In this document: piece by piece, positions 1-64,000 of the stretch
Layout of the letters: each line of letters begins with the position of its first letter
Position numbering within the stretch: the stretch's first letter is position 1
Origin: Chiloscyllium plagiosum
Lineage: Eukaryota
Length of the DNA: 64,000 nucleotides
Assembly (NCBI RefSeq): GCF_004010195.1
Contig: NC_057754.1
Coordinates: 7,912,747 to 7,976,746, forward strand
Reading direction: 5' to 3'
Notes under the pieces: model-generated
Databases searched by the model: none
What the model was told of the DNA's origin: nothing
The model's input: the letters and a program-made list of their open reading frames with translations, nothing else
Translations under genes and position numbers: made by a program

Positions 1-135
1 GGGGTGTGACAACAGGCAGAGCAGTGGGAGTGACGTACAGGCAGGGCAGTCGGGGTGTGACAACAGGCAGAGCAGTGGGAGTGACGTACAGGCAGGGCAG
101 TCGGGGTGTGATATACAGGCGGGGCAGTGGGTGGT
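1..135. repeat. G-rich minisatellite, 51-bp unit (two ~25-bp subunits), truncated by window start
   Basis: ggggtgtgacaacaggcagagcagtgggagtgacgtacaggcagggcagtc occurs at 1 and 52, then decays. Confidence 0.85.
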
Positions 136-904
136 GACATTGATGTATGCGGGGGACACGGAGAGTGACACTGATTGAGGCTGTCAGGGTGGTGAGCGAG
201 GAGGGCTAGGGGTTAGTCTGTCAGCTTGTGTCTCATGGTTAGGCTGTGGGAAGTGACGCTGTCAGTTATCTGGGCACGCTGTGGTTCAACAGTAAAGGCT
301 GGTCTCTGTGAAGGGTGACTGGACATGTACACCTTACTGCCAAATCACACAAAAAAACCCCCAAGGTACAGTCTTACGTGTTGTACCTTCTTCAGTTTCT
401 ACAGGTGGGGATCACACTTGCTCAGGATGTACACGTCAAAGACTTCACCTGTCAGTACGGTTTAAATTGAGCCCTCTGCTTACACCTACTCTCACCAAAT
501 GGCCAACTTTCACTCTGTTGGCTCTCTGTGTCATGATCTCACATTAACGGAGTAAGCTGTAATAACTGCCACTGCACTGTGTGTGTGTGTGTGTGTGGGG
601 TGGGGTTTGCACTCTCCTCCTTCTCTGTATTCAGTGCAGTGGCCAGCTTTTGCCACTGGGTGGCAGTTGCCATCAACAATTGTGGAGGTTGGCAACGCAG
701 AGCCGAGAGTGGCTGAAACAGGCAGCCGTGGGGTGGAGGAGAGTGGCAGGCTGCTTTTGGAGCTCATCCGTCAGAGGGAGCTGCTGGGCTGCTGGCTGCC
801 TGGCCCACTGTCACAGAAAGGGGTTGGATATGGCAGAGGGAACGAGACGGTGGGAGGATTGCAGGTGGCAAAGGGCAAGGTGGAAATGCATTACAGAGAA
901 CCAC

Positions 905-1690
905 AACATTCTGACAAAGCACAACGCAAGCTCGAGGAACAGCCCCTTATTTTCCACATCAGCATTTTGCAGCCTCGAGGTCTCAGTATTGAATTCCACA
1001 GCTTGTCAGTTCTCCGTCTTGGGCAGCACAGTTGTTGCCTCACAGCGCCAGGGATCCAGGCTCCATTCCAGCCTCGGGTGACTCTGCGTGTGGAGTTTAC
1101 ATTATTCTCCTCCATGTCTGAGTAGGGTTTCCTCCGGGTGCTCCCGTTTCCTCCCACAGTCCAAAGATGTGCAGGTTAGGGTGGATTGACCGTGCTAAAT
1201 TGTCCCATAGTGCCCAGGGATGTGCAGGTTAGGGGGGATTGGCCGTGCTAAATTACCCCATAGTGTCCAGGGATATGCAAGGCTAAGCTGGGTTAGTCAT
1301 GGTAAATGCAGAATTCCAGGGATGAGGTGGGATGCTCTTTGAAGGTTTGGTGCTGACTTGATGGGCCAAATAGCCATCTGCACTGTAGGGATTCTGTGAT
1401 TTTCCTTACGTTTTCTCCATCCGCGCAGCCTTATTCCCACCCTGTTTACTCTCATGGCTCATTCTGTCTTTTCTATACCCGTTTCATATTACTCTTACTG
1501 CTATTACCAACCCTGTAGTCTTTTACACTGGGCTTTCGCGCTGTCTGTGCCCTTCTCCCTCCTCTAGCTCTGTCAGAAGTATATTTAAAAAAAAAATTGC
1601 CAACCCCTTTCAGTTCTGAAGAAGGGTTGTACTGGCCTCTGTCCAGCGATGCTGCCAGACCCACTGAGTTTCTGCAGCACTTGTAACCCT
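905..1690 (+). mobile_element. Degenerate Penelope-like element 3' end (GIY-YIG C-terminus plus pLTR), interrupted by a SINE
   Basis: QRKLEEQPLIFHISILQPRGLSIEF (within ORF 583-1125) resembles the PLE endonuclease end. After the SINE come a pyrimidine-rich tract and ttctgaagaagggt...gatgctgccagacc..ctgagtttc terminal motifs. Confidence 0.6.
1021..1400 (+). mobile_element. tRNA-derived HE1/V-SINE-like SINE
   Basis: Head gcctcacagcgccaggga, core tggagttt..attctcc..gggtttcctccgggtgctcc, about 2.5 copies of the 53-bp unit, tail cactgtagggattct. Confidence 0.85.
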
Positions 1691-3344
1691 TGCTGTTACG
1701 CTCTATCCCACTCTCGGCCCTTACAGACCCCTTCGCTGATCTAAACATCTGTCAGTGTGACCTTAACAAAACTGTGGAGCTCAGTACCCTCGCCATTGCA
1801 ACTAAACCCCCTGATGAGAACTGAACCGAAAGCTTGGGCATGCCATCCTACTCCTGGGCTGTCGCGATAGAGCCACTTCCTGTCCGTGTATATCATCCGG
1901 TGTTTCTGTGTTTAAAATAGGAGCCAGGGCCTTTGGGGGTGATCGTCAGGAAGCACCTCCTCACGTCGAGGGGTGTGTAAAATTAAGTTTACCCCCCCCC
2001 CCACTCCCACCCAAAAAGCTGTAGACTTTGGGGGTTATAGGGCCAAGACTTGCCAGTGATACTCAGAGTTTTGGAACCAAGGCAGGTGGATGCAGTTCAG
2101 ATGGGAAAGCAGCCGCCATTTGATTGCAGAGCAGAACATGATCGAGGGGCTGAATAGCCTCATCCTGTCCCTGTTGAACTCTCCCAAGAACAGACAAAGA
2201 AAGACATGATAGGCCATTCGGCCCCTCAAGCCGCCTCCACTATTCCACTATAGTCTCAGAGTTGAGTGTGCGGTGTTGAAAAAGCACAGCAGGTCAGGCA
2301 GCATCCGAGGAGCAGGAGAATCGACATTTCGGGCATAGTCCGAACTTCACTGTCTGTTCTCTCCAACCCCTCCCCTCCCCTCCCCTCTCCAACTCTCGCC
2401 ACCATAACCCTTGTCTATGAATATGAGTGTATGAGAATTCTTCAGGTTCATGACCCTCAGAGAGAGAAGTAATTCCTCCTGGTGCCCATCTCAAATGGGC
2501 GACTCTTTCATCTGAAACCGTGTGGCCTCCTAGTCCTTGCTGCGGCCATGCGGGGAGGCATCCTGTCAATGTCCACACCATTGTGTCCCTTCTTTGCCGA
2601 ACCTGATGTGTTTCGATAAAATCTGCCGCTGTCCGTCTCGAATCCGACAAGTACAAGTCCGACCTGCTCAACCCTCGCTCAGAAAGCAGCCCTTCATCTC
2701 CAGAATCAGCCACGCAAAAGCCGATCTGAAGTACGTCTATTGCAGGGCAGTCCTTCCACAAATTCGGGTGACCAAAACTGTAGGTGTGGTCTCACCACGG
2801 CGTGGATTGGGGCCAGTTGAGGCCTGAAGCCATATCAAGCTGAAGAGGCACCATAATCTTATCAAAATCTTCTATTAGTCTTGCAAGACAATTAAGGCGG
2901 TAATATCAAAGCTTTGTATCTGCATAAGTACATAGGCGAAGGCGTGATGAAAAATGAATAATCTAACTGAAACATCTATCTTGCAGTAAGCCTATTTGCA
3001 TTGTGAAATGCACTCAAATGAAAATGCTTTATGATTTCTTAATTAACATATATGAAAACTTTTAATCTCCAGCAACACAAGAGCAATTAGACAGATCAGC
3101 ACTTGTTAAATGGAGGCAGCAAATCAACCAGCATAAAATTGAACATGTTTTCTTTTGTGTCTCTTGGACACTGATGATTGCCTCAAACTATGAGGTTTGT
3201 CACTTCCTGTGCGCACAGTGTAGACACCTTCCCTTGCAGCATATTTGCCTGAAGACCATTTTGGAGGTTTCTCAGCCAAGGAAGTCACGCTAACGTCCAA
3301 ACCAAACTGCAGTGTGGCCTCTCCAAGCGACTGACCTTTACCTC

Positions 3345-3700
3345 AGATCATTACATCCCTACAGTATGGAAGCAGGCCGTTCAGCCCATCGAGTCCACAC
3401 CGACACTCCAAAGTGCATCCCACCCGAGCACCCCCTCCCCACTATCCCTGTAACGGTGCATTTCCCATGGCTAACCAACAATTCTGCACACACCGGTCTC
3501 TACAGAGCAGTTTAGTATGGCCGATCCACCTAACCTGTTACTACTTTGTACTATGGGAGGAAACCAGATCACCCAGAGGAAACTCATGTAGCCACAAAGA
3601 GAACGGGCAAAATTCACACAGTTGCCTGTGGGTGGAATTGAACTCGAGTCCAAGGCATTGTGGAGTAGCAGTGCTAACAACCGAGCCACCGTGTCGCTCT
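3345..3700 (-). mobile_element. HE1/V-SINE-like SINE (degenerate)
   Basis: Reverse complement of the SINE head (gcagtgctaacaaccgagccaccgtg) and tail (ccctacagtatggaagcaggcc). Confidence 0.75.
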
Positions 3701-4302
3701 AAATGATGGCTAGGGACAGGTCCTGGTACCATAAATGCCCCGATCTCTGCCATTTCCCTTGGTACAAGGGCGGAACCGCTTTGATTTTGCGACAAGGGTT
3801 AGCACCGGCATCATTGGGATAATCTTTCATCAGAACGTTCATACAGTTGCTTTCCACGGCGTCTAAACTGAAATATTGTTTGCATCATTTTCCATTTTTG
3901 TGGAATTTCTTCGCAGGATGTGGACGCCATTGGCCAGCGTTGTATTTATCACCCATTCCTAATTACCCAGCAGGCAGTTAAGAATCAGCCACGTTGCTAT
4001 GGATCCAGAGCCCAAGGTTAACCCTTGTTGCTTTGTTAAAACTCTCTCAATGGTCCACCAAGTCCTCATGATTTTCAATTCCTGACCATTAACCCGTCAC
4101 GAGTTGGTGCCATTGATAACATTGAGAAGAGTTAGTGGACGAGACGACAAACACAACTGCTTGTTGGAGAGAACTGCTTCTGTTTGTATATTCCAGTTTT
4201 ACATTGCTTTTCATGACTCTTTGAGTGATATCTAACTTTAGGTGGCATTTATATTTACCTGATGCCTAGGTGATTGGAATGTTCTTTATGCTTTATCGCA
4301 AG

Positions 4303-4981
4303 ATGGCTCAGTGGTTAGCACTGCTGCCTCACGGTGCCAGGGACCTGGGTTTGATCCCACCCTCGGGCAACTGTCTGTGTGCAATTTGCTCATTCTCCCC
4401 GTGTCTGTGTGGGTTTCCTCCGGGTGTTCCGGTTTCCTCCCACAATTCAAAGATGTGCAGGTCAGATGAATTGGCCATACTAAATTGCCCCATAATGCCC
4501 AGGGATGTGCAGGTTAGGGTGGATTGACCATGCCAAATTGTCCCATAGTGCCCAGGGACGTGCAGGTTAGGGTGGATTGCCCGTGCTAAATTGTCCCATA
4601 GTGCCCAGGGATGTGCAGGTTAGGGTGGATTGGCCGTGCTAAATTGCCTATAGTGTCCAGTGATGTGCAGATTAGAGTGGATTGGCCGTGCTAAATTGAC
4701 CCATAGTGCCCAGGGATATGCAGGTTAGGGTGGATTGGCCGTGCTAAATTGTCCCATAGTGTCCAGGGATGTGCAGGTTAAGGTGGATTGACCGTGCTAA
4801 ATTGCCCCATAATGCCCATGGATGTGCAGGTTAGGGTGGATTGACCGTGCTAAATTGTCCCATAGTGCCCAGGGATGTGCAGGTTAGGGTGGATTGCCCG
4901 TGCTAAATTGTCCCATAGTGCCCAGGGATGTGCAGGTTAGGGTGGACTGGCCATGCTAAATTGTCCCATAGTGCCCAGGGA
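4303..4981 (+). repeat. SINE with internal 53-bp tandem array (about 10 copies) running into an assembly gap
   Basis: SINE head at ~4303. Unit cagggatgtgcaggttagggtggattggccgtgctaaattgtcccatagtgcc with period 53 (e.g. catagtg at 4861 and 4914). Confidence 0.92.
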
Positions 4982-5817
4982 NNNNNNNNNNNNNNNNNNN
5001 NNNNNNNNNNNNNNNNNNNNNNNNNNNNNNNNNNNNNNNNNNNNNNNNNNNNNNNNNNNNNNNNNNNNNNNNNNNNNNNNNNNNNNNNNNNNNNNNNNNN
5101 NNNNNNNNNNNNNNNNNNNNNNNNNNNNNNNNNNNNNNNNNNNNNNNNNNNNNNNNNNNNNNNNNNNNNNNNNNNNNNNNNNNNNNNNNNNNNNNNNNNN
5201 NNNNNNNNNNNNNNNNNNNNNNNNNNNNNNNNNNNNNNNNNNNNNNNNNNNNNNNNNNNNNNNNNNNNNNNNNNNNNNNNNNNNNNNNNNNNNNNNNNNN
5301 NNNNNNNNNNNNNNNNNNNNNNNNNNNNNNNNNNNNNNNNNNNNNNNNNNNNNNNNNNNNNNNNNNNNNNNNNNNNNNNNNNNNNNNNNNNNNNNNNNNN
5401 NNNNNNNNNNNNNNNNNNNNNNNNNNNNNNNNNNNNNNNNNNNNNNNNNNNNNNNNNNNNNNNNNNNNNNNNNNNNNNNNNNNNNNNNNNNNNNNNNNNN
5501 NNNNNNNNNNNNNNNNNNNNNNNNNNNNNNNNNNNNNNNNNNNNNNNNNNNNNNNNNNNNNNNNNNNNNNNNNNNNNNNNNNNNNNNNNNNNNNNNNNNN
5601 NNNNNNNNNNNNNNNNNNNNNNNNNNNNNNNNNNNNNNNNNNNNNNNNNNNNNNNNNNNNNNNNNNNNNNNNNNNNNNNNNNNNNNNNNNNNNNNNNNNN
5701 NNNNNNNNNNNNNNNNNNNNNNNNNNNNNNNNNNNNNNNNNNNNNNNNNNNNNNNNNNNNNNNNNNNNNNNNNNNNNNNNNNNNNNNNNNNNNNNNNNNN
5801 NNNNNNNNNNNNNNNNN
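4982..5817. other. Assembly gap (N run)
   Basis: N bases. Confidence 1.
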
Positions 5818-6126
5818 GCTGGAAGTTATATTGGCTTGTCGATATCCTGGAGTTTTGGAATGCAGGGAATGCTGGGAATAAATAGAGACTTTCCGATATC
5901 TGAGCAGGTCTGTTTTATAAACAACTGCACATGCATGTATTAATCATGGGATCACTGAATTTTTGTCATATTGGGAAAAAAAGGGTTTATTTTTGCAAAG
6001 TTGCCCTTTCCTTGTCTCCTTTATTTCCCAACCATTTGGGGATTAAGACTTTTTTGTTCATGTTTTGGGGTCCCTCCTAATGTGAAGTCCTAACCTATAA
6101 CTTGCTCAGCTCATGTCTCAGTCCCC

Positions 6127-6245
6127 ATTCCTGATGGGCTCCGGCCCGAAACGTCGATTCTTCTGCTCCTCGGACGCCGCCTGACCTGCTGTGCTTTTCC
6201 AGCAACACACTCTCGACTCTGATCTCCAGCATCTGCAGTCCTCAA
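6127..6245 (+). mobile_element. Short PLE terminal fragment, family A (degenerate HHR)
   Basis: attcctgatgggctccggcccgaaacgtcg...cctgacctgctgtgcttttccagca...atctccagcatctgcagtcctca. Confidence 0.8.
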
Positions 6246-6356
6246 TGACTCCTTCATGTCTCTGTCTGGCTGCAGTAAATAGAGCACAGGTTGCTACATT
6301 GTGCGGATCCCATTGGGTTTTGTAGAGCCGGAGCAGGCAATGCCTTTCCTCAGTCA

Positions 6357-6709
6357 AAAAATCTCAAAACCAGGTTATAGTCCAACAGGGTTATTTGGAA
6401 GTACTAGTGCTCGGAGTGCTGTTCCTTCATCAGGTAGCTGTGGAGCGGGATCATAAGACACAGAATTTATAGCAAAAGATCTCAGTGTTATGCATCTGAA
6501 ACGATATATTGAACAAACCTAGATTGCTGTCTCTGACACTGAGATCTTCTGCTATAAATTCTGTGTCTTATGATCCTGCTCCACAGTTATGTGATGAAGG
6601 AGCAGCGCTCCGAAAGCTAGTGCTTCCACATAAACCTGTTGGACTATAACCTGGTGTTGTGTGAGTTGTAACTTTGTCCACCCCAGTCCAACACCAGCAC
6701 CTCCACATT
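6357..6709. mobile_element. Fold-back PLE-derived element, family B, with ~130-bp inverted arms each holding an HHR-like motif
   Basis: Arms ~6357-6490 and ~6534-6663 are reverse complements. tgatgaaggagcagcgctccgaaagctagtg at 6592-6622. Imperfect 17-bp TSD atgcctttcctcagtca (6340-6356) / atggcttccctcagtca (6710-6726). Confidence 0.85.
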
Positions 6710-6784
6710 ATGGCTTCCCTCAGTCAGCCATCGAACAGTGAATATTTTTTCACATAATCTTTATGTTATAGAGTAATAGTCAAA

Positions 6785-7704
6785 GAGTCATACAACATGG
6801 AAACACCTTTCAGTTCCACCAGTCCATGCCGACCAGAATCCCAAACCAATCTAGTCCCACCTGCCTGCACTTGGCCCATATCCCTCCAAACATTTCCTAT
6901 TCATGTACTTATCCAAATGTCTTTTAAACATTGTAACTGCACCCACATCCATCGCTTCCTCTGGAAGTTCATTCCACACACAAACCATTCTCTGTTTTAA
7001 AAAAAAAAGTTGTCCCTTATGTATTTTTAAAAATCTTTCTCCTCTCACCTTCAAAATATGCTCCCTAGTCTTAAAATCCCCCACTTTACGGAAAAGACAC
7101 CATATCTATACCCCTCATAATTTTATAAACATCTAGAAGTTCACCCCTCAACCCCTCCAGTGAAAAAGATCCCAGTCTCTAACAGAATCCGTACAGTGTG
7201 GAAACAGGCCCTTCAGTCCAACAAGTCCTCACCGACTCTCTGAAGAGTAACCTACGCAGACCCATTCCCTGACATTTACCCTTGACTAGGGCACCTAACC
7301 TACACGTTCCTGATTTAGCACAGTCAATACACCTAACCTCACATGTTTAGATTGTGGGAGGAAACGGGAGCAAACCCATGCAGATACTGTGAGAATGTGC
7401 AAACTCCACACAGACAGTCGCCCAATGCTGGAATCAAACCCAGGTCCCTTGCGCTGTGAGGCAGCAGTGCTGACCATTGAGCCACCGTGTTCTCCTTCTA
7501 ACTCAAACCCTCCATTCCTGGCAACATCCTGGTAAATCTCTTCTGAACCCCCTCCACCTTAATAATATCAGTCCAGTGTCAGGACGACTAGAACTGCACA
7601 CAGCACTCCAGAAGAGGCCTGACCAACGTCCTGCCCAATCTCAAATTAACATCCCAACTCATATACTCAAAAGGCCTGAGCAATGCAGGCAAGCATGGTA
7701 AATA
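6785..7704 (-). mobile_element. CR1/HER1-like LINE 3' fragment with nested SINE (~7185-7488, minus strand)
   Basis: Minus-strand translation contains VWNELPEEAMDVGAVTMFKRHLDKYM, a typical CR1 ORF2 C-terminus. Confidence 0.85.
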
Positions 7705-8927
7705 GGAGAAAGTGAGGACTGCAGAGCTGGAGATCAGAGCTTAAAAATGTGTTGCTGGAAAAGCGCAGCAGGTCAGGCAGCATCAAAGGAGAAGGAGAAT
7801 CGATGTTTCGGGCATAAGCCCTTCAGGAATGAGGAGGGTGTGCCAAGCAGGCTAAGTTAAAAGGTAGGGAGGAGGGACTTGGGGGAGGGGCGTTGGGAAT
7901 GCGATAGGTGGAAGGAGATTAAGGTGAGGGTGANNNNNNNNNNNNNNNNNNNNNNNNNNNNNNNNNNNNNNNNNNNNNNNNNNNNNNNNNNNNNNNNNNN
8001 NNNNNNNNNNNNNNNNNNNNNNNNNNNNNNNNNNNNNNNNNNNNNNNNNNNNNNNNNNNNNNNNNNNNNNNNNNNNNNNNNNNNNNNNNNNNNNNNNNNN
8101 NNNNNNNNNNNNNNNNNNNNNNNNNNNNNNNNNNNNNNNNNNNNNNNNNNNNNNNNNNNNNNNNNNNNNNNNNNNNNNNNNNNNNNNNNNNNNNNNNNNN
8201 NNNNNNNCAGGGGAAGGTGCTGGGAGTGGAGGTTGGGTTGGTGGGGGGTGTGGACCTGACGAGGGAGTCACGGAGGGAGTGGTCTTTTCGGAACGCTGAT
8301 AGGGGAGGGGAGGGAAATATATCCCTGGTGGTGGGGTCCGTTTGGAGGTGGCGGAAATGACAAAGGATGATACGCTGTATATGGAGGTTGGTAGGGTGGT
8401 AGGTGAGGACCAGTGGGGTTCTGTCCTGGTGGCGATTTGAGGGGCGGGGCTAAAGGGCGGAGGAGCGGGAAGTGGAGGAGATGCGGTGGAGAGCATCGTC
8501 GACCACGTCTGGGGGGAAATTGCGGTCGTTAAAGAAGGAGGCCATCTGGGTTGTATGGTATTGGAACTGGTCCTCCAGGGAGCAGATGCGGCGGAGGTGA
8601 AGGAATTGGGAATATGGGATGGCGTTTTACCTAGATTACACTTCTTCCCACCCTGCCCCCTGTAAAAACTCAGTACCGCCTTCTTGACCTGCAATCTTCT
8701 TCCTGACCTCTCCGCCCCCACCCCCTCTCCGGCCTATCACCCTCACCTTAACCACCTTCCACCTATCGCATTCCCAACGCCCCTCCCCCAAGTCCCCCCT
8801 CCCTACCTTTTATCTTAGCCTGCTTGGCACACCCTCCTCATTCCTGAAGAAGGGCTTATCCCCGAAACGTCGATTCTCCTCCTTTGATGCTGCCTGACCT
8901 GCTGCGCTTTTCCAGCAACACATTTTT
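7705..8927 (-). mobile_element. Penelope-like retroelement, 5'-truncated, with inverted pLTRs and 14-bp TSD (contains gap 7934-8207)
   Basis: Minus strand of 8208-8630 reads NAIPYSQFLHLRRICSLEDQFQYHTTQMASFFNDRNFPPDVVDDALHRISS...RTPLVLTYHPTNLHIQRII... (PLE RT thumb/linker, one stop). 7741-7933 is inverted at the right end (to 8930). TSD aagcatggtaaata at 7691-7704 and 8928-8941. Confidence 0.92.
8841..8874 (+). ncRNA. Minimal type-I hammerhead ribozyme motif (family A)
   Basis: CTGAAGA (8844-8850), A, GGG cttatc CCC, GAAAC, GTC (8869-8871). Confidence 0.7.
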
Positions 8928-9629
8928 AAGCATGGTAAATAACCTTCTTAACCTAGATAATCATCCTTGCCCTCTAATTTTGCCAGGAGGACAGTCCAAG
9001 CGAGGTTAAAGTCCATGTACAGAAAGGAAAATTACGACCAAAGGGTCTGTTTCAGTGCTGTATGACTCTGTAACGTTAAAAGCCAGTACAGTTGGCGGAC
9101 TCTGACATGCTGGCCTGGCTTGACATGCGTACTTCAGAATGGAAGTCCAGTGTCACCACTCCATTCATCTTTTCTTTCCATACCAATTCCCCTTCTCTCC
9201 TGCATTAACTGTATTCAGAGAAGATGGTTCGGTCAGAGAGAAAATAATTCTACTCGGATCATAAGTACCTTGAAGTACGACGACTCGCCTTCTCTCTTGC
9301 GACCGCTTTTATTATTCATAATATGTGATTTGATAATTAAGAGATACTTGCCCTCTCCTTTCATTAATCTTTAATTAAATGTGTTAACTGAGGCTCAGAG
9401 GGTAATGTGCTGTCTTTCAGCTGGAAGTTAGAAAGTCATGACTTCCAAGTCGCACTCCAGAGGCGTGAGCACTCCAGTCCCGAGGGAGTACTTTCCACTT
9501 CAGCTGGCGTCTTTCACAAGAACATAACAGCTGGCGGCAGGAGTAGGTCCCTGTTCAGCCCCTTGAGCCTGCTCCGCCCTTTGATGCGATCATGGCTGAT
9601 CACATGTCAGCCTCAACTCCCACTTCAGT

Positions 9630-9956
9630 GGGCGGCACGGTGGCACAGTGGTTAGCACTGCTGCCTCACAGCGCCAGAGACCCGGGTTCAATACCCGCCT
9701 CAGGCGACTGACTGTGTGGAGTTTGCACGTTCTCCCCGTGTCTGCGTGGGTTTCCTCCGGGTGCTCCGGTTTCCTCCCACAGTCCAAAGATGTACAGGTC
9801 AGGTGAATTGGCAATGCTAAATTGCCCGTAGTGTTAGGTAAGGGGTAAATGTAAATGTAGGGGTAGGGGTATGGGTGGGTTGCGCTTCGGCGGGGCGGTG
9901 TGGACTTGTTGGGCCGAAGGGCCTGTTTCCACATTGTAAGTAATCTAATCTAATCT
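9630..9956 (+). mobile_element. Full-length, low-divergence HE1/V-SINE-like SINE
   Basis: A box (tggcacagtgg), B box (ggttcaatacc), central core, LINE-like 3' end and (taatc)3 tail. Confidence 0.93.
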
Positions 9957-10600
9957 TTTACGACTGCTGTCTGTAACCCTCCTGCCCATTGCTACTTAAA
10001 AAAATCTATCCGCTCCTTAAATTTAGTCAATGTCCCAGCATCCACCACACTCTGGGAGAGTGACTTCCACAGATTGACGAAGAAATTTCTCATAATCACC
10101 TCTCGTTTTAAACGGGCCACCCCTTATCCGAACACGATGACCTCTCGTTCTCGATTGCCCCACGTGAGGAAGCATCTTCTCGATGCCAGCTTTGTCAATC
10201 TCCTTTAGTATCTTATTTACCTCAATTAGATCTCCTCTTCCAAACTCAAGAGTGTAGGCCACAGCTGCTGAAACTCCCTTCGTAAAACAAACCCCTCTAC
10301 TCTAGAATCAATCTTGTGAACCTTGTCTGAACTGCCTCTGTTACAACTGCATCCTTCCCCGAATGAAGGGACAGAACTTGTACGCGGTGCTCCAACTACA
10401 GTCTCACCAATACCTGGTACAATTGCAGCAACACTCCCCCACTTGCATACTCTGTCCTTTAGCAATGAATGCCATCATTTGTATTTTTGATTACCCACTA
10501 TTCATGTATACTAGTTTTCTGAAATTCATGCACAACAGCCACCCAGATCCCTCTACACCAGAGCACTCTGAAATTTCTCTCCGTTTACATAAGTTATCTT
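9957..10600 (-). mobile_element. CR1-like LINE fragment
   Basis: Minus-strand translation contains RGDLIEVNKILKEIDK...SRTRGHRVRIRG. Confidence 0.8.
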
Positions 10601-10980
10601 TCTATTATTCTGACCATTTTGTGACTGTGACCCCCTAGTTTGAGTCTCCCCTTAAGGTATTCAAACCTGTCAAACCTCTCAGAATGTGTTCTGTTTCAGT
10701 AAGTGCATCGCTCATTCCTCAAAGCTCTAACGGCCGTCGGCCCAAGCCGCTCAATGCTTCCTTATAAAACAAACCCCTTCCTCGATGATTGAGCGTTTTC
10801 GGAAGTTCCTGCAATGCAAAGTATATCTCTCCTCAGCAACATTTTACCATTAACAGGGATGGATGAAGAAGCACTTTTCTCTGAGTGTTGAGAGTCTTCC
10901 TCAAAAGGAAGCAGATGCAGAATCTAAAAAATATTTCTAAGACTCAGGCAGATAGATTCTTCATTACCAAGGGATAATCA

Positions 10981-11171
10981 TGATTTGGAGATGCCGGTGT
11001 TGGACTGGGGTGGACAAAGTTAAAAAATCACACAACACCAGGTTATAGTCCAACAGATTTAGCATTCGGAGCGACGCCTGAGAACCACCTGATGAAGGAG
11101 CGTGGCTCTGAAAGCTCGTGTGCTTCCGATTAAACCTGTTGGACTATAACCTGGTGTTGTGTGATTTTTAA
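10981..11171. mobile_element. Fold-back PLE-derived element, family B, with 12-bp TSD
   Basis: Inverted aaaatcacacaacaccaggttatagtccaacag / ctgttggactataacctggtgttgtgtgatttt. TSD aagggataatca at 10969-10980 and 11172-11183. Confidence 0.88.
11086..11120 (+). ncRNA. Minimal type-I hammerhead ribozyme motif (family B)
   Basis: cac-CTGATGA-a-GGAGC gtg GCTCT-GAAA-GCT-C-gtg: stem I cac/gtg, 5-bp stem II, AGCU palindromic stem III. Confidence 0.75.
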
Positions 11172-12054
11172 AAGGGATAATCAAGGGTGTGCAGGCTCAG
11201 AGAGCTGAGGTTGAAATCAGATTAGTCATGATCTTTATTGAATGTCTTAGCAGATTCGAGGGCTGAATGGCCTGTATCTAGCTTGGTATGGTCCAGTGTG
11301 ATAATACAAAGCTGAGTTGGACAATAAACTGTGAGGACAGCGCAAAAAGAGGAGGTGGTGGCAAAATTGGATTCGTAAAAGGGCAGACTATTTGTGTAAA
11401 CAGGGGAGGTGATGGCGTATTGGTATTATCACCAGAGTAGTAATCAGGCGGACTGTTTACATAAAGAGAGGAGGTAGTGCGATGTTGGTACTATCCCTGG
11501 ATTAGTAAGCAGGCGGATAGCTCCTGTGCACATCCCACTGTGTTTGCTGTTTATGAAAATCCTCAGAGGTGATTTGCCGCAGCCAGGCCCCCTCCTGTGA
11601 TTGGAGACGTCGCTGTAACTTCACCAGCAACCTGCCCTTGCCCGCCTTGGTCCCCTTCAGATCTTAGCTGTCATTAAAAACTTGGAACCCCGCTATTCCT
11701 GCAATGTTTTTGTGTAATCTACGGTGAAGGGTTACAAAATATTTGCTCAATGACTCGAAGGGACCCCCTGTTTACTTTTGCTCGTCTCTTCCTCCTAATG
11801 AACCTGCAACAGTTTGTGCGTTCTGATTTTGTTTATTCTAGTTTACTGTCACATTCTGCTTCCTTCCTTTTTATCCATCTGTTGTATTCAAATCGCTGCC
11901 ACCAATTGCTCCCTTTCAGAAATATTTCATTGGATGCCCTAAAGTTGCGGAAGTTGCCATGATAGTGCAAGTCTGTGTTTTGGTTGTAGAGTCATAGAGT
12001 TAAACAACATGGAAACGGATGCTCTATGTACTGTGGACTGGATTAACTAATCCA

Positions 12055-13360
12055 TAGAACGTAGAACTGTACAGGACAGGAATGGTCCCTTTGGCCCACA
12101 ATGTTGTGTTGAATATGACACGAAATTAAGCTAAACCCTTCTGCCTGCCCTTGGTTCATATCCCTTCATTCCTTGCACATTCATATGCTGACTTAAAATC
12201 CTATCTGCCTCCCCCACCACACCTAGCAGCACTTTCCAGACTCCTATCACACTCTGTGTAAAACACTTGCCCCTCACATCTCCTTTGAACTTTCTCCCTC
12301 TCACCTTAAATGCATGCCCTCGAGTATCAGACATTTCAACTCTAGGGGAAAAGGATTCTCACCATCAATCCTATCTATGCATCTCATAGTTTTATAGACG
12401 TCTATCAGCCCCTCAGCCTCTGCTGCTCCAGAGAAAGGAACCTGAGTTTTTTTGTCCCAACCTTTCCTTATGGCTCATAGCCTCTAATCCAGGCAATACC
12501 CTCTTCTGCACCCTCAACAAAGCCGCCACCACCTCCTTCCTATAATGGGGCAATGCTCTATGTGGAACATCATCCCAAACTGAATTAATCCCACCAATTT
12601 GACCCGAGCCCAAGCTTTTTCTATTCATGTATATATCCGAGTGTCTTTTAAAAATTGCAATTGTATCTACGTCCACCACTTCCTCAGGAAGTTTGTTTTG
12701 CATGCGAACCACCCTCTGTGTAAAATATTTCTCATGTCTTTTTTAAATCTCTCTCCTCTTAGCTTAAGAATGTTCCCCCCCTAGTCTTGAAATCCCTCAT
12801 CCTAGGGCAGAAGACACCTATCATTAATCCGATCTGTACCCCTTATGATTTTATAAATCTCTATAATGTCACCTCTCAACCTCCTACGCTTCAGGGAAAA
12901 AAAGTCCCAGCCTTTCTTTACAACTCAAACCTTCCATACCAAGCAACATCTTCTGAGCCCTCTCCAGCTTAATAATATCCTTCCTACATCTGGGCGACCA
13001 GAACTGGACTTAGTATTCCAGTCGACCTGTATTCCTGATGAAGGGGTTTTGCCCGAAACGTCGATTTTCCTGCTCCTGGGATGCTGCCTGGACTGCTGTG
13101 CTTTTCCAGCACTTCTCTAATCTAGACTCTGGTTTCCAGCATCTGCAGTCATTGTTTTTACATAGTATTCCAGAAGAGGCCTCACCAATGTCCTGTAAAA
13201 CTTCAACATGACGTCCCAACTCCTATGTTCAAAGGACCGAGCAATGAAGGCAAGCGTGCTAAACACCTTCCTCACCAGCCTGTCTGTGTGCGAAGGAAAC
13301 CTCAAAGAATTGTGTGCCAGGGAGCCTAGGTTCCTCTGTTCTACAATGCTACCCAAGGCC
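12055..13360 (-). mobile_element. Two adjacent CR1/HER1-like LINE 3' fragments
   Basis: Minus-strand peptides TRGHAFKVRGRKFKGDVRG, NKLPEEVVDVDTIAIFKRH and LKFYRTLVRPLLEY. Confidence 0.85.
13022..13162 (+). mobile_element. Short PLE element, family A, with intact HHR core and 11-bp TSD, inserted in a LINE
   Basis: CTGATGA at 13035-13041, GAAACGTC ending at 13062. TSD tagtattccag at 13011-13021 and 13163-13173. Confidence 0.88.
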
Positions 13361-13445
13361 CGACTGAGAATAAAAATCAGCTGGAACACAAGCACAAACT
13401 GCTGGTAAAACTCAGCAGCTCTGTCAGAAGGAGTCAGCAGGGTGG

Positions 13446-13910
13446 GGGCAGCACAGTGGCTCAGTGGTTAGCACTGCTGCCTACAATTCAATTCCTGCCG
13501 CAGGCGACTGCGCCGAGTTTGCACGTTCTCCCTGTGTCTGCGTGGGGTTTCCTCCCACAATCCAAAGATGTGCAGGTTAGGGTGGATTGGCCGCGCTAAA
13601 TTGCCCCATAGTGCCCAGGGATGTGCAGGTTAGGGTGGATTGGCTGTGCTAAATTGTCCATAGTGCCCAGGCATGTGCAGGTTAGGGTGGATAGGCTGTG
13701 CTAAATTGTCCCATAGTGCCCAGGGATGTGTAAGTTAGGGTGGATTGGCTGTGCTAAATTACCCATAGTGCCCAGGGATGTGCAGGTTAGGTACGTTGGT
13801 CTGAGGTTAATGTAGGGTAGGGGAATGGGTGTAAGTCGGTTACTCTTCGGAGGGTCGGTGTGGACTTGTTGGGCCAAAGGGCCTGTTTACAGGCTGTAGG
13901 CATTCTGGGT
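13446..13910 (+). mobile_element. SINE with about 4.5 copies of the 53-bp unit
   Basis: Head ggcagcacagtggctcagtggttagcact, tandem units ~13565-13795, SINE tail. Confidence 0.88.
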
Positions 13911-14520
13911 GAGCAGATATGTGGAGACGGAGCCCAGAGAAAACGAGAGGCAAAAAGCTGGGCATTCGAAGGGATGGTTGGTGGTAAGCCAAGATCAGCT
14001 GGTTGAGGTAGCATTGGGCATGATGTATCTGCAATGTGTTAAATGCCGAGGGAACGTAGATGGTGAAATTCTAATGCACAGCTGATGGCCTGTTAATTTT
14101 CTGGTGATGAATGCTTCGAGTAGTAATTGGGATTGTCCACCGTTTAATGTCACATTTGCTGGTGCACCATCTCTGCAGGGGTCTGTCTAATTGGCCCATT
14201 TTTTCTCTTGGCAAAACGTAAGTAATGGCTATTGAACAAAACTGCCACTTGTGTGTGTCTAATTGTAACAAATAATTTGTTTCGGCTTCGCAGCCCTGTT
14301 GGGTGGAATCATTGCTGTTTTCATGTTCTCTGCATTATAAGGCATCACGTCCAGCCAGTGTTGTTCCATTACATGCAGTGCCTGCAGTGTGAGGGCTGTC
14401 TCTGCTGATCAATCGAGTATTTTCTGCCTCAGTGTCTCTCCAGTATAGTATTCTGCACATCTGCTGTCCTGCGCCCCACTGTACCAAGATGCGAGCTCTC
14501 TTTTAGAGTGGGTGAGGTTT

Positions 14521-15385
14521 GGGGCTGCGCTGTGGCTCAGTGGCTTACAGCACCAGGGACCCAGATTTCGATTCCACCCTCGGCAGACTGTCTGTGCGGA
14601 GTTTACACATTCTCCCTGTGTCTGCGTGCGTTTCTGCTGGGTGCTCTGGTTTCCTCCCACAGTTCAAAGATGTGCAGGTTAGGATGGTTTGGCCATGTTA
14701 AATTGTCCCATAGTGTTCAGGGATGTGCAGGTTAGGGTGGTTTGGCCATGCTAAATTGTCCCATAGTGTTCAGGGATGTGCAGGTTAGGGTGGTTTGGCC
14801 ATGTTAAATTGTCCCATAGTGTCCAGTGATGTGCAGGTTAGGATGGTTTGGCCATGTTAAATTGACCCATAGTGTTCAGGGATGTGCAGGTTAGGGTGGT
14901 TTGGCCATGCTAAATTGTCCCATAGTGTCCAGGGATGTGCAGGTTAGGTGGTTTGGGCCATGCTAAATTGTCCCATAGTGCCCAGGGATGTGCAGGTTAG
15001 GGTGGAGATGTGCAGGTTATGGTGGATTGGCCGTGCTAAATTGTCCCATAGTGTCCTGGGATGTGCAGGTTAGGATGGTTTGGCAATGCTAAATTGTCCC
15101 ATAGTGCCCAGGGATGTGCTGGTTAGGGTGGTTTGACCGTGCTAAATTGTCCCATAGTGCGCAGGGATGTGCAGGTTAGGATGGTTTGGCCGTGCTAAAT
15201 TGTCCCATAGTGCCCAGGGATGTGCTGGTTAGGGTGGATTGGCCGTGCTAAATTGTCCCATAGTGTCCTGGGATGTGCANGGGGGGGGGGGGCGTTGGTG
15301 CTGCTGTTCTGAGTGGGATGCTCTTCGGAGGGTCATTGCAGACTCGAGGGGCCGAATGGCCTCTTTCTGCACTGTAGGGATCCTG
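14521..15385 (+). mobile_element. SINE with about 11 copies of the 53-bp unit
   Basis: Head at 14521, array ~14668-15279, tail gcactgtagggatcct. Confidence 0.9.
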
Positions 15386-15880
15386 CGGTCGTTCAGCGAA
15401 TTGTTCCAGGTCAGAAGGACCTCCACGATGAGGGTAGATTGGAGAAACTGAGGGTAGTTCCCCTGGGAGTAAAAGTTTGAATAGAGGTCAGACCAAGGCG
15501 TTCAAAATTGCGAGGAGTCCGGACAACGTAGATGGGGAGAAGCTGTTTCCATTGGCAGAGGGGTCAAGCAACCGAGTGAACTGGGAGAAGATATGACAGC
15601 GATGTGAGGGAAAACTGTTTATGCAGCAATTGGTGAGGTTTCCCATCAAGAGGGGCAAACCCTGTCGAGTCTTTCTGAAGGATATTGAACAGTTGTCACA
15701 GGAGAAGAGGTTTGGAGGATGATGGGGACGAGGTCTGCAGGGCTGGCTAAGCTGCTCCTTCAGAAAGTTGGCACACAGTTCGAGGGGGCCAAATGGTTTT
15801 GTCCTGAGCTGCAGTCACTCTATGAATCTCTGTTGGTGATGCATTGATCAGAAGGGAGAAAGTGGGAACAGGACTGAGTT

Positions 15881-16198
15881 GGGTGGCATGGAGACTCAGT
15901 GGTTAGCACTGCTGCCTCACAGCACCAAGGTCCCAAGTTCGATTTCAGCCTCAGGTGAATGTCTGTGGGGAGTTTGCACATTCTCCCCGTGACTGTGTGG
16001 GTTTCCTCAAGGTGCTCCGGTTTCCTCCCACAGTCCAAAGATGTGCAGGTTAGGGTGAATTGCCAGGCTAAATTACCCAGAGAGTTCGGTGCATTAGTCA
16101 GAGGGAAATGGGTCTGGGTGGGTTACTCTTTGGAGGGTCGGTGTGGACTGGTTGGGCCGAAGGGCCTGTTTCCACACTGTAGGGAACCTAATCTAATC
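15881..16198 (+). mobile_element. HE1/V-SINE-like SINE
   Basis: Head, core and ctaatctaatc tail. Confidence 0.9.
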
Positions 16199-16412
16199 AG
16201 CCATGGTCATACTGAATGGGACATCAGGATCATAGGGCTGAATGGTCTCCTCCTGCTCCTATTTACTTTGTTTTGTGTTTTTTGATGCTTGTAAGAAGGT
16301 GGCTTTGCAAAGAGAAATTGCAAATGGAGGGCAGTACTGGCCTGAAGTGCTGTGTGACCTATTCCTGTGTATCTCATTGCTTTTCATGTTCTTTCAATTC
16401 CTCCCTGCTCAG

Positions 16413-16531
16413 GTGGGTTATGAGAACGCTGGCACAGTGGAATTTCTTGTCGACAAGCAAGACAAGTACTTTTTCATCGAGGTCAACTCCAGGCTGCAAG
16501 TGGAGCACACCGTGACTGAAGAAATCACTGA
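16413..16531 (+). CDS. PC: Internal coding exon of pyruvate carboxylase (biotin carboxylase/ATP-grasp domain)
   Basis: Translates [39 protein letters not shown](D, split codon). It has the PC-type [17 protein letters not shown] motif, whereas PCCA/MCCC1/ACC have RLQVEHP. A polypyrimidine tract plus AG ends at 16412, the GTAAGT donor starts at 16532, and the exon is 119 nt, phase 0/2. Confidence 0.96.
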
Positions 16532-17174
16532 GTAAGTGGTTCACCGCTAATTAATGGTAATGGGGAAGTCTGCAGGCGTTTCAGGCGGAGTTAATGAGGT
16601 GACTGCATCACCAGGAGCCACTTGAGGGAATAGATTCTGTGATCACAGTGCAGCTACATGAACACAATCAACTGCTGCTCATTGCTCCTGGGAAATTTCT
16701 CCATGTAAAACGCTGCTGTTGTTGGCGGTCGTTTCTCCCTTTTTCTCCTTGTGTGCTCTCTTTTTAATGGGAGAGGGATGATTGCCAACAGGCACAATGG
16801 ACTCGCGCAAATGCTGCACCCCCCCGGCCCCCCCAGTTTAAATACCAAACACTCGATTGTATTCGATGCTCTATCTCTGATGTCTTCCGTCCCCATCCAA
16901 TGAGTTTGGTCTTTAGCTTTGGAAGTGAATACAGCTACACTCATCCTCTTGCAACGAATGGCGCTATCTTACTGGTCGCTTTTGTGTGTGTGTGTCTGTG
17001 TGTGTTCTCTTGTTAGACTTAATAAGCAACTTCTATAAATGTCAAAGGAACCCACTCACTGGGAACACCCAGCCATTTCCATATGAACCTGTCACCAGCT
17101 TGCCTCCTCAGAGGTCAGCTTGACCCAGGTTTTGCAGGTCAGATCCTCGAGGAGGCTTTGTTGGTTTGTGTCTT

Positions 17175-18305
17175 GTTATTTGGTTTATTGTTGTCACATG
17201 TGCCGAGGTACAATGAAAAGTTTTGTTTTGTGTGCCGTGCAAGCAGACCATACCATACAAAGTGCATCAGGGTAATAGAACAGAGCGAGGAATACAATGT
17301 TACAGCTTCAGAGGTGATTAGATTAGATTCTCTACAGTGTGGAAACAGGCCCTTCAGCCCAACAAGTCCACACCGCCCCTCCGAAGAGAAACCCACCCAG
17401 ACCCATTCCCCTACCCTATATTTACCCCTGACTAACACACCTAACACTACGGTCAATTTAGCACGGCCAATTCACCTGACCTGCACATCTTTGGATTGTG
17501 GGAGGAAATCGGACCACCCGAGGAAATTCATGCAGACACGGGGAGAACGTGCAAACTCCACACAGACAGGCGGGCATCCAACCTGGGTCCCTGGTGCTAT
17601 GAGGCAGCAGTGCTAACCACTGAGCCACTGAGCCACTGTGCCACCCCCATAAGGTGCACAAAGAATAGGACCAACATTAAATATAAAATTGATGAAGGGC
17701 TTTTACCCGAAACGTCGATTTCGCTGCTCCTTGGATGCTACCTGAACTGCTGTGCCCTTCCAGCACCACTAATCCAGAATCTGGTTTCCAGCATCTGCGG
17801 TCATTGTTTTTACCTCGTAAAATTTGAGGGGTCCATTCAGCAGTCTAACAACAGTGGGGAAGAAGCTGTTCTTGAATCTGTCAGTCGGTGCGAATAAGCT
17901 TATGTATCTTCTGCCAAACGGAAGAGGTTGGAAGAGATTACAACTGGGGTTGGAGGGGTCTTTGATGATGTCGGCTGTCTTCCTGAGGCAGTGGGAAGTG
18001 TAGATGGAGTCAATGGATGGAATCCCTGAAGAATGGTCACTGGACCCGAAATGTTAACTCTAATTTGTCTTCACAGATGCTGCCAGACCTGCTGAGCTTT
18101 TCCAGCAACTTTTGTTTATGTTTCTGATTTACAGCATCCGCAGTTCTTTCGGTTTTTAACAGGCGGAAGGTTGGCTTGCATGATGGATTGGGCTGTGTTC
18201 GTAACTCTCTGTAGTTTCTCACAGTCCTGGGCAGATCAGTTGCCACACTGAGCTGTGATGCATCCAGAGAGAAAACACTTTCTGTGGTGCGTCTGTAAAA
18301 ATTGG
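17175..18305 (-). mobile_element. Rex1/Babar-like LINE 3' end carrying three nested insertions
   Basis: Minus strand reads, with frameshifts, NFYRRT...SGCITAQCGN...LQRV..TAQSI...SIDSIYTSHCLRKTADIIKDPS...LPFGRRY...FKNSFFPTVVRLLN, typical of the Rex1/Babar ORF end. Nested SINE 17317-17650 and PLE pieces 17690-17815 and 18025-18160. Confidence 0.75.
17690..17815 (+). mobile_element. Short PLE element, family A
   Basis: tgatgaagggcttttacccgaaacgtcg...ccagcatctgcggtcattgtttttacc. Confidence 0.85.
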
Positions 18306-18882
18306 TTCTTTGCGTTTTGCAGTTTCCTATTTTGTGAGCTCTACTCCCCCCGCCCCCAACCTGGAAGGAGTGGCATTGCTGGTGTGCAGACTGTGTGGGC
18401 CTGTGCGATATGGTTCAGCCGCCCGATGGAGGAGGGCAGCGTTTGGCGTCTGAATGAATTGGCTCATAGCTGTTTCATCGTGGGAGTTCGCTGACGATAG
18501 ACTGTATTGTTAATGTTATCAGACATCTGGATGCACAAATATTCATCCGTTTCTTTTGGTTATCAAAAGAGCAGTGATAAGGAAGTCCTCTGGGAAGCAG
18601 TGCTCACTGATTCCCGTGACTGCTAAAAGGTCAACTCTTCCAAGTTAATTGATTTGCAAATCTCTCATAAAACTTGGTGTGAATTGCAGGCACTTTTAAT
18701 GCTTGCAGGCTGTTCTGGAGATTTACTTCTGATAAACAGTGACGTGAAGCAGGGGGACTGCGTCGTGAACATAATTATGATACCGTTTAGGTAGTCCTTT
18801 ATGTTACTGAGGGGTTGGAAGGGGAGGGTTTCTACTCAAAAGAGCAGAGCCAGACTTGTGTGTCGAATGGCGCAGTCACCAT

Positions 18883-18969
18883 TGAAGGGCTTAGGCCCGA
18901 AACGTCTATTCTCCTGCCCCTCGGATGCTGCCTGACCTGCTGTGCTTTGCCAGCACTGCACTCTCGACA
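18883..18969 (+). mobile_element. Short PLE element, family A, truncated within the HHR
   Basis: tgaagggcttaggcccgaaacgtc..., flanked by cagtcacc(c)attg on both sides (18873 and 18970). Confidence 0.75.
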
Positions 18970-19316
18970 CAGTCACCCATTGGTTAGTGTTTTTCCGGTG
19001 TCAGTGCCGAGGCTTCAGATCCCACACCGGCTGAGTTTACCACGAAGGGCTGTCCTTCTCATCTCCACCTGAGGCACGGTTGAACCGCACCAGCCGCCTG
19101 TCTCTAAAGAGAGAGGAGCCCAGTGGTCCTTCTACGTCTATGACGACTTTACATTACTAAAGCTCCTCAAGCTGGGAGAGGCGTCGTCCTAGCGATATTA
19201 TTGCTAGGCTACTAATGCACAGACCCCAGTTAATGTCCTGGGCACCCAGGTTCGAATCCCATCATGGCAAATAAAAATAAAAAAATTGGAATTAAGAATG
19301 GCCATTGTCAGGAACA

Positions 19317-19452
19317 AAAGGTAAAAACAATGACTGCAGATGCTGGAAACCTGATTCTGGATCAGTGGTGCTGGAAGAGCACAGCAATTCAGGCGAAGCT
19401 CCTCGGATGCTGCCTGAACTGCTGTGCTCTTCCAGCACCACTGATCCAGAAT
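19317..19452. mobile_element. Fold-back PLE fragment (family A tail) with 13-bp TSD
   Basis: Inverted attctggatcagtggtgctggaagagcacagca / tgctgtgctcttccagcaccactgatccagaat. TSD attgtcaggaaca at 19304-19316 and 19453-19465. Confidence 0.87.
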
Positions 19453-19861
19453 ATTGTCAGGAACAGCCCATCTGGTTCACTGATGTTCTTCAGGGAAGGA
19501 TATTGCCATCCTCACCTGGCCTGGCCGACGTGTGACTCCAGACTCTTTAACTGCCCCCTGGGCGATTAGGGATGGGCAATAAATGCTGGTCGAGCCAGCA
19601 GTGCCCACATCCTGTGAGTGAATTTGAAATAAAAACCTGTGGGGGACAGGGGTATAGATAAGTGTGTGGATGGGATGAGCTGAAGTGGAGGGAGGAGGTC
19701 CGGGTGGGATTTCACCAAGGTGGGGGCATTCGCCTGTTTCAGGCTGTACCTCAATAATATAATTCTGTATTTCAGTCCAGCTTTCCTATTGTCTGTCAGG
19801 TGCTTTGTGCACCGGATTCCTGGGATTCATGTATCCGAAAATCATTAAACCGTGTTATCTA

Positions 19862-20290
19862 CCGTGTGTACCCGAGTAATAATCAATCTCGTGTAAAAGC
19901 CGACCTCCTATCTTTGGCCAAATAACCTGGAATTTCCCACACATCTCGTGGGAAAGGTGACCCTAGTTCCTCGCAGATAACAGATCAACGTTTCTGAGTC
20001 AGTGTGCCAGCCGTCACGTCCCGTTCCAGTCTGCCAGTTGTCCCACCCCACTCCTGGTCTTCCAGTCTGCTGGCTGTTGTGCTCCGCTCCGGAATTTCCG
20101 AATTACCATAAGTTGTTTATTTTCCATTGTTAGTTTAGGGATCAGTTGCGCTTCTGCTAATGATATGGTATGAATTTTGCTGGGCATCAATTTCAGCCCC
20201 TCAAAAGTAGTATCCATGTAGTATTCGGCCCCATACATTTAACCTTAAAATGTAGTCAAGAAAATTTGACTATTACTGGAGTATATACGG
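19862..20290. mobile_element. Non-autonomous Tc/mariner-superfamily DNA transposon (MITE) with TA TSD
   Basis: Left ta|ccgtgtgtacccgagtaataatcaa; right end reverse-complements to ta|ccgtatatactccagtaatagtcaa (22/27 identical including the TA). No ORF. Confidence 0.7.
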
Positions 20291-20328
20291 TAAATAAAAA
20301 CTGCCCCACCAGATTCTCCTGTTGTAAT

Positions 20329-22075
20329 ACACTGGCTGCAATGAGGAGTGCCGGAGCAGGCACACTGGCCGCAGTGAGATAGTGCCGGAGCAGGCACACT
20401 GGCCGCAATGAGGTGGTGCCAGAGCAGGCACACTGGCCGCAATGAGGTGGTGCCGGAGCAGGCACACTGACCGCAGTGAGGAGTGCCGGAGCAGGCACAC
20501 TGGCCGCAATGAGGTGGTGCCGGAGCAGGCACACTGGCCGCAGTGAGATAGTGCCAGAACAGGCACACTGGCCGCAATGAGGTGGTGCCAGAGCAGGCAC
20601 ACTGGCCGCAGTGAGATAGTGCCAGAGCAGGCATACTGGCCGCAATGAGGTGGTGCCAGAGCAGGCACACTGGCCGCAATGAGGTGGTGCCAGAGCAGGC
20701 ACACTGGCCGCAGTGAGATAGTGCCGGAGCAGGCACACTGGCCGCAATGAGGTGGTGCCAGAGCAGGCACACTGGCCGCAATGAGGTGGTGCCAGAGCAG
20801 GCACACTGGCCGCAGTGAGGAGTGCCGGAGCAGGCATACTGGCCGCTGTGAGATAGTGTCGGAGCAGGCACACTGACCGCAGTGATGAGTGCCGGAGCAG
20901 GCACACTGGCCGCAGTGAGGAGTGCCGGAGCAGGCACACTGGCCGCAGTGAGGAGTGCCGGAGCAGGCACACTGGCCGCAACGAGGAGTGCTGGAGCAGG
21001 CACACTGGCCGCAGTGAGGTAGTGCTGGAGCAGGCACACTGACCGCAGTAAGGAGTGCCGGAGCAGGCACACTGGCCGCAACGAGGAGTGCTGGAGCAGG
21101 CACACTGGCCGCAGTGAGGTAGTGCTGGAGCAGGCACACTGACCGCAGTAAGGTAGTGCTGGAGCAGGCACACTGGCCGCAGTGAGGAGTGCCGGAGCAG
21201 GCACACTGGCCGCAATGAGGAGTGCTGGAGCAGGCACACTGGCCGCAGTGAGGAGTGCCGGAGCAGTCACACTGACCGCAGTGAGGAGTGCCGGAGCAGT
21301 CACACTGACCGCAGTGAGGAGTGCCGGAGCAGGCACACTGGCCGCTGTGAGATAGTGCCGGAGCAGGCACACTGGCCGCTGTGAGATAGTGCCGGAGCAG
21401 GCACACTGGCCGCAACGAGGAGTGCCGGAGCAGGCACACTGGCCGCAGTGAGATAGTGCCGGAGCAGTCACACTGACCGCTGTGAGATAGTGCCGGAGCA
21501 GGCACATTGGCCGCTGTGAGATAGTGCCGGAGCAGGCACACTGGCCGCTGTGAGATAGTGCCGGAGCAGGCACACTGGCCGCAACGAGGAGTGCTGGAGC
21601 AGGCACACTGGCCACAGTGAGATAGTCCCTGAGCAGGCACACTGGCCGCAGTGAGATAGTGCCAGAGCAGGCACACTGGCCGCGGTGAGATAGTGCCAGA
21701 GCACGCACACTGGCCGCAGTGAGATAGTCCCTGAGCAGGCACACTGGCCGCAGTGAGATAGTGCCAGAGCAGGCACACTGGCCGCTGTGAGATAGTGCCG
21801 GAGCAGGCACACTGGCCGCAGTGAGATAGTGCCGGAGCAGGCACACTGGCCGCAGTGAGATAGTGCCGGAGCAGGCACACTGGCCGCTGTGAGATAGTGC
21901 CGGAGCAGGCACACTGGCCGCTGTGAGATAGTGCCAGAGCAGGCACACTGGCCGCTGTGAGGTAGTGCCAGAGCAGGCACACTGGCCGCTGTGAGGTAGT
22001 GCCGGAGCAGGCACACTGGCCGCAGTGAGATAGTGCCGGAGCAGGCACACTGGCCGCAGTGAGATAGTGCTGGAG
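20329..22075. repeat. GC-rich minisatellite, 33/34-bp unit, about 50 copies
   Basis: Unit agtgccggagcaggcacactggccgcagtgagat (34 bp) with variants such as ...gtgagg (33 bp). It accounts for the long repetitive minus-strand ORFs. Confidence 0.97.
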
Positions 22076-22159
22076 ACTAGTTTAATTCTGAAAAATTGGT
22101 GGCATGGACAAGTTGGGCCAAAGGGTCTATTTTCATGCTTTAGATCTCTGTGACTGTAT

Positions 22160-22760
22160 AAAACAGAGGTAACGCAGTACTCCAGGTGTGGCCTCACCAG
22201 CACCCTATACAACTGCAATGTCACCTCCCTGCTTTTTAAACTCAATCCCTTTAGCAATAAAGGGCAATATTTCATTTGCCTTCTTAATTACCTATTGCAC
22301 CTGCAGACCAACCTTCTGTGATTCACGCACAAGGACACCCAGGTCCCTCTGCATTGCAGCATGCTGCAGGTTTTTTTACTGTTCAAATAACAGTCCCATT
22401 TACTGTGATTTCTCCCGAAATGGATAACTTCATATTTATCAACATTGCGTTCCATCTGCCTGACCTTTGCCCAGTCACTTAAACTATCTATATCCCTCTA
22501 CAAACTTTGTTCTACCACTCATCTTAATGTCATCCGACAACTTTGACACACACTACACACCCCAACTCCAAGTCATCAATGTGAATTGTAAACAATTGCG
22601 GTCCCAACACTGATCCCTGAGGCACACCAGTAGTCACTGATCGCCAACTAGAAAAGCACTCATTTATTCCAACTCTTTGCTTCCTGTTAGTTACCTAATC
22701 CTCTGTCCATGCTGATACATTGCTGTAATGCCAGGCACCTTTATCTTATGCAGCAGGCTT
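22160..22760 (-). mobile_element. CR1-like LINE RT fragment
   Basis: Minus-strand translation KSREVTLQLYRVLVRPHLEYC, with a degenerate [10 protein letters not shown] motif at ~22600-22630. Confidence 0.8.
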
Positions 22761-22980
22761 TAGTATCTCCATTGTTTGTTTGTTTTTTCAACGGTCTTCA
22801 GTCTATGTTCGTGTGGGACTTGGAGGAGGATTGTTTTTGCATGTATCTGCTGTTCTTGTCCTTCTAGATGGTAGTGGTCATGAGTTTGGAAGGTGTTGTC
22901 TGAGGATCTTGGTGAATTTATGATGTGGAAAAAGGTGCTATTTCAGGTCCTACAATTCTGGACATCCCTCCTTAAGGAAC

Positions 22981-23880
22981 TAGATTACTTACAATTATTA
23001 AGGAAGTAGATCACTTACAGTGTGGAAACAGGCCCTTCGGCCCAACAAGTCCCACACCAACCCGCCGAAGCGCAACCCACCCAGACCCATCCCCCTACAC
23101 CTAACACTACGGGCAATTTTAGCATGGCCAATTCACCGAACCCGCACATTTTTGGACTGTGGGAGGAAACTGGAGGAAACCCACGCAGACACGGGGAGAA
23201 TGTGCAAACTCCACACAGTCAGTCGCCTGAACCCGGGTCTCTGGCTCTGTGAGGCAGCAGTGCTAACCATTGTGCCACCGTGCCGCCCACTTAAATGTTT
23301 TCCCTATTCCCTGAATATGGAGGATTTTCTTCATCATGTCATAGAATTATAGAATCCCTACAATGTGGAAGCAGGCCATTCAGCCCGTTGAGTCCACACA
23401 AACCCTCCAAAGGGCTTCCCATCCAGCCTCACTCTGCTACCCTATCCCTGTAACCCTACTTTCCTATGGCTAACCCACCCTAACCTACATATCCCTGGAC
23501 ACTGTGGGACAATTTAGCATGGCCAATCCACCCTAACCTACATATCCCTGGGCACTATGGGACAATTTAGCATGGCCAATCCACCCTAACCTACATATCC
23601 CTGGGCACTATGGGACAATTTAGCATGGCCAATCCACCCTAACCTACATATCCCTGGACACTGTGGGACAATTTAGCACGGCCAATCCACCCTAACCTGC
23701 CCATCCCTGGGCACTATGGGACAATTTAGCATGGCCAATCCACCCTAACCTGCACATCTTTGGACTGTGGGAGGAAACTGGAGCAAACTCCACGCAGACA
23801 GTCACCCAAGGCTGGAATTGAACCCGGGTCCCTGGCACTGTGAGGCAGCCGTGCTAACCACTGAGCCACCGTGCTGCTCC
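22981..23880 (-). mobile_element. Two tandem minus-strand SINEs, the second with about 5.5 copies of the 53-bp unit
   Basis: Reverse-complement heads end at ~23289 and ~23880. Array ~23470-23760. Confidence 0.88.
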
Positions 23881-23909
23881 CCCAAGAATGGCAGACAAGT
23901 CAGTTGCAG

Positions 23910-24260
23910 TGCTGAGGGGTGACCATTATAGAAGTTTATAAAATCATGAGGGGGATGGATTGTGTGAATGACCAGTGTCTTTCTCCCAGGGTGGAAAAGT
24001 CCAAAACTAGAGGATATAAAGTTCAGGTGAGGTGGGAAAGATTTAAAAGGGACCTAAAGGGCATCTTTTTCTTGCAGAGAGTGGTACGTGTATGGAATGA
24101 GCTGCCAGAGGAAGTGGTGGAAGCTGGTACAATTGCAACATTTAAAAGGTATCTGGGTGGGTATATGAATAGGACAGGTTTGGAGGGATATGGGCCAAAT
24201 CTGGCTGGCATGGATGAATTAGACCGAAGAGTTTCCGAGCTCCACGACTCGCTGACTCTG
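23910..24260 (+). mobile_element. CR1/HER1-like LINE 3' end
   Basis: IEVYKIMRGMD...QRVVRVWNELPEEVVEAGTIATFKRYLGGYM. Confidence 0.88.
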
Positions 24261-25239
24261 AGCAAATGCATAGGACTGAAGGATCTCCAACAGCAGGAAG
24301 ATAAGTGCTGGAAAATGCACAGCCAGTCAGGCAGCATCCGAGGAGCAGGAGAGTCGACGCTTTGAGCATGAGCTCTTCATCAGTCCTCGGTTTCTCCTCG
24401 GGGGAAGGTAACACCCACAATGTAGCTGTGACTGCCATGGGCCTTAATAAGCTGAGGGTTGGCATACATTCCCTGAAGGAGGCCTCTGGATCTCTGAAAC
24501 AAAAACGCTCGGACCATTGCAGTTGACAGGGAATAAGGCAAATTACATTTAAGGTGATTCCAGACAAAGACGTGAGGGAGAAAGGAGTAGAAGGTTATGT
24601 TGATGAGGAGAGCTGGGCTAGCAGGAGGCTTCAGTGGCATTGGCCCGATGGAGCGAATGGCCGCTTGCTGTTCAGTAACTCCCCTGCAATGCAGAGAAAC
24701 CATCTGGAGCATTGCCACACTGCCGATTCACTGTGTACACATGGCGACGTTTAGATATTTGCTTTGATGACTCCGACACGCTCTCATTCTCTCGCTATCA
24801 CATCGCTGCTCAAATTCAAATCAATTGTTCTGCAAATTCTGCCTTTCCGAACCTCTTGACTATCCAGACATCCAGCTAAAACTGCTTGTGATTGGTTTGT
24901 TGTTTCTGATCCAGTTTTTCCAAAAGGGCTGAGACAACGTCTAATGAAGCTCATTCATCTTGCACTGTCACTTTTGAGGAGCTAAAGAACAGTAGGTGCA
25001 TCAATTAAAATGGATATCTTACCTTGAGCTGTGTAAATCTGCTTGCAGATTTTCTTATATCCCTCGACTATGTGATCATTGATTTCTGTCAGTTACTGTA
25101 TTCTAGGAAAACAAGGTTAGGAAGAGCCTGTTCTGCCAGTCCTTTAGATCCTGTCTAATTGTACTGTTTATTTTCTTCGGTTCACTTCGGGAGAGGTGAC
25201 TAATGCAGAATATACCAGTCTAGAATCTGGGTTGAGGCA

Positions 25240-25368
25240 GATGTGGGTACTGCAGATGCTGGAGGTCAGAGTCAAGATTAGAGTGGTGCTGGAAAAGCAC
25301 AGCAGGTCAGGCAGGATTCGAGGAGCAGGAAAATCGCCGTTTCAGGCCGGAGCCCTTCATCAGGAATC
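25240..25368 (-). mobile_element. Short PLE element, family A (HHR cleavage triplet mutated)
   Basis: Reverse complement attcctgatgaagggctccggcctgaaacggcg. Confidence 0.82.
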
Positions 25369-25519
25369 CGAGTTTGTCCACAACTTTCGTGTGAATTGGT
25401 TTTTGATGGCAGGCGGCTGACCTGAGCCAGCGCTGACCTCTTCTCATCATAGCCCCCAGTCCGCACTCCCCGGGAACGACACAGTCTCCCTGGATAAGCA
25501 GGTAAAAATGGTGCAGGGC

Positions 25520-26330
25520 AGTTAGGAGTCAAGCACATCAGAGGTCCAACCATCTTCTGCTGCATCATCAATGACCCTTCCTTTCTCTCTCCCCCCCCCC
25601 CCCCCTTATCCGGTCAGAAGTGGGGATGTTCACTGATGGCTGCACCACTCCTCAGGTACTGAAGCAGTCCGTGTTCAAATGCATCAAGACCCGGACAATA
25701 TGCTGACAAGTGGCAAGTAACACTGGTACCAGCCAATGACCATCTCCGTCGAGAGAGAATCTAACTACTGCCCCTTGACATGCAATGATGTTACCGTCAC
25801 TCAGTCCTCCATTGACCAGAAATTGAGCTGGATTTGCCATATAAATACAGTGGCTACAAAAGCAGGTCAGAGGCTAGGAATACTGCAGCAAGTAACTCAC
25901 CTCCTGACACCCCAAAACCTGTCCACCATCTGCAAGGCACAGTATTATAGAATGCTACCCACTTGCCTGGGTGGGGACAGCTCCAACAACACCCTAGAAG
26001 CTCGACACCATCCAGGACAAAGCAGCCCACTTGGTTAGCCCCACATCCACTCCCTCCACCACCGACGCTCAGTAGTAGCAGCATATGCCATTTGCAAGCA
26101 ACCCACTGAGGCTCCTTAGATGGTACCTTCCAAACCTATGACCACTTCCATCAGCAGATAGATGGGAACACCGCCCTCTGCAGGTTCCCCTCCGAGCGAT
26201 TCTCCATCCTTCGATGGAAACACGTCGCTGTTCACTGGGACCAGATCCTGGCTCAAGTAACCAGCTTGCCCACCACCCTCTCAACCGGGGGGACGGGCAA
26301 TAAATGCTGGGCCCAGCCAGAGGCGCCCAC
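25520..26330 (+). mobile_element. L2/CR1-group LINE RT and 3' fragment
   Basis: PTIFCCIINDP..., IDQKLSWICHINTVATKAGQRLGIL, and 3' tail gggcaataaatgctgg. Confidence 0.7.
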
Positions 26331-26384
26331 GGGGGAGAGAGAGGGCACGGTGTTCGAGAATGCAACAAGCTAAGCTCAAAGAAA

Positions 26385-27163
26385 GGAGAATGAGTTCACA
26401 GTCTGAAGCTGGACGTTAAGTCCAGAAGGTTGCAAAGTGTCCAGTCTGAAGATGAGATGTTGCCCCTCTGGTTTGGGCTGTGATTCACAGGAGCATTACA
26501 GTGTACCGAGGACAGCCACGTGGGCATGTGAGCAGGATGCTGTGTTAAAATGACCGGCTATGGGAAGGTTGAGGTCGACCCTCCGCACAGACGGAGGTGT
26601 TCTGCAAAGTGATCACCCAGTCTGTGCTTGGCTTCTCCAGTGTAGAGGAGGCCGCACTGTGTGCAACGAATGCAGTCGACCAGATTGGAGGAGTCGCGGG
26701 TCATGTGCCGCTTCACCGGGAAAGGTGCTTAGGCCTTTGGGTGGTGAGCAGGGAAGAGGTGGAGGGACAGGAGTTGCACCTGCTGTGATTACATCGGACG
26801 GTGGTGTGGGAAGGGAGGGCAGTGTTGGTTGTTATCAAGAAATGGACTAGGATATCCCAGAGGGAAGGGTCCCTGTGAAATGCAGACAGGGGAATGAGGG
26901 CAAGATGTGTTTAGTGGTGGCGTTCTGCTATAGTTGTCTGAAATGGCAGAGGATGATCCTTTGAATATAGAGACTGGTGCATAAAAAGATAGGCCAAGGG
27001 GAATCTGATCACGCTGTTGTGAGTATGCTGCCCCTTCCACACTTTACATCAGCTCTAAGAAAGAGTCATCTGGATTCAAAACGTTAGCTTGCCGTCTCTC
27101 CACGGATGCTACCTGACCTGTTGTGATTTCCAGCATTTTCTGTTTTCAGTGCAGATTCCAGCA
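26385..27163 (-). mobile_element. Degenerate PLE with GIY-YIG endonuclease remnant and inverted terminal piece
   Basis: Minus strand DSSNLVDCIRCTQCGLLYTGEAKHRLGDHFAEHLR ... QHLIFRLDTLQPSGLNV. An opposite-orientation pLTR-like piece at 27050-27163 is split by a SINE. Confidence 0.8.
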
Positions 27164-27485
27164 GGGCGGCACGGTGGTTCAGTGGTTCGCACTGCTGCCT
27201 CACAGCACCAGGGTCCCAGGTTCAATTCCAGCCTTGGGCAACGGTCCGTGTGGAGTTTGCACATTCTCCTCGCGTCTGAGTGGGTTTCTGCCGGGTGCTC
27301 CAGTTTTCTCCCACAGTCCAAAGATGCGCAGGTCAGATGGATTGGCCATGCTAAATTGCCCGTAGTGCTAGGTGCAACAGTCAGAGGGAAATAGGTCTGG
27401 GTGGGTTACTCTTCGGAGGGTCAGTGTGGACTGGTTGGGCCGAGGGGCCTGTTTCCATACTGTAGGGAATCTAATCTAATCTAAT
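27164..27485 (+). mobile_element. HE1/V-SINE-like SINE inserted in a PLE tail
   Basis: Full head, core and (ctaat)n tail. The flanks rejoin as gattccagca|tctgcag. Confidence 0.9.
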
Positions 27486-28259
27486 CTGCAGTAATTTGCT
27501 CCTACGTTCATATTTTTATGTCAGCCAGGGCTCCCTGATTGGACCAGATTAGCAGCCCCAGTCAGGGAACTCATATTCTGAGTTACAATCACTACACTTT
27601 CAGCACAGCCATGCGATTTTCAGCTAAATATGGTCCCCGAATTCAGCTTTTCTCATTCCCTGGCTTACCATTATCCATTCCTTTTGTCTGCCTGTCTTTC
27701 TCTCTCTCTCTGGGCTCTGTCTCCACCTATATACCTCCTCCTTTTCCCCCTCAACTCCTGTCTCAAGCCTATATACTACGTTTCCGTAGCTACAGTCAGT
27801 TCAACAAAAGGCTAACTGGACCTGAAATGTTAACTCTGCTTTCTCGCCAGACATGTTGCGTTCCTTTAGTTATGCAGTAGTTCAACTGCATTTGTATGGA
27901 ACTGGAGTTGCATGTACAATCTGACTAAGGGAAACTGTTTTGTTTTCCTACAGGATATTTGTGAGCCACTTGGGATTTTGATATTTTTCGAAAGCTTCAT
28001 GGTCGCTTTCACTGTAACTCGCATTTTATTACCAGGTTTTATTTCCAATTGAATTCAAATAACGAGAGCACAGTGGGATTTGAACTCACGTTCTCAATGC
28101 AGAGACATAACTGTTGCTATTCCAGGCCTAGCCCTCAATTGAATAAATGCAGAAAATCCTGATGACGTTCCTAATCTGCATGGATCTTTGTGAACTGTGA
28201 TAGAGAAACACAATTCCAACAGGCTTTTATGCACTTAATTTAAAAAAAAAATGAAATCT

Positions 28260-28995
28260 TTGCATATGCTAGAAATGTGAAATTGAAAACAAACAATGCT
28301 GGAGAAACTCAGCAGGTCTGGTAGCATCTGTGCAGAACAAATGTTAATGAGAGAGTTAATGTTTTGAGTCTGTGCTTCCTTTTCAGAACTAAAGGAGGTT
28401 GGAAAATGGTTTTTTCAAAACATTTTTCATTCCTGATGAAGGGCTTTTGCCCGAAACGTTGATTCTCTTGCTCCTCGGATGCTGCCTGACCTGTTGTGCT
28501 TTTCCAGCACCACTCTAACCTAGACCCTGATCTCCAGCATCTGCAGTCCTCACTTTTGCCCCGTTTTGTTTTTATGAATGAATGGAACAGAAACCAAAGG
28601 TGCTCAGAGGAAAAGACAAGGGAGTGCTAATGTTAGCAAAGGAGCGATAGTGATGTAAAATAGGTGTGAATGGTAGGTGTGAAAAGGAGAAAATGGGACC
28701 ACTTTGCAGAGAGCAAAGTCAACAGGACACTGTGTGTGTGTGTGTGTGTGTGTGCGCGCAGTAAGAATCAGGGCAGAGAAGGTGCTCTGATGTGGTGTAA
28801 CTCATTATTGTGTAAAATGCCTAAGCGGAAACCGAGGTGTTGCTCTTCCAACATGCATTAAGCTTCTTTGGAACAGTGTAGCCAATGGGCATGAGACTGG
28901 AAAGGGGGGATCATCCTTATGGACAGAGCAGAGGTGTTCTGCAAAATCGTCACCCAGTCTGTGTTTGGTATCACCGAGTGTGGAGGAGACTACTT
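28260..28995 (-). mobile_element. Degenerate PLE 3' end (GIY-YIG remnant plus pLTR) with nested family A insertion
   Basis: Minus strand GDTKHRLGDDFAEHLCSVHK and LEEQHLGFRLGIL. Terminal motif tgctggagaaactcagcaggtctgg. Confidence 0.7.
28429..28560 (+). mobile_element. Short PLE element, family A, with intact HHR core
   Basis: CTGATGA (28433-28439), A, GGGC tttt GCCC, GAAAC, GTT (28458-28460). Confidence 0.88.
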
Positions 28996-29579
28996 GTCCG
29001 AGAACACAATCCACACTAACCTCAGCACTCCATACTCTTCCCAAATCTGCACTGCAATTCCTGATCAGTCCTTTCCAGTGAAGACTCTTGGACAGTGCAT
29101 CTCTAGTGACGTCCTCTGGTAATTTGTCTATACCTAAAGTCAAACTTAATGAGTCTGTAATTTCCTGCATTTGACTTTTAAATATTGGCAGGATACAGGG
29201 TTTTCTACACCTTGCGGGAACAATGCCAGACCTGACTGAGCCATTAAATATGGTTCATTAGATCGCAACTTGGATTTCTTTGAGCATTCTCCCATAAATG
29301 CCGTCAGAGCGAGCATCCTGATCGATTTTCAGATCACTTACTCAAGCCAGGATAAGATCTGAATTGCCTTGATATGTTGCGAAGAATATTAAGGACAGCT
29401 TTACGTCCTTCGGGTATGTTACGTCCTCTTTTTAAACCCCTCCTTAGTAAGCTACAACAAATTTTTGGTATCTCTTTTAAGGTGCAGTTATATCACATAG
29501 CACTTAAAAATGTAGATCCCAGATCAAAATGAAGAAGCCCAAGTTTTCTTGAGTGAAAGAAAGAATTTTACTAGCCCCA

Positions 29580-30590
29580 AGTGTCATAGAGATCTACAGC
29601 CTTTGGCCCATTGAGTCTGGACCAGTCAAAACCCGCCACCAAACAATTCTATTCTCAATTTTCAGCACTTGATCCATAGCCTTGTATGTCATGGCACCAC
29701 AAGTGTATGTCTAATCATTATCACAGAACCATATGGTGCAGATGAGGTCCTTCAGTCCATCGTGTCTGCACCGACCCATGAGAAACACCTTACTTAAATC
29801 TCATCCCATTTACCAGCATTGTGCCCATAGCCTTGGATGTTGTGATGTGCCAAGTGCTCATCCTGGTGTTTCTTAAAGGATGTGAGGCAGCTCACCTCTA
29901 CCAGCTCCCAGGCAGTGCATTCCAGACCCTCTTGCTTAAAAAAAGTTTTTCCTCACATCTCCTCTCAACCTCCTGCCCCTCATCTTGAACCCATGTTTCC
30001 CCGTGACTGAACCCTTCAACTGAGGGGCACAGCTCCTCCGTATCCACCCTGTCCGTGCCCCTATAACCTTGTACACCTCAATCACATCACCCCTCAGTCT
30101 TCACTGCTTGAACGAAAACAACGCAAGTCCGTCCAATCTTTCCTCAAACTTAAATTTTCCATCCCATGTAGCATCGCTGGTGAATCTCCTCTGCACCTCC
30201 TCCAGTGCAATCACATCCTTCCAGGAATGTGGAATTCCTGAAATGTTGTGAGGGTTCCTTGCCTCCACCACCCTTTCAGGTAGTGAGTTCGAGATTCCCA
30301 CCACCCTCTGGATGAAAGACAAATACCTCGCATTCCCTTTAAACCTTCTGCCTTTTACCTTAAATCTATTCCCCCTGATCATTCATCCCTCCATCAAGGG
30401 CAAACGTTTCTTCCTGTCTACCCTATCTATACCCCTCACAATTTTACACATCTCAACCATATCCGTTCTCAATCTCCTCTGTTCTAAGGTAAACAAGCCC
30501 AGTCTCTCTTCATAACTGAAATGCTCCATCCCAGGCAACATCTTGGGTATATCTCCTCCAGTGCAATCACATCTCTCCCATAGTGTGGAT
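29580..30590 (-). mobile_element. Cluster of CR1-like LINE 3' fragments
   Basis: Minus-strand peptides RGNRFKVKGRRFKG...QRVVGISNSLPERVVEA and YEERLGLFTLEQRRLR. Confidence 0.8.
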
Positions 30591-31729
30591 CCCAATACTG
30601 GAGCTGTAGCCTCACATAGTCTCCCTTTTCAAATGGAGATAAGAGGAATTCTTTTTCCTGTGAAGAATGTTGCTAAACCATTGCAATTCACTTTCTCGCT
30701 CGGCTGGATCAATGAATTTATTCAAGGCCAAGTGTGATAGATTTTGGGAGACAGAGGGGATTGGGAATTTATTGGGGTGGGGGGGGGGGGGCGGGGAGAG
30801 CAGACAGAAACCCTCGAGTTGAAATGGCAACCAGATCAGCCATGAGCTTACTGAATGGTAGAGCAGGCTCAGAACGTTGAGTGGCCCATGCTGTCCTGTG
30901 TCCCGATGTCCCATTAAGATGGTTTCCCCAAGCATGGATTTCTGAGTATTGGCAAGGTCTGCACCTGCCCTTTCGTCCTTGCCCCCCCTTTAGCTCTGGA
31001 CAGTTTCTGCTCCATGCATGGTTTACTGATTTCCTTTGTCTGCTGATTTATATCCCCATGGTAAAGTGTGCCAAATGCACGGCCTGTGACGGTATTCCCT
31101 TGTAAAGAGAGGCAGGGGATTGTGGTAGTTTATGGCCCAGGCATGGCCAAACCTTTTTAGAAAGTGAGCCATTTGCGTTGGTGTGAGTAATTAAAATTAA
31201 CCGCCTTAGTACGGGCTCAGAGAGAGGCACCAGTCCAAGGTGATAAAAGAAAGTCAGACAGGTGAGGACCTTGCAAATGCGCTGGATCCATTACAACTTG
31301 GGATCATCAGTCATGTACAAAAGACAAGTGGAGGCCTGCTCTCCCGAGAGGTTTACAGCTCATTTTGTAGACCATGAAATTTTACGTCGGGGCCCATTAA
31401 AAATGAAAATGAAGTGGTTGGCAAGAGTGAATTTTTTTTTGAATTTGAGCGTCAGGGTTAGGTGGGAAATAAAAGGAGGGAAAGCAAGAGAGAGAGAGAG
31501 ACCAGGAGATGATCATATTCCTACAGCGTCTTGCGCAACCTCAGGTCACCAGGAAAGACTTAGCAGCCAGTGAAGTTCTTTCGGAGTGTGTAGCAATGTA
31601 AGAAATGTACACAAGAACTCCCTTAAATTGCCTCACACAAATCTTTCGCAGCACAAGACAATGATTAATTGAGATTAATGATTAATTGAAAATTGTGATT
31701 ATTTTGTTCAAATGTGACTGATTGGGAAC

Positions 31730-32068
31730 ACAGAATCCCTACAGTATGGAAGCAAGCCATTCAGCCCATCGAGTGTACACCAACCCTCTGAAGAGAATCC
31801 CAGACCCTTCTTCTCCCCTATAACCCTGCATTTCCCATAGCTGATCAATCTAATCTGCCCTTCCCTGCACACTACGGGGCAATTTAGCATGGCCAAACTA
31901 CCTGCACACCGTTGGACTGTTGGAGAAAACTGGAGCACCCGAGGGAACCTACGCAGACACTGGGAGAATGTACAAACTCCACACAGACAGCCACCCGAGG
32001 GTGGAATCAAATCTAGGTCCCAGGTGCTATGAGGCAGCAGTCCTCACCACTGAGCCATTGTGCTGCCT
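31730..32068 (-). mobile_element. HE1/V-SINE-like SINE
   Basis: Reverse-complement head and core. Confidence 0.85.
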
Positions 32069-32572
32069 CACTCTGTAACAGTTTTAAATGTGTCTGTTAG
32101 CTCTTTTTGATATGACCAGGAACATAGACCTTCCTCCTTTGATGGTTTGTGGCATTAACTCCTTGCTCTCTTCTGTCATAGAGTCCTATAGCATGGAGAC
32201 AGGCCCTTCGGCCCAAACCGGTCTATGCTGACCAAAATGTCCATCCACACTCAGCCCATTTCCCTGCACTTAGCCCATATCCTTCTCACCCTTTCCTATC
32301 CATGTATTTGTCCCGATGCCTTTTAAATGTTGTTAATGGACCCGCCTCAACCACTTACACTGGCGGCTCATTCCATAAGCGTACCACCCTCTGTGTAAAA
32401 TAGTTGCCCCTCAGGTTCCCTTTTATTCTTTCCCGTCACCTTGTACTAATGGCCTCCAGTCGTCAATTGCCCAACTTTGGGAAAAAGTCTGAATGTATTC
32501 ACCCTATCATCCTCTCATGATCTTATACACTTCTATAAAATCCCACCTCAGTCTCTTAATGCTGTCAAGAAA

Positions 32573-32692
32573 TGATTTGGAGGTGCCAGTGTTGGGGTGT
32601 ACAAAGTTAAAAATCACACAACACTAGGTTATAGTCCAACGGGTTTATTTGGAAGCACTAGCTTTCGGAGCACTGCTCCTTCGTCAGGTGGG
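32573..32692 (-). mobile_element. Short PLE element, family B, with intact HHR and 10-bp TSD
   Basis: Reverse complement of 32656-32690 is cac-CTGACGA-a-GGAGC agt GCTCC-GAAA-GCT-A-gtg. TSD tgtcaagaaa at 32563-32572 and 32693-32702. Confidence 0.88.
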
Positions 32693-33158
32693 TGTCAAGA
32701 AAAGCTCTCAAGAAAAGTGTCCTGGCTTGTCCAACCTCTCCCTACAACTTGAATCCTGGCAACATCCTTGTAAATTTCTTCTGCACGCTTTCTAGTTTAA
32801 TAACGTCCTTCCAGTAACAAGGTGACCAGAACTGAACACAATACTCCAAGTGCGGCCTCACTAACATCCTGTACAACAGCAATGAAACTCCCCAACTTCT
32901 ATCCTCAATGCTCTGACTGATGAAGGCCAATGTGCCAAAGGTTTCTTCACTGCCCTGTCTACCTGGGACTCCACTTTCACCTGAACTCTGAGGTCTCTCT
33001 GTTCCACTACAGTCCTTAAGGCTCTACCATTCACCATGAAACTCCTCCCTTGATTTGACTTTCCAAAATGTAAGACCTTACACCTGTCTATATTAAACTC
33101 CATTTGCCATTTCTCGGCCCATTTCCCCAGCTGATCAAGGTCCTGCTGCCATTTCTGA

Positions 33159-33260
33159 CGAAACGTCGATTCTCCTGCTCCTTGGATGCTGCCTGACCTG
33201 CTGCGCTTTTCCAGCAACACATTTTCAGCTCTGATCTCCAGCATCTGCAGTCCTCACTTC
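33159..33260 (+). mobile_element. Short PLE element, family A, 5'-truncated inside the HHR, with 13-bp TSD
   Basis: Begins cgaaacgtcg. TSD ctgccatttctga at 33146-33158 and 33261-33273. Confidence 0.88.
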
Positions 33261-33902
33261 CTGCCATTTCTGATAACCTTCCTCACTGTCCATGATCCCG
33301 CCTAGTTTGTTGTCATCTGCAAACTTACTAATCATGCCTTGTACATTCTCATCTAAATCATTGATATCGATAACAAACAGCAATGGGCCCAGCACCGACC
33401 CCTGATGCACTCCACCAGTCACAAGCCTCCAGTCCGACAAGCATCCTCCCACTATTACCCTCTGCTTCCTACCATCAAGCCAATCGTGTATCCAATTTGC
33501 CAGCTCCCCCTGGATTCCATGCGATCTAACCTTCCGGAGCAGTCTGCTCAACCTCATCTCTGGAAACTGTCTGTGCTTGTCATAATTTTAGCTAATTCTG
33601 TGGTAGAACAGTTACTCGGTTAGAAAAGTTGAGAAGAAGCAACTCATTCAAAATGAGAAGTATGTGACCTACTTGTGATAAAGAATGTGATGTGAAGTGC
33701 AATGTTTATTTCTACAGTTTAAGGAAAAGGAAATAATGTTTAGTGAAGAGTTTTTTAGTCATTTAATGCAGTGGATGTTTTTAACATGAAACCTTGATGC
33801 GTCATTCTCAGTTAGAACTAGGAGTTGAAATTTATTTACTTCAAAGTTCAAATATTTAAAAAATGTGATAGGTCATTTTGAAGATTGTAATATCAGCACA
33901 AA

Positions 33903-34208
33903 GGGCGGCACAGTGGCTCAGTGGTTAGCACTGCTGCCTCGCAGCACTAGGATCCTGGGTTCAATTCCAGCCTTGGGCTCTGTCTGTGTGGAGTTTGCAC
34001 GTTCTCCCCGTGTCTGCGTGGCCTTCCTCTGGGTGCTCCGGTTTCCTCCCACAGTCCAAAAATGTGCAGGTCAGGTGAATTGGCCAGGCTAAATTGCCCG
34101 TAGTGAAGGGGTAAATGTAGGGCAATGAGTTACTCTTCGGAGGGGTCGGTGTGGACTTGTTGGGCCGAAGGGCCTGTTTCCACACTGAAGGGAATCTAAT
34201 CTAATCTA
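33903..34208 (+). mobile_element. HE1/V-SINE-like SINE (3' part repeated at 34475-34668)
   Basis: Full head, core and tail. Confidence 0.9.
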
Positions 34209-34774
34209 AATTGTGCATAAACTAGATACAAGTTACAATATCCCATCTTTTGTTTTTCCTTGAAACAAGTTATCCTTATGGATGTATGATTGAAGTAAGA
34301 TCTATTACCTGGGTGAGTGTGAGGTGTTGCACTTTGGGGGATCAAATGTTAAGGACAAGTTTGCAGTTAATGGCAGGACCCTGAACAACATTGATGGACA
34401 GAAGAATCTTGGGGTTCAAGTCTATAGCTCCCTGAAAGTGNNNNNNNNNNNNNNNNNNNNNNNNNNNNNNNNNNCCTTCCTCCGGGTGCTCCGGTTTCCT
34501 CCCACAGTCCAAAAGTGTGCAGGTCAGGTGAATTGGCCATGCTAAATTGCCCATAGTGAAGGGGTGAAGGGGTAAATGTAGGGCAATGGGTCTGGGTGAG
34601 TTACTCTTCGGAGGGTCGGTGTGGACTTGTTGGGCCGAAGGGCCTGTTTCCACACTGTAGGGAATCTAAATTGTGCATAAACTAGATACAAGTTACAATA
34701 TCCCATCTTTTGTTTCTCCTTGAAACAAGTTATCCTTATGGATGTATGATTGAAGTAAGATCTATTACCTGGGT

Positions 34775-35695
34775 GAGTGTGAGGTGTTGCACTTTGGGGG
34801 ATCAAATGTTAAGGACAAGTTTGCAGTTAATGGCAGGACCCTGAACAACATTGATGGACAGAAGAATCTTGGGGTTCAAGTCTATAGCTTTCTGAAAGTG
34901 GCCAAACAAGTAGATAGGGTAGGAAAGAAGATGTATGGCATGCTTCCTTGTATTGGTCAGGGAATTGAGTACAAGAGTCAGGATGCCACGTTGCAGCTTT
35001 ATCAGACTTTGGTTAGGCCACACTGAAAAGTATTGCATTCAATTCTGGTTGCCACATGACAGGAAGGATGTGGAGGCTTTGGAGAGAGTGCAGAATAGGT
35101 TTCTCAGGATACAAGAGTCAGGATGCCACGTTGCAGCTTTATCAGACTTTGGTTAGGCCACACTGAAAAGTATTGCATTCAATTCTGGTTGCCACATTAC
35201 AGGAAGGATGTGGAGGCTTTGGAGAGGTGCAGAATAGGTTTCTCAGGATACTGCCTGGCTCAGATAATGTGAGCTACAAGGAGAGGCTAGAAAAACTCAG
35301 GTTGTTTTCTCTTGAGTGGTAGATGTTGAGGGGAGACTTTGGTGGAAGTCTGTAAAATTATGAGCTGCGTAAATAGGGTTGACAAACAGAATCATCTTCC
35401 CAGAGTTGAAAGGTCTCATACTAGGGGGCGTGCATTTAAGGTGAGGGGGGGAAAGTTCAAAGGAGATGTGAGGGGCAAGTGTTTTTTACACAGCGAGTTG
35501 TAGGAGTCTGGAACGCGCCAACTGGGGTGGTGATCGAGGCGTTTAAAGGATTTTTAGGTATGCTCACGAATGTGCAAGGAATGGAGGGATATGAACCAAG
35601 GGCAGGAAGAAGGGTTTAGTTTAATTTCTCATCATTTACAGCAGAGCATCATGGGCCGAAGGGCCTGTTCCTGTGCTAAACAGTTCTATGTTCTG
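34775..35695 (+). mobile_element. CR1-like LINE 3' fragment with internal 140-bp tandem duplication
   Basis: LHFGGSN...LGVQV...GIEYKSQDATLQLYQTLVRPH. 34970-35109 is repeated at 35110-35249. Confidence 0.87.
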
Positions 35696-37239
35696 TGAAC
35701 AGAACAGGAGTCAGAAATTTTGCTCAACTTAGATTCTGTAAATTCTGTATGCCCAATATTTAATAACAGGAGTAGTTTGCCAATCCCAGGAATGGGAGTA
35801 CGATGTATTGCCAACTTTGAGCCCACACTGAGTTAGAGGATTAGCCATGGTCATAATGAATGGCGGAACAGGCTCGAAGGGGCAAATGGCCTACTTGTAT
35901 TTTCTTTGTTTCCGTGTTGAATCCTGAGTACGGTATTTTCAGGGAAGGAGGAGATGGAGCAAGGGAAGAAGATTAGTATAGAAGGGAAAATTGGAATTGC
36001 ACAGAGGAGAGACAGCTGGTCCTCAACATATGACAGAATCTCCCAGTGAGGATAACTCAAGCCGGTTGTGAATTTAGTTGCGTAGAGACCCATCCCAGCT
36101 AATCAGTCATACAGGCCTGGCATTTAGCTCATTTTTCTTCATTTATTGATAGAAATTGTCAAAAAAAAAAACCCAAGCCTGGATGACTGGGGTCATGTCT
36201 GGCTCCATTGTGCTTTTCAGTCTCCGTGTCCCTGGATCAAGCTTGACCCTGTCTATTGATCAAATTGCAAAGCGCTGCCACAGCTAAAAATGGAATAATT
36301 GGATTAACCTTTCTGAGAGCTTCATCTCTACTTGGTGATTGATGTAATGGAGTATTCAGAGGCTGTTCATAACTTCCCAAACTCGGGAGGCAAGGATTCG
36401 GACTGACACTTTGTTAGAGGTTTAAACTTTAATGTATTATTCAGTAACGCTCTGTTCTTAATCTTTGTGTATTTTACCAGTTATTTTGTTCTTGCAACAT
36501 TTCTCCTTGCTGTTCTTTTGTTCAATTAGATCTCTGTCTGTAGTACAGTTTTCTCGGTTGATCCTTCTCACAAACTTGCTATGATACGATGGGCAGAATG
36601 TCCTGTTTCTGAGCAGTAACCTTTCTAGGATGGGGATATCTGTTGATGCTGTGAATTTATTTTTCATGCTTACCAAAATGGTATTCATCCTTCGGCTTTC
36701 AATTCTGACGCGGTGTACGTAAAAGCCGGAAATCAGCACTGGCTTTCTTTCCCATACTTCCTGTCTGTTGGCCAGCGTTTGGAGTGTTTGTAATATTTGC
36801 AGCTGCTGACTGGGCAGAATCGTCCTGGCACGGCGCCTTGATGGAAAACTCCTAACCTCGGTGGCCTCATTCTGTGTAATTTCCTCTCCTGAAGAAGTGA
36901 GACCTGCTCAGATTCTGCCTGTCCTATGGTCTCTCCTTCCCTCTCAATTCCCTGCAATGCCTAGGTACCCAGAGCCTAGTCACTTGGCTAGACGTCCCTC
37001 CCTGAACTGGAGGCATTGCCTCTTCCCCTTTTCTCCTTGGCATTGCTTGCTCGCGACCTTTGACCCACATTCTTTTCTTTCATTGCTTGACTTTGTCCTC
37101 TGACTTGGTGTCAGAATTTACTTGCACACGTTGCTGTGGAGCACCTAGGGCCGTTTTGCTACGTGCAACCCAAGTGGAAGCTTCTGCTGCTGTTTCAGCA
37201 TGCATTGAGTGAACCAAAACGTGGCACTGTCGTCATATG

Positions 37240-37985
37240 GAGTCATTGAGTCATTCAGCATCGAAACCCACCCTTCGGTCTAACCAGTCCATGCCAACCA
37301 TTATCCCGGACTTAACTCGTCACACCTGCCTATACTTGGCCAATGCCCCCTCCAAACATTTTGTATTCATGTACTAACCTAACTGTCAAATGTTGTAACT
37401 GTGCCCGCATTCCCCACTTCCTCTGGAAGTTCATTCCACACTTAAACCCCTCTCTGTGTAAAAGCATTGCCCCAATGTCATTTTTAAATCTTGCTCCTCT
37501 CATGTTGAAAATATTGCCCCTAGTCTTGAAATCGCCCACGCGAGGGAAAAGACAGCTGCCATTCATCTTATCTATGCCCCTCATGATTTTATAAACCTCT
37601 GTAAGGTCACCCCTCAACCTCCTAGGCTCCAGTGAAAAATGTTCTAGCCTATCCACCCCTCCTTATATCTCAAACCCTCCATTCCCGGCAACATCCTGTT
37701 AAATCTGTTCTGAACCCTCTCAAGCTTCCTATAACAGGGCCACCAGCAGTGGACTCAGTACTCCAGAAGAGGCCCTCACCAGTGCACTGTACAACCTCAA
37801 CATAGTGTCTCAACGACTCTCCTCAAAGGTCAGAGCAGTGAAGGCAAGTGTGCTAAAAGCCTTCTTAACCACCCTGTCCATATGTGACACAAACGTCAGA
37901 GAAATATGGACCTGAGCCCTTCGGTCTCTCAGTCCCACAACACTACTCTACTTTTAATTGTATACATCCTACCCTTGTTTTTTTG
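37240..37985 (-). mobile_element. CR1/HER1-like LINE 3' fragment
   Basis: FSLEPRRLRGDLTEVYKIMRGIDK. Confidence 0.87.
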
Positions 37986-38334
37986 ACCTTCAGATTTAAG
38001 ATAACCCAGTGTCTCCGTGCTTTGGGAGCAGTAATTGGCTTGGCAACGATGTGTGCCTCTGGCTTGGTGCAACGTCCATTCGGACATGGGATTGGGAGCC
38101 AAGCAGAAGAAAAGAACAGATGTAGTTTTGCCCTGAGGGGTTGACCTCTCCACCTGAGCCTGCTGTTTGCATTCCTTTTTGTACACAGCGATGAAGCTCA
38201 TGTACGAAATCAGAGACACTGGATTGTTACCATTGCATAACTTGGATCCCTCTGAAGAGTGCTGAATCCAGCTGGGAGATTATTGTCAATTAGTTTTGAA
38301 GTCCTGGTCATGATGGCAGCCTTGGTTGGGTGGG

Positions 38335-39345
38335 CTTCAACAAGGGCACTTGCAATGCTTGCCTTGATTAGTTCGAGCATAGAGTTGAAGAGCAGGGAGG
38401 TTATGCTGGAACTCTGTCAAACATTGGTTAGACCACGGCTAGAGTATCATGCACAGTTCTGGGATCCACAGTATTGGAGGGATGGGACAGTATTGGAGAG
38501 GACATTTCCCGGGATGTTGCCTGAACTGAAGGATTCCAGGTATGAAGAGAGAGTGGACAGACCGGAGTGTTTCACTTGGAGCAGAAGAGGGTGAGTGGGG
38601 ATATGTTTGAGACGTGTAAAGTTATGAAGAGGATACAGAAAGTAGACAGGAAGACGCTTCTCTTTGGTGCAAGAGTCAGGGACCAGGGGGTATCAACTTA
38701 AGGTAAGGGGCAGGAGGTTTTAGAAGGATAAGACTCAGAGTCATCCAGCATGGATGGATGACTCTGAGTCTAATCCTTCTAAAACCTCGGATGGATGACT
38801 CTTGGTCTAGCCAGTCCACACCATCTATGTTCCCAAACTAAACTCGTCCCGCCTGCCTGTGCTTGGCCCATATCCCTCCAAACATTTCCTACTCTTGAAC
38901 TTATCTAAATGGTTTTTTTTAAACTTTACAGCTGTACCTGCGTCCACCACATTCTGTGGCAGTTCATTCCAGACACGAACCAGTCTGCGTAAAAAGATTG
39001 TCCCTCATGACTTTTTAAAATTCTCTTCCTCTCAGCTTAAAAGTAGGTCCCCTAGTCTTGAAATTCCCCACCTTCAGGAAAAGACCCTTGTTGTCAACCT
39101 TATCTATGCCCCTCAAGATTTTATAAACCTCAGTAATATCTCCCCTCAACTTCTTATGCTGCAGTGAAATAAATGTCACAGTCTTTCCTAGTCTATTTTT
39201 ATATCTAAAAGCTTCTAGTCCCAGCTAACCCTGGTAAATCTTTTCTGAAGCGTCTTTAATTTAATAATATCCTTCCTATAGCAAGGCGACCAGAACTGAA
39301 CACAGTATTTCTCCAGACGAGGCCTCACCAACGTCCTGTACAACC
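38335..39345. mobile_element. Two tail-to-tail CR1-like fragments (+ strand 38335-38730, - strand 38735-39345)
   Basis: IELKSREVMLELCQTLVRPRLEY on the + strand, followed by a reverse-oriented HER1-like 3' end. Confidence 0.8.
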
Positions 39346-39424
39346 TCAGTTCTCTGTCTGTTGGTGTCTTTCTCTGTCTCTGTATCCATCCTTCCTGTTT
39401 CTATCATTCTGTCTTTTTCTGTCC

Positions 39425-39565
39425 AGGAGAAAGTGAGGACTGCAGATGCTGGAGATCAGAGTCGAGAGTGTGGTGCTGGGAAAGCACAGCAGGGTCAGGC
39501 AGCATCCGAGGGGCAGGAGAATCGATGTTTCGGGCATAAACATTATGCCCAACACGTCGATTCTC
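39425..39565 (-). mobile_element. Short PLE element, family A, with small 5' inversion and 16-bp TSD
   Basis: TSD ctgtctttttctgtcc at 39409-39424 and 39566-39581. Inverted gagaatcgatgtttcgggcataa / ttatgcccaacacgtcgattctc. Confidence 0.87.
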
Positions 39566-40509
39566 CTGTCTTTTTCTGTCCCTCAGTTTTCTCTTTTTCT
39601 CTCCATGCTCACTCTGTCTTTCTCAACTTACTGCAGTTGTCTTTCTTTTTAAGTTCCTTCTCAGCCCATCTTCCTTTCTCATTTCTCTCCACTTCTTTTG
39701 ACTCTTTTTTTTTTCTCCTTGCAGGCATTTTTCATTTCTGTTTTTCATTTCTTACATTCCCTCCCCATTTCCCTTCTCCCCCACTCTCTTATTTTGCCTC
39801 TTTTCTGTCTTCAGTTAGCGATGTTCCAGCTGCTTGGACTCATCTGTCGCCTGCCTCTTTAGATCTGAGTCAGTGCTGTTTTATATCGAGCCAGCTGACA
39901 AGGAAATGTTACAGGGTTACGTTTCGAGGAAACCCAATAATTACAAGGTTTACAGTGCTTGGAATTGTGATCTTAAAGGGTAGTATTCTGGGATTTTAGG
40001 AGCAAATTCTGGGATTTGACCAATTGTATTTCTAAACTGTGAAGTAGCAGTTTTTCTTATTATTGTTTCTTCACCCACGTACTGCTTTGTAAAATCCTCA
40101 TGTCAGCAGAAAGGTGGCTTTGTGGAATGGGTCCAGTGGGACTGAGCAATGAAGTGTTCTGGCAGATTGGAGACGGCTTCCTGGAGTGTTCCAGCATTGG
40201 GAATGGGTCTCCCGACATGTGAAGGGTGTCCTGGGTTTGGAAACGGGGAATGGGTTATCGAAGACCACAAAGAGATCTTGATCAATTGGGTCAGTGGGCT
40301 GAGAAGTGGCAGATAGAGCTTTAAGATCATAAGAAATACGAGTGGAAGTAAGGCCACTCGGCCCATCGAGTCCACTCCGCCATTCAATCATGGCTGATGG
40401 GCATTTCAATGCCACTTACCCGCACTCTCCCCATATCCCTTAATTCCTTGCAAGATTAAGAATTTATCAATCTAGATTAAGAATTTATCAATCAATTTTA
40501 CTTTGATAA

Positions 40510-42840
40510 ATGTGAGGTTTCGCAGTTTGGTAAGACAAACCAGGGCAGGACTTAGACAGTTAATGATAGGGCCCACGGGAGTGTTGTTGAACAGAGGGAC
40601 CAAGGGGTGCAGGTTCATAGTTCCTTGAAAGTGGAATCGCAGGAGGACAGGGTGGTGAGGAAAGCGCTTGGCACGCTTGCCAACATTGATCAGAGCATTG
40701 AGTATAAGAGTTGGGGTATCATTTGCAGCTGTACAGGACATCGGTGGAGCCTCTTTGGAATACTGCGTTCACTTCTGGCCTTCCTGCTATTGGAAGGATA
40801 CTGTTAAACTTGAAAAGATTAACAAGGATTTTGCTGAGACTGGAGGGATTGAGTTGTAAGGAACGGCTGGATAGCCAGGGACTTCTTTCCCTGGAGCGTC
40901 AGAGGCTAAGGGGTGACCTTATGGAGGTTATAAAATCATGAGGGGCCCTGAGATTCACTTGGAGGTTGAGGGGTTGGGGGTGAGGGGTCCTGGACATGAA
41001 CAGTACTGGATGGAGGGTGGTTTCATGATTTATGGCAAGTGGGTGTACTGAATGAGCAGTCTTGCCCTTAGAGATTTCAGTCCAAGGCGCATTGTGCACA
41101 TCCCTGGGATTTTGTTTGCCTTGGTTCTCCTGGATGCACCGTTGGCACGTAGAGGTGTTGGAGGGAGAGGGGGAGTATACATGAGTCTGACAGCATTGGG
41201 TGGAAGGGAACCTGAAGTCTCACTGAGCTGCATTGAAAGGGGAGATGGTGCTGCATGGCAGATGAAGTTTAATGTGGGGTGGCATGGTGGCTCAGTGGAT
41301 GATACCACTGCCTCACAACGCCAGGGATCCAAGTTCAATTCCAGCCTCGGGTGACTGTCTGTGTGGCGTGTGCACATTCACCCCGTGTTTCCTTTGGGTG
41401 CTCCGGTTTCCTCGGACAGTCCAAAGATGTGGAGGTTAGCTGGATTGGCCATGCTAAATGCACGGTTACAGAGATAGAGTAGGGGGGGTGGGTCTCGGTG
41501 GGATGCTTTTCAGAGGGTTGGTGTGCACTCGGTGGGCTGAATGGCCTGCTTCCACACTGTAGGGATTCTGTGTGAGGTGATCCATGTTGGCAGCAAAAGT
41601 GAAAAGGCAGATTATTATCTGAATGGCAATAGATTGGGAAAGGAGAAGGTGCAGCGAGACCTTAGTGTTCTTGTACATCAGCTGCTGAAAGTGAGCATTA
41701 AAGGTGCAGCAGGCAGTGAACAAGGAAAATGGTACATTGGCCTTCACTGTGAGAGGATTGGAGTACAGGAGCAGGGATGTCTTGCACTGATTGACTTGGT
41801 GAGACCACATGTGGAGTATTGTGTACAGTTTTGGTCTCCGTATCTGAGGAAGTATGTTCTGGCGGTGGAGGGAGTGCAGGGAAGGTTAACCAGACTGATC
41901 CCCGGGATGGCAGGACTGAAGCATGACGAGAGTGGATTATATTCACTGGAGTTTAAAGAATGTGTTGGGAGGGGGGAGGAGGTTTCCTACAAATCTATTA
42001 ACTTCTAACAGGATTAGACAGGGTAAATACAGAAAGGATATTCCCAAAGACCTGGGGATTCCAGAACCAGGGACTCACAGTCCAAGGACTATTACTTGAA
42101 TGGTAAGAAATTGCAGCACACAGCTGTGCAGAGGGATCTGGGTGTCCTTGTGCATGAGTCACAGAAAGTTGGTTTGCAGGTGCAATGGGTAATTAGCAAG
42201 GCAAATGGAATTTTGTCCTTCATTGCGAAAAGGATTGAGTTTTAAAAACAGGGAGGTTATGTTGCAGCTGTATAGGGTGCTGGTGAGGCCACACCTGGAG
42301 TACTGTGTGTAGTTTTGGTCTCTTTACTTGAGAAAGGATGTCCTGGCACTGGAGGGGGTGCAGAGGAGGTTCATTAGGTTGGTTCTGGAGTTGGGGGGGG
42401 GGGGTGTCGGCTTCTGGGGAGAGACTGAGTCAACTGGGATTATATTCATTGGACTTCAGAAGGATGAGGGGGGGATCTTTCAGAAATATGTACAACTATG
42501 AAGGGAATAGATAAGATGGATGTTGAGAGGATGTTTCCACTGGAGGGTGGAGCTAGGACAAGAGGGCACAGCCTCAAGATTAGAGGGACCAGATTTCAAA
42601 CTGGATTGAGAAGGGACTCCTTCACCCAGAGGGTTGTAAATCTATGGAATTCCCTGCCCAGTGAAGTAGTTGAGGCTACTTCAGTAAATGTTTTTTGAGC
42701 TAAGATAATTTTTTGAACAGTAAAGGATTGAAGGGTTATAGTGAGAGGGTGGGTAAATGGAGCTGAGGCCACAATACAATCAACCATGGTCTTATTGAAT
42801 GGCAATGCAGGCTCGAAGGGTCAGGCGGCGTACTCCTCCT
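40510..42840 (+). mobile_element. Series of CR1-like LINE fragments with nested SINE (41277-41570)
   Basis: DLVRPHVEYCVQFWSPYLRK and TRGHSLKIRG...FTQRVVNLWNSLP. Confidence 0.82.
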
Positions 42841-43975
42841 GGTTTTTAGGAATTCGGGGCAGGCCTTGAGGAGATATGTTTTCACGGAGACAGCAGTGGA
42901 CCTGTGGGATTCTCTGCTGAGAAAGCAGCTGAGGCCAAAACATTGAATGTTTTCAAGAAGGGGTTAGGTCAGGTTCTTGGGGCTGAAGGGGTCAAAAGGT
43001 AAGAGGGAGAAAACCAGGGCAGGATTGGATAATCATATTGAATGGTGGAGATGGCCGGAAGGGCCGAATGGCCTATTCCTACTTCCTGTGATCATAGAAT
43101 CCCTATAGCATAGTTAGGGGCCATATAGCCTATGGATTCTGCCGTTTCTATGTAATGTTAATCAGCATCAACTCAGAACATAGGAGTGAAGCTAATGTTC
43201 TGGGTTCGAATCAAATGAGTTGATAAAAAATCTGGGATTAAAAAAAGAAGCTAGCCTCATGGCGAATGTCAGTCATTGTAAAGACCAGTCTAGTTTATTA
43301 TTCTTTCGGAAAGGAAATCTGATCCGGTCTGCATGTGACTCCAGATCCACAACAATGTAGCTGACTGTTAATTAAAGGTAGGTGATAAAAGCTGGTTCAG
43401 TCAGTGATCCCTAGGAACCAAAGAGAAAAAAAAAACACCTATGGAGAACTTGCCAGGGACAGCTCATTAAGTGTAATTTGATTGAAAGAAAAAGTAATAC
43501 TGTTAAATTAGATAAATAATTACCTCGGCTGCATATTTAACTATGCTGATATTAATTATGCACTGGGGGCTGAAGGATCCATTCTCTGTAAGTAAACACA
43601 TCACAGTTATAATAAGCAAATTAGATGAACAAAATCATAGACTACATGTTGAACAAATTACTTAACAAAGGGTTTGAACAGCCCAAGTTCTGGCAGCGTT
43701 GTACAGTGGGTGGAGCAGGACTTTAAGATTCTAGCTCTGGAGATATTGTTGACTGTACATTGAAAATAATCCTGAAGCGCTGTTTGGATCGAAGCCTTTT
43801 TTTGTTAACTGCACTCAGCCATCAGACGAGTGGGATTTGCAGACAGAAGAAGCTAGCTTTTCCAGTATTGATTGAACGCAAGGAAAATTAGAGATCTTTA
43901 AAGATACTTGGAACCCAAGATATGAAGGGACAGAAGCCAACTGGGAAATAGCAAGGTGCTTGTATATCTTTTATC

Positions 43976-44173
43976 CAATATCCGAGGAGCAGGAAATTCG
44001 ACGTTTTGGGCAAAAAGCCCTTCATCAGGAATACAGCCTCTCTTCCTGATGAAGGGCTTTTGCCCGAAACATCGATTTTCCTGCTCCTCGGATGCTGCCT
44101 GGCCTGCTGTGCTTTTCCAGCACCACTCTAACCTAGAGTCTGGTTTCCAGCGTCTGTAGTTCTTGTTTTTACC
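43976..44173. mobile_element. Fold-back PLE element, family A, with two back-to-back HHR motifs and 11-bp TSD
   Basis: Minus-strand motif ~43998-44028, plus-strand motif CTGATGA 44046-44052 to GAAACATC 44073. TSD tatcttttatc at 43965-43975 and 44174-44184. Confidence 0.9.
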
Positions 44174-44207
44174 TATCTTTTATCAAGCCAGGAGACGATA
44201 GGTCTAG

Positions 44208-44752
44208 TTATAGAGTCATAAGGATGTATAGCACGGAAACAGACCCTTTGGTCCAATCCATCCATGCCGACCAGATATCCCAACCCAATCTAGTCCCACC
44301 TGCCAGCGCCTTGACAATTCCCTCCAAACCCTTCCTATTCATATGTCCATCCAGATGCATCTTAAATGTTGCAATTGTACCAGCCTCCACCACTTCCTCT
44401 GGCAGCTCATTCCATACACATACTACCCTCTGTGTGAAAAAGTTGCCCCTTAGGTCCCTTTTATATCTTTCCCCTCTCACCCTAAACCTATACCCTCTAG
44501 TTCTGGACTCCCCCACCCCAGGGAATAGATTTTGTCTATTTACCCTATCCATGCCCCTCATAATTTTGTAAACCTCTATAAGGTCACCCCTCAGCCTCCG
44601 ACGCTCCAGGGAAAACAGCCCCAGCCTGTTCAGCCTCTCCCTGTAGCTCAAACCCTCCAACCCTGGCAACATCCTTGTAAATCATTTCTGAACCTTTCAA
44701 GTTTCACACCACCCTTCCGATAGGAAGGAGACCAGAATTGCACGCAATATTC
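44208..44752 (-). mobile_element. Young CR1/HER1-like LINE 3' end
   Basis: Open 154-aa frame MLPGLEGLSYRERLNRLGLFSLERRRLRGDLIEVYKIMRG...WNELPEEVVEAG. Confidence 0.93.
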
Positions 44753-46489
44753 CTCTTAGGACTTAAGGGATCAAAAGATACGGAGATAAGGCAGCAAACA
44801 GGATACTGAGTTGGAAAATCAGCCATTGATGCTGCAGTAGATGAGAGGCTGAATGGCTGACTCCTGCTCCTGTTTTCCATGTGTCTAAACCAGTCACTCA
44901 GACTGACACAAGCAAAGGTTACAACAAGACAAAATGCTTCCAGCGTCTCCGAAACAAAATTGCCGGTGAAAAGCCAAAAGCACTCAGCGGATCAAGCTAT
45001 GCCAAGAGAGATGGAGATGAGATTTGGGATTTAGGATGGAAACCCCTGGACCCGAATTCTGCCATGGGCAAGGCAGAGATGCATTCCACAATCGGACGAT
45101 AGCCGTTCGGATTTGTGGAAACACACTGGTGAGCCGAGAGGAGGATGGACCGAGTGAGCCTTCACCTCTGCATCTACCCAGAGTGCACTGTGGTCAGTCA
45201 GAGTCCAGGTTGGGACCCCCGTCGCACTCACCGTGCAGTAAATAGCAGGAAGGCAACCGGTTTGCGCACAGGAAGCTCCCATCGAGGTGGGGTGGGGTTG
45301 GGAGGGGGTGGCGAATGACCAGATATTCTGCTCTTTGACAGAGCTATCCAGTTGTTCCCAGCTCCCCGCTCTTTCTATAACCCCTGCTCCTTCTGTAAAG
45401 CCTTGGAATTTTCTACTGTCACGTATTTATCAAATTCCCTTTTATAATGCAATGAATCAATGTGCTTCCACCACCCTGTCAGATAGTACACTACAAATCC
45501 TAACAGCCTTCTGCATAAAGATTTTATTCCCCTCATCTTCCCCGTACCTTTACTCCATGTCCTTTTGCTTATGAACCTCTCCTGCCAGTGGAAAGTCGTC
45601 TATCCTTATTTTACTTCGCAAAACCCCTGCAAGGTTTGGAATGCACCGTTCAGATCCACTCCTCAATTGTCCTTGGTTTCAGGGACACCACAGCACCTTC
45701 TCCAGTTTCTCCACACAGTGGAAGCCCTCGTTCCCAGTACCGTTCTCACGGATCACATCTGCATGACCTTGATATTCCTCTGAAAGTGTAACACTCAAAA
45801 CCTGGCCACAGTTCTCCAACTGGGGCCATTTCATTTATCTCTTTCATGCGACGTAGGTGTCACTGGGCAAGTATTGCCAGTTCCTAATTGCCCCTTGAAT
45901 CGGAGTAGCTTGCTCAACCATTTCAGAAGGCACTTAGGAGTCAGCCCTGTCACTCTGTGCCGAGAGTCACATCTCTCCCTTTCCCCCTCCTTATATCTCT
46001 CTCTCTCTCTGTTTCTGCTTTGACATTAATTTTGCCCTCGCTAATGTCCGCGTTCTTCTCACATAAACGCAGAATATAAGAGCAGTGGTAGGCCATTCAG
46101 CCCTTCAGGCCTGCTCCACCATTAAACATCATTAAGCCAGATCTTCCAACTGAGTCCCCTGTTCCTGCTTTCTCCCACATACCCTCTGATCCCTTTAACT
46201 CTTAGAAGTCATCTCCACCTCCTTCTTGAAATCATACAGTTTTTTGTCCTCAAATGCTTTCTGTGGTAGAGAATTCCACAGATTCACCACTCTCTGGGCA
46301 AAGACATTTTTCCTCATTGTCAGTCCTAAACCTCGTATCCTTAAATTTGTTCTGAACTTCCCAGGCCATTGGGAACATCCTTCTATGTTCAACCTGTTAG
46401 AATATTCTAGGTTTCCCAGAGATCCTCCACCCACCCAGACACCACCCAACACCCCTGAACTCATTCTTCTGAACTGCAGCAAATATAAT

Positions 46490-47070
46490 GGTCAGCATGG
46501 TGGCTCAGTGGTTAGCACTGCTGGCTCACAGCGACAGGGTCCTGGGTTCAATTCCCCCCTCGGGCGACTGTCTGTGTGGAGTTTGCGCATTCTCCTCATG
46601 ACTGCATGGGTTTCCTCCCACAGTCCAAAGATGTGCAGGTTAGGATGGATTGGCCATGCTAAATTGTCCCATAGTGCCCAGGGGTGTGCAGGTTAGGGTG
46701 GATTGGCCGTGCTAAATTGTCCCATAGCGCCCAGGGATGTGCAGGTTATGGTGGATTGGCCATGCTAAATTGTTCATAGTGCCAAGGGATGTGCAGGATA
46801 GGGTGGATTGGCCATGCTAAATTGCCCCATAGTGCCCAGGGATGTGCAGGATAGGGTGGATTGGCCGTGCTAAACTGTCCCATAGCGCCCAGGGATGTGC
46901 AGGATAGGGTGGATTGGCCGTGCTAAATTGTCCATAGTGCCCAGGGATGTGCAGGCTAGGTGGATTAGCCGTGGGAAATGGAGGGATAGGGTAAGGGTCC
47001 GTGGTCTGAGAGTCAATGTGGACTCGATGGGCCAATGGCTTGATTCCACACTGCAAGGATTCTGTGATTC
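46490..47070 (+). mobile_element. SINE with about 6.5 copies of the 53-bp unit
   Basis: Head at ~46495, array ~46630-46975. Confidence 0.9.
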
Positions 47071-47926
47071 TCTGATAATCCGAACCGATTCAAGCTCTCT
47101 CTGTACAGGAGATTCTCAGTTACCTGCCCCCTGTTGATGCCAGTTCCCCAGATGTCCCAATCTGCTGTCTCAGAAACTTGGTAACTATTCAAATTTAAGG
47201 ATGCACGCACAAACCTATAAATAATGGCAGGCAGCCTTAATGCAGTCAGCTACATCCTGTGTACTGAATAGCAATGAGTTCAGCAAAGCCTGACCTAGCG
47301 TCACACACTGACTCAGAACATCTCATTTTCAGGGATGGGCAGTACATGCTGGCCAAACGAGTGACGTTCATGTCCCGTGAGTGAATTGAAAAAAAAGGAT
47401 AAAAATTTGGGTAAAGCCCTGTGCTCTTTTTTTCAACAGGATTTAATACAGTTTTAATGGAACCTTCTTGTATGACAACTTTGAATTCTTGTAGATGAGA
47501 GTGAAATGATTGCTGTTTTAATACATGAATAATTGTTACAGACATTTCTGTATTTTACTGATAAAGTGCACCCTCAGTGAGGTGAATAAAGCTACAGGAC
47601 TATTCTCATTTCTTCATTATCTATAATTTCAAAAAAAAAACAAATTCCATTAACATTATCATTGCAGTTGGAACATTATTAGATACAATGTTTGAATTTC
47701 AGTCTGAAAGATATTTACAGTTATCACTCAAGTCCGTTCATTCTTCCAAGACCTCGGGAGGTTTAACAGTAATTGGAGTTTGCTTTAATATCCAACAGTT
47801 GCAAGAGCCTTTTAATTTCTGGGCTGTTTGGATCTCTTGGTAAAAGAGACAAAAATAGCAAGTGTGTTCTTAAAGGCTTCTCTCTCAACTCCACATTGAG
47901 AAAAAATTGGATGTAGAACATGGTTT

Positions 47927-49760
47927 ATAGAACAGTACAGCACAGTACAGGCCCTTTGGCCCAATTTACCACTGTCCATGTACTTGTCCAGCAGTTGCTT
48001 AAATGTCCCTAATGTCTCTGACTCTACTACCACCCATGGGCAGTGCATTCCACACACCCACCACTCTCTACGTAAAGAACCTACGTCTGACATCTCCCCT
48101 AATCACCTTCAAATTATGACCTCTCGTGACAGCCGTTTCTGCCCTGGGGAAAGGCCTCTGGCGATCTACTCCATGTATGACTCCCATTACCTTGTATACT
48201 TCTATCAAGTCACCTCTCTTCCTCCTTCTCTCCAGTGTGAAAAGCCTGAGCTCACTCAACCTCTCCTCATAAGAAATGCCCTCCTATCTTGGTAAATCTC
48301 CTCTGCACCCTCTCTAAAGCATTTACATCCTTTCTATACTGAAGCGACAAGAACTGGACACAATATTCCACGTGTGGTCTAACCAGGGTTTTATAGAGCT
48401 GCAGCAAAACCTCATGGCTCTTAAACTCAATCCCCCTGTAAATGAAAGCCAAAACACCATATGCCTTCTGAACAACCCTATCTACTAGGGTGGCAACTTT
48501 GAGGGATCTATGTATGTGGACCTCAAGATCCCGCTGTTCTGCTTCATTGCCAAGAATCCTGTCTTTAACTTTGTATTCAGCATTTAAATTCGACCTTCCA
48601 AAATGAATCACTTCGCATTTATCCAGGTTGACCTCCACCTATGACTTCTCAGCCCAGCTCTGCATCCTGTCAATGTCTTGTTGTAGTCTGCAACAGCCCT
48701 GAACCCTATCTACAACACCACTGGATGTGTCATCGGCAAACTTACTAACCCACCCTTCCACTTCTTCAAAGTCATTTATAAATACTACAAAGAGCAGAGG
48801 CCCAAAAACAGATCCATGTGGGATACCACTGGTCACCGACCTCCAGGTGGAATACTTTCCATCCACTCCCACTTGTTGTCTTCTTTTGGCCAGCCAATTT
48901 TGTATCCAGATAGCCACATTTCCCTGTATCCCATACCTTCTAACTTTCTGAATGAGCCTAGCGTGGGGAACCTTATCAAGTGCCTTATTGAAATCCATAT
49001 AAACCACATCCAGTGCTTGACTTTCATCAACTTGTCTTGTCACGTCCTCAAAGAACTCAATAAGGCTTGTGAGGCATAACCTGCCTCTCTCAAAGCCACG
49101 CTGACTATCTTTAATCAAACTTTGTTTTTTTCCAAATCCTGTCTCTCAGAATGCTTGCCAGTACCTTGCTTACCACAGATGTCAGACTGACTGCTCTGTA
49201 ATTCCCAGCAATTTCCCTATTCCCTTTCTTGAACAGAGAAACAATATTCGCCTCCTTCCAATCGTCCCGTACGATTCCACGGAGAGTAGGGATGCAAAGA
49301 TCATCACCAGAGGCGCAGCAATCTCATTCCTCGCTTCCCGTATTAACCTTGGCTATATCTGGTCTGGCCCTGGGGACTTATCTATCTTGATGCTTCACAG
49401 AATTTTCAGCACATCCAGTTTCTTAATATCAATCTGTTCAAGCCTTTTCACCTGGTCCACGGTGTTCTCACTCTCAACAACGTCCCTCTCTCGAGTGAAT
49501 ACCAAAGCAAAAAACTCATTTAGGGCCTTCCATACCTCTTCAGACTCCAGGCCCAAGTTTCCTCCACTATCCCTGATTGGCCCTACCCTCTCTTATTCCT
49601 CATGCTTTTGGGTTTTCCCATCTCCTTCCCTCCAAGGCTTTTTTGTGCGCCCTCCTCACTCTACTCAGTCCATTTTTGAGTTCTTTCCTAACGACATTGT
49701 AATGCTCTAAAGCTGTGCCAGCTCCTTGCTTCCTCAGCCTTTAGTAAGCTTCCTGTTGAT
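47927..49760 (-). mobile_element. CR1-like LINE ORF2 with RT domain (disrupted)
   Basis: DVVYMDFNKALDKVPH...GIPHGSVFGPLLFVVFINDF...SKFADDT and LYKTLVRPHVEYCVQF, with stops and frameshifts. Confidence 0.93.
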
Positions 49761-50632
49761 GAAAATGTAGGAATATTGGAGTTAGAAGCACCGAGAGGTG
49801 ATTTGAACTATGAAGCGTTCTCTGACATTCAGTGAGATCGTGGTTAGTCTGGCTGTGGTGTCTGCTCCACTTCCCGGTCTGTCCCAACCCCATGACCTTT
49901 CAAAACAGAAAACCCATCTGGTTCACTAATGTCCCTTTAGGGGAGGAAATCCGTCGACCTTACCAAGTCTGGGCCTACACGTGACTCCAGATCCACAGCA
50001 ATGTGGTTGACTCTGCATTGTCCTCTGAAATTGCCTAACCAGCCAATCGGGCAGTCAGGGATGGGCAGCCAGTGCTGCCCCTGACAAAGTTCTATCTTTC
50101 TTACTTTTTCCCTCTTTTTATCTTTTTCTCTCTCTCTCTCTCTATATTTGTTGCCCAATCCCAACTGAGGGCTCACTGGGCCATTTCAGAGGGCGCTTCA
50201 GAATCGGTGAGGAGGAGAAAAGTGGAAATGGGACTGAGTGGGTATACCTGAGGAGCTTGCGTTGTGTCGGATAGCCTTTCTCAATGGCGAAGGAGAGCAA
50301 GTGGAGAGGTGACGGCACAGTGTTAAATCACTGAGCTAAGTTTTTTTTTCCTTTATTGTTTATTGAAATTGTTTGTTTGTTTTCTGGCTTTTCTTTTCCT
50401 TTTTGCTTATTTGAAGCTGTGTTCAGCTGCACAGGCAGCTTATACTATCGCTGCTGCTGCTACAGCCTGGGCCTGCTCCCACTACTGGAGCCTGGACCTT
50501 GTCTGCACTGCTGCTGCTGCCTGGGCCTACTACACCTGGGCCCCACCCGCACCCAGGCCTGCTTCCACTGCTGTTGCCTGGGGCCCTTCCCCACTGCCAC
50601 TGCCAGACCCCACCTATACTCAGGCTTTTTTT

Positions 50633-50932
50633 TTAGATTCCCTACAGTGTGGGAAACAGGCCTTTCAGCCCAACCAGTCCTCACTAACCATCCGAAGAGT
50701 AACCCAGACCCATTTCCCCTCTGACTAATGCACCTAACACTACGGGCAATTTAGCATGGCCGATCCACCCTAACCTGCACATCTTTGGATTGTGGGAGGA
50801 AACCGGAGCACCCGGAGGAAACCCGCACAGACACTGGGAGAATGTGCGAACTCCACACAGACAGTCGCCCGAGGCTGGATTTGAACCTGGGACCCTAGCA
50901 GCAGTGCTAACCACTGAGCCACCATGCTGCCC
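50633..50932 (-). mobile_element. HE1/V-SINE-like SINE
   Basis: Reverse-complement head, core and tail. Confidence 0.9.
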
Positions 50933-52102
50933 TTACCTCCACTGCTGCTGACTGAGCTCCACCCGAAAAAAAAATTAAAATCACTGAGATTGTAATCCAG
51001 GCTGATCCTCTGTTGGTGCAAGTTCGAAACCTATCACGGTAGAATTTAAATTCAGTCAAAACCCGGAATTGATAGGTGGTCACAGTGATGGTGACTGTCG
51101 CAGACTCTGTTACAAACCCATTCTGGTTCACCACGGGAAATAGGTCAGGTCTGTAACCCACCACGACACAGCTAACTCCCAACAGCCTTTGGAAAAGGCC
51201 AAGTGAGGTTCACGGGGGAGTGGGCGAAGGGTGCTTGTGCCCATACCCCTAGAAGGAGTCAGTATTTAACACTAGCAAGGGAGGAGAGCGGTGATAAACT
51301 GAGAAGACAGCTATAAATGGTCAAGAAGCCAGGAGGAGCAAGCGAATCATGATGCAAATGGAGTTGTACTGGACAAAAGATGTTGGCTGTCAAATTATTT
51401 GTGTGTCAACTTGTCAAAAGGGGGAAAATAACTTGACCTGAATGACGAGTTTTTCTACATGTCTCTGTGCAGCTGTTGATGGTTCAGCAAGCGAGAATTT
51501 GAATACAGGAGGAAGCCAGGCTTCTACACAGTAATAAAAAGAGAGCCTATCTTTCAACATCAATATTAGCCTTTACATTGATGTGAATTGTTAATTTAGC
51601 CTCGGTGATTTATTTCCCCGTCTCAGTACATGTTTATTTGAAGGCCGTTGTTCACCCAGCATTTTGAGTACTTTTTTTATAACATGACAGGATGATTTAT
51701 CTTATCTCGGGTGACGTGCAGAAAAACGCCAACCTTTGACTGTCTTCAAAGTGATGGCGTTAGCGAGGAATCGTGTTCCCAGGAAATCTCCGTTTCCCTG
51801 AGCTGGGCCCTGGATTGACAGCGACACATGCCAAATCCTACAGAGGGATCAGAATTGACATGGGAGGCTGGGAGGTGGGGTCTGCGGATGGTTTGATCGT
51901 CAAGACACAAGAGGGACTGGGAAAAGCCGGAGGTGGTTACTCTGGGTAAAGTGGTGCCAATATGGATATCACCAACTGTTTGCAGGCTTTTGCTAACTGT
52001 CCAGAATAACGTAAATCATTTATCTGGAATACCACAAGGAAGGTAGAAGGTACAGGAACCAATGGCAGAGTTCCTTAGACGGCAAGGGAGACAGGAGTTC
52101 AA

Positions 52103-52395
52103 GGGCAGAACAGTGGCTCAGTGGTTAGCACTGCTGCCTCACAGCGCCAGGGACCTGGGTTCAATTCCAGCCTCGGGCGACTGTCTGTGTGGAGTTTGCT
52201 CGTTCTCCCCGTGTCTGCGTGGGTTTCCTCCCACAGTCCAGATTAGGTGGATTGGTTGTGGGAAATTGTGCGTAGTGCCCATGGATGTGCAAGAGAGGTG
52301 GATTAAAGGTGGTCAAGATGTGGTCTGGGTGGAAGGTTGGTGCAGATCTGATGGGCTGAACATTCTCTTTCTGCATTCTAGGGCTTTCGAGGATT
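52103..52395 (+). mobile_element. HE1/V-SINE-like SINE
   Basis: Head gggcagaacagtggctcagtggttagcactgctgcctcacagcgcc. Confidence 0.85.
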
Positions 52396-52489
52396 CTCAT
52401 TGTGAGGAAGGTTAATGATATAGTCAGGTGAATTCTTCAAGTGAGAACCAGGAAAAATGTATTAGGCTAGAGAGATGGGGGAACCACTC

Positions 52490-53180
52490 AGAATCAACAT
52501 CCTGGTGGTTCGGTTATTCTTGGACAGAAACTGAACATGGCTCAACCACATAAATGATGTGGCTACAAGAGCAGGCCAGAGGCTGGGAATACTGCAGCGA
52601 GTAACTCACCTCCTGACTCCCCAAAACCTGTCTGCGATCGACAAGGCACAAGTCAGGAGTGTGATTGAATACTCTCCATTTGCCCCTGGACAGAGGTGGG
52701 GGGGGGTGCTCCAACAATTTTCAAGGAGTTCGACACTGTCCAGGGCAAAGCAGCCCCTGCTTGATTGGCTCCACACCTACTCCCTCAGTAGCAGCAGTGT
52801 GCATCATCTACGTGACGCACTGCAGCAACTCCTCAGGCATCTTTTGCCAGCACCAGAGAATCTAGAAGGTACAGGGCAGCAGATCCATGGGAACACCACC
52901 CACTGCAAGATAACCTCCTTCCATTTCTCCACCCTGAGCCACTGACCATCCTGGCTTGAAAATAAATTGCTCTTTTTTCACCATTTCTGGTACTCCCTCT
53001 CTAACACATTTTTGGTACTCCCTCTCTAACAGCATTGTGGGTGTACCTACTCCACGTGGGCTGCAGTAACGCAGGAAAGGTGGCTCACCAGCTCCAGACA
53101 GTCATTTACCGACACGGGCGATAAATGTTGAGACTCGCCATCGATGCCCACATTCCGTGAACAAATTTATAAAGAAGAGG
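52490..53180 (+). mobile_element. L2/CR1-group LINE 3' fragment (same family as 25520-26330)
   Basis: ATRAGQRLGILQRVTHLLTPQNLSAIDKAQVRSVIEYSP. Confidence 0.75.
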
Positions 53181-53237
53181 AAAATAAGACCGGCAAGGAG
53201 AGGATATAAGAATTGAATGGCAGTCAATCGAAAAGGG

Positions 53238-53520
53238 TAGAGTGTGTGGTGCTGGAAAAGCACAGCCGGTCAGGCAGCGCCCGAGGAGCAGGCGTGTCCA
53301 CGTTTCGGGCAAAAGCCCATCATCAGGAATGAGGCTTGTGAGCCAAGGGGGGCCGAAAGATAAATGGGAGGGGGGCCTGGGGCTGGGGGATGGTAGCTGA
53401 GAGTGCGATAGATGGAGGTGGGGTAGAAGGTGATAGATCGGAGAGGAGGGTGGAGCAGATCGGTAGGAAAGACAGTGGACAGGTCATGAGGGCGGTGCCA
53501 AGTTGGTGGGCTGTGTCTGG
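53238..53520 (-). mobile_element. PLE pLTR fragment, family A
   Basis: Reverse complement attcctgatgatgggcttttgcccgaaacgtgg (H17 mutated to G), plus a purine-rich pLTR body similar to 7830-7933. Confidence 0.8.
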
Positions 53521-54299
53521 GGTAAGCCCTCACTTTCTCCCAATATAAAAGGGAACTCATAGTAAAGTTAGGGTCGTCCTGTTGGGGATGAAGAAGGTGA
53601 GATCGGATTAAAGGATCTAGCCAGAACGCTTACAAAAAAAAACAAAGTCCTATGGATGCTTAAAATATGAAATGAGAGCAAAACTGCTGACAATTCTTGG
53701 GGGTACCTGTATCTACTAAACCTTGCTGAGAGTGCCAGAGGATTCTTGGGTGTCACACGCTTCCTCACATGGAGGATGTAGGGTCAGCCCGAACAGCCGT
53801 GGTTTATCATCAACAGTTGATAAGCTTCGAGAAACAATAACCAGGAAAAAGAAATCAGTAGGAAATTGGAGAAGCTTGAGTTAATTAAAGAGACCCAGCC
53901 TGGGTTTGACTAATCCAATTGACTTTTTGTGTTGTTAATGAACTAACATTGAAGGTTGATGAATGACATCTGGCAGATGTTGTCTACGTGGATTTTAAGG
54001 AAGTTTTTGACCAAGTACCACGTAAAATGTTGGTTAACATAAGTGGAGCATACGCGATAAGAGGGTCAGTGTGCAATTTGATTAAAAATTTGTTTTAAGG
54101 GCTTTTAACAAATGAGTGACCCCCCCCCCCCCCCCCCACCACCCCCGTGCGAAATAGTTTTCAAGCTGGAGGATGGGAGATGCCCCACGCAGTGGGTACA
54201 AGTGGCTGCTGTTTCCAGGTTTAACTCTGAGATCACGTGACTGTAGTGAACCATGTTATTCCAAGAGGCAGGCATCCACAAATGCATTTCTCCAAATAT

Positions 54300-55565
54300 T
54301 TGCTCTTGTCGTCAAACAAATTGCAGGCGCTATCGTTTTCAGCTACAGGTCACCTTCTGTGAAGGGAGTCTGTACAAAGGTCGACACATCTGTGTACCAT
54401 CTAGTCTTTCCTAGTTTATCGTGAGTCAGGAGCAACCCTTTAGCTAACTTCGCTTGGCTTTTCTTAGAAGCACTGCTCTGGTTAGTGCTGTCCTTGATTG
54501 CACTGCCCATATTTGGCCAATAGGCTGCACCTCTTGACTTACTCAGGCGAGACTCAATCCCTTGACACCTTGCATGGATGGATTTTAACAGCTTTAGACC
54601 ATAAGATTTTGGAGCAGAATGCGGCCATTCGGCTTGTTGAGTCTGCTGCTCCATTCGATTATGGCTGATATGTTTCTCAGACTTATTCTCCTGCCTTCTC
54701 CCTGTAACCCATGATCCCCTTACTAATCAAGATCCTGTCTGTCTCAAAGACACTCAATGAGTTGGCCTTGCAGCCTTCCACAGCCACGTGTTCCACAGAT
54801 TCACCACCCTCTGGCTGAAGAAATTTCTCCTCACCTCAGTTTGTCCCTTCACTCTGAGGCTGTGCCCTCAGGTCCTGCTCTCTCCTAGTGGTGGAAACAT
54901 TCTTCTCCATGTCCACTTTATCCAGACCTCTCAGTATTCTGCAAGTTTCAATGAGATTCCTTCTAAACTCCATAGAGTACAGACCCAGAGTGCTGAACTG
55001 CACCTCATATGACAAGCTCTTCTTCCCTGGGATATCGTCTGGTCCCTCTCCTTCCTGGACCACATCCACCCTTGTATACAGGACCCAAAACTGCTCACAG
55101 TGTGCACACAGAATTAACCCCATAGGCCTAATGACTCGCACCTTTGCTCAGATGCCCTCCTGGAGGGCAACCACTTTCTCTCAGAGGAATGGCTAAGTCC
55201 TTGATGGTTTCAGGCCCATTTCTCACCCCTACTTCCTGTGGCACTCAGCGGGTTACACCTCATTGACGGTTGGCTTGACCTGAACAAGCCACTTCCTGTC
55301 AGATATGCCGTGGCTGCCAAGTTGATCACCAGGCCATGCCATTGCATTTGGTTGGATTTGGAAGATTTCATACTCTGTATCGGCACTCGTTTCAGAGAGA
55401 ATGCTGCTTTGCACAGTCTCTTGCCAAAGTATTTCTGTCTTCCTTGCGTTGCACCTCATCTCCACGTGATAGCTCTGCAAACAAAATATTGCCCTTTACA
55501 GGCGCTTTGGAGCAGTTGCAGAAAGACATTTTGAAGTGATTTGTGGTCACACCGCTCTGGCACTG
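54300..55565 (-). mobile_element. Gypsy-type LTR retrotransposon pol remnant (RNase H end to integrase zinc finger), split by a CR1 fragment at ~54595-55100
   Basis: CDHKSLQNVFL (DHKPL-like), then LLKSIHARCQGIESRLSKSRGAAYWPNMGSAIKDSTNQSSAS (degenerate H-H-C-C/YWP integrase zinc-binding region). Confidence 0.72.
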
Positions 55566-55623
55566 TCTGTCTTCCAAGGAACTGCCAATTAAAGTGCTCA
55601 CAACCAAGGAAGGTAGATTCATA

Positions 55624-55970
55624 CAAAACAGAAACAGACCCTTCAGTCCAACTCGTCCACTGAACCAGTCCCACTTAGACCCTTCAGTCCAACTCGTCCA
55701 CTGAACCAGTCCCACTTGCCTACTTTTGGCCCATATCCCTCAAAACAGAAACAGACCCTTCAGTCCAACTCGTCCACTGAACCAGTCCCACTTGCCTGTG
55801 TTTGGCCCATATCCCTCAAAACAGAAACAGACCCATCAGTCCAACTCGTCCACTGAACCAGTCCCACTTGCCTGCTTTTGGCCCATATCCCTCAAAACAG
55901 AAACAGACCCTTCAGTCCAACTCGTCCACTGAACCAGTCCCACTTGCCTGTGTTTGGCCCATATCCCTCT
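55624..55970. repeat. 76-bp tandem repeat made from a CR1/HER1 3' end (about 4.5 copies); the LINE continues to ~56370 on the minus strand
   Basis: caaaacagaaacagaccc... at 55741, 55817 and 55893. Confidence 0.88.
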
Positions 55971-56960
55971 AAACCCTTCCTATTCTTGTACCTGTCCAGA
56001 TGTCATTAAAATGTTGTAATTGTACCGGCCTCCACCCCTTCCTCTGGCAGCTCATTGCATACACGCACCACCCTCTGTGCGGAAAACATTGCCCCTCAGC
56101 TCCCATTTAAATCTTTTCCCTCTCAGCTCCAACCTATGCCCTCGAGTTTTGGACTCCCACACCCTGGGTAGGAGACCTTGGCTATTCACCTTGTCGATGC
56201 CCATCGTGATTTTGTGAACCTCTGTAAGGGTACCCCGCAGCCTCCTACACTCCAGGGGGAAAAAAGTCCCGGCCTATTCAGCCTCTCCTTTTCACTCAAG
56301 CCCTCCAGTCTCTGGAGCGTCCTTGTAAGTGCGTTTTTGCACCCTTTCCAGTTTAATGACCTCCTCCTTGCAGTGAAGTGCGAGCAGAATACTCAGATGC
56401 TACTTCTCAGACGTGTGTGTAACACCATTCTGTGTGCAGTGATGCTGTAGGAGCGAATGCAACTGATGCTCCATCTCTGTGTGAGAACTACTCCAAGTAG
56501 TGGTGGCATCATGCTGTCAGATGACTTCACTGTAGGCACCATATATGTGGTACCGCGGGGCTAGCATTGTCATCACCCCTGTTGTGTCTGTCACAAGGAG
56601 GAAGTCCTTACCCAGCCTGGTCTTTGCGTGACTCTTAGACCTCACAGTGGCAGTGATTGACTCTTCACTGGCCTCTGGAATGGGTGAGCAAGTCGCTCAG
56701 TTCAAAGGGCAATGATCCAGTGACCACCAACATGGGAAAAGGGAAAAAAGAACACACCTTCATCTACCCCAGGAATGTTTCGTCTGTGACAAACACGGCA
56801 AAACCAACCCGCACTTCACCGTCCGAGATGGCTGGTCATGGTTGGGGGGGGTGTCGTGGCTTCATTGGTGCCCAGAGCAGGACACTACAGCGAGGAACCT
56901 AACGTGCAACTGTCAGTGCCCAGCACGGGCTCAGATGGTAGCAGCAAGATGATGCATGGT

Positions 56961-57315
56961 GGTGAAGGAGGTCGTGACAGTGCGGTCGTGTAAAACGGTG
57001 AAGGAGGGTGACAGTGAGGTGGTGTCTAACGGTGAAGGATGGTGACAGTGAGGTGAATGTCTAACGGTGAAGGAGGGTAACAGTGAGGTGGTGTCTAACG
57101 GTGAAGGATGGTGACAGTGAGGTGGTGTCTAACGGTGAAGGATGGTGACAGTGAGGTGGTGTCTAACGGTGAAGGGTGGTGACAGTGAGGTGGTGTCTAA
57201 CGGTGAAGGATGGTGACAGTGAGGTGGTGTCTAACGGTGAAGGAGGGTGACAGTGAGGTGGTGTCTAACGGTGAAGGATGGTGACAGTGAGGTGGTGTCT
57301 AACGGTGAAGGATGG
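56961..57315. repeat. 34-bp minisatellite, about 10 copies
   Basis: Unit ggtgacagtgaggtggtgtctaacggtgaaggat. Confidence 0.93.
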
Positions 57316-58199
57316 GGCAGCAGTGATTGTTTGCAAAGAATGTTGGCCGCGGCAGTCAGGGCCACGTCAGTGCCTGTTGCAGTGAAGTCTGGTGTGCCCG
57401 ATTGAAGTGAGCAGTGGCAGTTGGCAGCGAAGGCAGCTGGCGAGAATGCCAGGGCTTAGCCCAGCGTGGGAAAGCATGCTCAGTGCAACAGAGCGCGAGA
57501 CCCCTTCGGGAAAGTCCAGCTTGGGGCGTCTGCAGGCCCCTGGCTTTTGAAAGGACTGTCATGTTTGACTTTATAACTCTATTTCCTTATTGTTCTGCTT
57601 CTGTAAGATATTGTCCCTAAGATTTGGCGACATCATCCACTTTTCACTGTAGTCTCGTACCCCACAAATCTAAAAAGGAAATCCCTCCAGTCCACTGTCA
57701 GAGGTGCAATCTACCCCTTTCCTTTGAAGTATCACATCCCTGTTGGTCGCTAGTTTACTTACATGGGTTCTGAGTCTCGTTAACGCGGTGGTGTTTGGGC
57801 TCTGGGGTCGCTTCGTCAGTTTGGTTGTTTTGCTTCACGTTCGAAATTATAAGCACGTACGTAAAAACCCAAACCTATAGACTCTCGCTTGTTATCTCCC
57901 CCACCTTCTGTGGGAGAGGGAGTAACGCTCCGATCTGTATCAGGATTATGCACATTCTGCTGGGCTGTTTGAACGTGAGATCTATCACATTATCCTTCCA
58001 GAAATAAAATGGTGCTTGCAGAACATGTCTGGATGTTCTGTATCATTGACTGCTATGTGTGCTGGCACATTGGTTTTACTGCTTTCAGGGGCATCTCTGA
58101 AATCGGGCATATTATTTTTATACCTATTTATCGTTAGAGTTAGAATTAAGTTAATTTCTTCCCGTCTGACTGTGATTTTGGATTTACAGGCAACTAGTG

Positions 58200-58845
58200 A
58201 AGCGGACTGAGAGTAGGAGAGAGAGAGAGAGAGAGACAGATGTTGACAGACCAAGAGAGAGTGAATGAGAGACAAAGACAATGGGTGAGTGCGGGACAGA
58301 CAGAGAAGTGAGGCAGAAATGGAGAGAGATAGGCAGAAAGATAGGCTGAGAGAGTGGGAGAGAGAGAAGGAGAGCTGGAAAAAGAGAGAGAGAGAGAGAG
58401 GGGGGGGAGACAGCGAACGACACACACACTGGGAGAGAATGAGAGAGGCGGACAGAAAAAAGGACAGGGGAAAACAGACAGACAGTGATAAGCAGATCGG
58501 GAGAGGACAAGAGAGAGGCAGACAGAGAAAAGGAGAGGGGAAGACAGATGAAGGTGCAGAGGGTAGGTGAGATGGGAAACCTTTTAGAATGTACATGAAT
58601 GTTGTGACATTTCAACTAACATTCAACATCGTGGGCCTGTTCTGGGAAGTGGGAATAGTGTAGATTTACAGTAGATCTTCGTCAGCACAGACTCAGTGGG
58701 CCAAAGGACTTCTTCTGTACTGTATACTTCGATGAGACAGACGGAGAGAGGTGGACCAAGAGCAAAACAGAGACAGACAGAATATAAAGGAGAGAGGGAG
58801 AGAGAGAGGAACAGACGGAGAGAGTTAAATAAAGAGACAGGGCTG
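58200..58845. repeat. Purine-rich (GA/GACA) low-complexity tracts
   Basis: Imperfect (ga)n/(gaca)n at ~58200-58570 and ~58730-58845. Confidence 0.85.
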
Positions 58846-59636
58846 GAAAGCAGCTATGTTGCAGGAACAGGTTGCAGAAAAAGACTTGCATTTATGTAGC
58901 ACCCTTCACAGCTGCAGGACTGCCCAGAGGTATTTGGCTTTCAAAGTCTCCGCTGGAATCTTGTACTCCCTGAGGGTGTCATAGAAAGTAAAAACCCACT
59001 CCCACCCGTTTGTGATCCTGAGACTCCCAAGGGGTCTCGTTCCAACACTAGCCATTGCCTCCGGTACAGGGCAGCCACCACTTCACCTCGGGGTCTCGAT
59101 TTGATGGAGTGGGGTCAGGCAAGGAGCGCCGCCCCTGCCAAATCAGCGAACAGTTCAGCTGGACATTCACTGGAAGAGGCTACGCGAGTGCCCCCTTCCC
59201 CCAACCCCTTTCCCACCCACATCTGCTCCCCCTATAGTCACATAGGAATGCAGGTGTGGCAGCCCAGCAAGGTGGCAGAAACGGCACTCGTTATGGCACA
59301 AGTGGTCTGTTCCAGTCATCTTAGTTGTAAAGTATCAGCTATTACCTTTCCCTCATCTCTGTCCTACCTGGGCGGCCCCTTACTCTGAGATGATGACCTC
59401 TGGGCATAGATGCTCCCAAAAGGGGGAAGAGCCTCTGCACGTCTACCCCGCCCAGTCCCTGAAGAATCTTGCATGTTTCAAGAAGGCTGCTGAGTCTAAT
59501 TCTTACAAATTTCAAGTAAACATGTTCTCAACCTCAAGTCGTAAATATAAAAGACCGTGAAAGAGTCAGTGCAGGCCAGTCAGCCCATCGAGTCCACACT
59601 CTGCCATTCAGTTTGATCATGGCTGATCTGATAACC

Positions 59637-59832
59637 CTCCACTCCATCTTGCCTATCCCCCATAATCCTCCACTCCTTCTTGCCTATACCCCATAATCCT
59701 TCGGTCCTTCTTGCCTATCCCCCATAATGCTCCACTCCTTCTTGTCTATCCCCCGTAATCCTCCACTCCTTCTTGCCTATCCCCATAATCCTTCAGTCCT
59801 TCTTGCCTATCCCCCATAATCCTCCAGTCCTT
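59637..59832. repeat. ~31-bp tandem repeat (about 6 copies) inside a LINE 3' end
   Basis: Unit ctccactccttcttgcctatcccccataatc. Confidence 0.85.
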
Positions 59833-60407
59833 ACCTGATTAAAAGTCTATCTCAACCTCGCATGTACTTAATCATCCAGTTCTGATTGCCTTTTGTGATA
59901 AAGAATTCCACAGATTCACGAGCCCCTGAGAGAAGAAATTCTTCTTTATTTCAGTCCTAATTGGACTGAGATGATACCCTCTGGTCCTTGACTCTCCCAC
60001 AAGCCCCTTGATATCCATTCTGTGAAGTCTGCTGGGAATGTTGCATGCTTCAGTAAGGTCGCCCCCTCATTCCTCGAAATACCTAATGAGTACAGGTCCA
60101 ACCTACTCAACCGCTCCTTGTAAGACCCAGGATCAGCCTAGTGAAGTGTGAATGGTGCCCAATGAGCCATGTCATGTCTGACAGCAGATTGGATCCTTGG
60201 ATGGATCATCTTCGTGTTCAGAAGATGACAGAATGAAAGACAGTGAACGTAGCTTTAATCCTTAATGGCCAAAGAGATTTATTCAACAGGAAAGAACAAT
60301 AACAGCTGTCAGAGAGTACTTGAAAAGTAGTCGCTCAGTTTTGCAAGATGAGGTGATGGCAAGGGGAAATTGCAGGGAGGCAGGGTGGAAAGACAGGCTG
60401 ATGATAT

Positions 60408-61110
60408 AGAGTCAGACAGCACGCAAACAGACCCATCAGTCCAACTCGTCCATACCCACCACGTTTCCTAAATTAATCTTGTCCCATTTGCCAGCATTTG
60501 GCCCATATCCCTCTAACCCATCCTATTCGTGTACCCATCCAGATGCCTTTTAAATGGTGTCATTGTACCAGCCTCCACCACTTCCTCTGGCAGCTCATTC
60601 CATATATGTACCACCCTCTGCATGACAAAGTTGCCCCTTAGGACCCTTTATATCTTTCTCCATCTCACCTTAAGCCTATGTCGTCTAGTTTTGGACTCAT
60701 CCACCCCAGGGAAAAAAACTTGGCTATTTACCCTATCCATGCCCCTCATGATTTTATAAGCCTCTATGAGGTCACCCCCTCAGCCTCCTACTGTCTGGGG
60801 TAAAAAGCATATAGAGTCTCTTCTTGCAAGGTTTGGTACTTCACACCTTCCAGACTTGGTAACAGCGTCATATATCCTTTTTGCACCCTTTCCAGTTGAA
60901 TAACATCCTTCCTGTAGCAAGGGACCAGAAATGTACTCCCACTGTGCCTCACCAATATCTTGTACAGTTATAACAAGACGTCCCAAATCCTGCACTCAGT
61001 GCACTAACCAATGAAGGCAAGCATGTCAAATGCTTTCTTCACCACCCAGTCTCCCTGTGACGCCACTTTCATCGAACTGTATACCTGCACCCCTCTGTCT
61101 GTTCAACAAC
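60408..61110 (-). mobile_element. CR1/HER1-like LINE 3' fragment
   Basis: Closely similar to 44208-44752 (ccagcctccaccacttcctctggcagctcattccat). Confidence 0.87.
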
Positions 61111-62046
61111 ACTAGTCAGGAATATGGAGTCGAAGCCAGCGTCAGATCCACCATTGAATGGAGGAGCAGGATAGAGGGGCCAAATAGCCTGTTCCTAATC
61201 CATTTTGTCAGCATGCAGGAAGCTGGCGCAGTCAGACTGAAGAGCCCATTGCCGCACAGAACACAGGATCATTTACTGAGACAGCGACAACAAAAAAACA
61301 CGTTTTGTTTTGAAGTTTAGCAGGTGCAGACCTCTTTAATTCTTTCCCGGCACCTAGAAGAGCAAAAATAGCTTCATTCCTGGACAAACTCTCCGTGTGT
61401 GTGTGTTGCTGTTGTCAGGCAGTTGACTTGTTCAAGTGTCGTGTTGGTTGGCGACTTTATTTGAAATGGATAGATGACTATTTGAAGGTGGTAGGCTGTT
61501 TTTCAAATTATCGCCATCCTCTGCAGAGCTTGGCAAACGACCCTACCTAATCTTACCCACAATCGTTTTGCTTGAATATTGCCAAATGCTACAGAAGCAT
61601 TCCGTCTTGCCCTCATCAGGACGAATGCAAGAATGCCAGACTTGAAATGGAACAACTGTTTAGACCATGGGGGGAAATAGAATGGTGATCACGCATCCCT
61701 CGATTTTGAGAGTTTGGGGAGCCTGGGATTCTGTGTCACCTTCTCCACAGCAACTCCTTGGCCAATCAGAGCTGCCTCGCTGACCAATCCCGAGGGACAG
61801 ACTGGGGGATGATGGTCGACGGTGGGGGTTGGCCGAGGAACATTGAGGGCAGGGAGCGGCTTTTGGTTTCCGAGGTGGGGAGGAGGTGAGCCATCGTGGG
61901 TCGCGTCCTCCACTCGACGGTGCGCATTTATGTAGCGGCTCTCACCTCCTCAGGAGAGTACATCACAGCCAGCAAGGCACTGAGCCACTCGCGTGAGGAA
62001 AGACAGTCGTCGCAATGAGCTGTTGTGCAATGACTGCGTTTGATGA

Positions 62047-62242
62047 TTTGGAGATGCTGGTGTTGGACTGGGGTGTACAAAGTTAAAAATCACACAACAC
62101 GGGTTTAATTGGAAGCACTAGCTTTCGGAGCGACGCTCCTTCATCAGGTGGTTGTCTGATGATGAAGGAGCGGCGCTCCAAAAGCTAGTGCTTCCAATTA
62201 AACCTGTTGGACTATAATCTGGTGTTGTGTGATTTTTAACTT
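62047..62242. mobile_element. Fold-back PLE element, family B, with two opposed HHR motifs and 12-bp near-perfect TSD
   Basis: Reverse complement of 62116-62150 is cacCTGATGAaGGAGCgtcGCTCCGAAAGCTAgtg (intact). The plus copy ~62160-62190 is mutated. TSD tgcgtttgatga 62035-62046 / tgcatttgatga 62243-62254. Confidence 0.88.
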
Positions 62243-62295
62243 TGCATTTGATGAGGAAGGCTTAAGTATCAGCAGGGCCAAGCACATACAAGGCG

Positions 62296-62415
62296 AAAGT
62301 GGGTACTGCAGATGCTGGAGATTAGAGTCAAGATTAGAGTGGTGCTGGAAAAGCATAGCAGGTCAGGCAGCATCCGAGGAGCAGGAGAATCAATGTTTCG
62401 GGCAAAAGCCCTTCA
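62296..62415 (-). mobile_element. Short PLE element, family A, truncated in the HHR
   Basis: ...gagcaggagaatcaatgtttcgggcaaaagcccttca. Confidence 0.82.
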
Positions 62416-63461
62416 AGGCTAGGCCCCTGTTCCCATGGATACGGAAGTGATACTCTGATGGGTACGCAAGACTTCATTGAAGGGCAGAATGCTGAATGTT
62501 TGCAAGAGATGTCATTCTTGGCAGCTGAAGGTTTCGAAGGGTTTGGGGGAGTAAGCGGGAAACCACTTACTGAGCCGGACGATCATCCGCGTTTGCAATG
62601 AATGGCCTGCTCCTGCTCCTGTTTTCTCGTATGACAAACTCCGCGTATTGCTTCCCCCCCCCCCCCCCCCCCCCCCCCCCTCCCAATCCCCTACAATATG
62701 CACACATCACAAATGATGAGCTTGTCTCGCCCCAGTGCGGAAACTCACCACAGCACTTAGTGTCCAATTTGCTTTCTCTTTCTCTCTTTTCGAGCCTAAC
62801 CGCGGGAATCGGTGTCCTTGTGTTCTCTGACCCTGCTATTTCAGCTTTCCGGAGTAAAATGGGATTCATATAATCGAGGTCGTCCTTTTATAGGGCTGAA
62901 TTGAATGCTTTTACTGTGCAGTCGAGTATTCTGCCTTGATGGAATGCACCATAGATGAAAACATTTCCATTGATTTTGAATAGAGCAAATCAGCTTTGGT
63001 AAATCTAAATGCAAGGTGATGCAGTTTTGGAGGCTTTCTGCAGACTCCGTTACTGCATAGATTTTTGTAATTTAATGATTTTCCACTTGCTTCAGTTTTC
63101 TTTTCTTTGATATTTCAGTCCTTCAGGTATAGCTCTCACTTCAGGTCTTGAAATACTTGGACTCAAAGGGACTGGCATCCTCTTCATTCTTAAATATTTG
63201 TCAATGCCGTGCTATACATTTACCATGAGGTGTACAGCCGTGGTATGAGGGCAAAAAAAATCCATTCCCACTCTCCTCTAGGGCTTAGGACAGGAGAAGG
63301 AAGCAGAAAGCCTCTCAAAACCTATCCAAACCCCAACGTACGGCCTTTACCACCACCTCACCCACAGAAAGATACGGGCATAGTGTCATTGAGATTTATC
63401 CTTGAGTCTGTGCTGGTCAAAAACAATCACCTCACTATTCTAATCCCATTTTCCAGCACTT

Positions 63462-64000
63462 TCACAGTGGCACAGTAGTTAGGGACCCGGGTTTGATTCC
63501 AGCCTAGGGCAGCTGTCTGTGTGGAGTTTGCATGTTCTCCTGATGTCTGCATGGGTTTCCTCCCACAGTCCAAGATGTGCAGGTTAGGGTGGATTGGCCG
63601 TGCTAAATTGTCCCACAGTGTCCAGGGATGTGCAGGTTAGGGTGGATTGGCCGTGCTAAATTGTCCCATAGTGTCCAGGGATGTGCAGGTTAGGGTGGAT
63701 TGGCCGTGCTAAATTGTCCCATAGTGCCCAGGGATGTGCAGGTTAGGGTGGATTGGCCGTGCTAAATTGTCCCATAGTGCCCAGGGATGTGCAGGTTAAG
63801 GTGGATGGGCCATGCTAAATTGTCCCATAGTGTCCAGGGATGTGCAGGATAGGGTGGATTGGCCATGCTAAATTGTCCCATAGTGCCCAGGGATGTGCAG
63901 ATTAGGGTGGATTGGCCGTGCTAAATTGTCCCATAGTGCCCAGGGATGTGCAGGTTAGGGTGGGTTGGCCGTGGGAAATGTGGGGTTACAGGGATAGGCT
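63462..64000 (+). mobile_element. SINE with about 7.5 copies of the 53-bp unit, running off the window
   Basis: Degenerate head ~63462-63560, array ~63573-63975. Confidence 0.9.

Follow-up and report, generated by a model that had tools for sequence, protein, structure and literature searches.

The tiny elements found in the window, the whole 64,000-nucleotide stretch of Chiloscyllium plagiosum DNA analysed here, are end-pieces of two Penelope-like element (PLE) families, A and B, each piece probably being a complete cDNA of the first 95–130 bases of the element RNA. This kind of element is already known, and the discrete class of leader copies described below adds a modest mechanistic clue.

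Insertions in the window

An earlier note on this DNA had claimed at least 15 insertions. Comparing the window with itself by blastn, we counted about 22 insertion events, with 19 family A pieces (the reference copy counted, and two of them from a third, related family, C) and four family B loci. All ten direct repeats that the note had named lie where it had placed them, with 10–15 matching bases and at most one mismatch, which bears out its view that each was a separate insertion. The inserts between them measure 102–357 bp, apart from a single insert of 1223 bp (7705–8927). The insertions are as follows (TSD, target-site duplication).

2274–2337, minus strand: family A fragment; begins within the hammerhead and ends about +62 past the cut site
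6122–6244, plus strand: family A single copy of about 130 bp; starts 8 nt 5' of CUGAUG; TSD tcatgtctc(a/t)gtc
6357–6713, unstranded: family B head-to-head hairpin of 357 bp; 33-nt tail on the right arm, none on the left; TSD 6344–6356 / 6714–6726
7705–8927, minus strand: family A PLE copy, 5'-truncated, with tail and a post-RT coding stretch at 8255–8626, joined to an inverted arm (plus strand, 8628–8927) without the 35-nt tail; TSD aagcatggtaaata
10983–11171, unstranded: family B hairpin of 189 bp; tail on the left arm, none on the right; TSD 10969–10982 / 11172–11185
13022–13159, plus strand: family A single copy of 138 bp; starts 13 nt 5' of CUGAUGA; tail variant ending ...cattgttttt; TSD 13008–13021 / 13160–13173
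17690–17800, plus strand: family A single copy; starts at the hammerhead box
about 18025–18157 (approximate), plus strand: family C copy; cctgaagaatggtcactggacccgaaatgttaac followed by an A-like tail
18884–18955, plus strand: family A copy; begins within the hammerhead; no tail
19317–19452, unstranded: family A hairpin of 136 bp; turn 3' of the hammerhead; tail on the left arm; TSD attgtcaggaaca
24306–24383, minus strand: family A copy of the subfamily with helix II GAGC/GCUC
25283–25367, minus strand: family A copy; minimal hammerhead motif intact
about 28215–28390 (approximate), minus strand: family C copy
28427–28540, plus strand: family A single copy; motif intact
32575–32692, minus strand: family B single copy of 118 bp with tail; TSD 32563–32574 / 32693–32704
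33159–33260, plus strand: family A copy of 102 bp; starts at cgaaacgtc, within the hammerhead; TSD ctgccatttctga
39424–39565, minus strand: family A copy of 142 bp; 5' end carries a short inverted piece that turns in helix II; TSD of 15 nt
43978–44173, unstranded: family A hairpin of 196 bp; tail on the right arm; both arms reach the hammerhead 5' edge; TSD tatcttttatc
53245–53504, minus strand: longer copy from one of the older subfamilies of family A, at least 260 bp; includes 3' UTR with the cccatttatctttc box
62047–62242, unstranded: family B hairpin of 196 bp; tail on the left arm; TSD 62035–62046 / 62243–62254
62339–62414, minus strand: family A copy; begins within the hammerhead box

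The family A core has six matches in the window (at most three mismatches) against none expected from 100 shuffles, the family B core has four against none expected, and 14 matches, again with none expected, are found for a 32-base motif from the family A tail. A strict minimal-hammerhead descriptor finds seven intact motifs, where 100 shuffles give 0.04 on average. The density of family A is unexceptional, with 17 matches in these 64 kb and 183 in 1 Mb of other chromosomes.

Hammerhead motif and PLE parents

Both the Penelope derivation and the PLE-type minimal hammerhead motif, which had been proposed from the window alone, are supported. Minimal hammerheads are described in the pseudo-LTRs of metazoan PLEs (Cervera and De la Pena 2014, PMC4209133). 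As far as the available text of that paper goes, the motif found here matches the published form: it has the CUGANGA and GAAA boxes, helix II, one unpaired nucleotide 5' of helix II (after position 9), the G10.1–C11.1 pair and a palindromic dinucleotide at 15.2–16.2, which is CG in family A and GC in family B; helix I is short and weak, and a true helix III is missing. The motif is a putative ribozyme. Among 88 aligned family A copies, the 10.1–11.1 pair is G-C in 66, G-U in 15 and A-U in one, helix II is 92.5% paired, and the three pairs of helix I are 81% paired. The same core is combined with a different helix II in each family (A, GGGC/GCCC; B, GGAGC/GCUCC; C, GGUC/GACC). One helix II pair shows a compensatory change from G-C to A-U in six copies, and cells with a double change number 11, against 2.9 ± 1.6 in shuffles, none of 500 shuffles reaching 11; this may be one inherited event. 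A check against the Rfam hammerhead model had been suggested in the earlier note; the Rfam covariance models gave nothing at gathering scores, and the 16 matches at E values up to 10 include no hammerhead, as expected because the motifs have no helix III. In the anole element the ORF begins within the hammerhead (PMC11167929), whereas in family A the frame that opens at the ATG of loop II is short, with 10 codons in older variants and 25 in the young variant.

Judged by sequence, each family is the 3' end of a PLE with RT and GIY-YIG, and longer copies of both continue upstream into RT and GIY-YIG reading frames. As in EN+ PLEs, the GIY-YIG domain is C-terminal in the RT ORF. The RT motifs YIDD/YINDC and KPADKGG are read in the frames, RVT_1 matches one stretch (L061:5809-6027) at 22.7 bits, below the cut-off of 29.6, and the genome sequence reads N over parts of the RT. 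Upstream of the family A tails there is an ORF with LYIGETGR...AEHFNSPSHS, and one such stretch (L018:858-1487) matches Pfam GIY-YIG at 22.6 bits, equal to the cut-off. Among 992 candidates just two relatives were found, proteins of Chiloscyllium punctatum and Rhincodon typus with 62% identity. Both are uncharacterised and carry weak GIY-YIG and RVT_1 matches (homologue P0002: GIY-YIG 23.2 bits; RVT_1 22.7 bits, below the cut-off of 29.6).

Family A had been tied to an RT-coding PLE at 7705–8927; this is a PLE copy from which the RT catalytic core is absent. Positions 8255–8626 (minus strand) have 77% identity to the post-RT part (residues 178–301) of a shark PLE protein, and 7934–8207 reads N. 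Family B had been described as having no visible coding partner, and this holds inside the window; elsewhere in the genome, degraded KPADKGG..., YIDD and WYIGKT frames lie directly upstream of family B tails on the same strand, with an RVT_1 match at E 9e-5, below the cut-off. The WYIGKTKRTL frame is 27–40% identical to the family A endonuclease by tblastn and has no Pfam match.

Ends and layout of the copies

Copy ends were counted in an unbiased sample of 1.064 Mb (five 200-kb blocks and the window), which holds 190 family A copies, 176 of them extending past the cut site. Relative to the cut, 29 of these start at or beyond -86, four in -85 to -38, 88 in -37 to -21, 30 in -20 to -1, 21 in 0 to +20 and four beyond +20. 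Half of the starts (88/176) therefore fall in 17 bases at the 5' edge of the hammerhead, and the next 48 bases hold four. The mode is -31 (16 copies), followed by -32 and -30 (11 each). Among the 45 copies with at least 88% identity, 21 start in -37 to -22, none in -85 to -38 and 12 at or beyond -86. A smooth truncation series, which the earlier note had considered, is contradicted by this sharp pile. The pile is no alignment artefact, because the upstream flanks of 139 short copies are mostly an inverted arm (71) or unique sequence (60), with eight common to another copy, because TSDs are present, and because the TSD-bounded single copies start 0–17 nt 5' of CUGANGA (most of them at most 13 nt) or just within the box. 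A start at exactly +1 after the predicted cut is seen in five of the 176 copies, against 0–2 at adjacent positions, and may be an indirect hint of the self-cleavage expected of minimal hammerheads as dimers. Two of 15 TSD-bounded single copies have a 5' G, and the copied-cap mark, an extra G, was not seen. A raw RNA run (poly(A) single-cell library, both strands) shows no pile of read starts at the hammerhead edge; a copy-number step is visible there in the same run.

The 3' ends are fixed at +57 to +63 or +94 to +100 after the predicted cut in family A, and at +52 to +58 or +84 to +90 in family B. Such a pair of fixed 3' ends, spaced by about 35 bases, recalls the anole Poseidon element, in which reverse transcription starts internally at two sites and both strands are cleaved (Frangieh et al. 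2024, PMC11167929). Head-to-head pairs with a 33–35-base tail on one arm only account for about half of the copies. Neighbours within 400 bp among the 190 sampled copies form 42 head-to-head, seven same-strand and four tail-to-tail pairs. A tail on just one of the two arms is seen in 31 of the 37 close pairs of family A and in 15 of the 18 pairs of family B. TSDs scoring at least 11 flank 28 copies, against one in a reversed-flank control, two of the 28 being repeats of 54–57 bases and not ordinary TSDs; the TSDs are 10–17 nt long. The turning point differs from hairpin to hairpin, with many arms turning within helix II, and each hairpin was therefore made anew.

This layout, an inverted 5'-truncated copy, a one-sided tail and a variable TSD, is that of EN+ PLEs. 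According to the available text of Craig et al. 2021 (PMC8557442), complex EN+ PLE insertions comprise a pseudo-LTR, an adjacent inverted 5'-truncated copy and a one-sided 30–40-bp tail, and the head-to-head arms, variable TSDs and heavy 5' truncation seen here agree with what is described there and in PMC11167929. Unlike the insertions in the accessible parts of these two accounts, most of those here are only 95–250 bp long and consist of the leader alone. The text at hand of PMC4209133 reports thousands of motifs per genome, mostly single and "probably related to truncated PLEs", and motif pairs 100–700 bp apart on opposite strands, all of which applies here too. That text does not cover cartilaginous fish or describe where short copies start, whereas the short copies studied here form a discrete class beginning at the 5' edge of helix I.

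Origin of the short copies

The start edge lies 30 bases 3' of a conserved TATA-like box. In family A, TTTATCT or TTATCT is located 36–40 nt 5' of CUGA in 23 of 31 long copies (counted manually, from subfamilies of 66–95% identity), and tcATTCc stands immediately 5' of CUGA. The TTTATCT of family A is only TATA-like. In family B, gcTATAAATtc is located 38 nt 5' of CUGAUGA in 11 of the 11 long copies listed, and the arms start around ctccaca, 25–30 nt 3' of that box. From consensus motifs, we take TTTATCT to be a promoter element and tcATTCc an initiator. We infer that transcription starts at the 5' edge of the hammerhead, from a putative promoter within the 3' UTR (pseudo-LTR) of the element. 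Transcription of D. virilis Penelope starts 5' of an intron whose end lies at helix I (PMC8557442, PMC4209133, in the portions available), and a start directly at helix I would be a variant of that arrangement.

With such a start the element RNA would begin with a hammerhead-plus-tail segment, and it would also end with one. The PLE enzyme would nick both target strands, and reverse transcription would begin within the RNA, at one or other of two neighbouring sites, as published for the anole PLE. The template could be the 5'-proximal hammerhead-plus-tail copy or a short read-out RNA of any promoter-bearing dead copy; the enzyme would run off the RNA about 100 bases on, and two run-off cDNAs would be joined head to head. 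The hammerhead would be a passenger in the leader, most templates remaining uncut. Among 23 loci fetched with a 5' UTR, five show a plus-strand hammerhead-plus-tail segment leading directly into it. In three of these long copies the start lies at -30, -22 or -36; of the other two, one turns in helix II and one extends at least 100 nt upstream as a partial tandem, so only three of the five informative copies start within -22 to -36.

Ordinary 5' truncation, in which RT on long RNAs drops off just past the hammerhead at a structure or bound protein and the boundary is an enzyme stop, is the less favoured and rather unlikely explanation. Heavy 5' truncation is known in PLE insertions (PMC8557442, available text), the RNA required for insertion of the anole element overlaps the hammerhead region (PMC11167929), arms often turn inside helix II, and 51 of 176 starts lie between -20 and +20. 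However, the stop would fall beyond the GC-rich helix II, which the enzyme has already crossed, copies of more than 3 kb that reach the 5' UTR stop at or near the same place, the boundary is 30 nt 3' of the conserved A/T-rich box in both families, and the 48 nt past it hold the ends of only four among the 176 copies.

A non-autonomous class that propagates itself from short masters of its own and is mobilised in trans by PLEs, whether SINE-like or a non-LTR retrozyme, seems doubtful indeed. Retrozymes, so far as the consulted text tells, form direct tandem arrays, carry type I hammerheads and produce circular RNAs (PMC7229834; Li et al. 2026, bioRxiv 10.64898/2026.07.22.740005), and non-LTR retrozymes related to PLE pseudo-LTRs occur in vertebrates, including one cartilaginous fish (same preprint). 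The elements here resemble them in being non-coding and hammerhead-bearing, in their relation to PLE pseudo-LTRs and in their dependence on PLE enzymes, and they form a discrete size class of 95–135 bp. Their copies, in contrast, are single or inverted, and direct tandems, the retrozyme hallmark, are rare, with seven same-strand neighbour pairs, one or two of them abutting, against 42 head-to-head pairs. Distances among short copies (0.091 ± 0.005, subsampled to the same number) are slightly smaller than those to long ones (0.109), and some older short subfamilies may have no sampled long partners; long copies are equally near to short and to other long copies (0.070 both), and tail variants are common to the two. 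A SINE would be expected to have its own promoter and master lineages distinct from the autonomous partner; these units lack the putative promoter of the element, because their starts lie 3' of the conserved box, they share their tail variants with long copies, and the hairpins have individual turning points. Because of the shared subfamilies and the absent promoter we infer that the tiny units are by-products and not a self-propagating class. The choice offered by the earlier note, a trans-mobilised SINE-like class or extremely truncated PLEs, thus ends in between, and a separate non-autonomous lineage is not upheld.

A MITE-like origin of the palindromic copies, as DNA transposons with terminal inverted repeats and a hammerhead-like core by chance, would suit the long inverted arms and flanking direct repeats, and is most improbable: it is contradicted by variable TSDs of 10–17 nt, unequal arms with a one-sided tail, arms that are the 3' end of an RT and GIY-YIG element, and common single non-palindromic copies (60/139). 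The interval 62103–62203 matches Rfam microRNA models on each strand, with scores of 47.7 and 45.6 bits that fall short of the gathering score, 81; this reflects only the long-hairpin shape of the family B copy at 62047–62242.

Small insertions in the window and their parent elements

The dense population of small insertions is real. Comparison of the window with itself by blastn gave 19 family A pieces and four family B loci, amounting to about 22 insertions where the earlier note had claimed at least 15; two of the 19 pieces are members of a related third family, C. The core of family A has six matches at three or fewer mismatches in the window and that of family B four (none expected from shuffles), and the 32-base tail motif of family A has 14, again with none expected. 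All ten direct repeats that had been reported were recovered in place, with 10–15 matching bases and at most one mismatch, and they enclose inserts of 102–357 bp, plus one of 1223 bp. A strict descriptor found seven intact minimal hammerhead motifs in the window, against 0.04 in shuffles, the remaining copies being truncated or mutated.

The window occupies G000:C45:7912747-7976746 in a genome of 3.56 Gb, across which the tail of family A has at least 2907 candidate matches. In longer copies a 3′ UTR of roughly 330 bp separates the tail from an upstream open reading frame with a GIY-YIG domain (22.6 bits against the Pfam model, which equals the cut-off), and frames containing YINDC and KPADKGG lie further upstream. 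Such frames are typical for reverse transcriptases of Penelope-like elements (PLEs). Among 992 candidates only two proved to be relatives, both uncharacterised shark proteins (from Chiloscyllium punctatum and Rhincodon typus, 62% identity) with weak GIY-YIG and RVT_1 matches; a search using the N-terminal 147 residues returned 24,730 candidates.

Family B gave at least 3807 and at least 5109 candidates in two genome searches. Its unit is the final ~550 bp of a longer element, upstream of which lies a CA-rich low-complexity stretch and, past that and on the same strand as the tail, degraded KPADKGG, YTRYIDD and WYIGKTKRTL frames (E 9e-5 against RVT_1, under the cut-off). Family B thus has a coding partner outside the window, and the statement that none is visible holds for the window but fails for the rest of the genome. 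At two fetched loci (L061:7000-7340 and L032:380-1250) a degenerate repeat rich in CA/CT (cacacac, ctctctc) extends for a few hundred bases between the endonuclease frame and the family B tail, and it occupies the same position across copies. A stretch of 267 bases of a family B locus in the window (6440-6706), hairpin included, is found a second time, at 100% identity, on a different contig (G000:C40:21892956-21893222, locus L022), either as a recent segmental duplication or as an assembly duplicate.

Coding remnants and neighbouring features in the window
7705-8927, minus strand: 5′-truncated family A copy, joined to an inverted plus-strand arm
8255-8626: 77% match to the shark protein over its residues 178-301
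26382-26892, minus strand: endonuclease-region remnant from another PLE family (residues 285-454 of protein P0001, about 44% identity, three frame pieces)
25283-25367, minus strand: family A tail, about 1 kb downstream of the preceding remnant and on the same strand
4982-5817, 7934-8207 and 34441-34474: runs of N that mask portions of PLE coding sequence
7350-7490 and 17540-17650: copies of a different short repeat (...gtgcaaactccacacagacag...gaggcagcagtgctaaccactgagccac...) adjoining short PLE copies, probably a SINE
38695-38811: near-perfect hairpin related to neither family A nor family B (it matches the Rfam models IMES-3 and MIR2118 weakly, far under gathering scores)

Because of the runs of N, which also affect many fetched loci, the endonuclease portion of the window's own element is unreadable, and a Pfam search of its coding stretch and of several single frames gave no match. 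The tail at 25283-25367 may be the end of the PLE remnant at 26382-26892.

The minimal hammerhead motif

The motif of family A reads CUGAUGA-A-GGGC-UUUU-GCCC-GAAA-CG-UC and that of family B CUGAUGA-A-GGAGC-NNN-GCUCC-GAAA-GC-UA. Both show features listed for PLE minimal hammerheads in the available text of Cervera and De la Pena (PMC4209133): a base left unpaired between positions 9 and 10.1, pairing of G10.1 with C11.1, a palindromic dinucleotide at 15.2-16.2 that replaces helix III, and a short helix I. The Rfam hammerhead models matched nothing in the window, whether at gathering scores or at E up to 10, an outcome expected of motifs that lack helix III. Matches of Rfam microRNA models to the family B hairpin are due solely to its hairpin shape.

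In an alignment of family A copies (n = 88), base pairing in helix II stands at 92.5%, and double changes fill 11 cells, against 2.9 ± 1.6 in shuffles; one G-C pair has become A-U in six copies, which may reflect a single inherited event. As the copies are dead, comparing conservation of core and flank within a family reveals little. The better argument for the motif, in which cleavage itself is only predicted, is that three families keep the same core with three differing helix II sequences.

5′ ends, layout and lineage of the short copies

Truncation was surveyed in a sample of 1.064 Mb, made up of the window and five 200-kb blocks from other chromosomes. It contains 190 family A copies, of which 176 extend past the predicted cut.

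5′ starts of the 176 family A copies, relative to the predicted cut site
At or beyond -86: 29 of 176
-85 to -38: 4 of 176
-37 to -21: 88 of 176
-20 to -1: 30 of 176
0 to +20: 21 of 176
Beyond +20: 4 of 176

The modal starts are -31, -32 and -30. Among young copies (identity at least 88%, n = 45), 21 start between -37 and -22, none between -85 and -38, and 12 at or beyond -86. Divergence of the upstream sequence does not account for this pile, since only eight of the 139 short copies with an analysed upstream flank share that flank with another copy; in 71 the flank is an inverted arm of family A, and in 60 it is unique. TSDs scoring 11 or more enclose 28 copies, against one in a reversed-flank control, although two of these 28 repeats, at 54–57 bases, are not ordinary TSDs (family A fragments at C1:22329-22389 and C10:45668-45708 in the sample blocks lie between direct repeats of 57 and 54 bases; the usual length is 10–17). 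Single copies bounded by TSDs start 0–17 nt ahead of CUGANGA, mostly 13 nt or less, or just within this box. Starts, flanks and TSDs together thus speak against the smooth truncation continuum that the earlier note had held would refute a distinct class: half of all starts fall within 17 positions, against four in the 48 positions upstream of them.

Sharp 5′ boundaries at three fetched loci (L005:1296, L169:1318 and L179:1460) are artefacts of the particular query copy, as other copies extend upstream. Read depth in a raw poly(A) single-cell RNA run (X19) and two contig sets steps up 6- to 20-fold at the 5′ edge of the hammerhead on both strands, and loose ends in these data lie at -31, +53 to +58 and +97. 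The step reflects copy number, not expression; the three data sets report no point where molecules start or stop and have no bearing on expression, start site or cleavage. Five of the 176 copies start exactly at +1 past the predicted cut, against 0–2 at adjacent positions, which hints faintly at templates that were already cut, and no U6 fusion at the cut site was seen in 10 sampled copies starting between -2 and +7.

Inverted copies, one-sided tails and heavy truncation are described for PLEs in the available text of PMC8557442, and Frangieh et al. (PMC11167929) reported for the anole Poseidon element internal initiation of reverse transcription at two neighbouring sites and cleavage of both strands. 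Family A and B copies bear these marks of PLE insertion. Neighbours no more than 400 bp apart form 42 head-to-head, seven same-strand and four tail-to-tail pairs; the tail is present on one arm and absent from the other in 31 of 37 close pairs of family A (35 bases) and 15 of 18 of family B (33 bases). The 3′ ends fall into two clusters about 35 bases apart, and the turning point differs from hairpin to hairpin.

The short copies had been read either as a SINE-like class mobilised in trans or as truncated PLE copies. Their sharp 5′ edge upholds a discrete size class, but the PLE insertion marks and tail variants common to long and short copies speak against a separate lineage. The long-to-short distance equals the long-to-long distance (0.070), and short copies are only slightly closer among themselves (0.091 ± 0.005, against 0.109 short-to-long, with numbers equalised). 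The tiny units are likely not a lineage of their own, and it is very probable that they are fragments of PLE ends produced by PLEs. Arrays in direct tandem, by which retrozymes are recognised, are scarce among the sampled family A copies (the seven same-strand pairs). Variable TSDs, the one-sided tail and the reverse transcriptase/endonuclease partner rule out MITEs. These hairpins of 90–250 bp should be annotated as PLE fragments rather than as MITEs, microRNA precursors or a new SINE.

A possible origin of the sharp edge

Three observations suggest that the edge marks the 5′ end of an RNA and not a place where the enzyme stops. First, the edge lies past helix II, so that the enzyme would already have crossed this helix. 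Second, by our own count TTTATCT or TTATCT occurs 36–40 nt ahead of CUGA in 23 of 31 long family A copies, in subfamilies at 66–95% identity, tcATTCc stands immediately ahead of CUGA, and the most frequent 5′ end falls 30 nt past the TAT of the box. In family B, gcTATAAATtc lies 38 nt ahead of CUGAUGA in all 11 long copies listed, and short arms start at about ctccaca, 25–30 nt past it. We take the A/T-rich boxes to be TATA boxes, the one in family A being only TATA-like, and tcATTCc to be an initiator. Third, in five of 23 fetched loci that contain the 5′ UTR of the element, a plus-strand hammerhead-plus-tail segment is continuous into the 5′ UTR (...cactttctcc/tagaagattttaacc...). Three of these segments start at -30, -22 and -36, a fourth has its turn in helix II, and the fifth reaches at least 100 nt further upstream, box included, as a partial tandem. 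The RNA thus appears to start and end with the hammerhead-plus-tail segment.

The PLE RNA would accordingly start a few bases ahead of the hammerhead and have a hammerhead-plus-tail segment at each end, somewhat as retroviral RNA has its R region. Given two-site internal initiation and cleavage of both strands (PMC11167929), initiation within the 5′ copy would run off after 95–130 bases, and two such cDNAs, inserted from both nicked strands, could be joined head to head into hairpins such as those seen. Any dead copy that has kept its box would supply short read-out RNAs as equivalent templates, and the short units, which would arise without the box, would be dead ends. We consider it rather probable that an RNA 5′ end and internal initiation in the 5′ copy explain the edge and the hairpins. 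The fuller proposal, that the mini-elements are cDNA copies of the whole leader of the PLE mRNA, run off from both nicked strands, and record the start, the initiation sites and rare cutting, has in our view an even chance. Against an RNA 5′ end at the edge, TSD-anchored 5′ ends are scattered and the fit to the boundary is tight in only three of the five long copies. No cap-derived extra 5′ G is apparent (two of 15 TSD-bounded single copies start with G, a sample too small to reject one). In Penelope of D. virilis, an intron ending at helix I lies downstream of the start site, according to the available text of PMC8557442 and PMC4209133.

Minimal hammerheads in PLEs, their spread as lone motifs (“probably related to truncated PLEs”) and opposite-strand pairs are already described in the available text of PMC4209133, initiation at two internal sites in PMC11167929, and non-coding hammerhead repeats derived from PLEs in the available part of a 2026 preprint (bioRxiv 10.64898/2026.07.22.740005). 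In searches of open-access main text we found nothing on PLE hammerheads in sharks or on a link between 5′ ends of short copies and a start site. The interest is modest and comes from the mechanistic clue. PLE movement is little understood, with one in vitro study (PMC11167929). If the edge is an RNA 5′ end, the stubs would by themselves, with no experiment needed, map where two PLE families have their promoter and transcription start, the in vivo use of two internal reverse-transcription start sites and priming from both target strands, and would show the hammerhead uncut in most templates. Were the leader-copy proposal true, hundreds of thousands of stubs would form a genome-wide record of PLE start, both initiation sites and the rarity of template cutting.

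Four fetched loci (L180, L183, L188 and L194, at about 1460-2180) hold internally deleted PLE copies in which the 5′ UTR and the start of the open reading frame are fused directly to the hammerhead-plus-tail segment. The junction differs in each (-31 in L194, -22 in L183, about -150 in L180 and about -50 in L188), which looks like template switching during reverse transcription.

Follow-up and report, generated by a model that had tools for sequence, protein, structure and literature searches.

The three family-B hammerhead motifs in the window (the whole 64,000-nucleotide stretch of shark DNA analysed here) are minimal hammerheads of a kind already described from Penelope-like elements (PLEs), and they lie in dead end-pieces of such elements. 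The original prediction missed that the motifs belong to PLE insertions. It is very likely that family B represents the pseudo-LTR, or 3' end module, of an endonuclease-bearing (EN+) PLE, that its motif is selected in the master element, the dispersed copies being mostly inert, and that the poor pairing between families A and B is a by-product of divergence. Most likely, family B is a shark addition to a motif class described in 2014, and the named copies are fossils. The motif alone adds little, as one shark family in a known class. One lead is worth keeping, namely the used poly(A) signal behind the ribozyme.

Inspection of the sequence placed the three 35-nt motifs at the sites and on the strands originally given for them:

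11086 to 11120, plus strand: family-B minimal hammerhead of type I, with C3 at 11089 and cleavage predicted after C 11117
32656 to 32690, minus strand: family-B minimal hammerhead of type I, with C3 at 32687 and cleavage predicted after A 32659
62116 to 62150, minus strand: family-B minimal hammerhead of type I, the cleanest of the copies, with C3 at 62147 and cleavage predicted after A 62119

All three carry stem I cac/gtg, CUGANGA, stem II GGAGC/GCUCY with a 3-nt loop and GAAA-GCU-H, as had been described, and the full order in each is cac-CUGANGA-A-GGAGC-3-nt loop-GCUCY-GAAA-GCU-H-gtg. The extra unpaired A between A9 and G10.1, present in 3/3 copies, had been omitted from that description. 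The core CUGANGA ... GAAA ... UH, the published criterion for minimal hammerheads, is likewise present in 3/3 copies, and the published consensus CUGANGAH-G..C-GAAAN-palindrome-NUH fits family B. A structural descriptor was run on both strands of the 64-kb window. It asked for CUGANGA, allowed an extra base behind it, and required a stem II with 4 bp or more, GAAA-NN-U-H in which H is not G, and a stem I with 3 bp or more; it returned three matches, exactly the named copies.

The motif had been called intact in three copies. This is true of the core elements in all three, but 11086-11120 has a G10.1-U11.1 wobble, H17=C and a 2-nt insertion after H17; G10.1-C11.1 opens helix II in the other two. 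The 2-nt insertion is not unique to this copy and was found at the same place in 343/2706 RNA reads. Family-wide frequencies were taken from Logan contigs of two DNA-like runs matched to 6490-6745 at 82% likeness (72,648 and 57,351 records, which are not copy numbers), and they show that family B is very abundant in two organisms. As no contig spans the whole of 6490-6745, the DNA runs describe the family and not this locus. At position 11.1, C is the majority base and T makes up 22-26% of DNA depth; the C11.1>T frequencies (22.4% and 25.9% in the two runs) equal those of C>T in the stem II loop (22.8% and 25.5%). The loop does not vary freely, as had been claimed, since much of its variation is CpG decay or subfamily variation.

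Stem III of family B is AGCU without a loop, in agreement with the first description, and the ACGU of family A was recovered in 5/6 family-A matches of a relaxed scan. Eight family-B rows (window arms and two marine contigs) were aligned. G-C at the palindromic positions 15.2-16.2, without loop III, is found in 7/8 rows; the exception is one broken arm, and both marine contigs keep AGCU. Stem II has no two-sided change in these eight rows, a weak test given that the rows are related and that the structure was taken from them. In helix I, two-sided changes occur in 2/6 pairs, both owed to the marine contigs. A hammerhead-like motif at 1808-1838 (plus strand), with a ccc/ggg helix I, the AGCU palindrome and a broken stem II, is present as a single copy in the window.

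The two contigs came from a scan of metagenome contigs, which returned two loci, both marine (L001:968-1002 and L002:1331-1365). Their motif is alike to 62116-62150 at 32/35 nt, apart from the flank and loop. Both retain H17, AGCU, stem II and the core of family B; their loop is GGA, their helix I has 5 bp, and both sit in inverted PLE structures. The flanks of the shark and marine copies are only weakly alike (37/2000 shuffles scored as high for the 3' flank and 829/2000 for the 5' flank). Pattern scans of viral contigs gave no locus. The sole match among prokaryote genomes (L003) lacks C3-U4 and has G at H17, and it was taken as chance.

A chance resemblance to a hammerhead inside a repeat can practically be dismissed as the origin of family B. 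It would fit with the Rfam search of the window at gathering score, which gave no match, hammerhead families included, and with the lack of stem II covariation in the family. However, the descriptor found nothing in 300 dinucleotide shuffles of the window, and the distant contigs share the core, stem II and palindrome, with helix I extended there by two-sided changes (2/6 pairs). The PLE context also speaks against chance, which the published consensus and the match to L001 and L002 already contradict.

The contigs also carry the protein evidence. In L002, a GIY-YIG-type frame on the same strand as the motif, with a CxxxxCxxC linker, has its end about 750 nt upstream of it. P0001, a shark RT/GIY-YIG protein that carries both RT and GIY-YIG matches, is 39% identical to this frame in its endonuclease part (E 2e-18). 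A Pfam search with this frame gave no match of its own, and a protein search found two relatives only. In L001, an inverted RT fragment lies beside the 3' region of the motif, matching Pfam RVT_1 at E 4.4e-5 (below the curated cut-off) and P0005 at 41%. A position 3' of an RT/GIY-YIG frame is seen for the same motif in L002 and L001, which are of another source, and for family A of the window, which includes the following features:

7691 to 8941, unstranded: family-A PLE insertion in inverted arrangement, flanked by a 14-bp target-site duplication (7691-7704, 8928-8941) and with a hammerhead arm at either end; spans an N gap
8255 to 8626, minus strand: RT-thumb remnant, 71-77% identical to shark RT/GIY-YIG proteins (tblastn)

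Of 42 candidates compared with an 80-residue frame at 8210-8449, 10 are relatives, and the five named ones are from Rhincodon and Chiloscyllium, so that the window comes from a shark-like genome. For family B, no shark ORF joined to the motif was found, so that its link to PLE proteins rests on architecture and on two short contigs of another source. A tblastn search with three of ten shark PLE proteins found no remnant inside or beside the family-B insertions. Further broken remnants of the PLE endonuclease region were seen by tblastn at 26382-26892 (minus), 28795-28978 (minus) and 880-1011 (plus).

The architecture is that of truncated insertions, of which the window holds four with seven family-B arms, four of the arms being broken:

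10969 to 11183, unstranded: whole insertion with an exact 12-bp target-site duplication (TSD; 10969-10980, 11172-11183); a tailed arm with the core deleted at about 10981-11079 (minus) and a tail-less arm at 11079-11171 (plus), head to head
32563 to 32702, minus strand: whole insertion with an exact 10-bp TSD (32563-32572, 32693-32702); a single tailed arm at 32573-32692 (minus) that starts 5 nt upstream of C3
62035 to 62254, unstranded: whole insertion with a 12-bp TSD, 1 mismatch (62035-62046, 62243-62254); a tailed arm (minus) with a 16-nt deletion behind the hexamer and a tail-less arm at 62160-62242 (plus) with G12 changed to A and C3-U4 altered
6340 to 6726, unstranded: fourth insertion with a 17-bp TSD, 2 mismatches (6340-6356, 6710-6726); a tail-less arm at 6357-6535 (minus) and a tailed arm at 6536-6709 (plus), both hammerheads broken

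All four are bounded by a TSD of 10-17 bp. Three of the four are head-to-head inverted pairs, in which a 5'-truncated copy has an adjacent inverted copy, and in 3/3 pairs a tail of about 40 bp is present on one arm only. No coding sequence, and no RT/GIY-YIG frame in particular, was found inside the four TSD-bounded insertions; the longest upstream sequence, carried by 6340-6726, gave no open frame on translation. The four insertions are truncated, non-coding copies.

These properties agree with the published systems. Cervera and de la Pena (2014, PMC4209133) defined the minimal hammerheads of metazoan PLE pLTRs by an extra base and a palindromic 15.2-16.2, and reported that most copies are solo and truncated, that pairs lie on opposite strands, and that cleavage is weak and confined to dimers. 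Family B shares with them the type I core, the extra base at 9/10.1, G10.1-C11.1, the missing loop III and a short helix I. By our own count, 5/56 rows of their Fig. S3 have a GC palindrome; the turtle row combines it with AAUAAA right after helix I, like family B. That figure contains no chondrichthyan row, whereas family B is from a shark. According to Craig et al. (2021, PMC8557442), adjacent inverted copies with a tail on one end are typical of PLEs. The 5' truncation, inverted copy, one-end tail and AT-rich targets of family B are those of EN+ PLE insertions, whose template is uncleaved RNA (PMC8557442, PMC11167929). For an anole element, Frangieh et al. (2024, PMC11167929) described two RT start sites and AT-rich targets. 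The DNA 3' ends of family B match these two start sites: loose ends lie in both runs at 6664 (tail-less) and at 6705-6712 (tailed), with AT-rich flanks, and the two classes correspond to the tailed and tail-less arms. The anole hammerhead overlaps the start of an ORF; behind family B, the copies seen show no open frame. AGCU is also retained in a diverged subfamily that has H17=U (loose ends at 6630). A pile of 5' loose ends at 6592 was set aside as proof of clustered truncation, the reference copy having changes of its own at 6587-6591.

If family B were a non-autonomous retrozyme in its own right, spreading through circular RNA in the form of tandem repeats, it would likewise lack coding sequence, as do 4/4 insertions, and retrozymes derived from PLE pLTRs have been reported in a chondrichthyan (bioRxiv 10.64898/2026.07.22.740005). 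This preprint ties tandem retrozymes to PLE pLTRs, and its non-LTR retrozymes share with family B the non-coding sequence, the type I hammerhead and the derivation from PLE pLTRs. They consist, however, of tandem units each with a hammerhead, and no direct tandem family-B copy exists in the window, where arms are solo or on opposite strands only; tandem direct units with at least two full hammerheads, the criterion for non-LTR retrozymes, are thus absent from it. In addition, the insertions start upstream of the hammerhead rather than at the cut site, and joints and loose ends show reads and contigs running on upstream of 6490, on the strand expected. A retrozyme is therefore a very improbable reading of family B, and the end module of a PLE is preferred.

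In DNA, the family decays neutrally, the catalytic G12 being lost as fast as a neighbouring CpG: G12>A makes up 15.5% and 18.7% of depth in the two runs, against 15.2% and 18.1% at the CpG G 6607. The palindrome positions 6616-6618 are not among the 40 differences listed, out of 111. The three named copies themselves are probably inert, as judged from predicted folds and from their surroundings. None has a partner on the same strand, and two of them (at 11 kb and 62 kb) are locked in long hairpins. When whole insertions were folded, stem II came out with a pair probability of about 0.78 at 32 kb and of 0.00 at 11 kb and 62 kb, the opposite arm being its partner there.

Each of the three named copies keeps a poly(A) hexamer:

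11129 to 11134, plus strand: ATTAAA hexamer behind the hammerhead, GU-rich stretch next; usage observed family-wide only
32644 to 32649, minus strand: AATAAA hexamer, 10 nt after the predicted cut site
62104 to 62109, minus strand: poly(A) hexamer behind the 62116-62150 hammerhead
6629 to 6649, plus strand: family hexamer position (6629-6634) with poly(A) addition behind 6646 and 6649; the hexamer is mutated in the 6340-6726 copy

Four family-A copies were checked and have no hexamer within 140 nt. Use of the signal was observed in a single-cell poly(A) run of one sample (X21), in which 3753/12,955,460 records match family B, one of them at 99% or better. On the ribozyme strand, 629 reads end in poly(A) behind 6646 and 832 behind 6649, which amounts to 1461/3753. 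The majority bases of 6629-6634 are AATAAA, or ATTAAA in 25-35%, and lie 10 nt past the cut site and 12-15 nt before the poly(A) ends; a GU-rich stretch follows the poly(A) sites, and the genomic DNA there is not A-rich. Neither 6646 nor 6649 is among the DNA loose ends listed (six per run). A sister run of the same sample (X22) gave 0/8,328,510 records and provides no test of poly(A) use. Since the poly(A) site precedes both DNA 3' end classes, an RNA ending there would lack the tail and would not serve as the template for these insertions. No statement on a poly(A) signal behind PLE hammerheads was found in the available text of the literature searched, including PMC2377424, PMC6155905 and the retrozyme preprint, a search to which subscription papers and Repbase did not belong. 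The signal is likewise a difference from the minimal hammerheads of PMC4209133, whose available text does not mention it.

The same reads bear on cleavage. Among the RNA ends listed for X21, no pile is seen at the cut site, and depth continues across it (2134, 2261 and 2281 in successive bins). A poly(A)-primed library would lose the cut products, so that a missing pile does not exclude cleavage. In the anole PLE, too, no RNA-seq ends were reported at the cut site, and its hammerhead cleaves only with protein and is dispensable for insertion in vitro (PMC11167929). Changes that break the core are enriched in poly(A)-side reads: U4>C is found in 133/457 (29.1%), against 5.0% and 1.8% in DNA, and G12>A in 451/2082 (21.7%), which is commoner than in DNA. 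This could mean that intact copies do cleave. However, the harmless H17 A>U is commoner as well (16.6% against 4.2% and 5.9% in DNA), so that a few expressed loci may explain the enrichment.

On these data, it might be proposed that the dispersed copies are active in trans, transcripts ending in family B dimerising through AGCU, cutting 10 nt before their own poly(A) signal, shedding the tail and regulating RNAs. The polyadenylation of the X21 reads on the ribozyme strand behind 6646 and 6649, the canonical form of both hexamer variants and the enrichment of some core-breaking changes are consistent with this proposal. It is nevertheless highly improbable: the expected ends are missing from those listed, depth runs on across the cut site, and about 78% of poly(A)-side reads keep G12 yet are uncut. 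Published dimers of minimal hammerheads cleave poorly (PMC4209133), and 1/9 Xenopus retrozyme dimers was cleaved (bioRxiv 10.64898/2026.07.22.740005). The decay in DNA is neutral, and the RNA evidence comes from one run of one sample, the sister run giving no reads. There is equally little probability in a pseudo-LTR acting as a ribozyme-plus-poly(A) cassette, whose dispersed copies would supply poly(A) sites to shark transcripts and whose hammerhead would be a concentration- or protein-dependent switch that removes the tail on AGCU pairing, with family A unable to interfere.

The preferred reading, an end module active in its master element, may be pictured as follows. In the RNA sense, family B would be laid out as a minimal hammerhead, a hexamer 10 nt past the cut, a poly(A) site, a GU-rich stretch and a tail of about 40 nt. 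With uncleaved RNA as template, the RT of the element would have run from the tail to a point slightly upstream of the hammerhead. It would often have changed strand on the way, and short stubs flanked by TSDs and head-to-head hairpins would be what remained. The insertion architecture is observed; the copying steps we infer from Craig et al. (2021) and Frangieh et al. (2024). Selection would have acted on the motif in the master element, in which two copies might be brought together by a tandem array or by the protein of the element. On the model in the literature, a double hammerhead could form there through AGCU/AGCU pairing and swapped helix I strands, and the dispersed copies, the three named ones included, would mostly be inert passengers that decay neutrally.

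Dimerisation of loop-less hammerheads, which had been put forward for both families, is a published model (Cervera and de la Pena 2014, PMC4209133) and suits the type I hammerheads without loop III found here; the AGCU palindrome and dimer architecture were already in print. The review PMC6765202 repeats the model, citing Lunse, Weinberg and Breaker (RNA Biol.), and the PLE variants of these authors, as the review reports them, have a shrunken palindromic stem III and cleave as dimers; stem III of family B is shrunken and palindromic likewise. From the strand order of the double hammerhead it follows that helix III and helix I both form between copies. Computed on this fold, six shark B/B pairs gave -12.7 to -17.7 kcal/mol, ten A/A pairs -4.1 to -13.9 kcal/mol and twelve shark A/B pairs -2.0 to +5.8 kcal/mol. 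The double-hammerhead fold was never the best co-fold, B/B lying 8-15 kcal/mol above the best in a model that ignores tertiary contacts.

The original prediction further held that the two palindromes might keep the families from cross-pairing. The computed A/B double hammerhead is indeed mismatched: helix III keeps 2/4 pairs, with a duplex energy of +0.4 kcal/mol against -2.5 and -1.7 kcal/mol for the homo-pairs. Helix I mismatches too, however, with one contiguous pair per core in A/B and three in B/B, so that the families are incompatible whatever the palindrome. The folding model thus makes A/B cross-pairing unfavourable, and the palindrome is not the sole reason for this. In Fig. S3 of PMC4209133, at least two loop-less families occur in eight genomes (Nematostella, Clonorchis, S. 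mansoni, Ixodes, Lottia, S. purpuratus, Latimeria and Xenopus; genomes whose second row has an extended helix III were left out of our count), and in 7/8 of these a palindrome is shared between families. Together with the helix I mismatch, this makes the insulation look incidental. Selection of families A and B for different palindromes so that their ribozymes avoid cross-pairing is accordingly unlikely. The weak A/B pairing in all twelve shark pairs and the retention of AGCU in 7/8 aligned rows and in the diverged H17=U subfamily agree with it. Only four Watson-Crick palindromes are possible, however, so that two unrelated families will often differ. Moreover, the single-copy motif at 1811 has AGCU, and the palindrome of the A-related subfamily at 18026 appears to stem from ACGU. 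The insulation idea agrees with the sequence, yet it lacks support.

Craig et al. (2021, PMC8557442) and Frangieh et al. (2024, PMC11167929) treat the role of PLE hammerheads as a question still to be settled. The succession of cut site, hexamer, used poly(A) site and tail, where copying would start, offers a concrete substrate for the question of poly(A)-tail removal by cleavage, and families A and B form a natural pair for tests of dimer specificity.

Several other features were observed in the window. Helix I of family A (for example at 13035, 28433 and 44046) has two contiguous pairs followed by a U-U mismatch and is weaker than that of family B. A family-A variant at about 24299-24383 (minus) has a two-sided change in stem II (GAGC/GCTC against GGGC/GCCC), compensatory between subfamilies. 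An A-related subfamily at 18026-18170 (plus) differs in stem II and flank, with related pieces at 27815-27859, 28287-28342 and 13385-13427. A G+C-rich tandem repeat array at 20245-22287 gives rise to long open frames on the minus strand. The frames 41541-42008, 44208-44681 and 48639-49145 resemble what we take to be CR1-type LINE reverse-transcriptase remnants.
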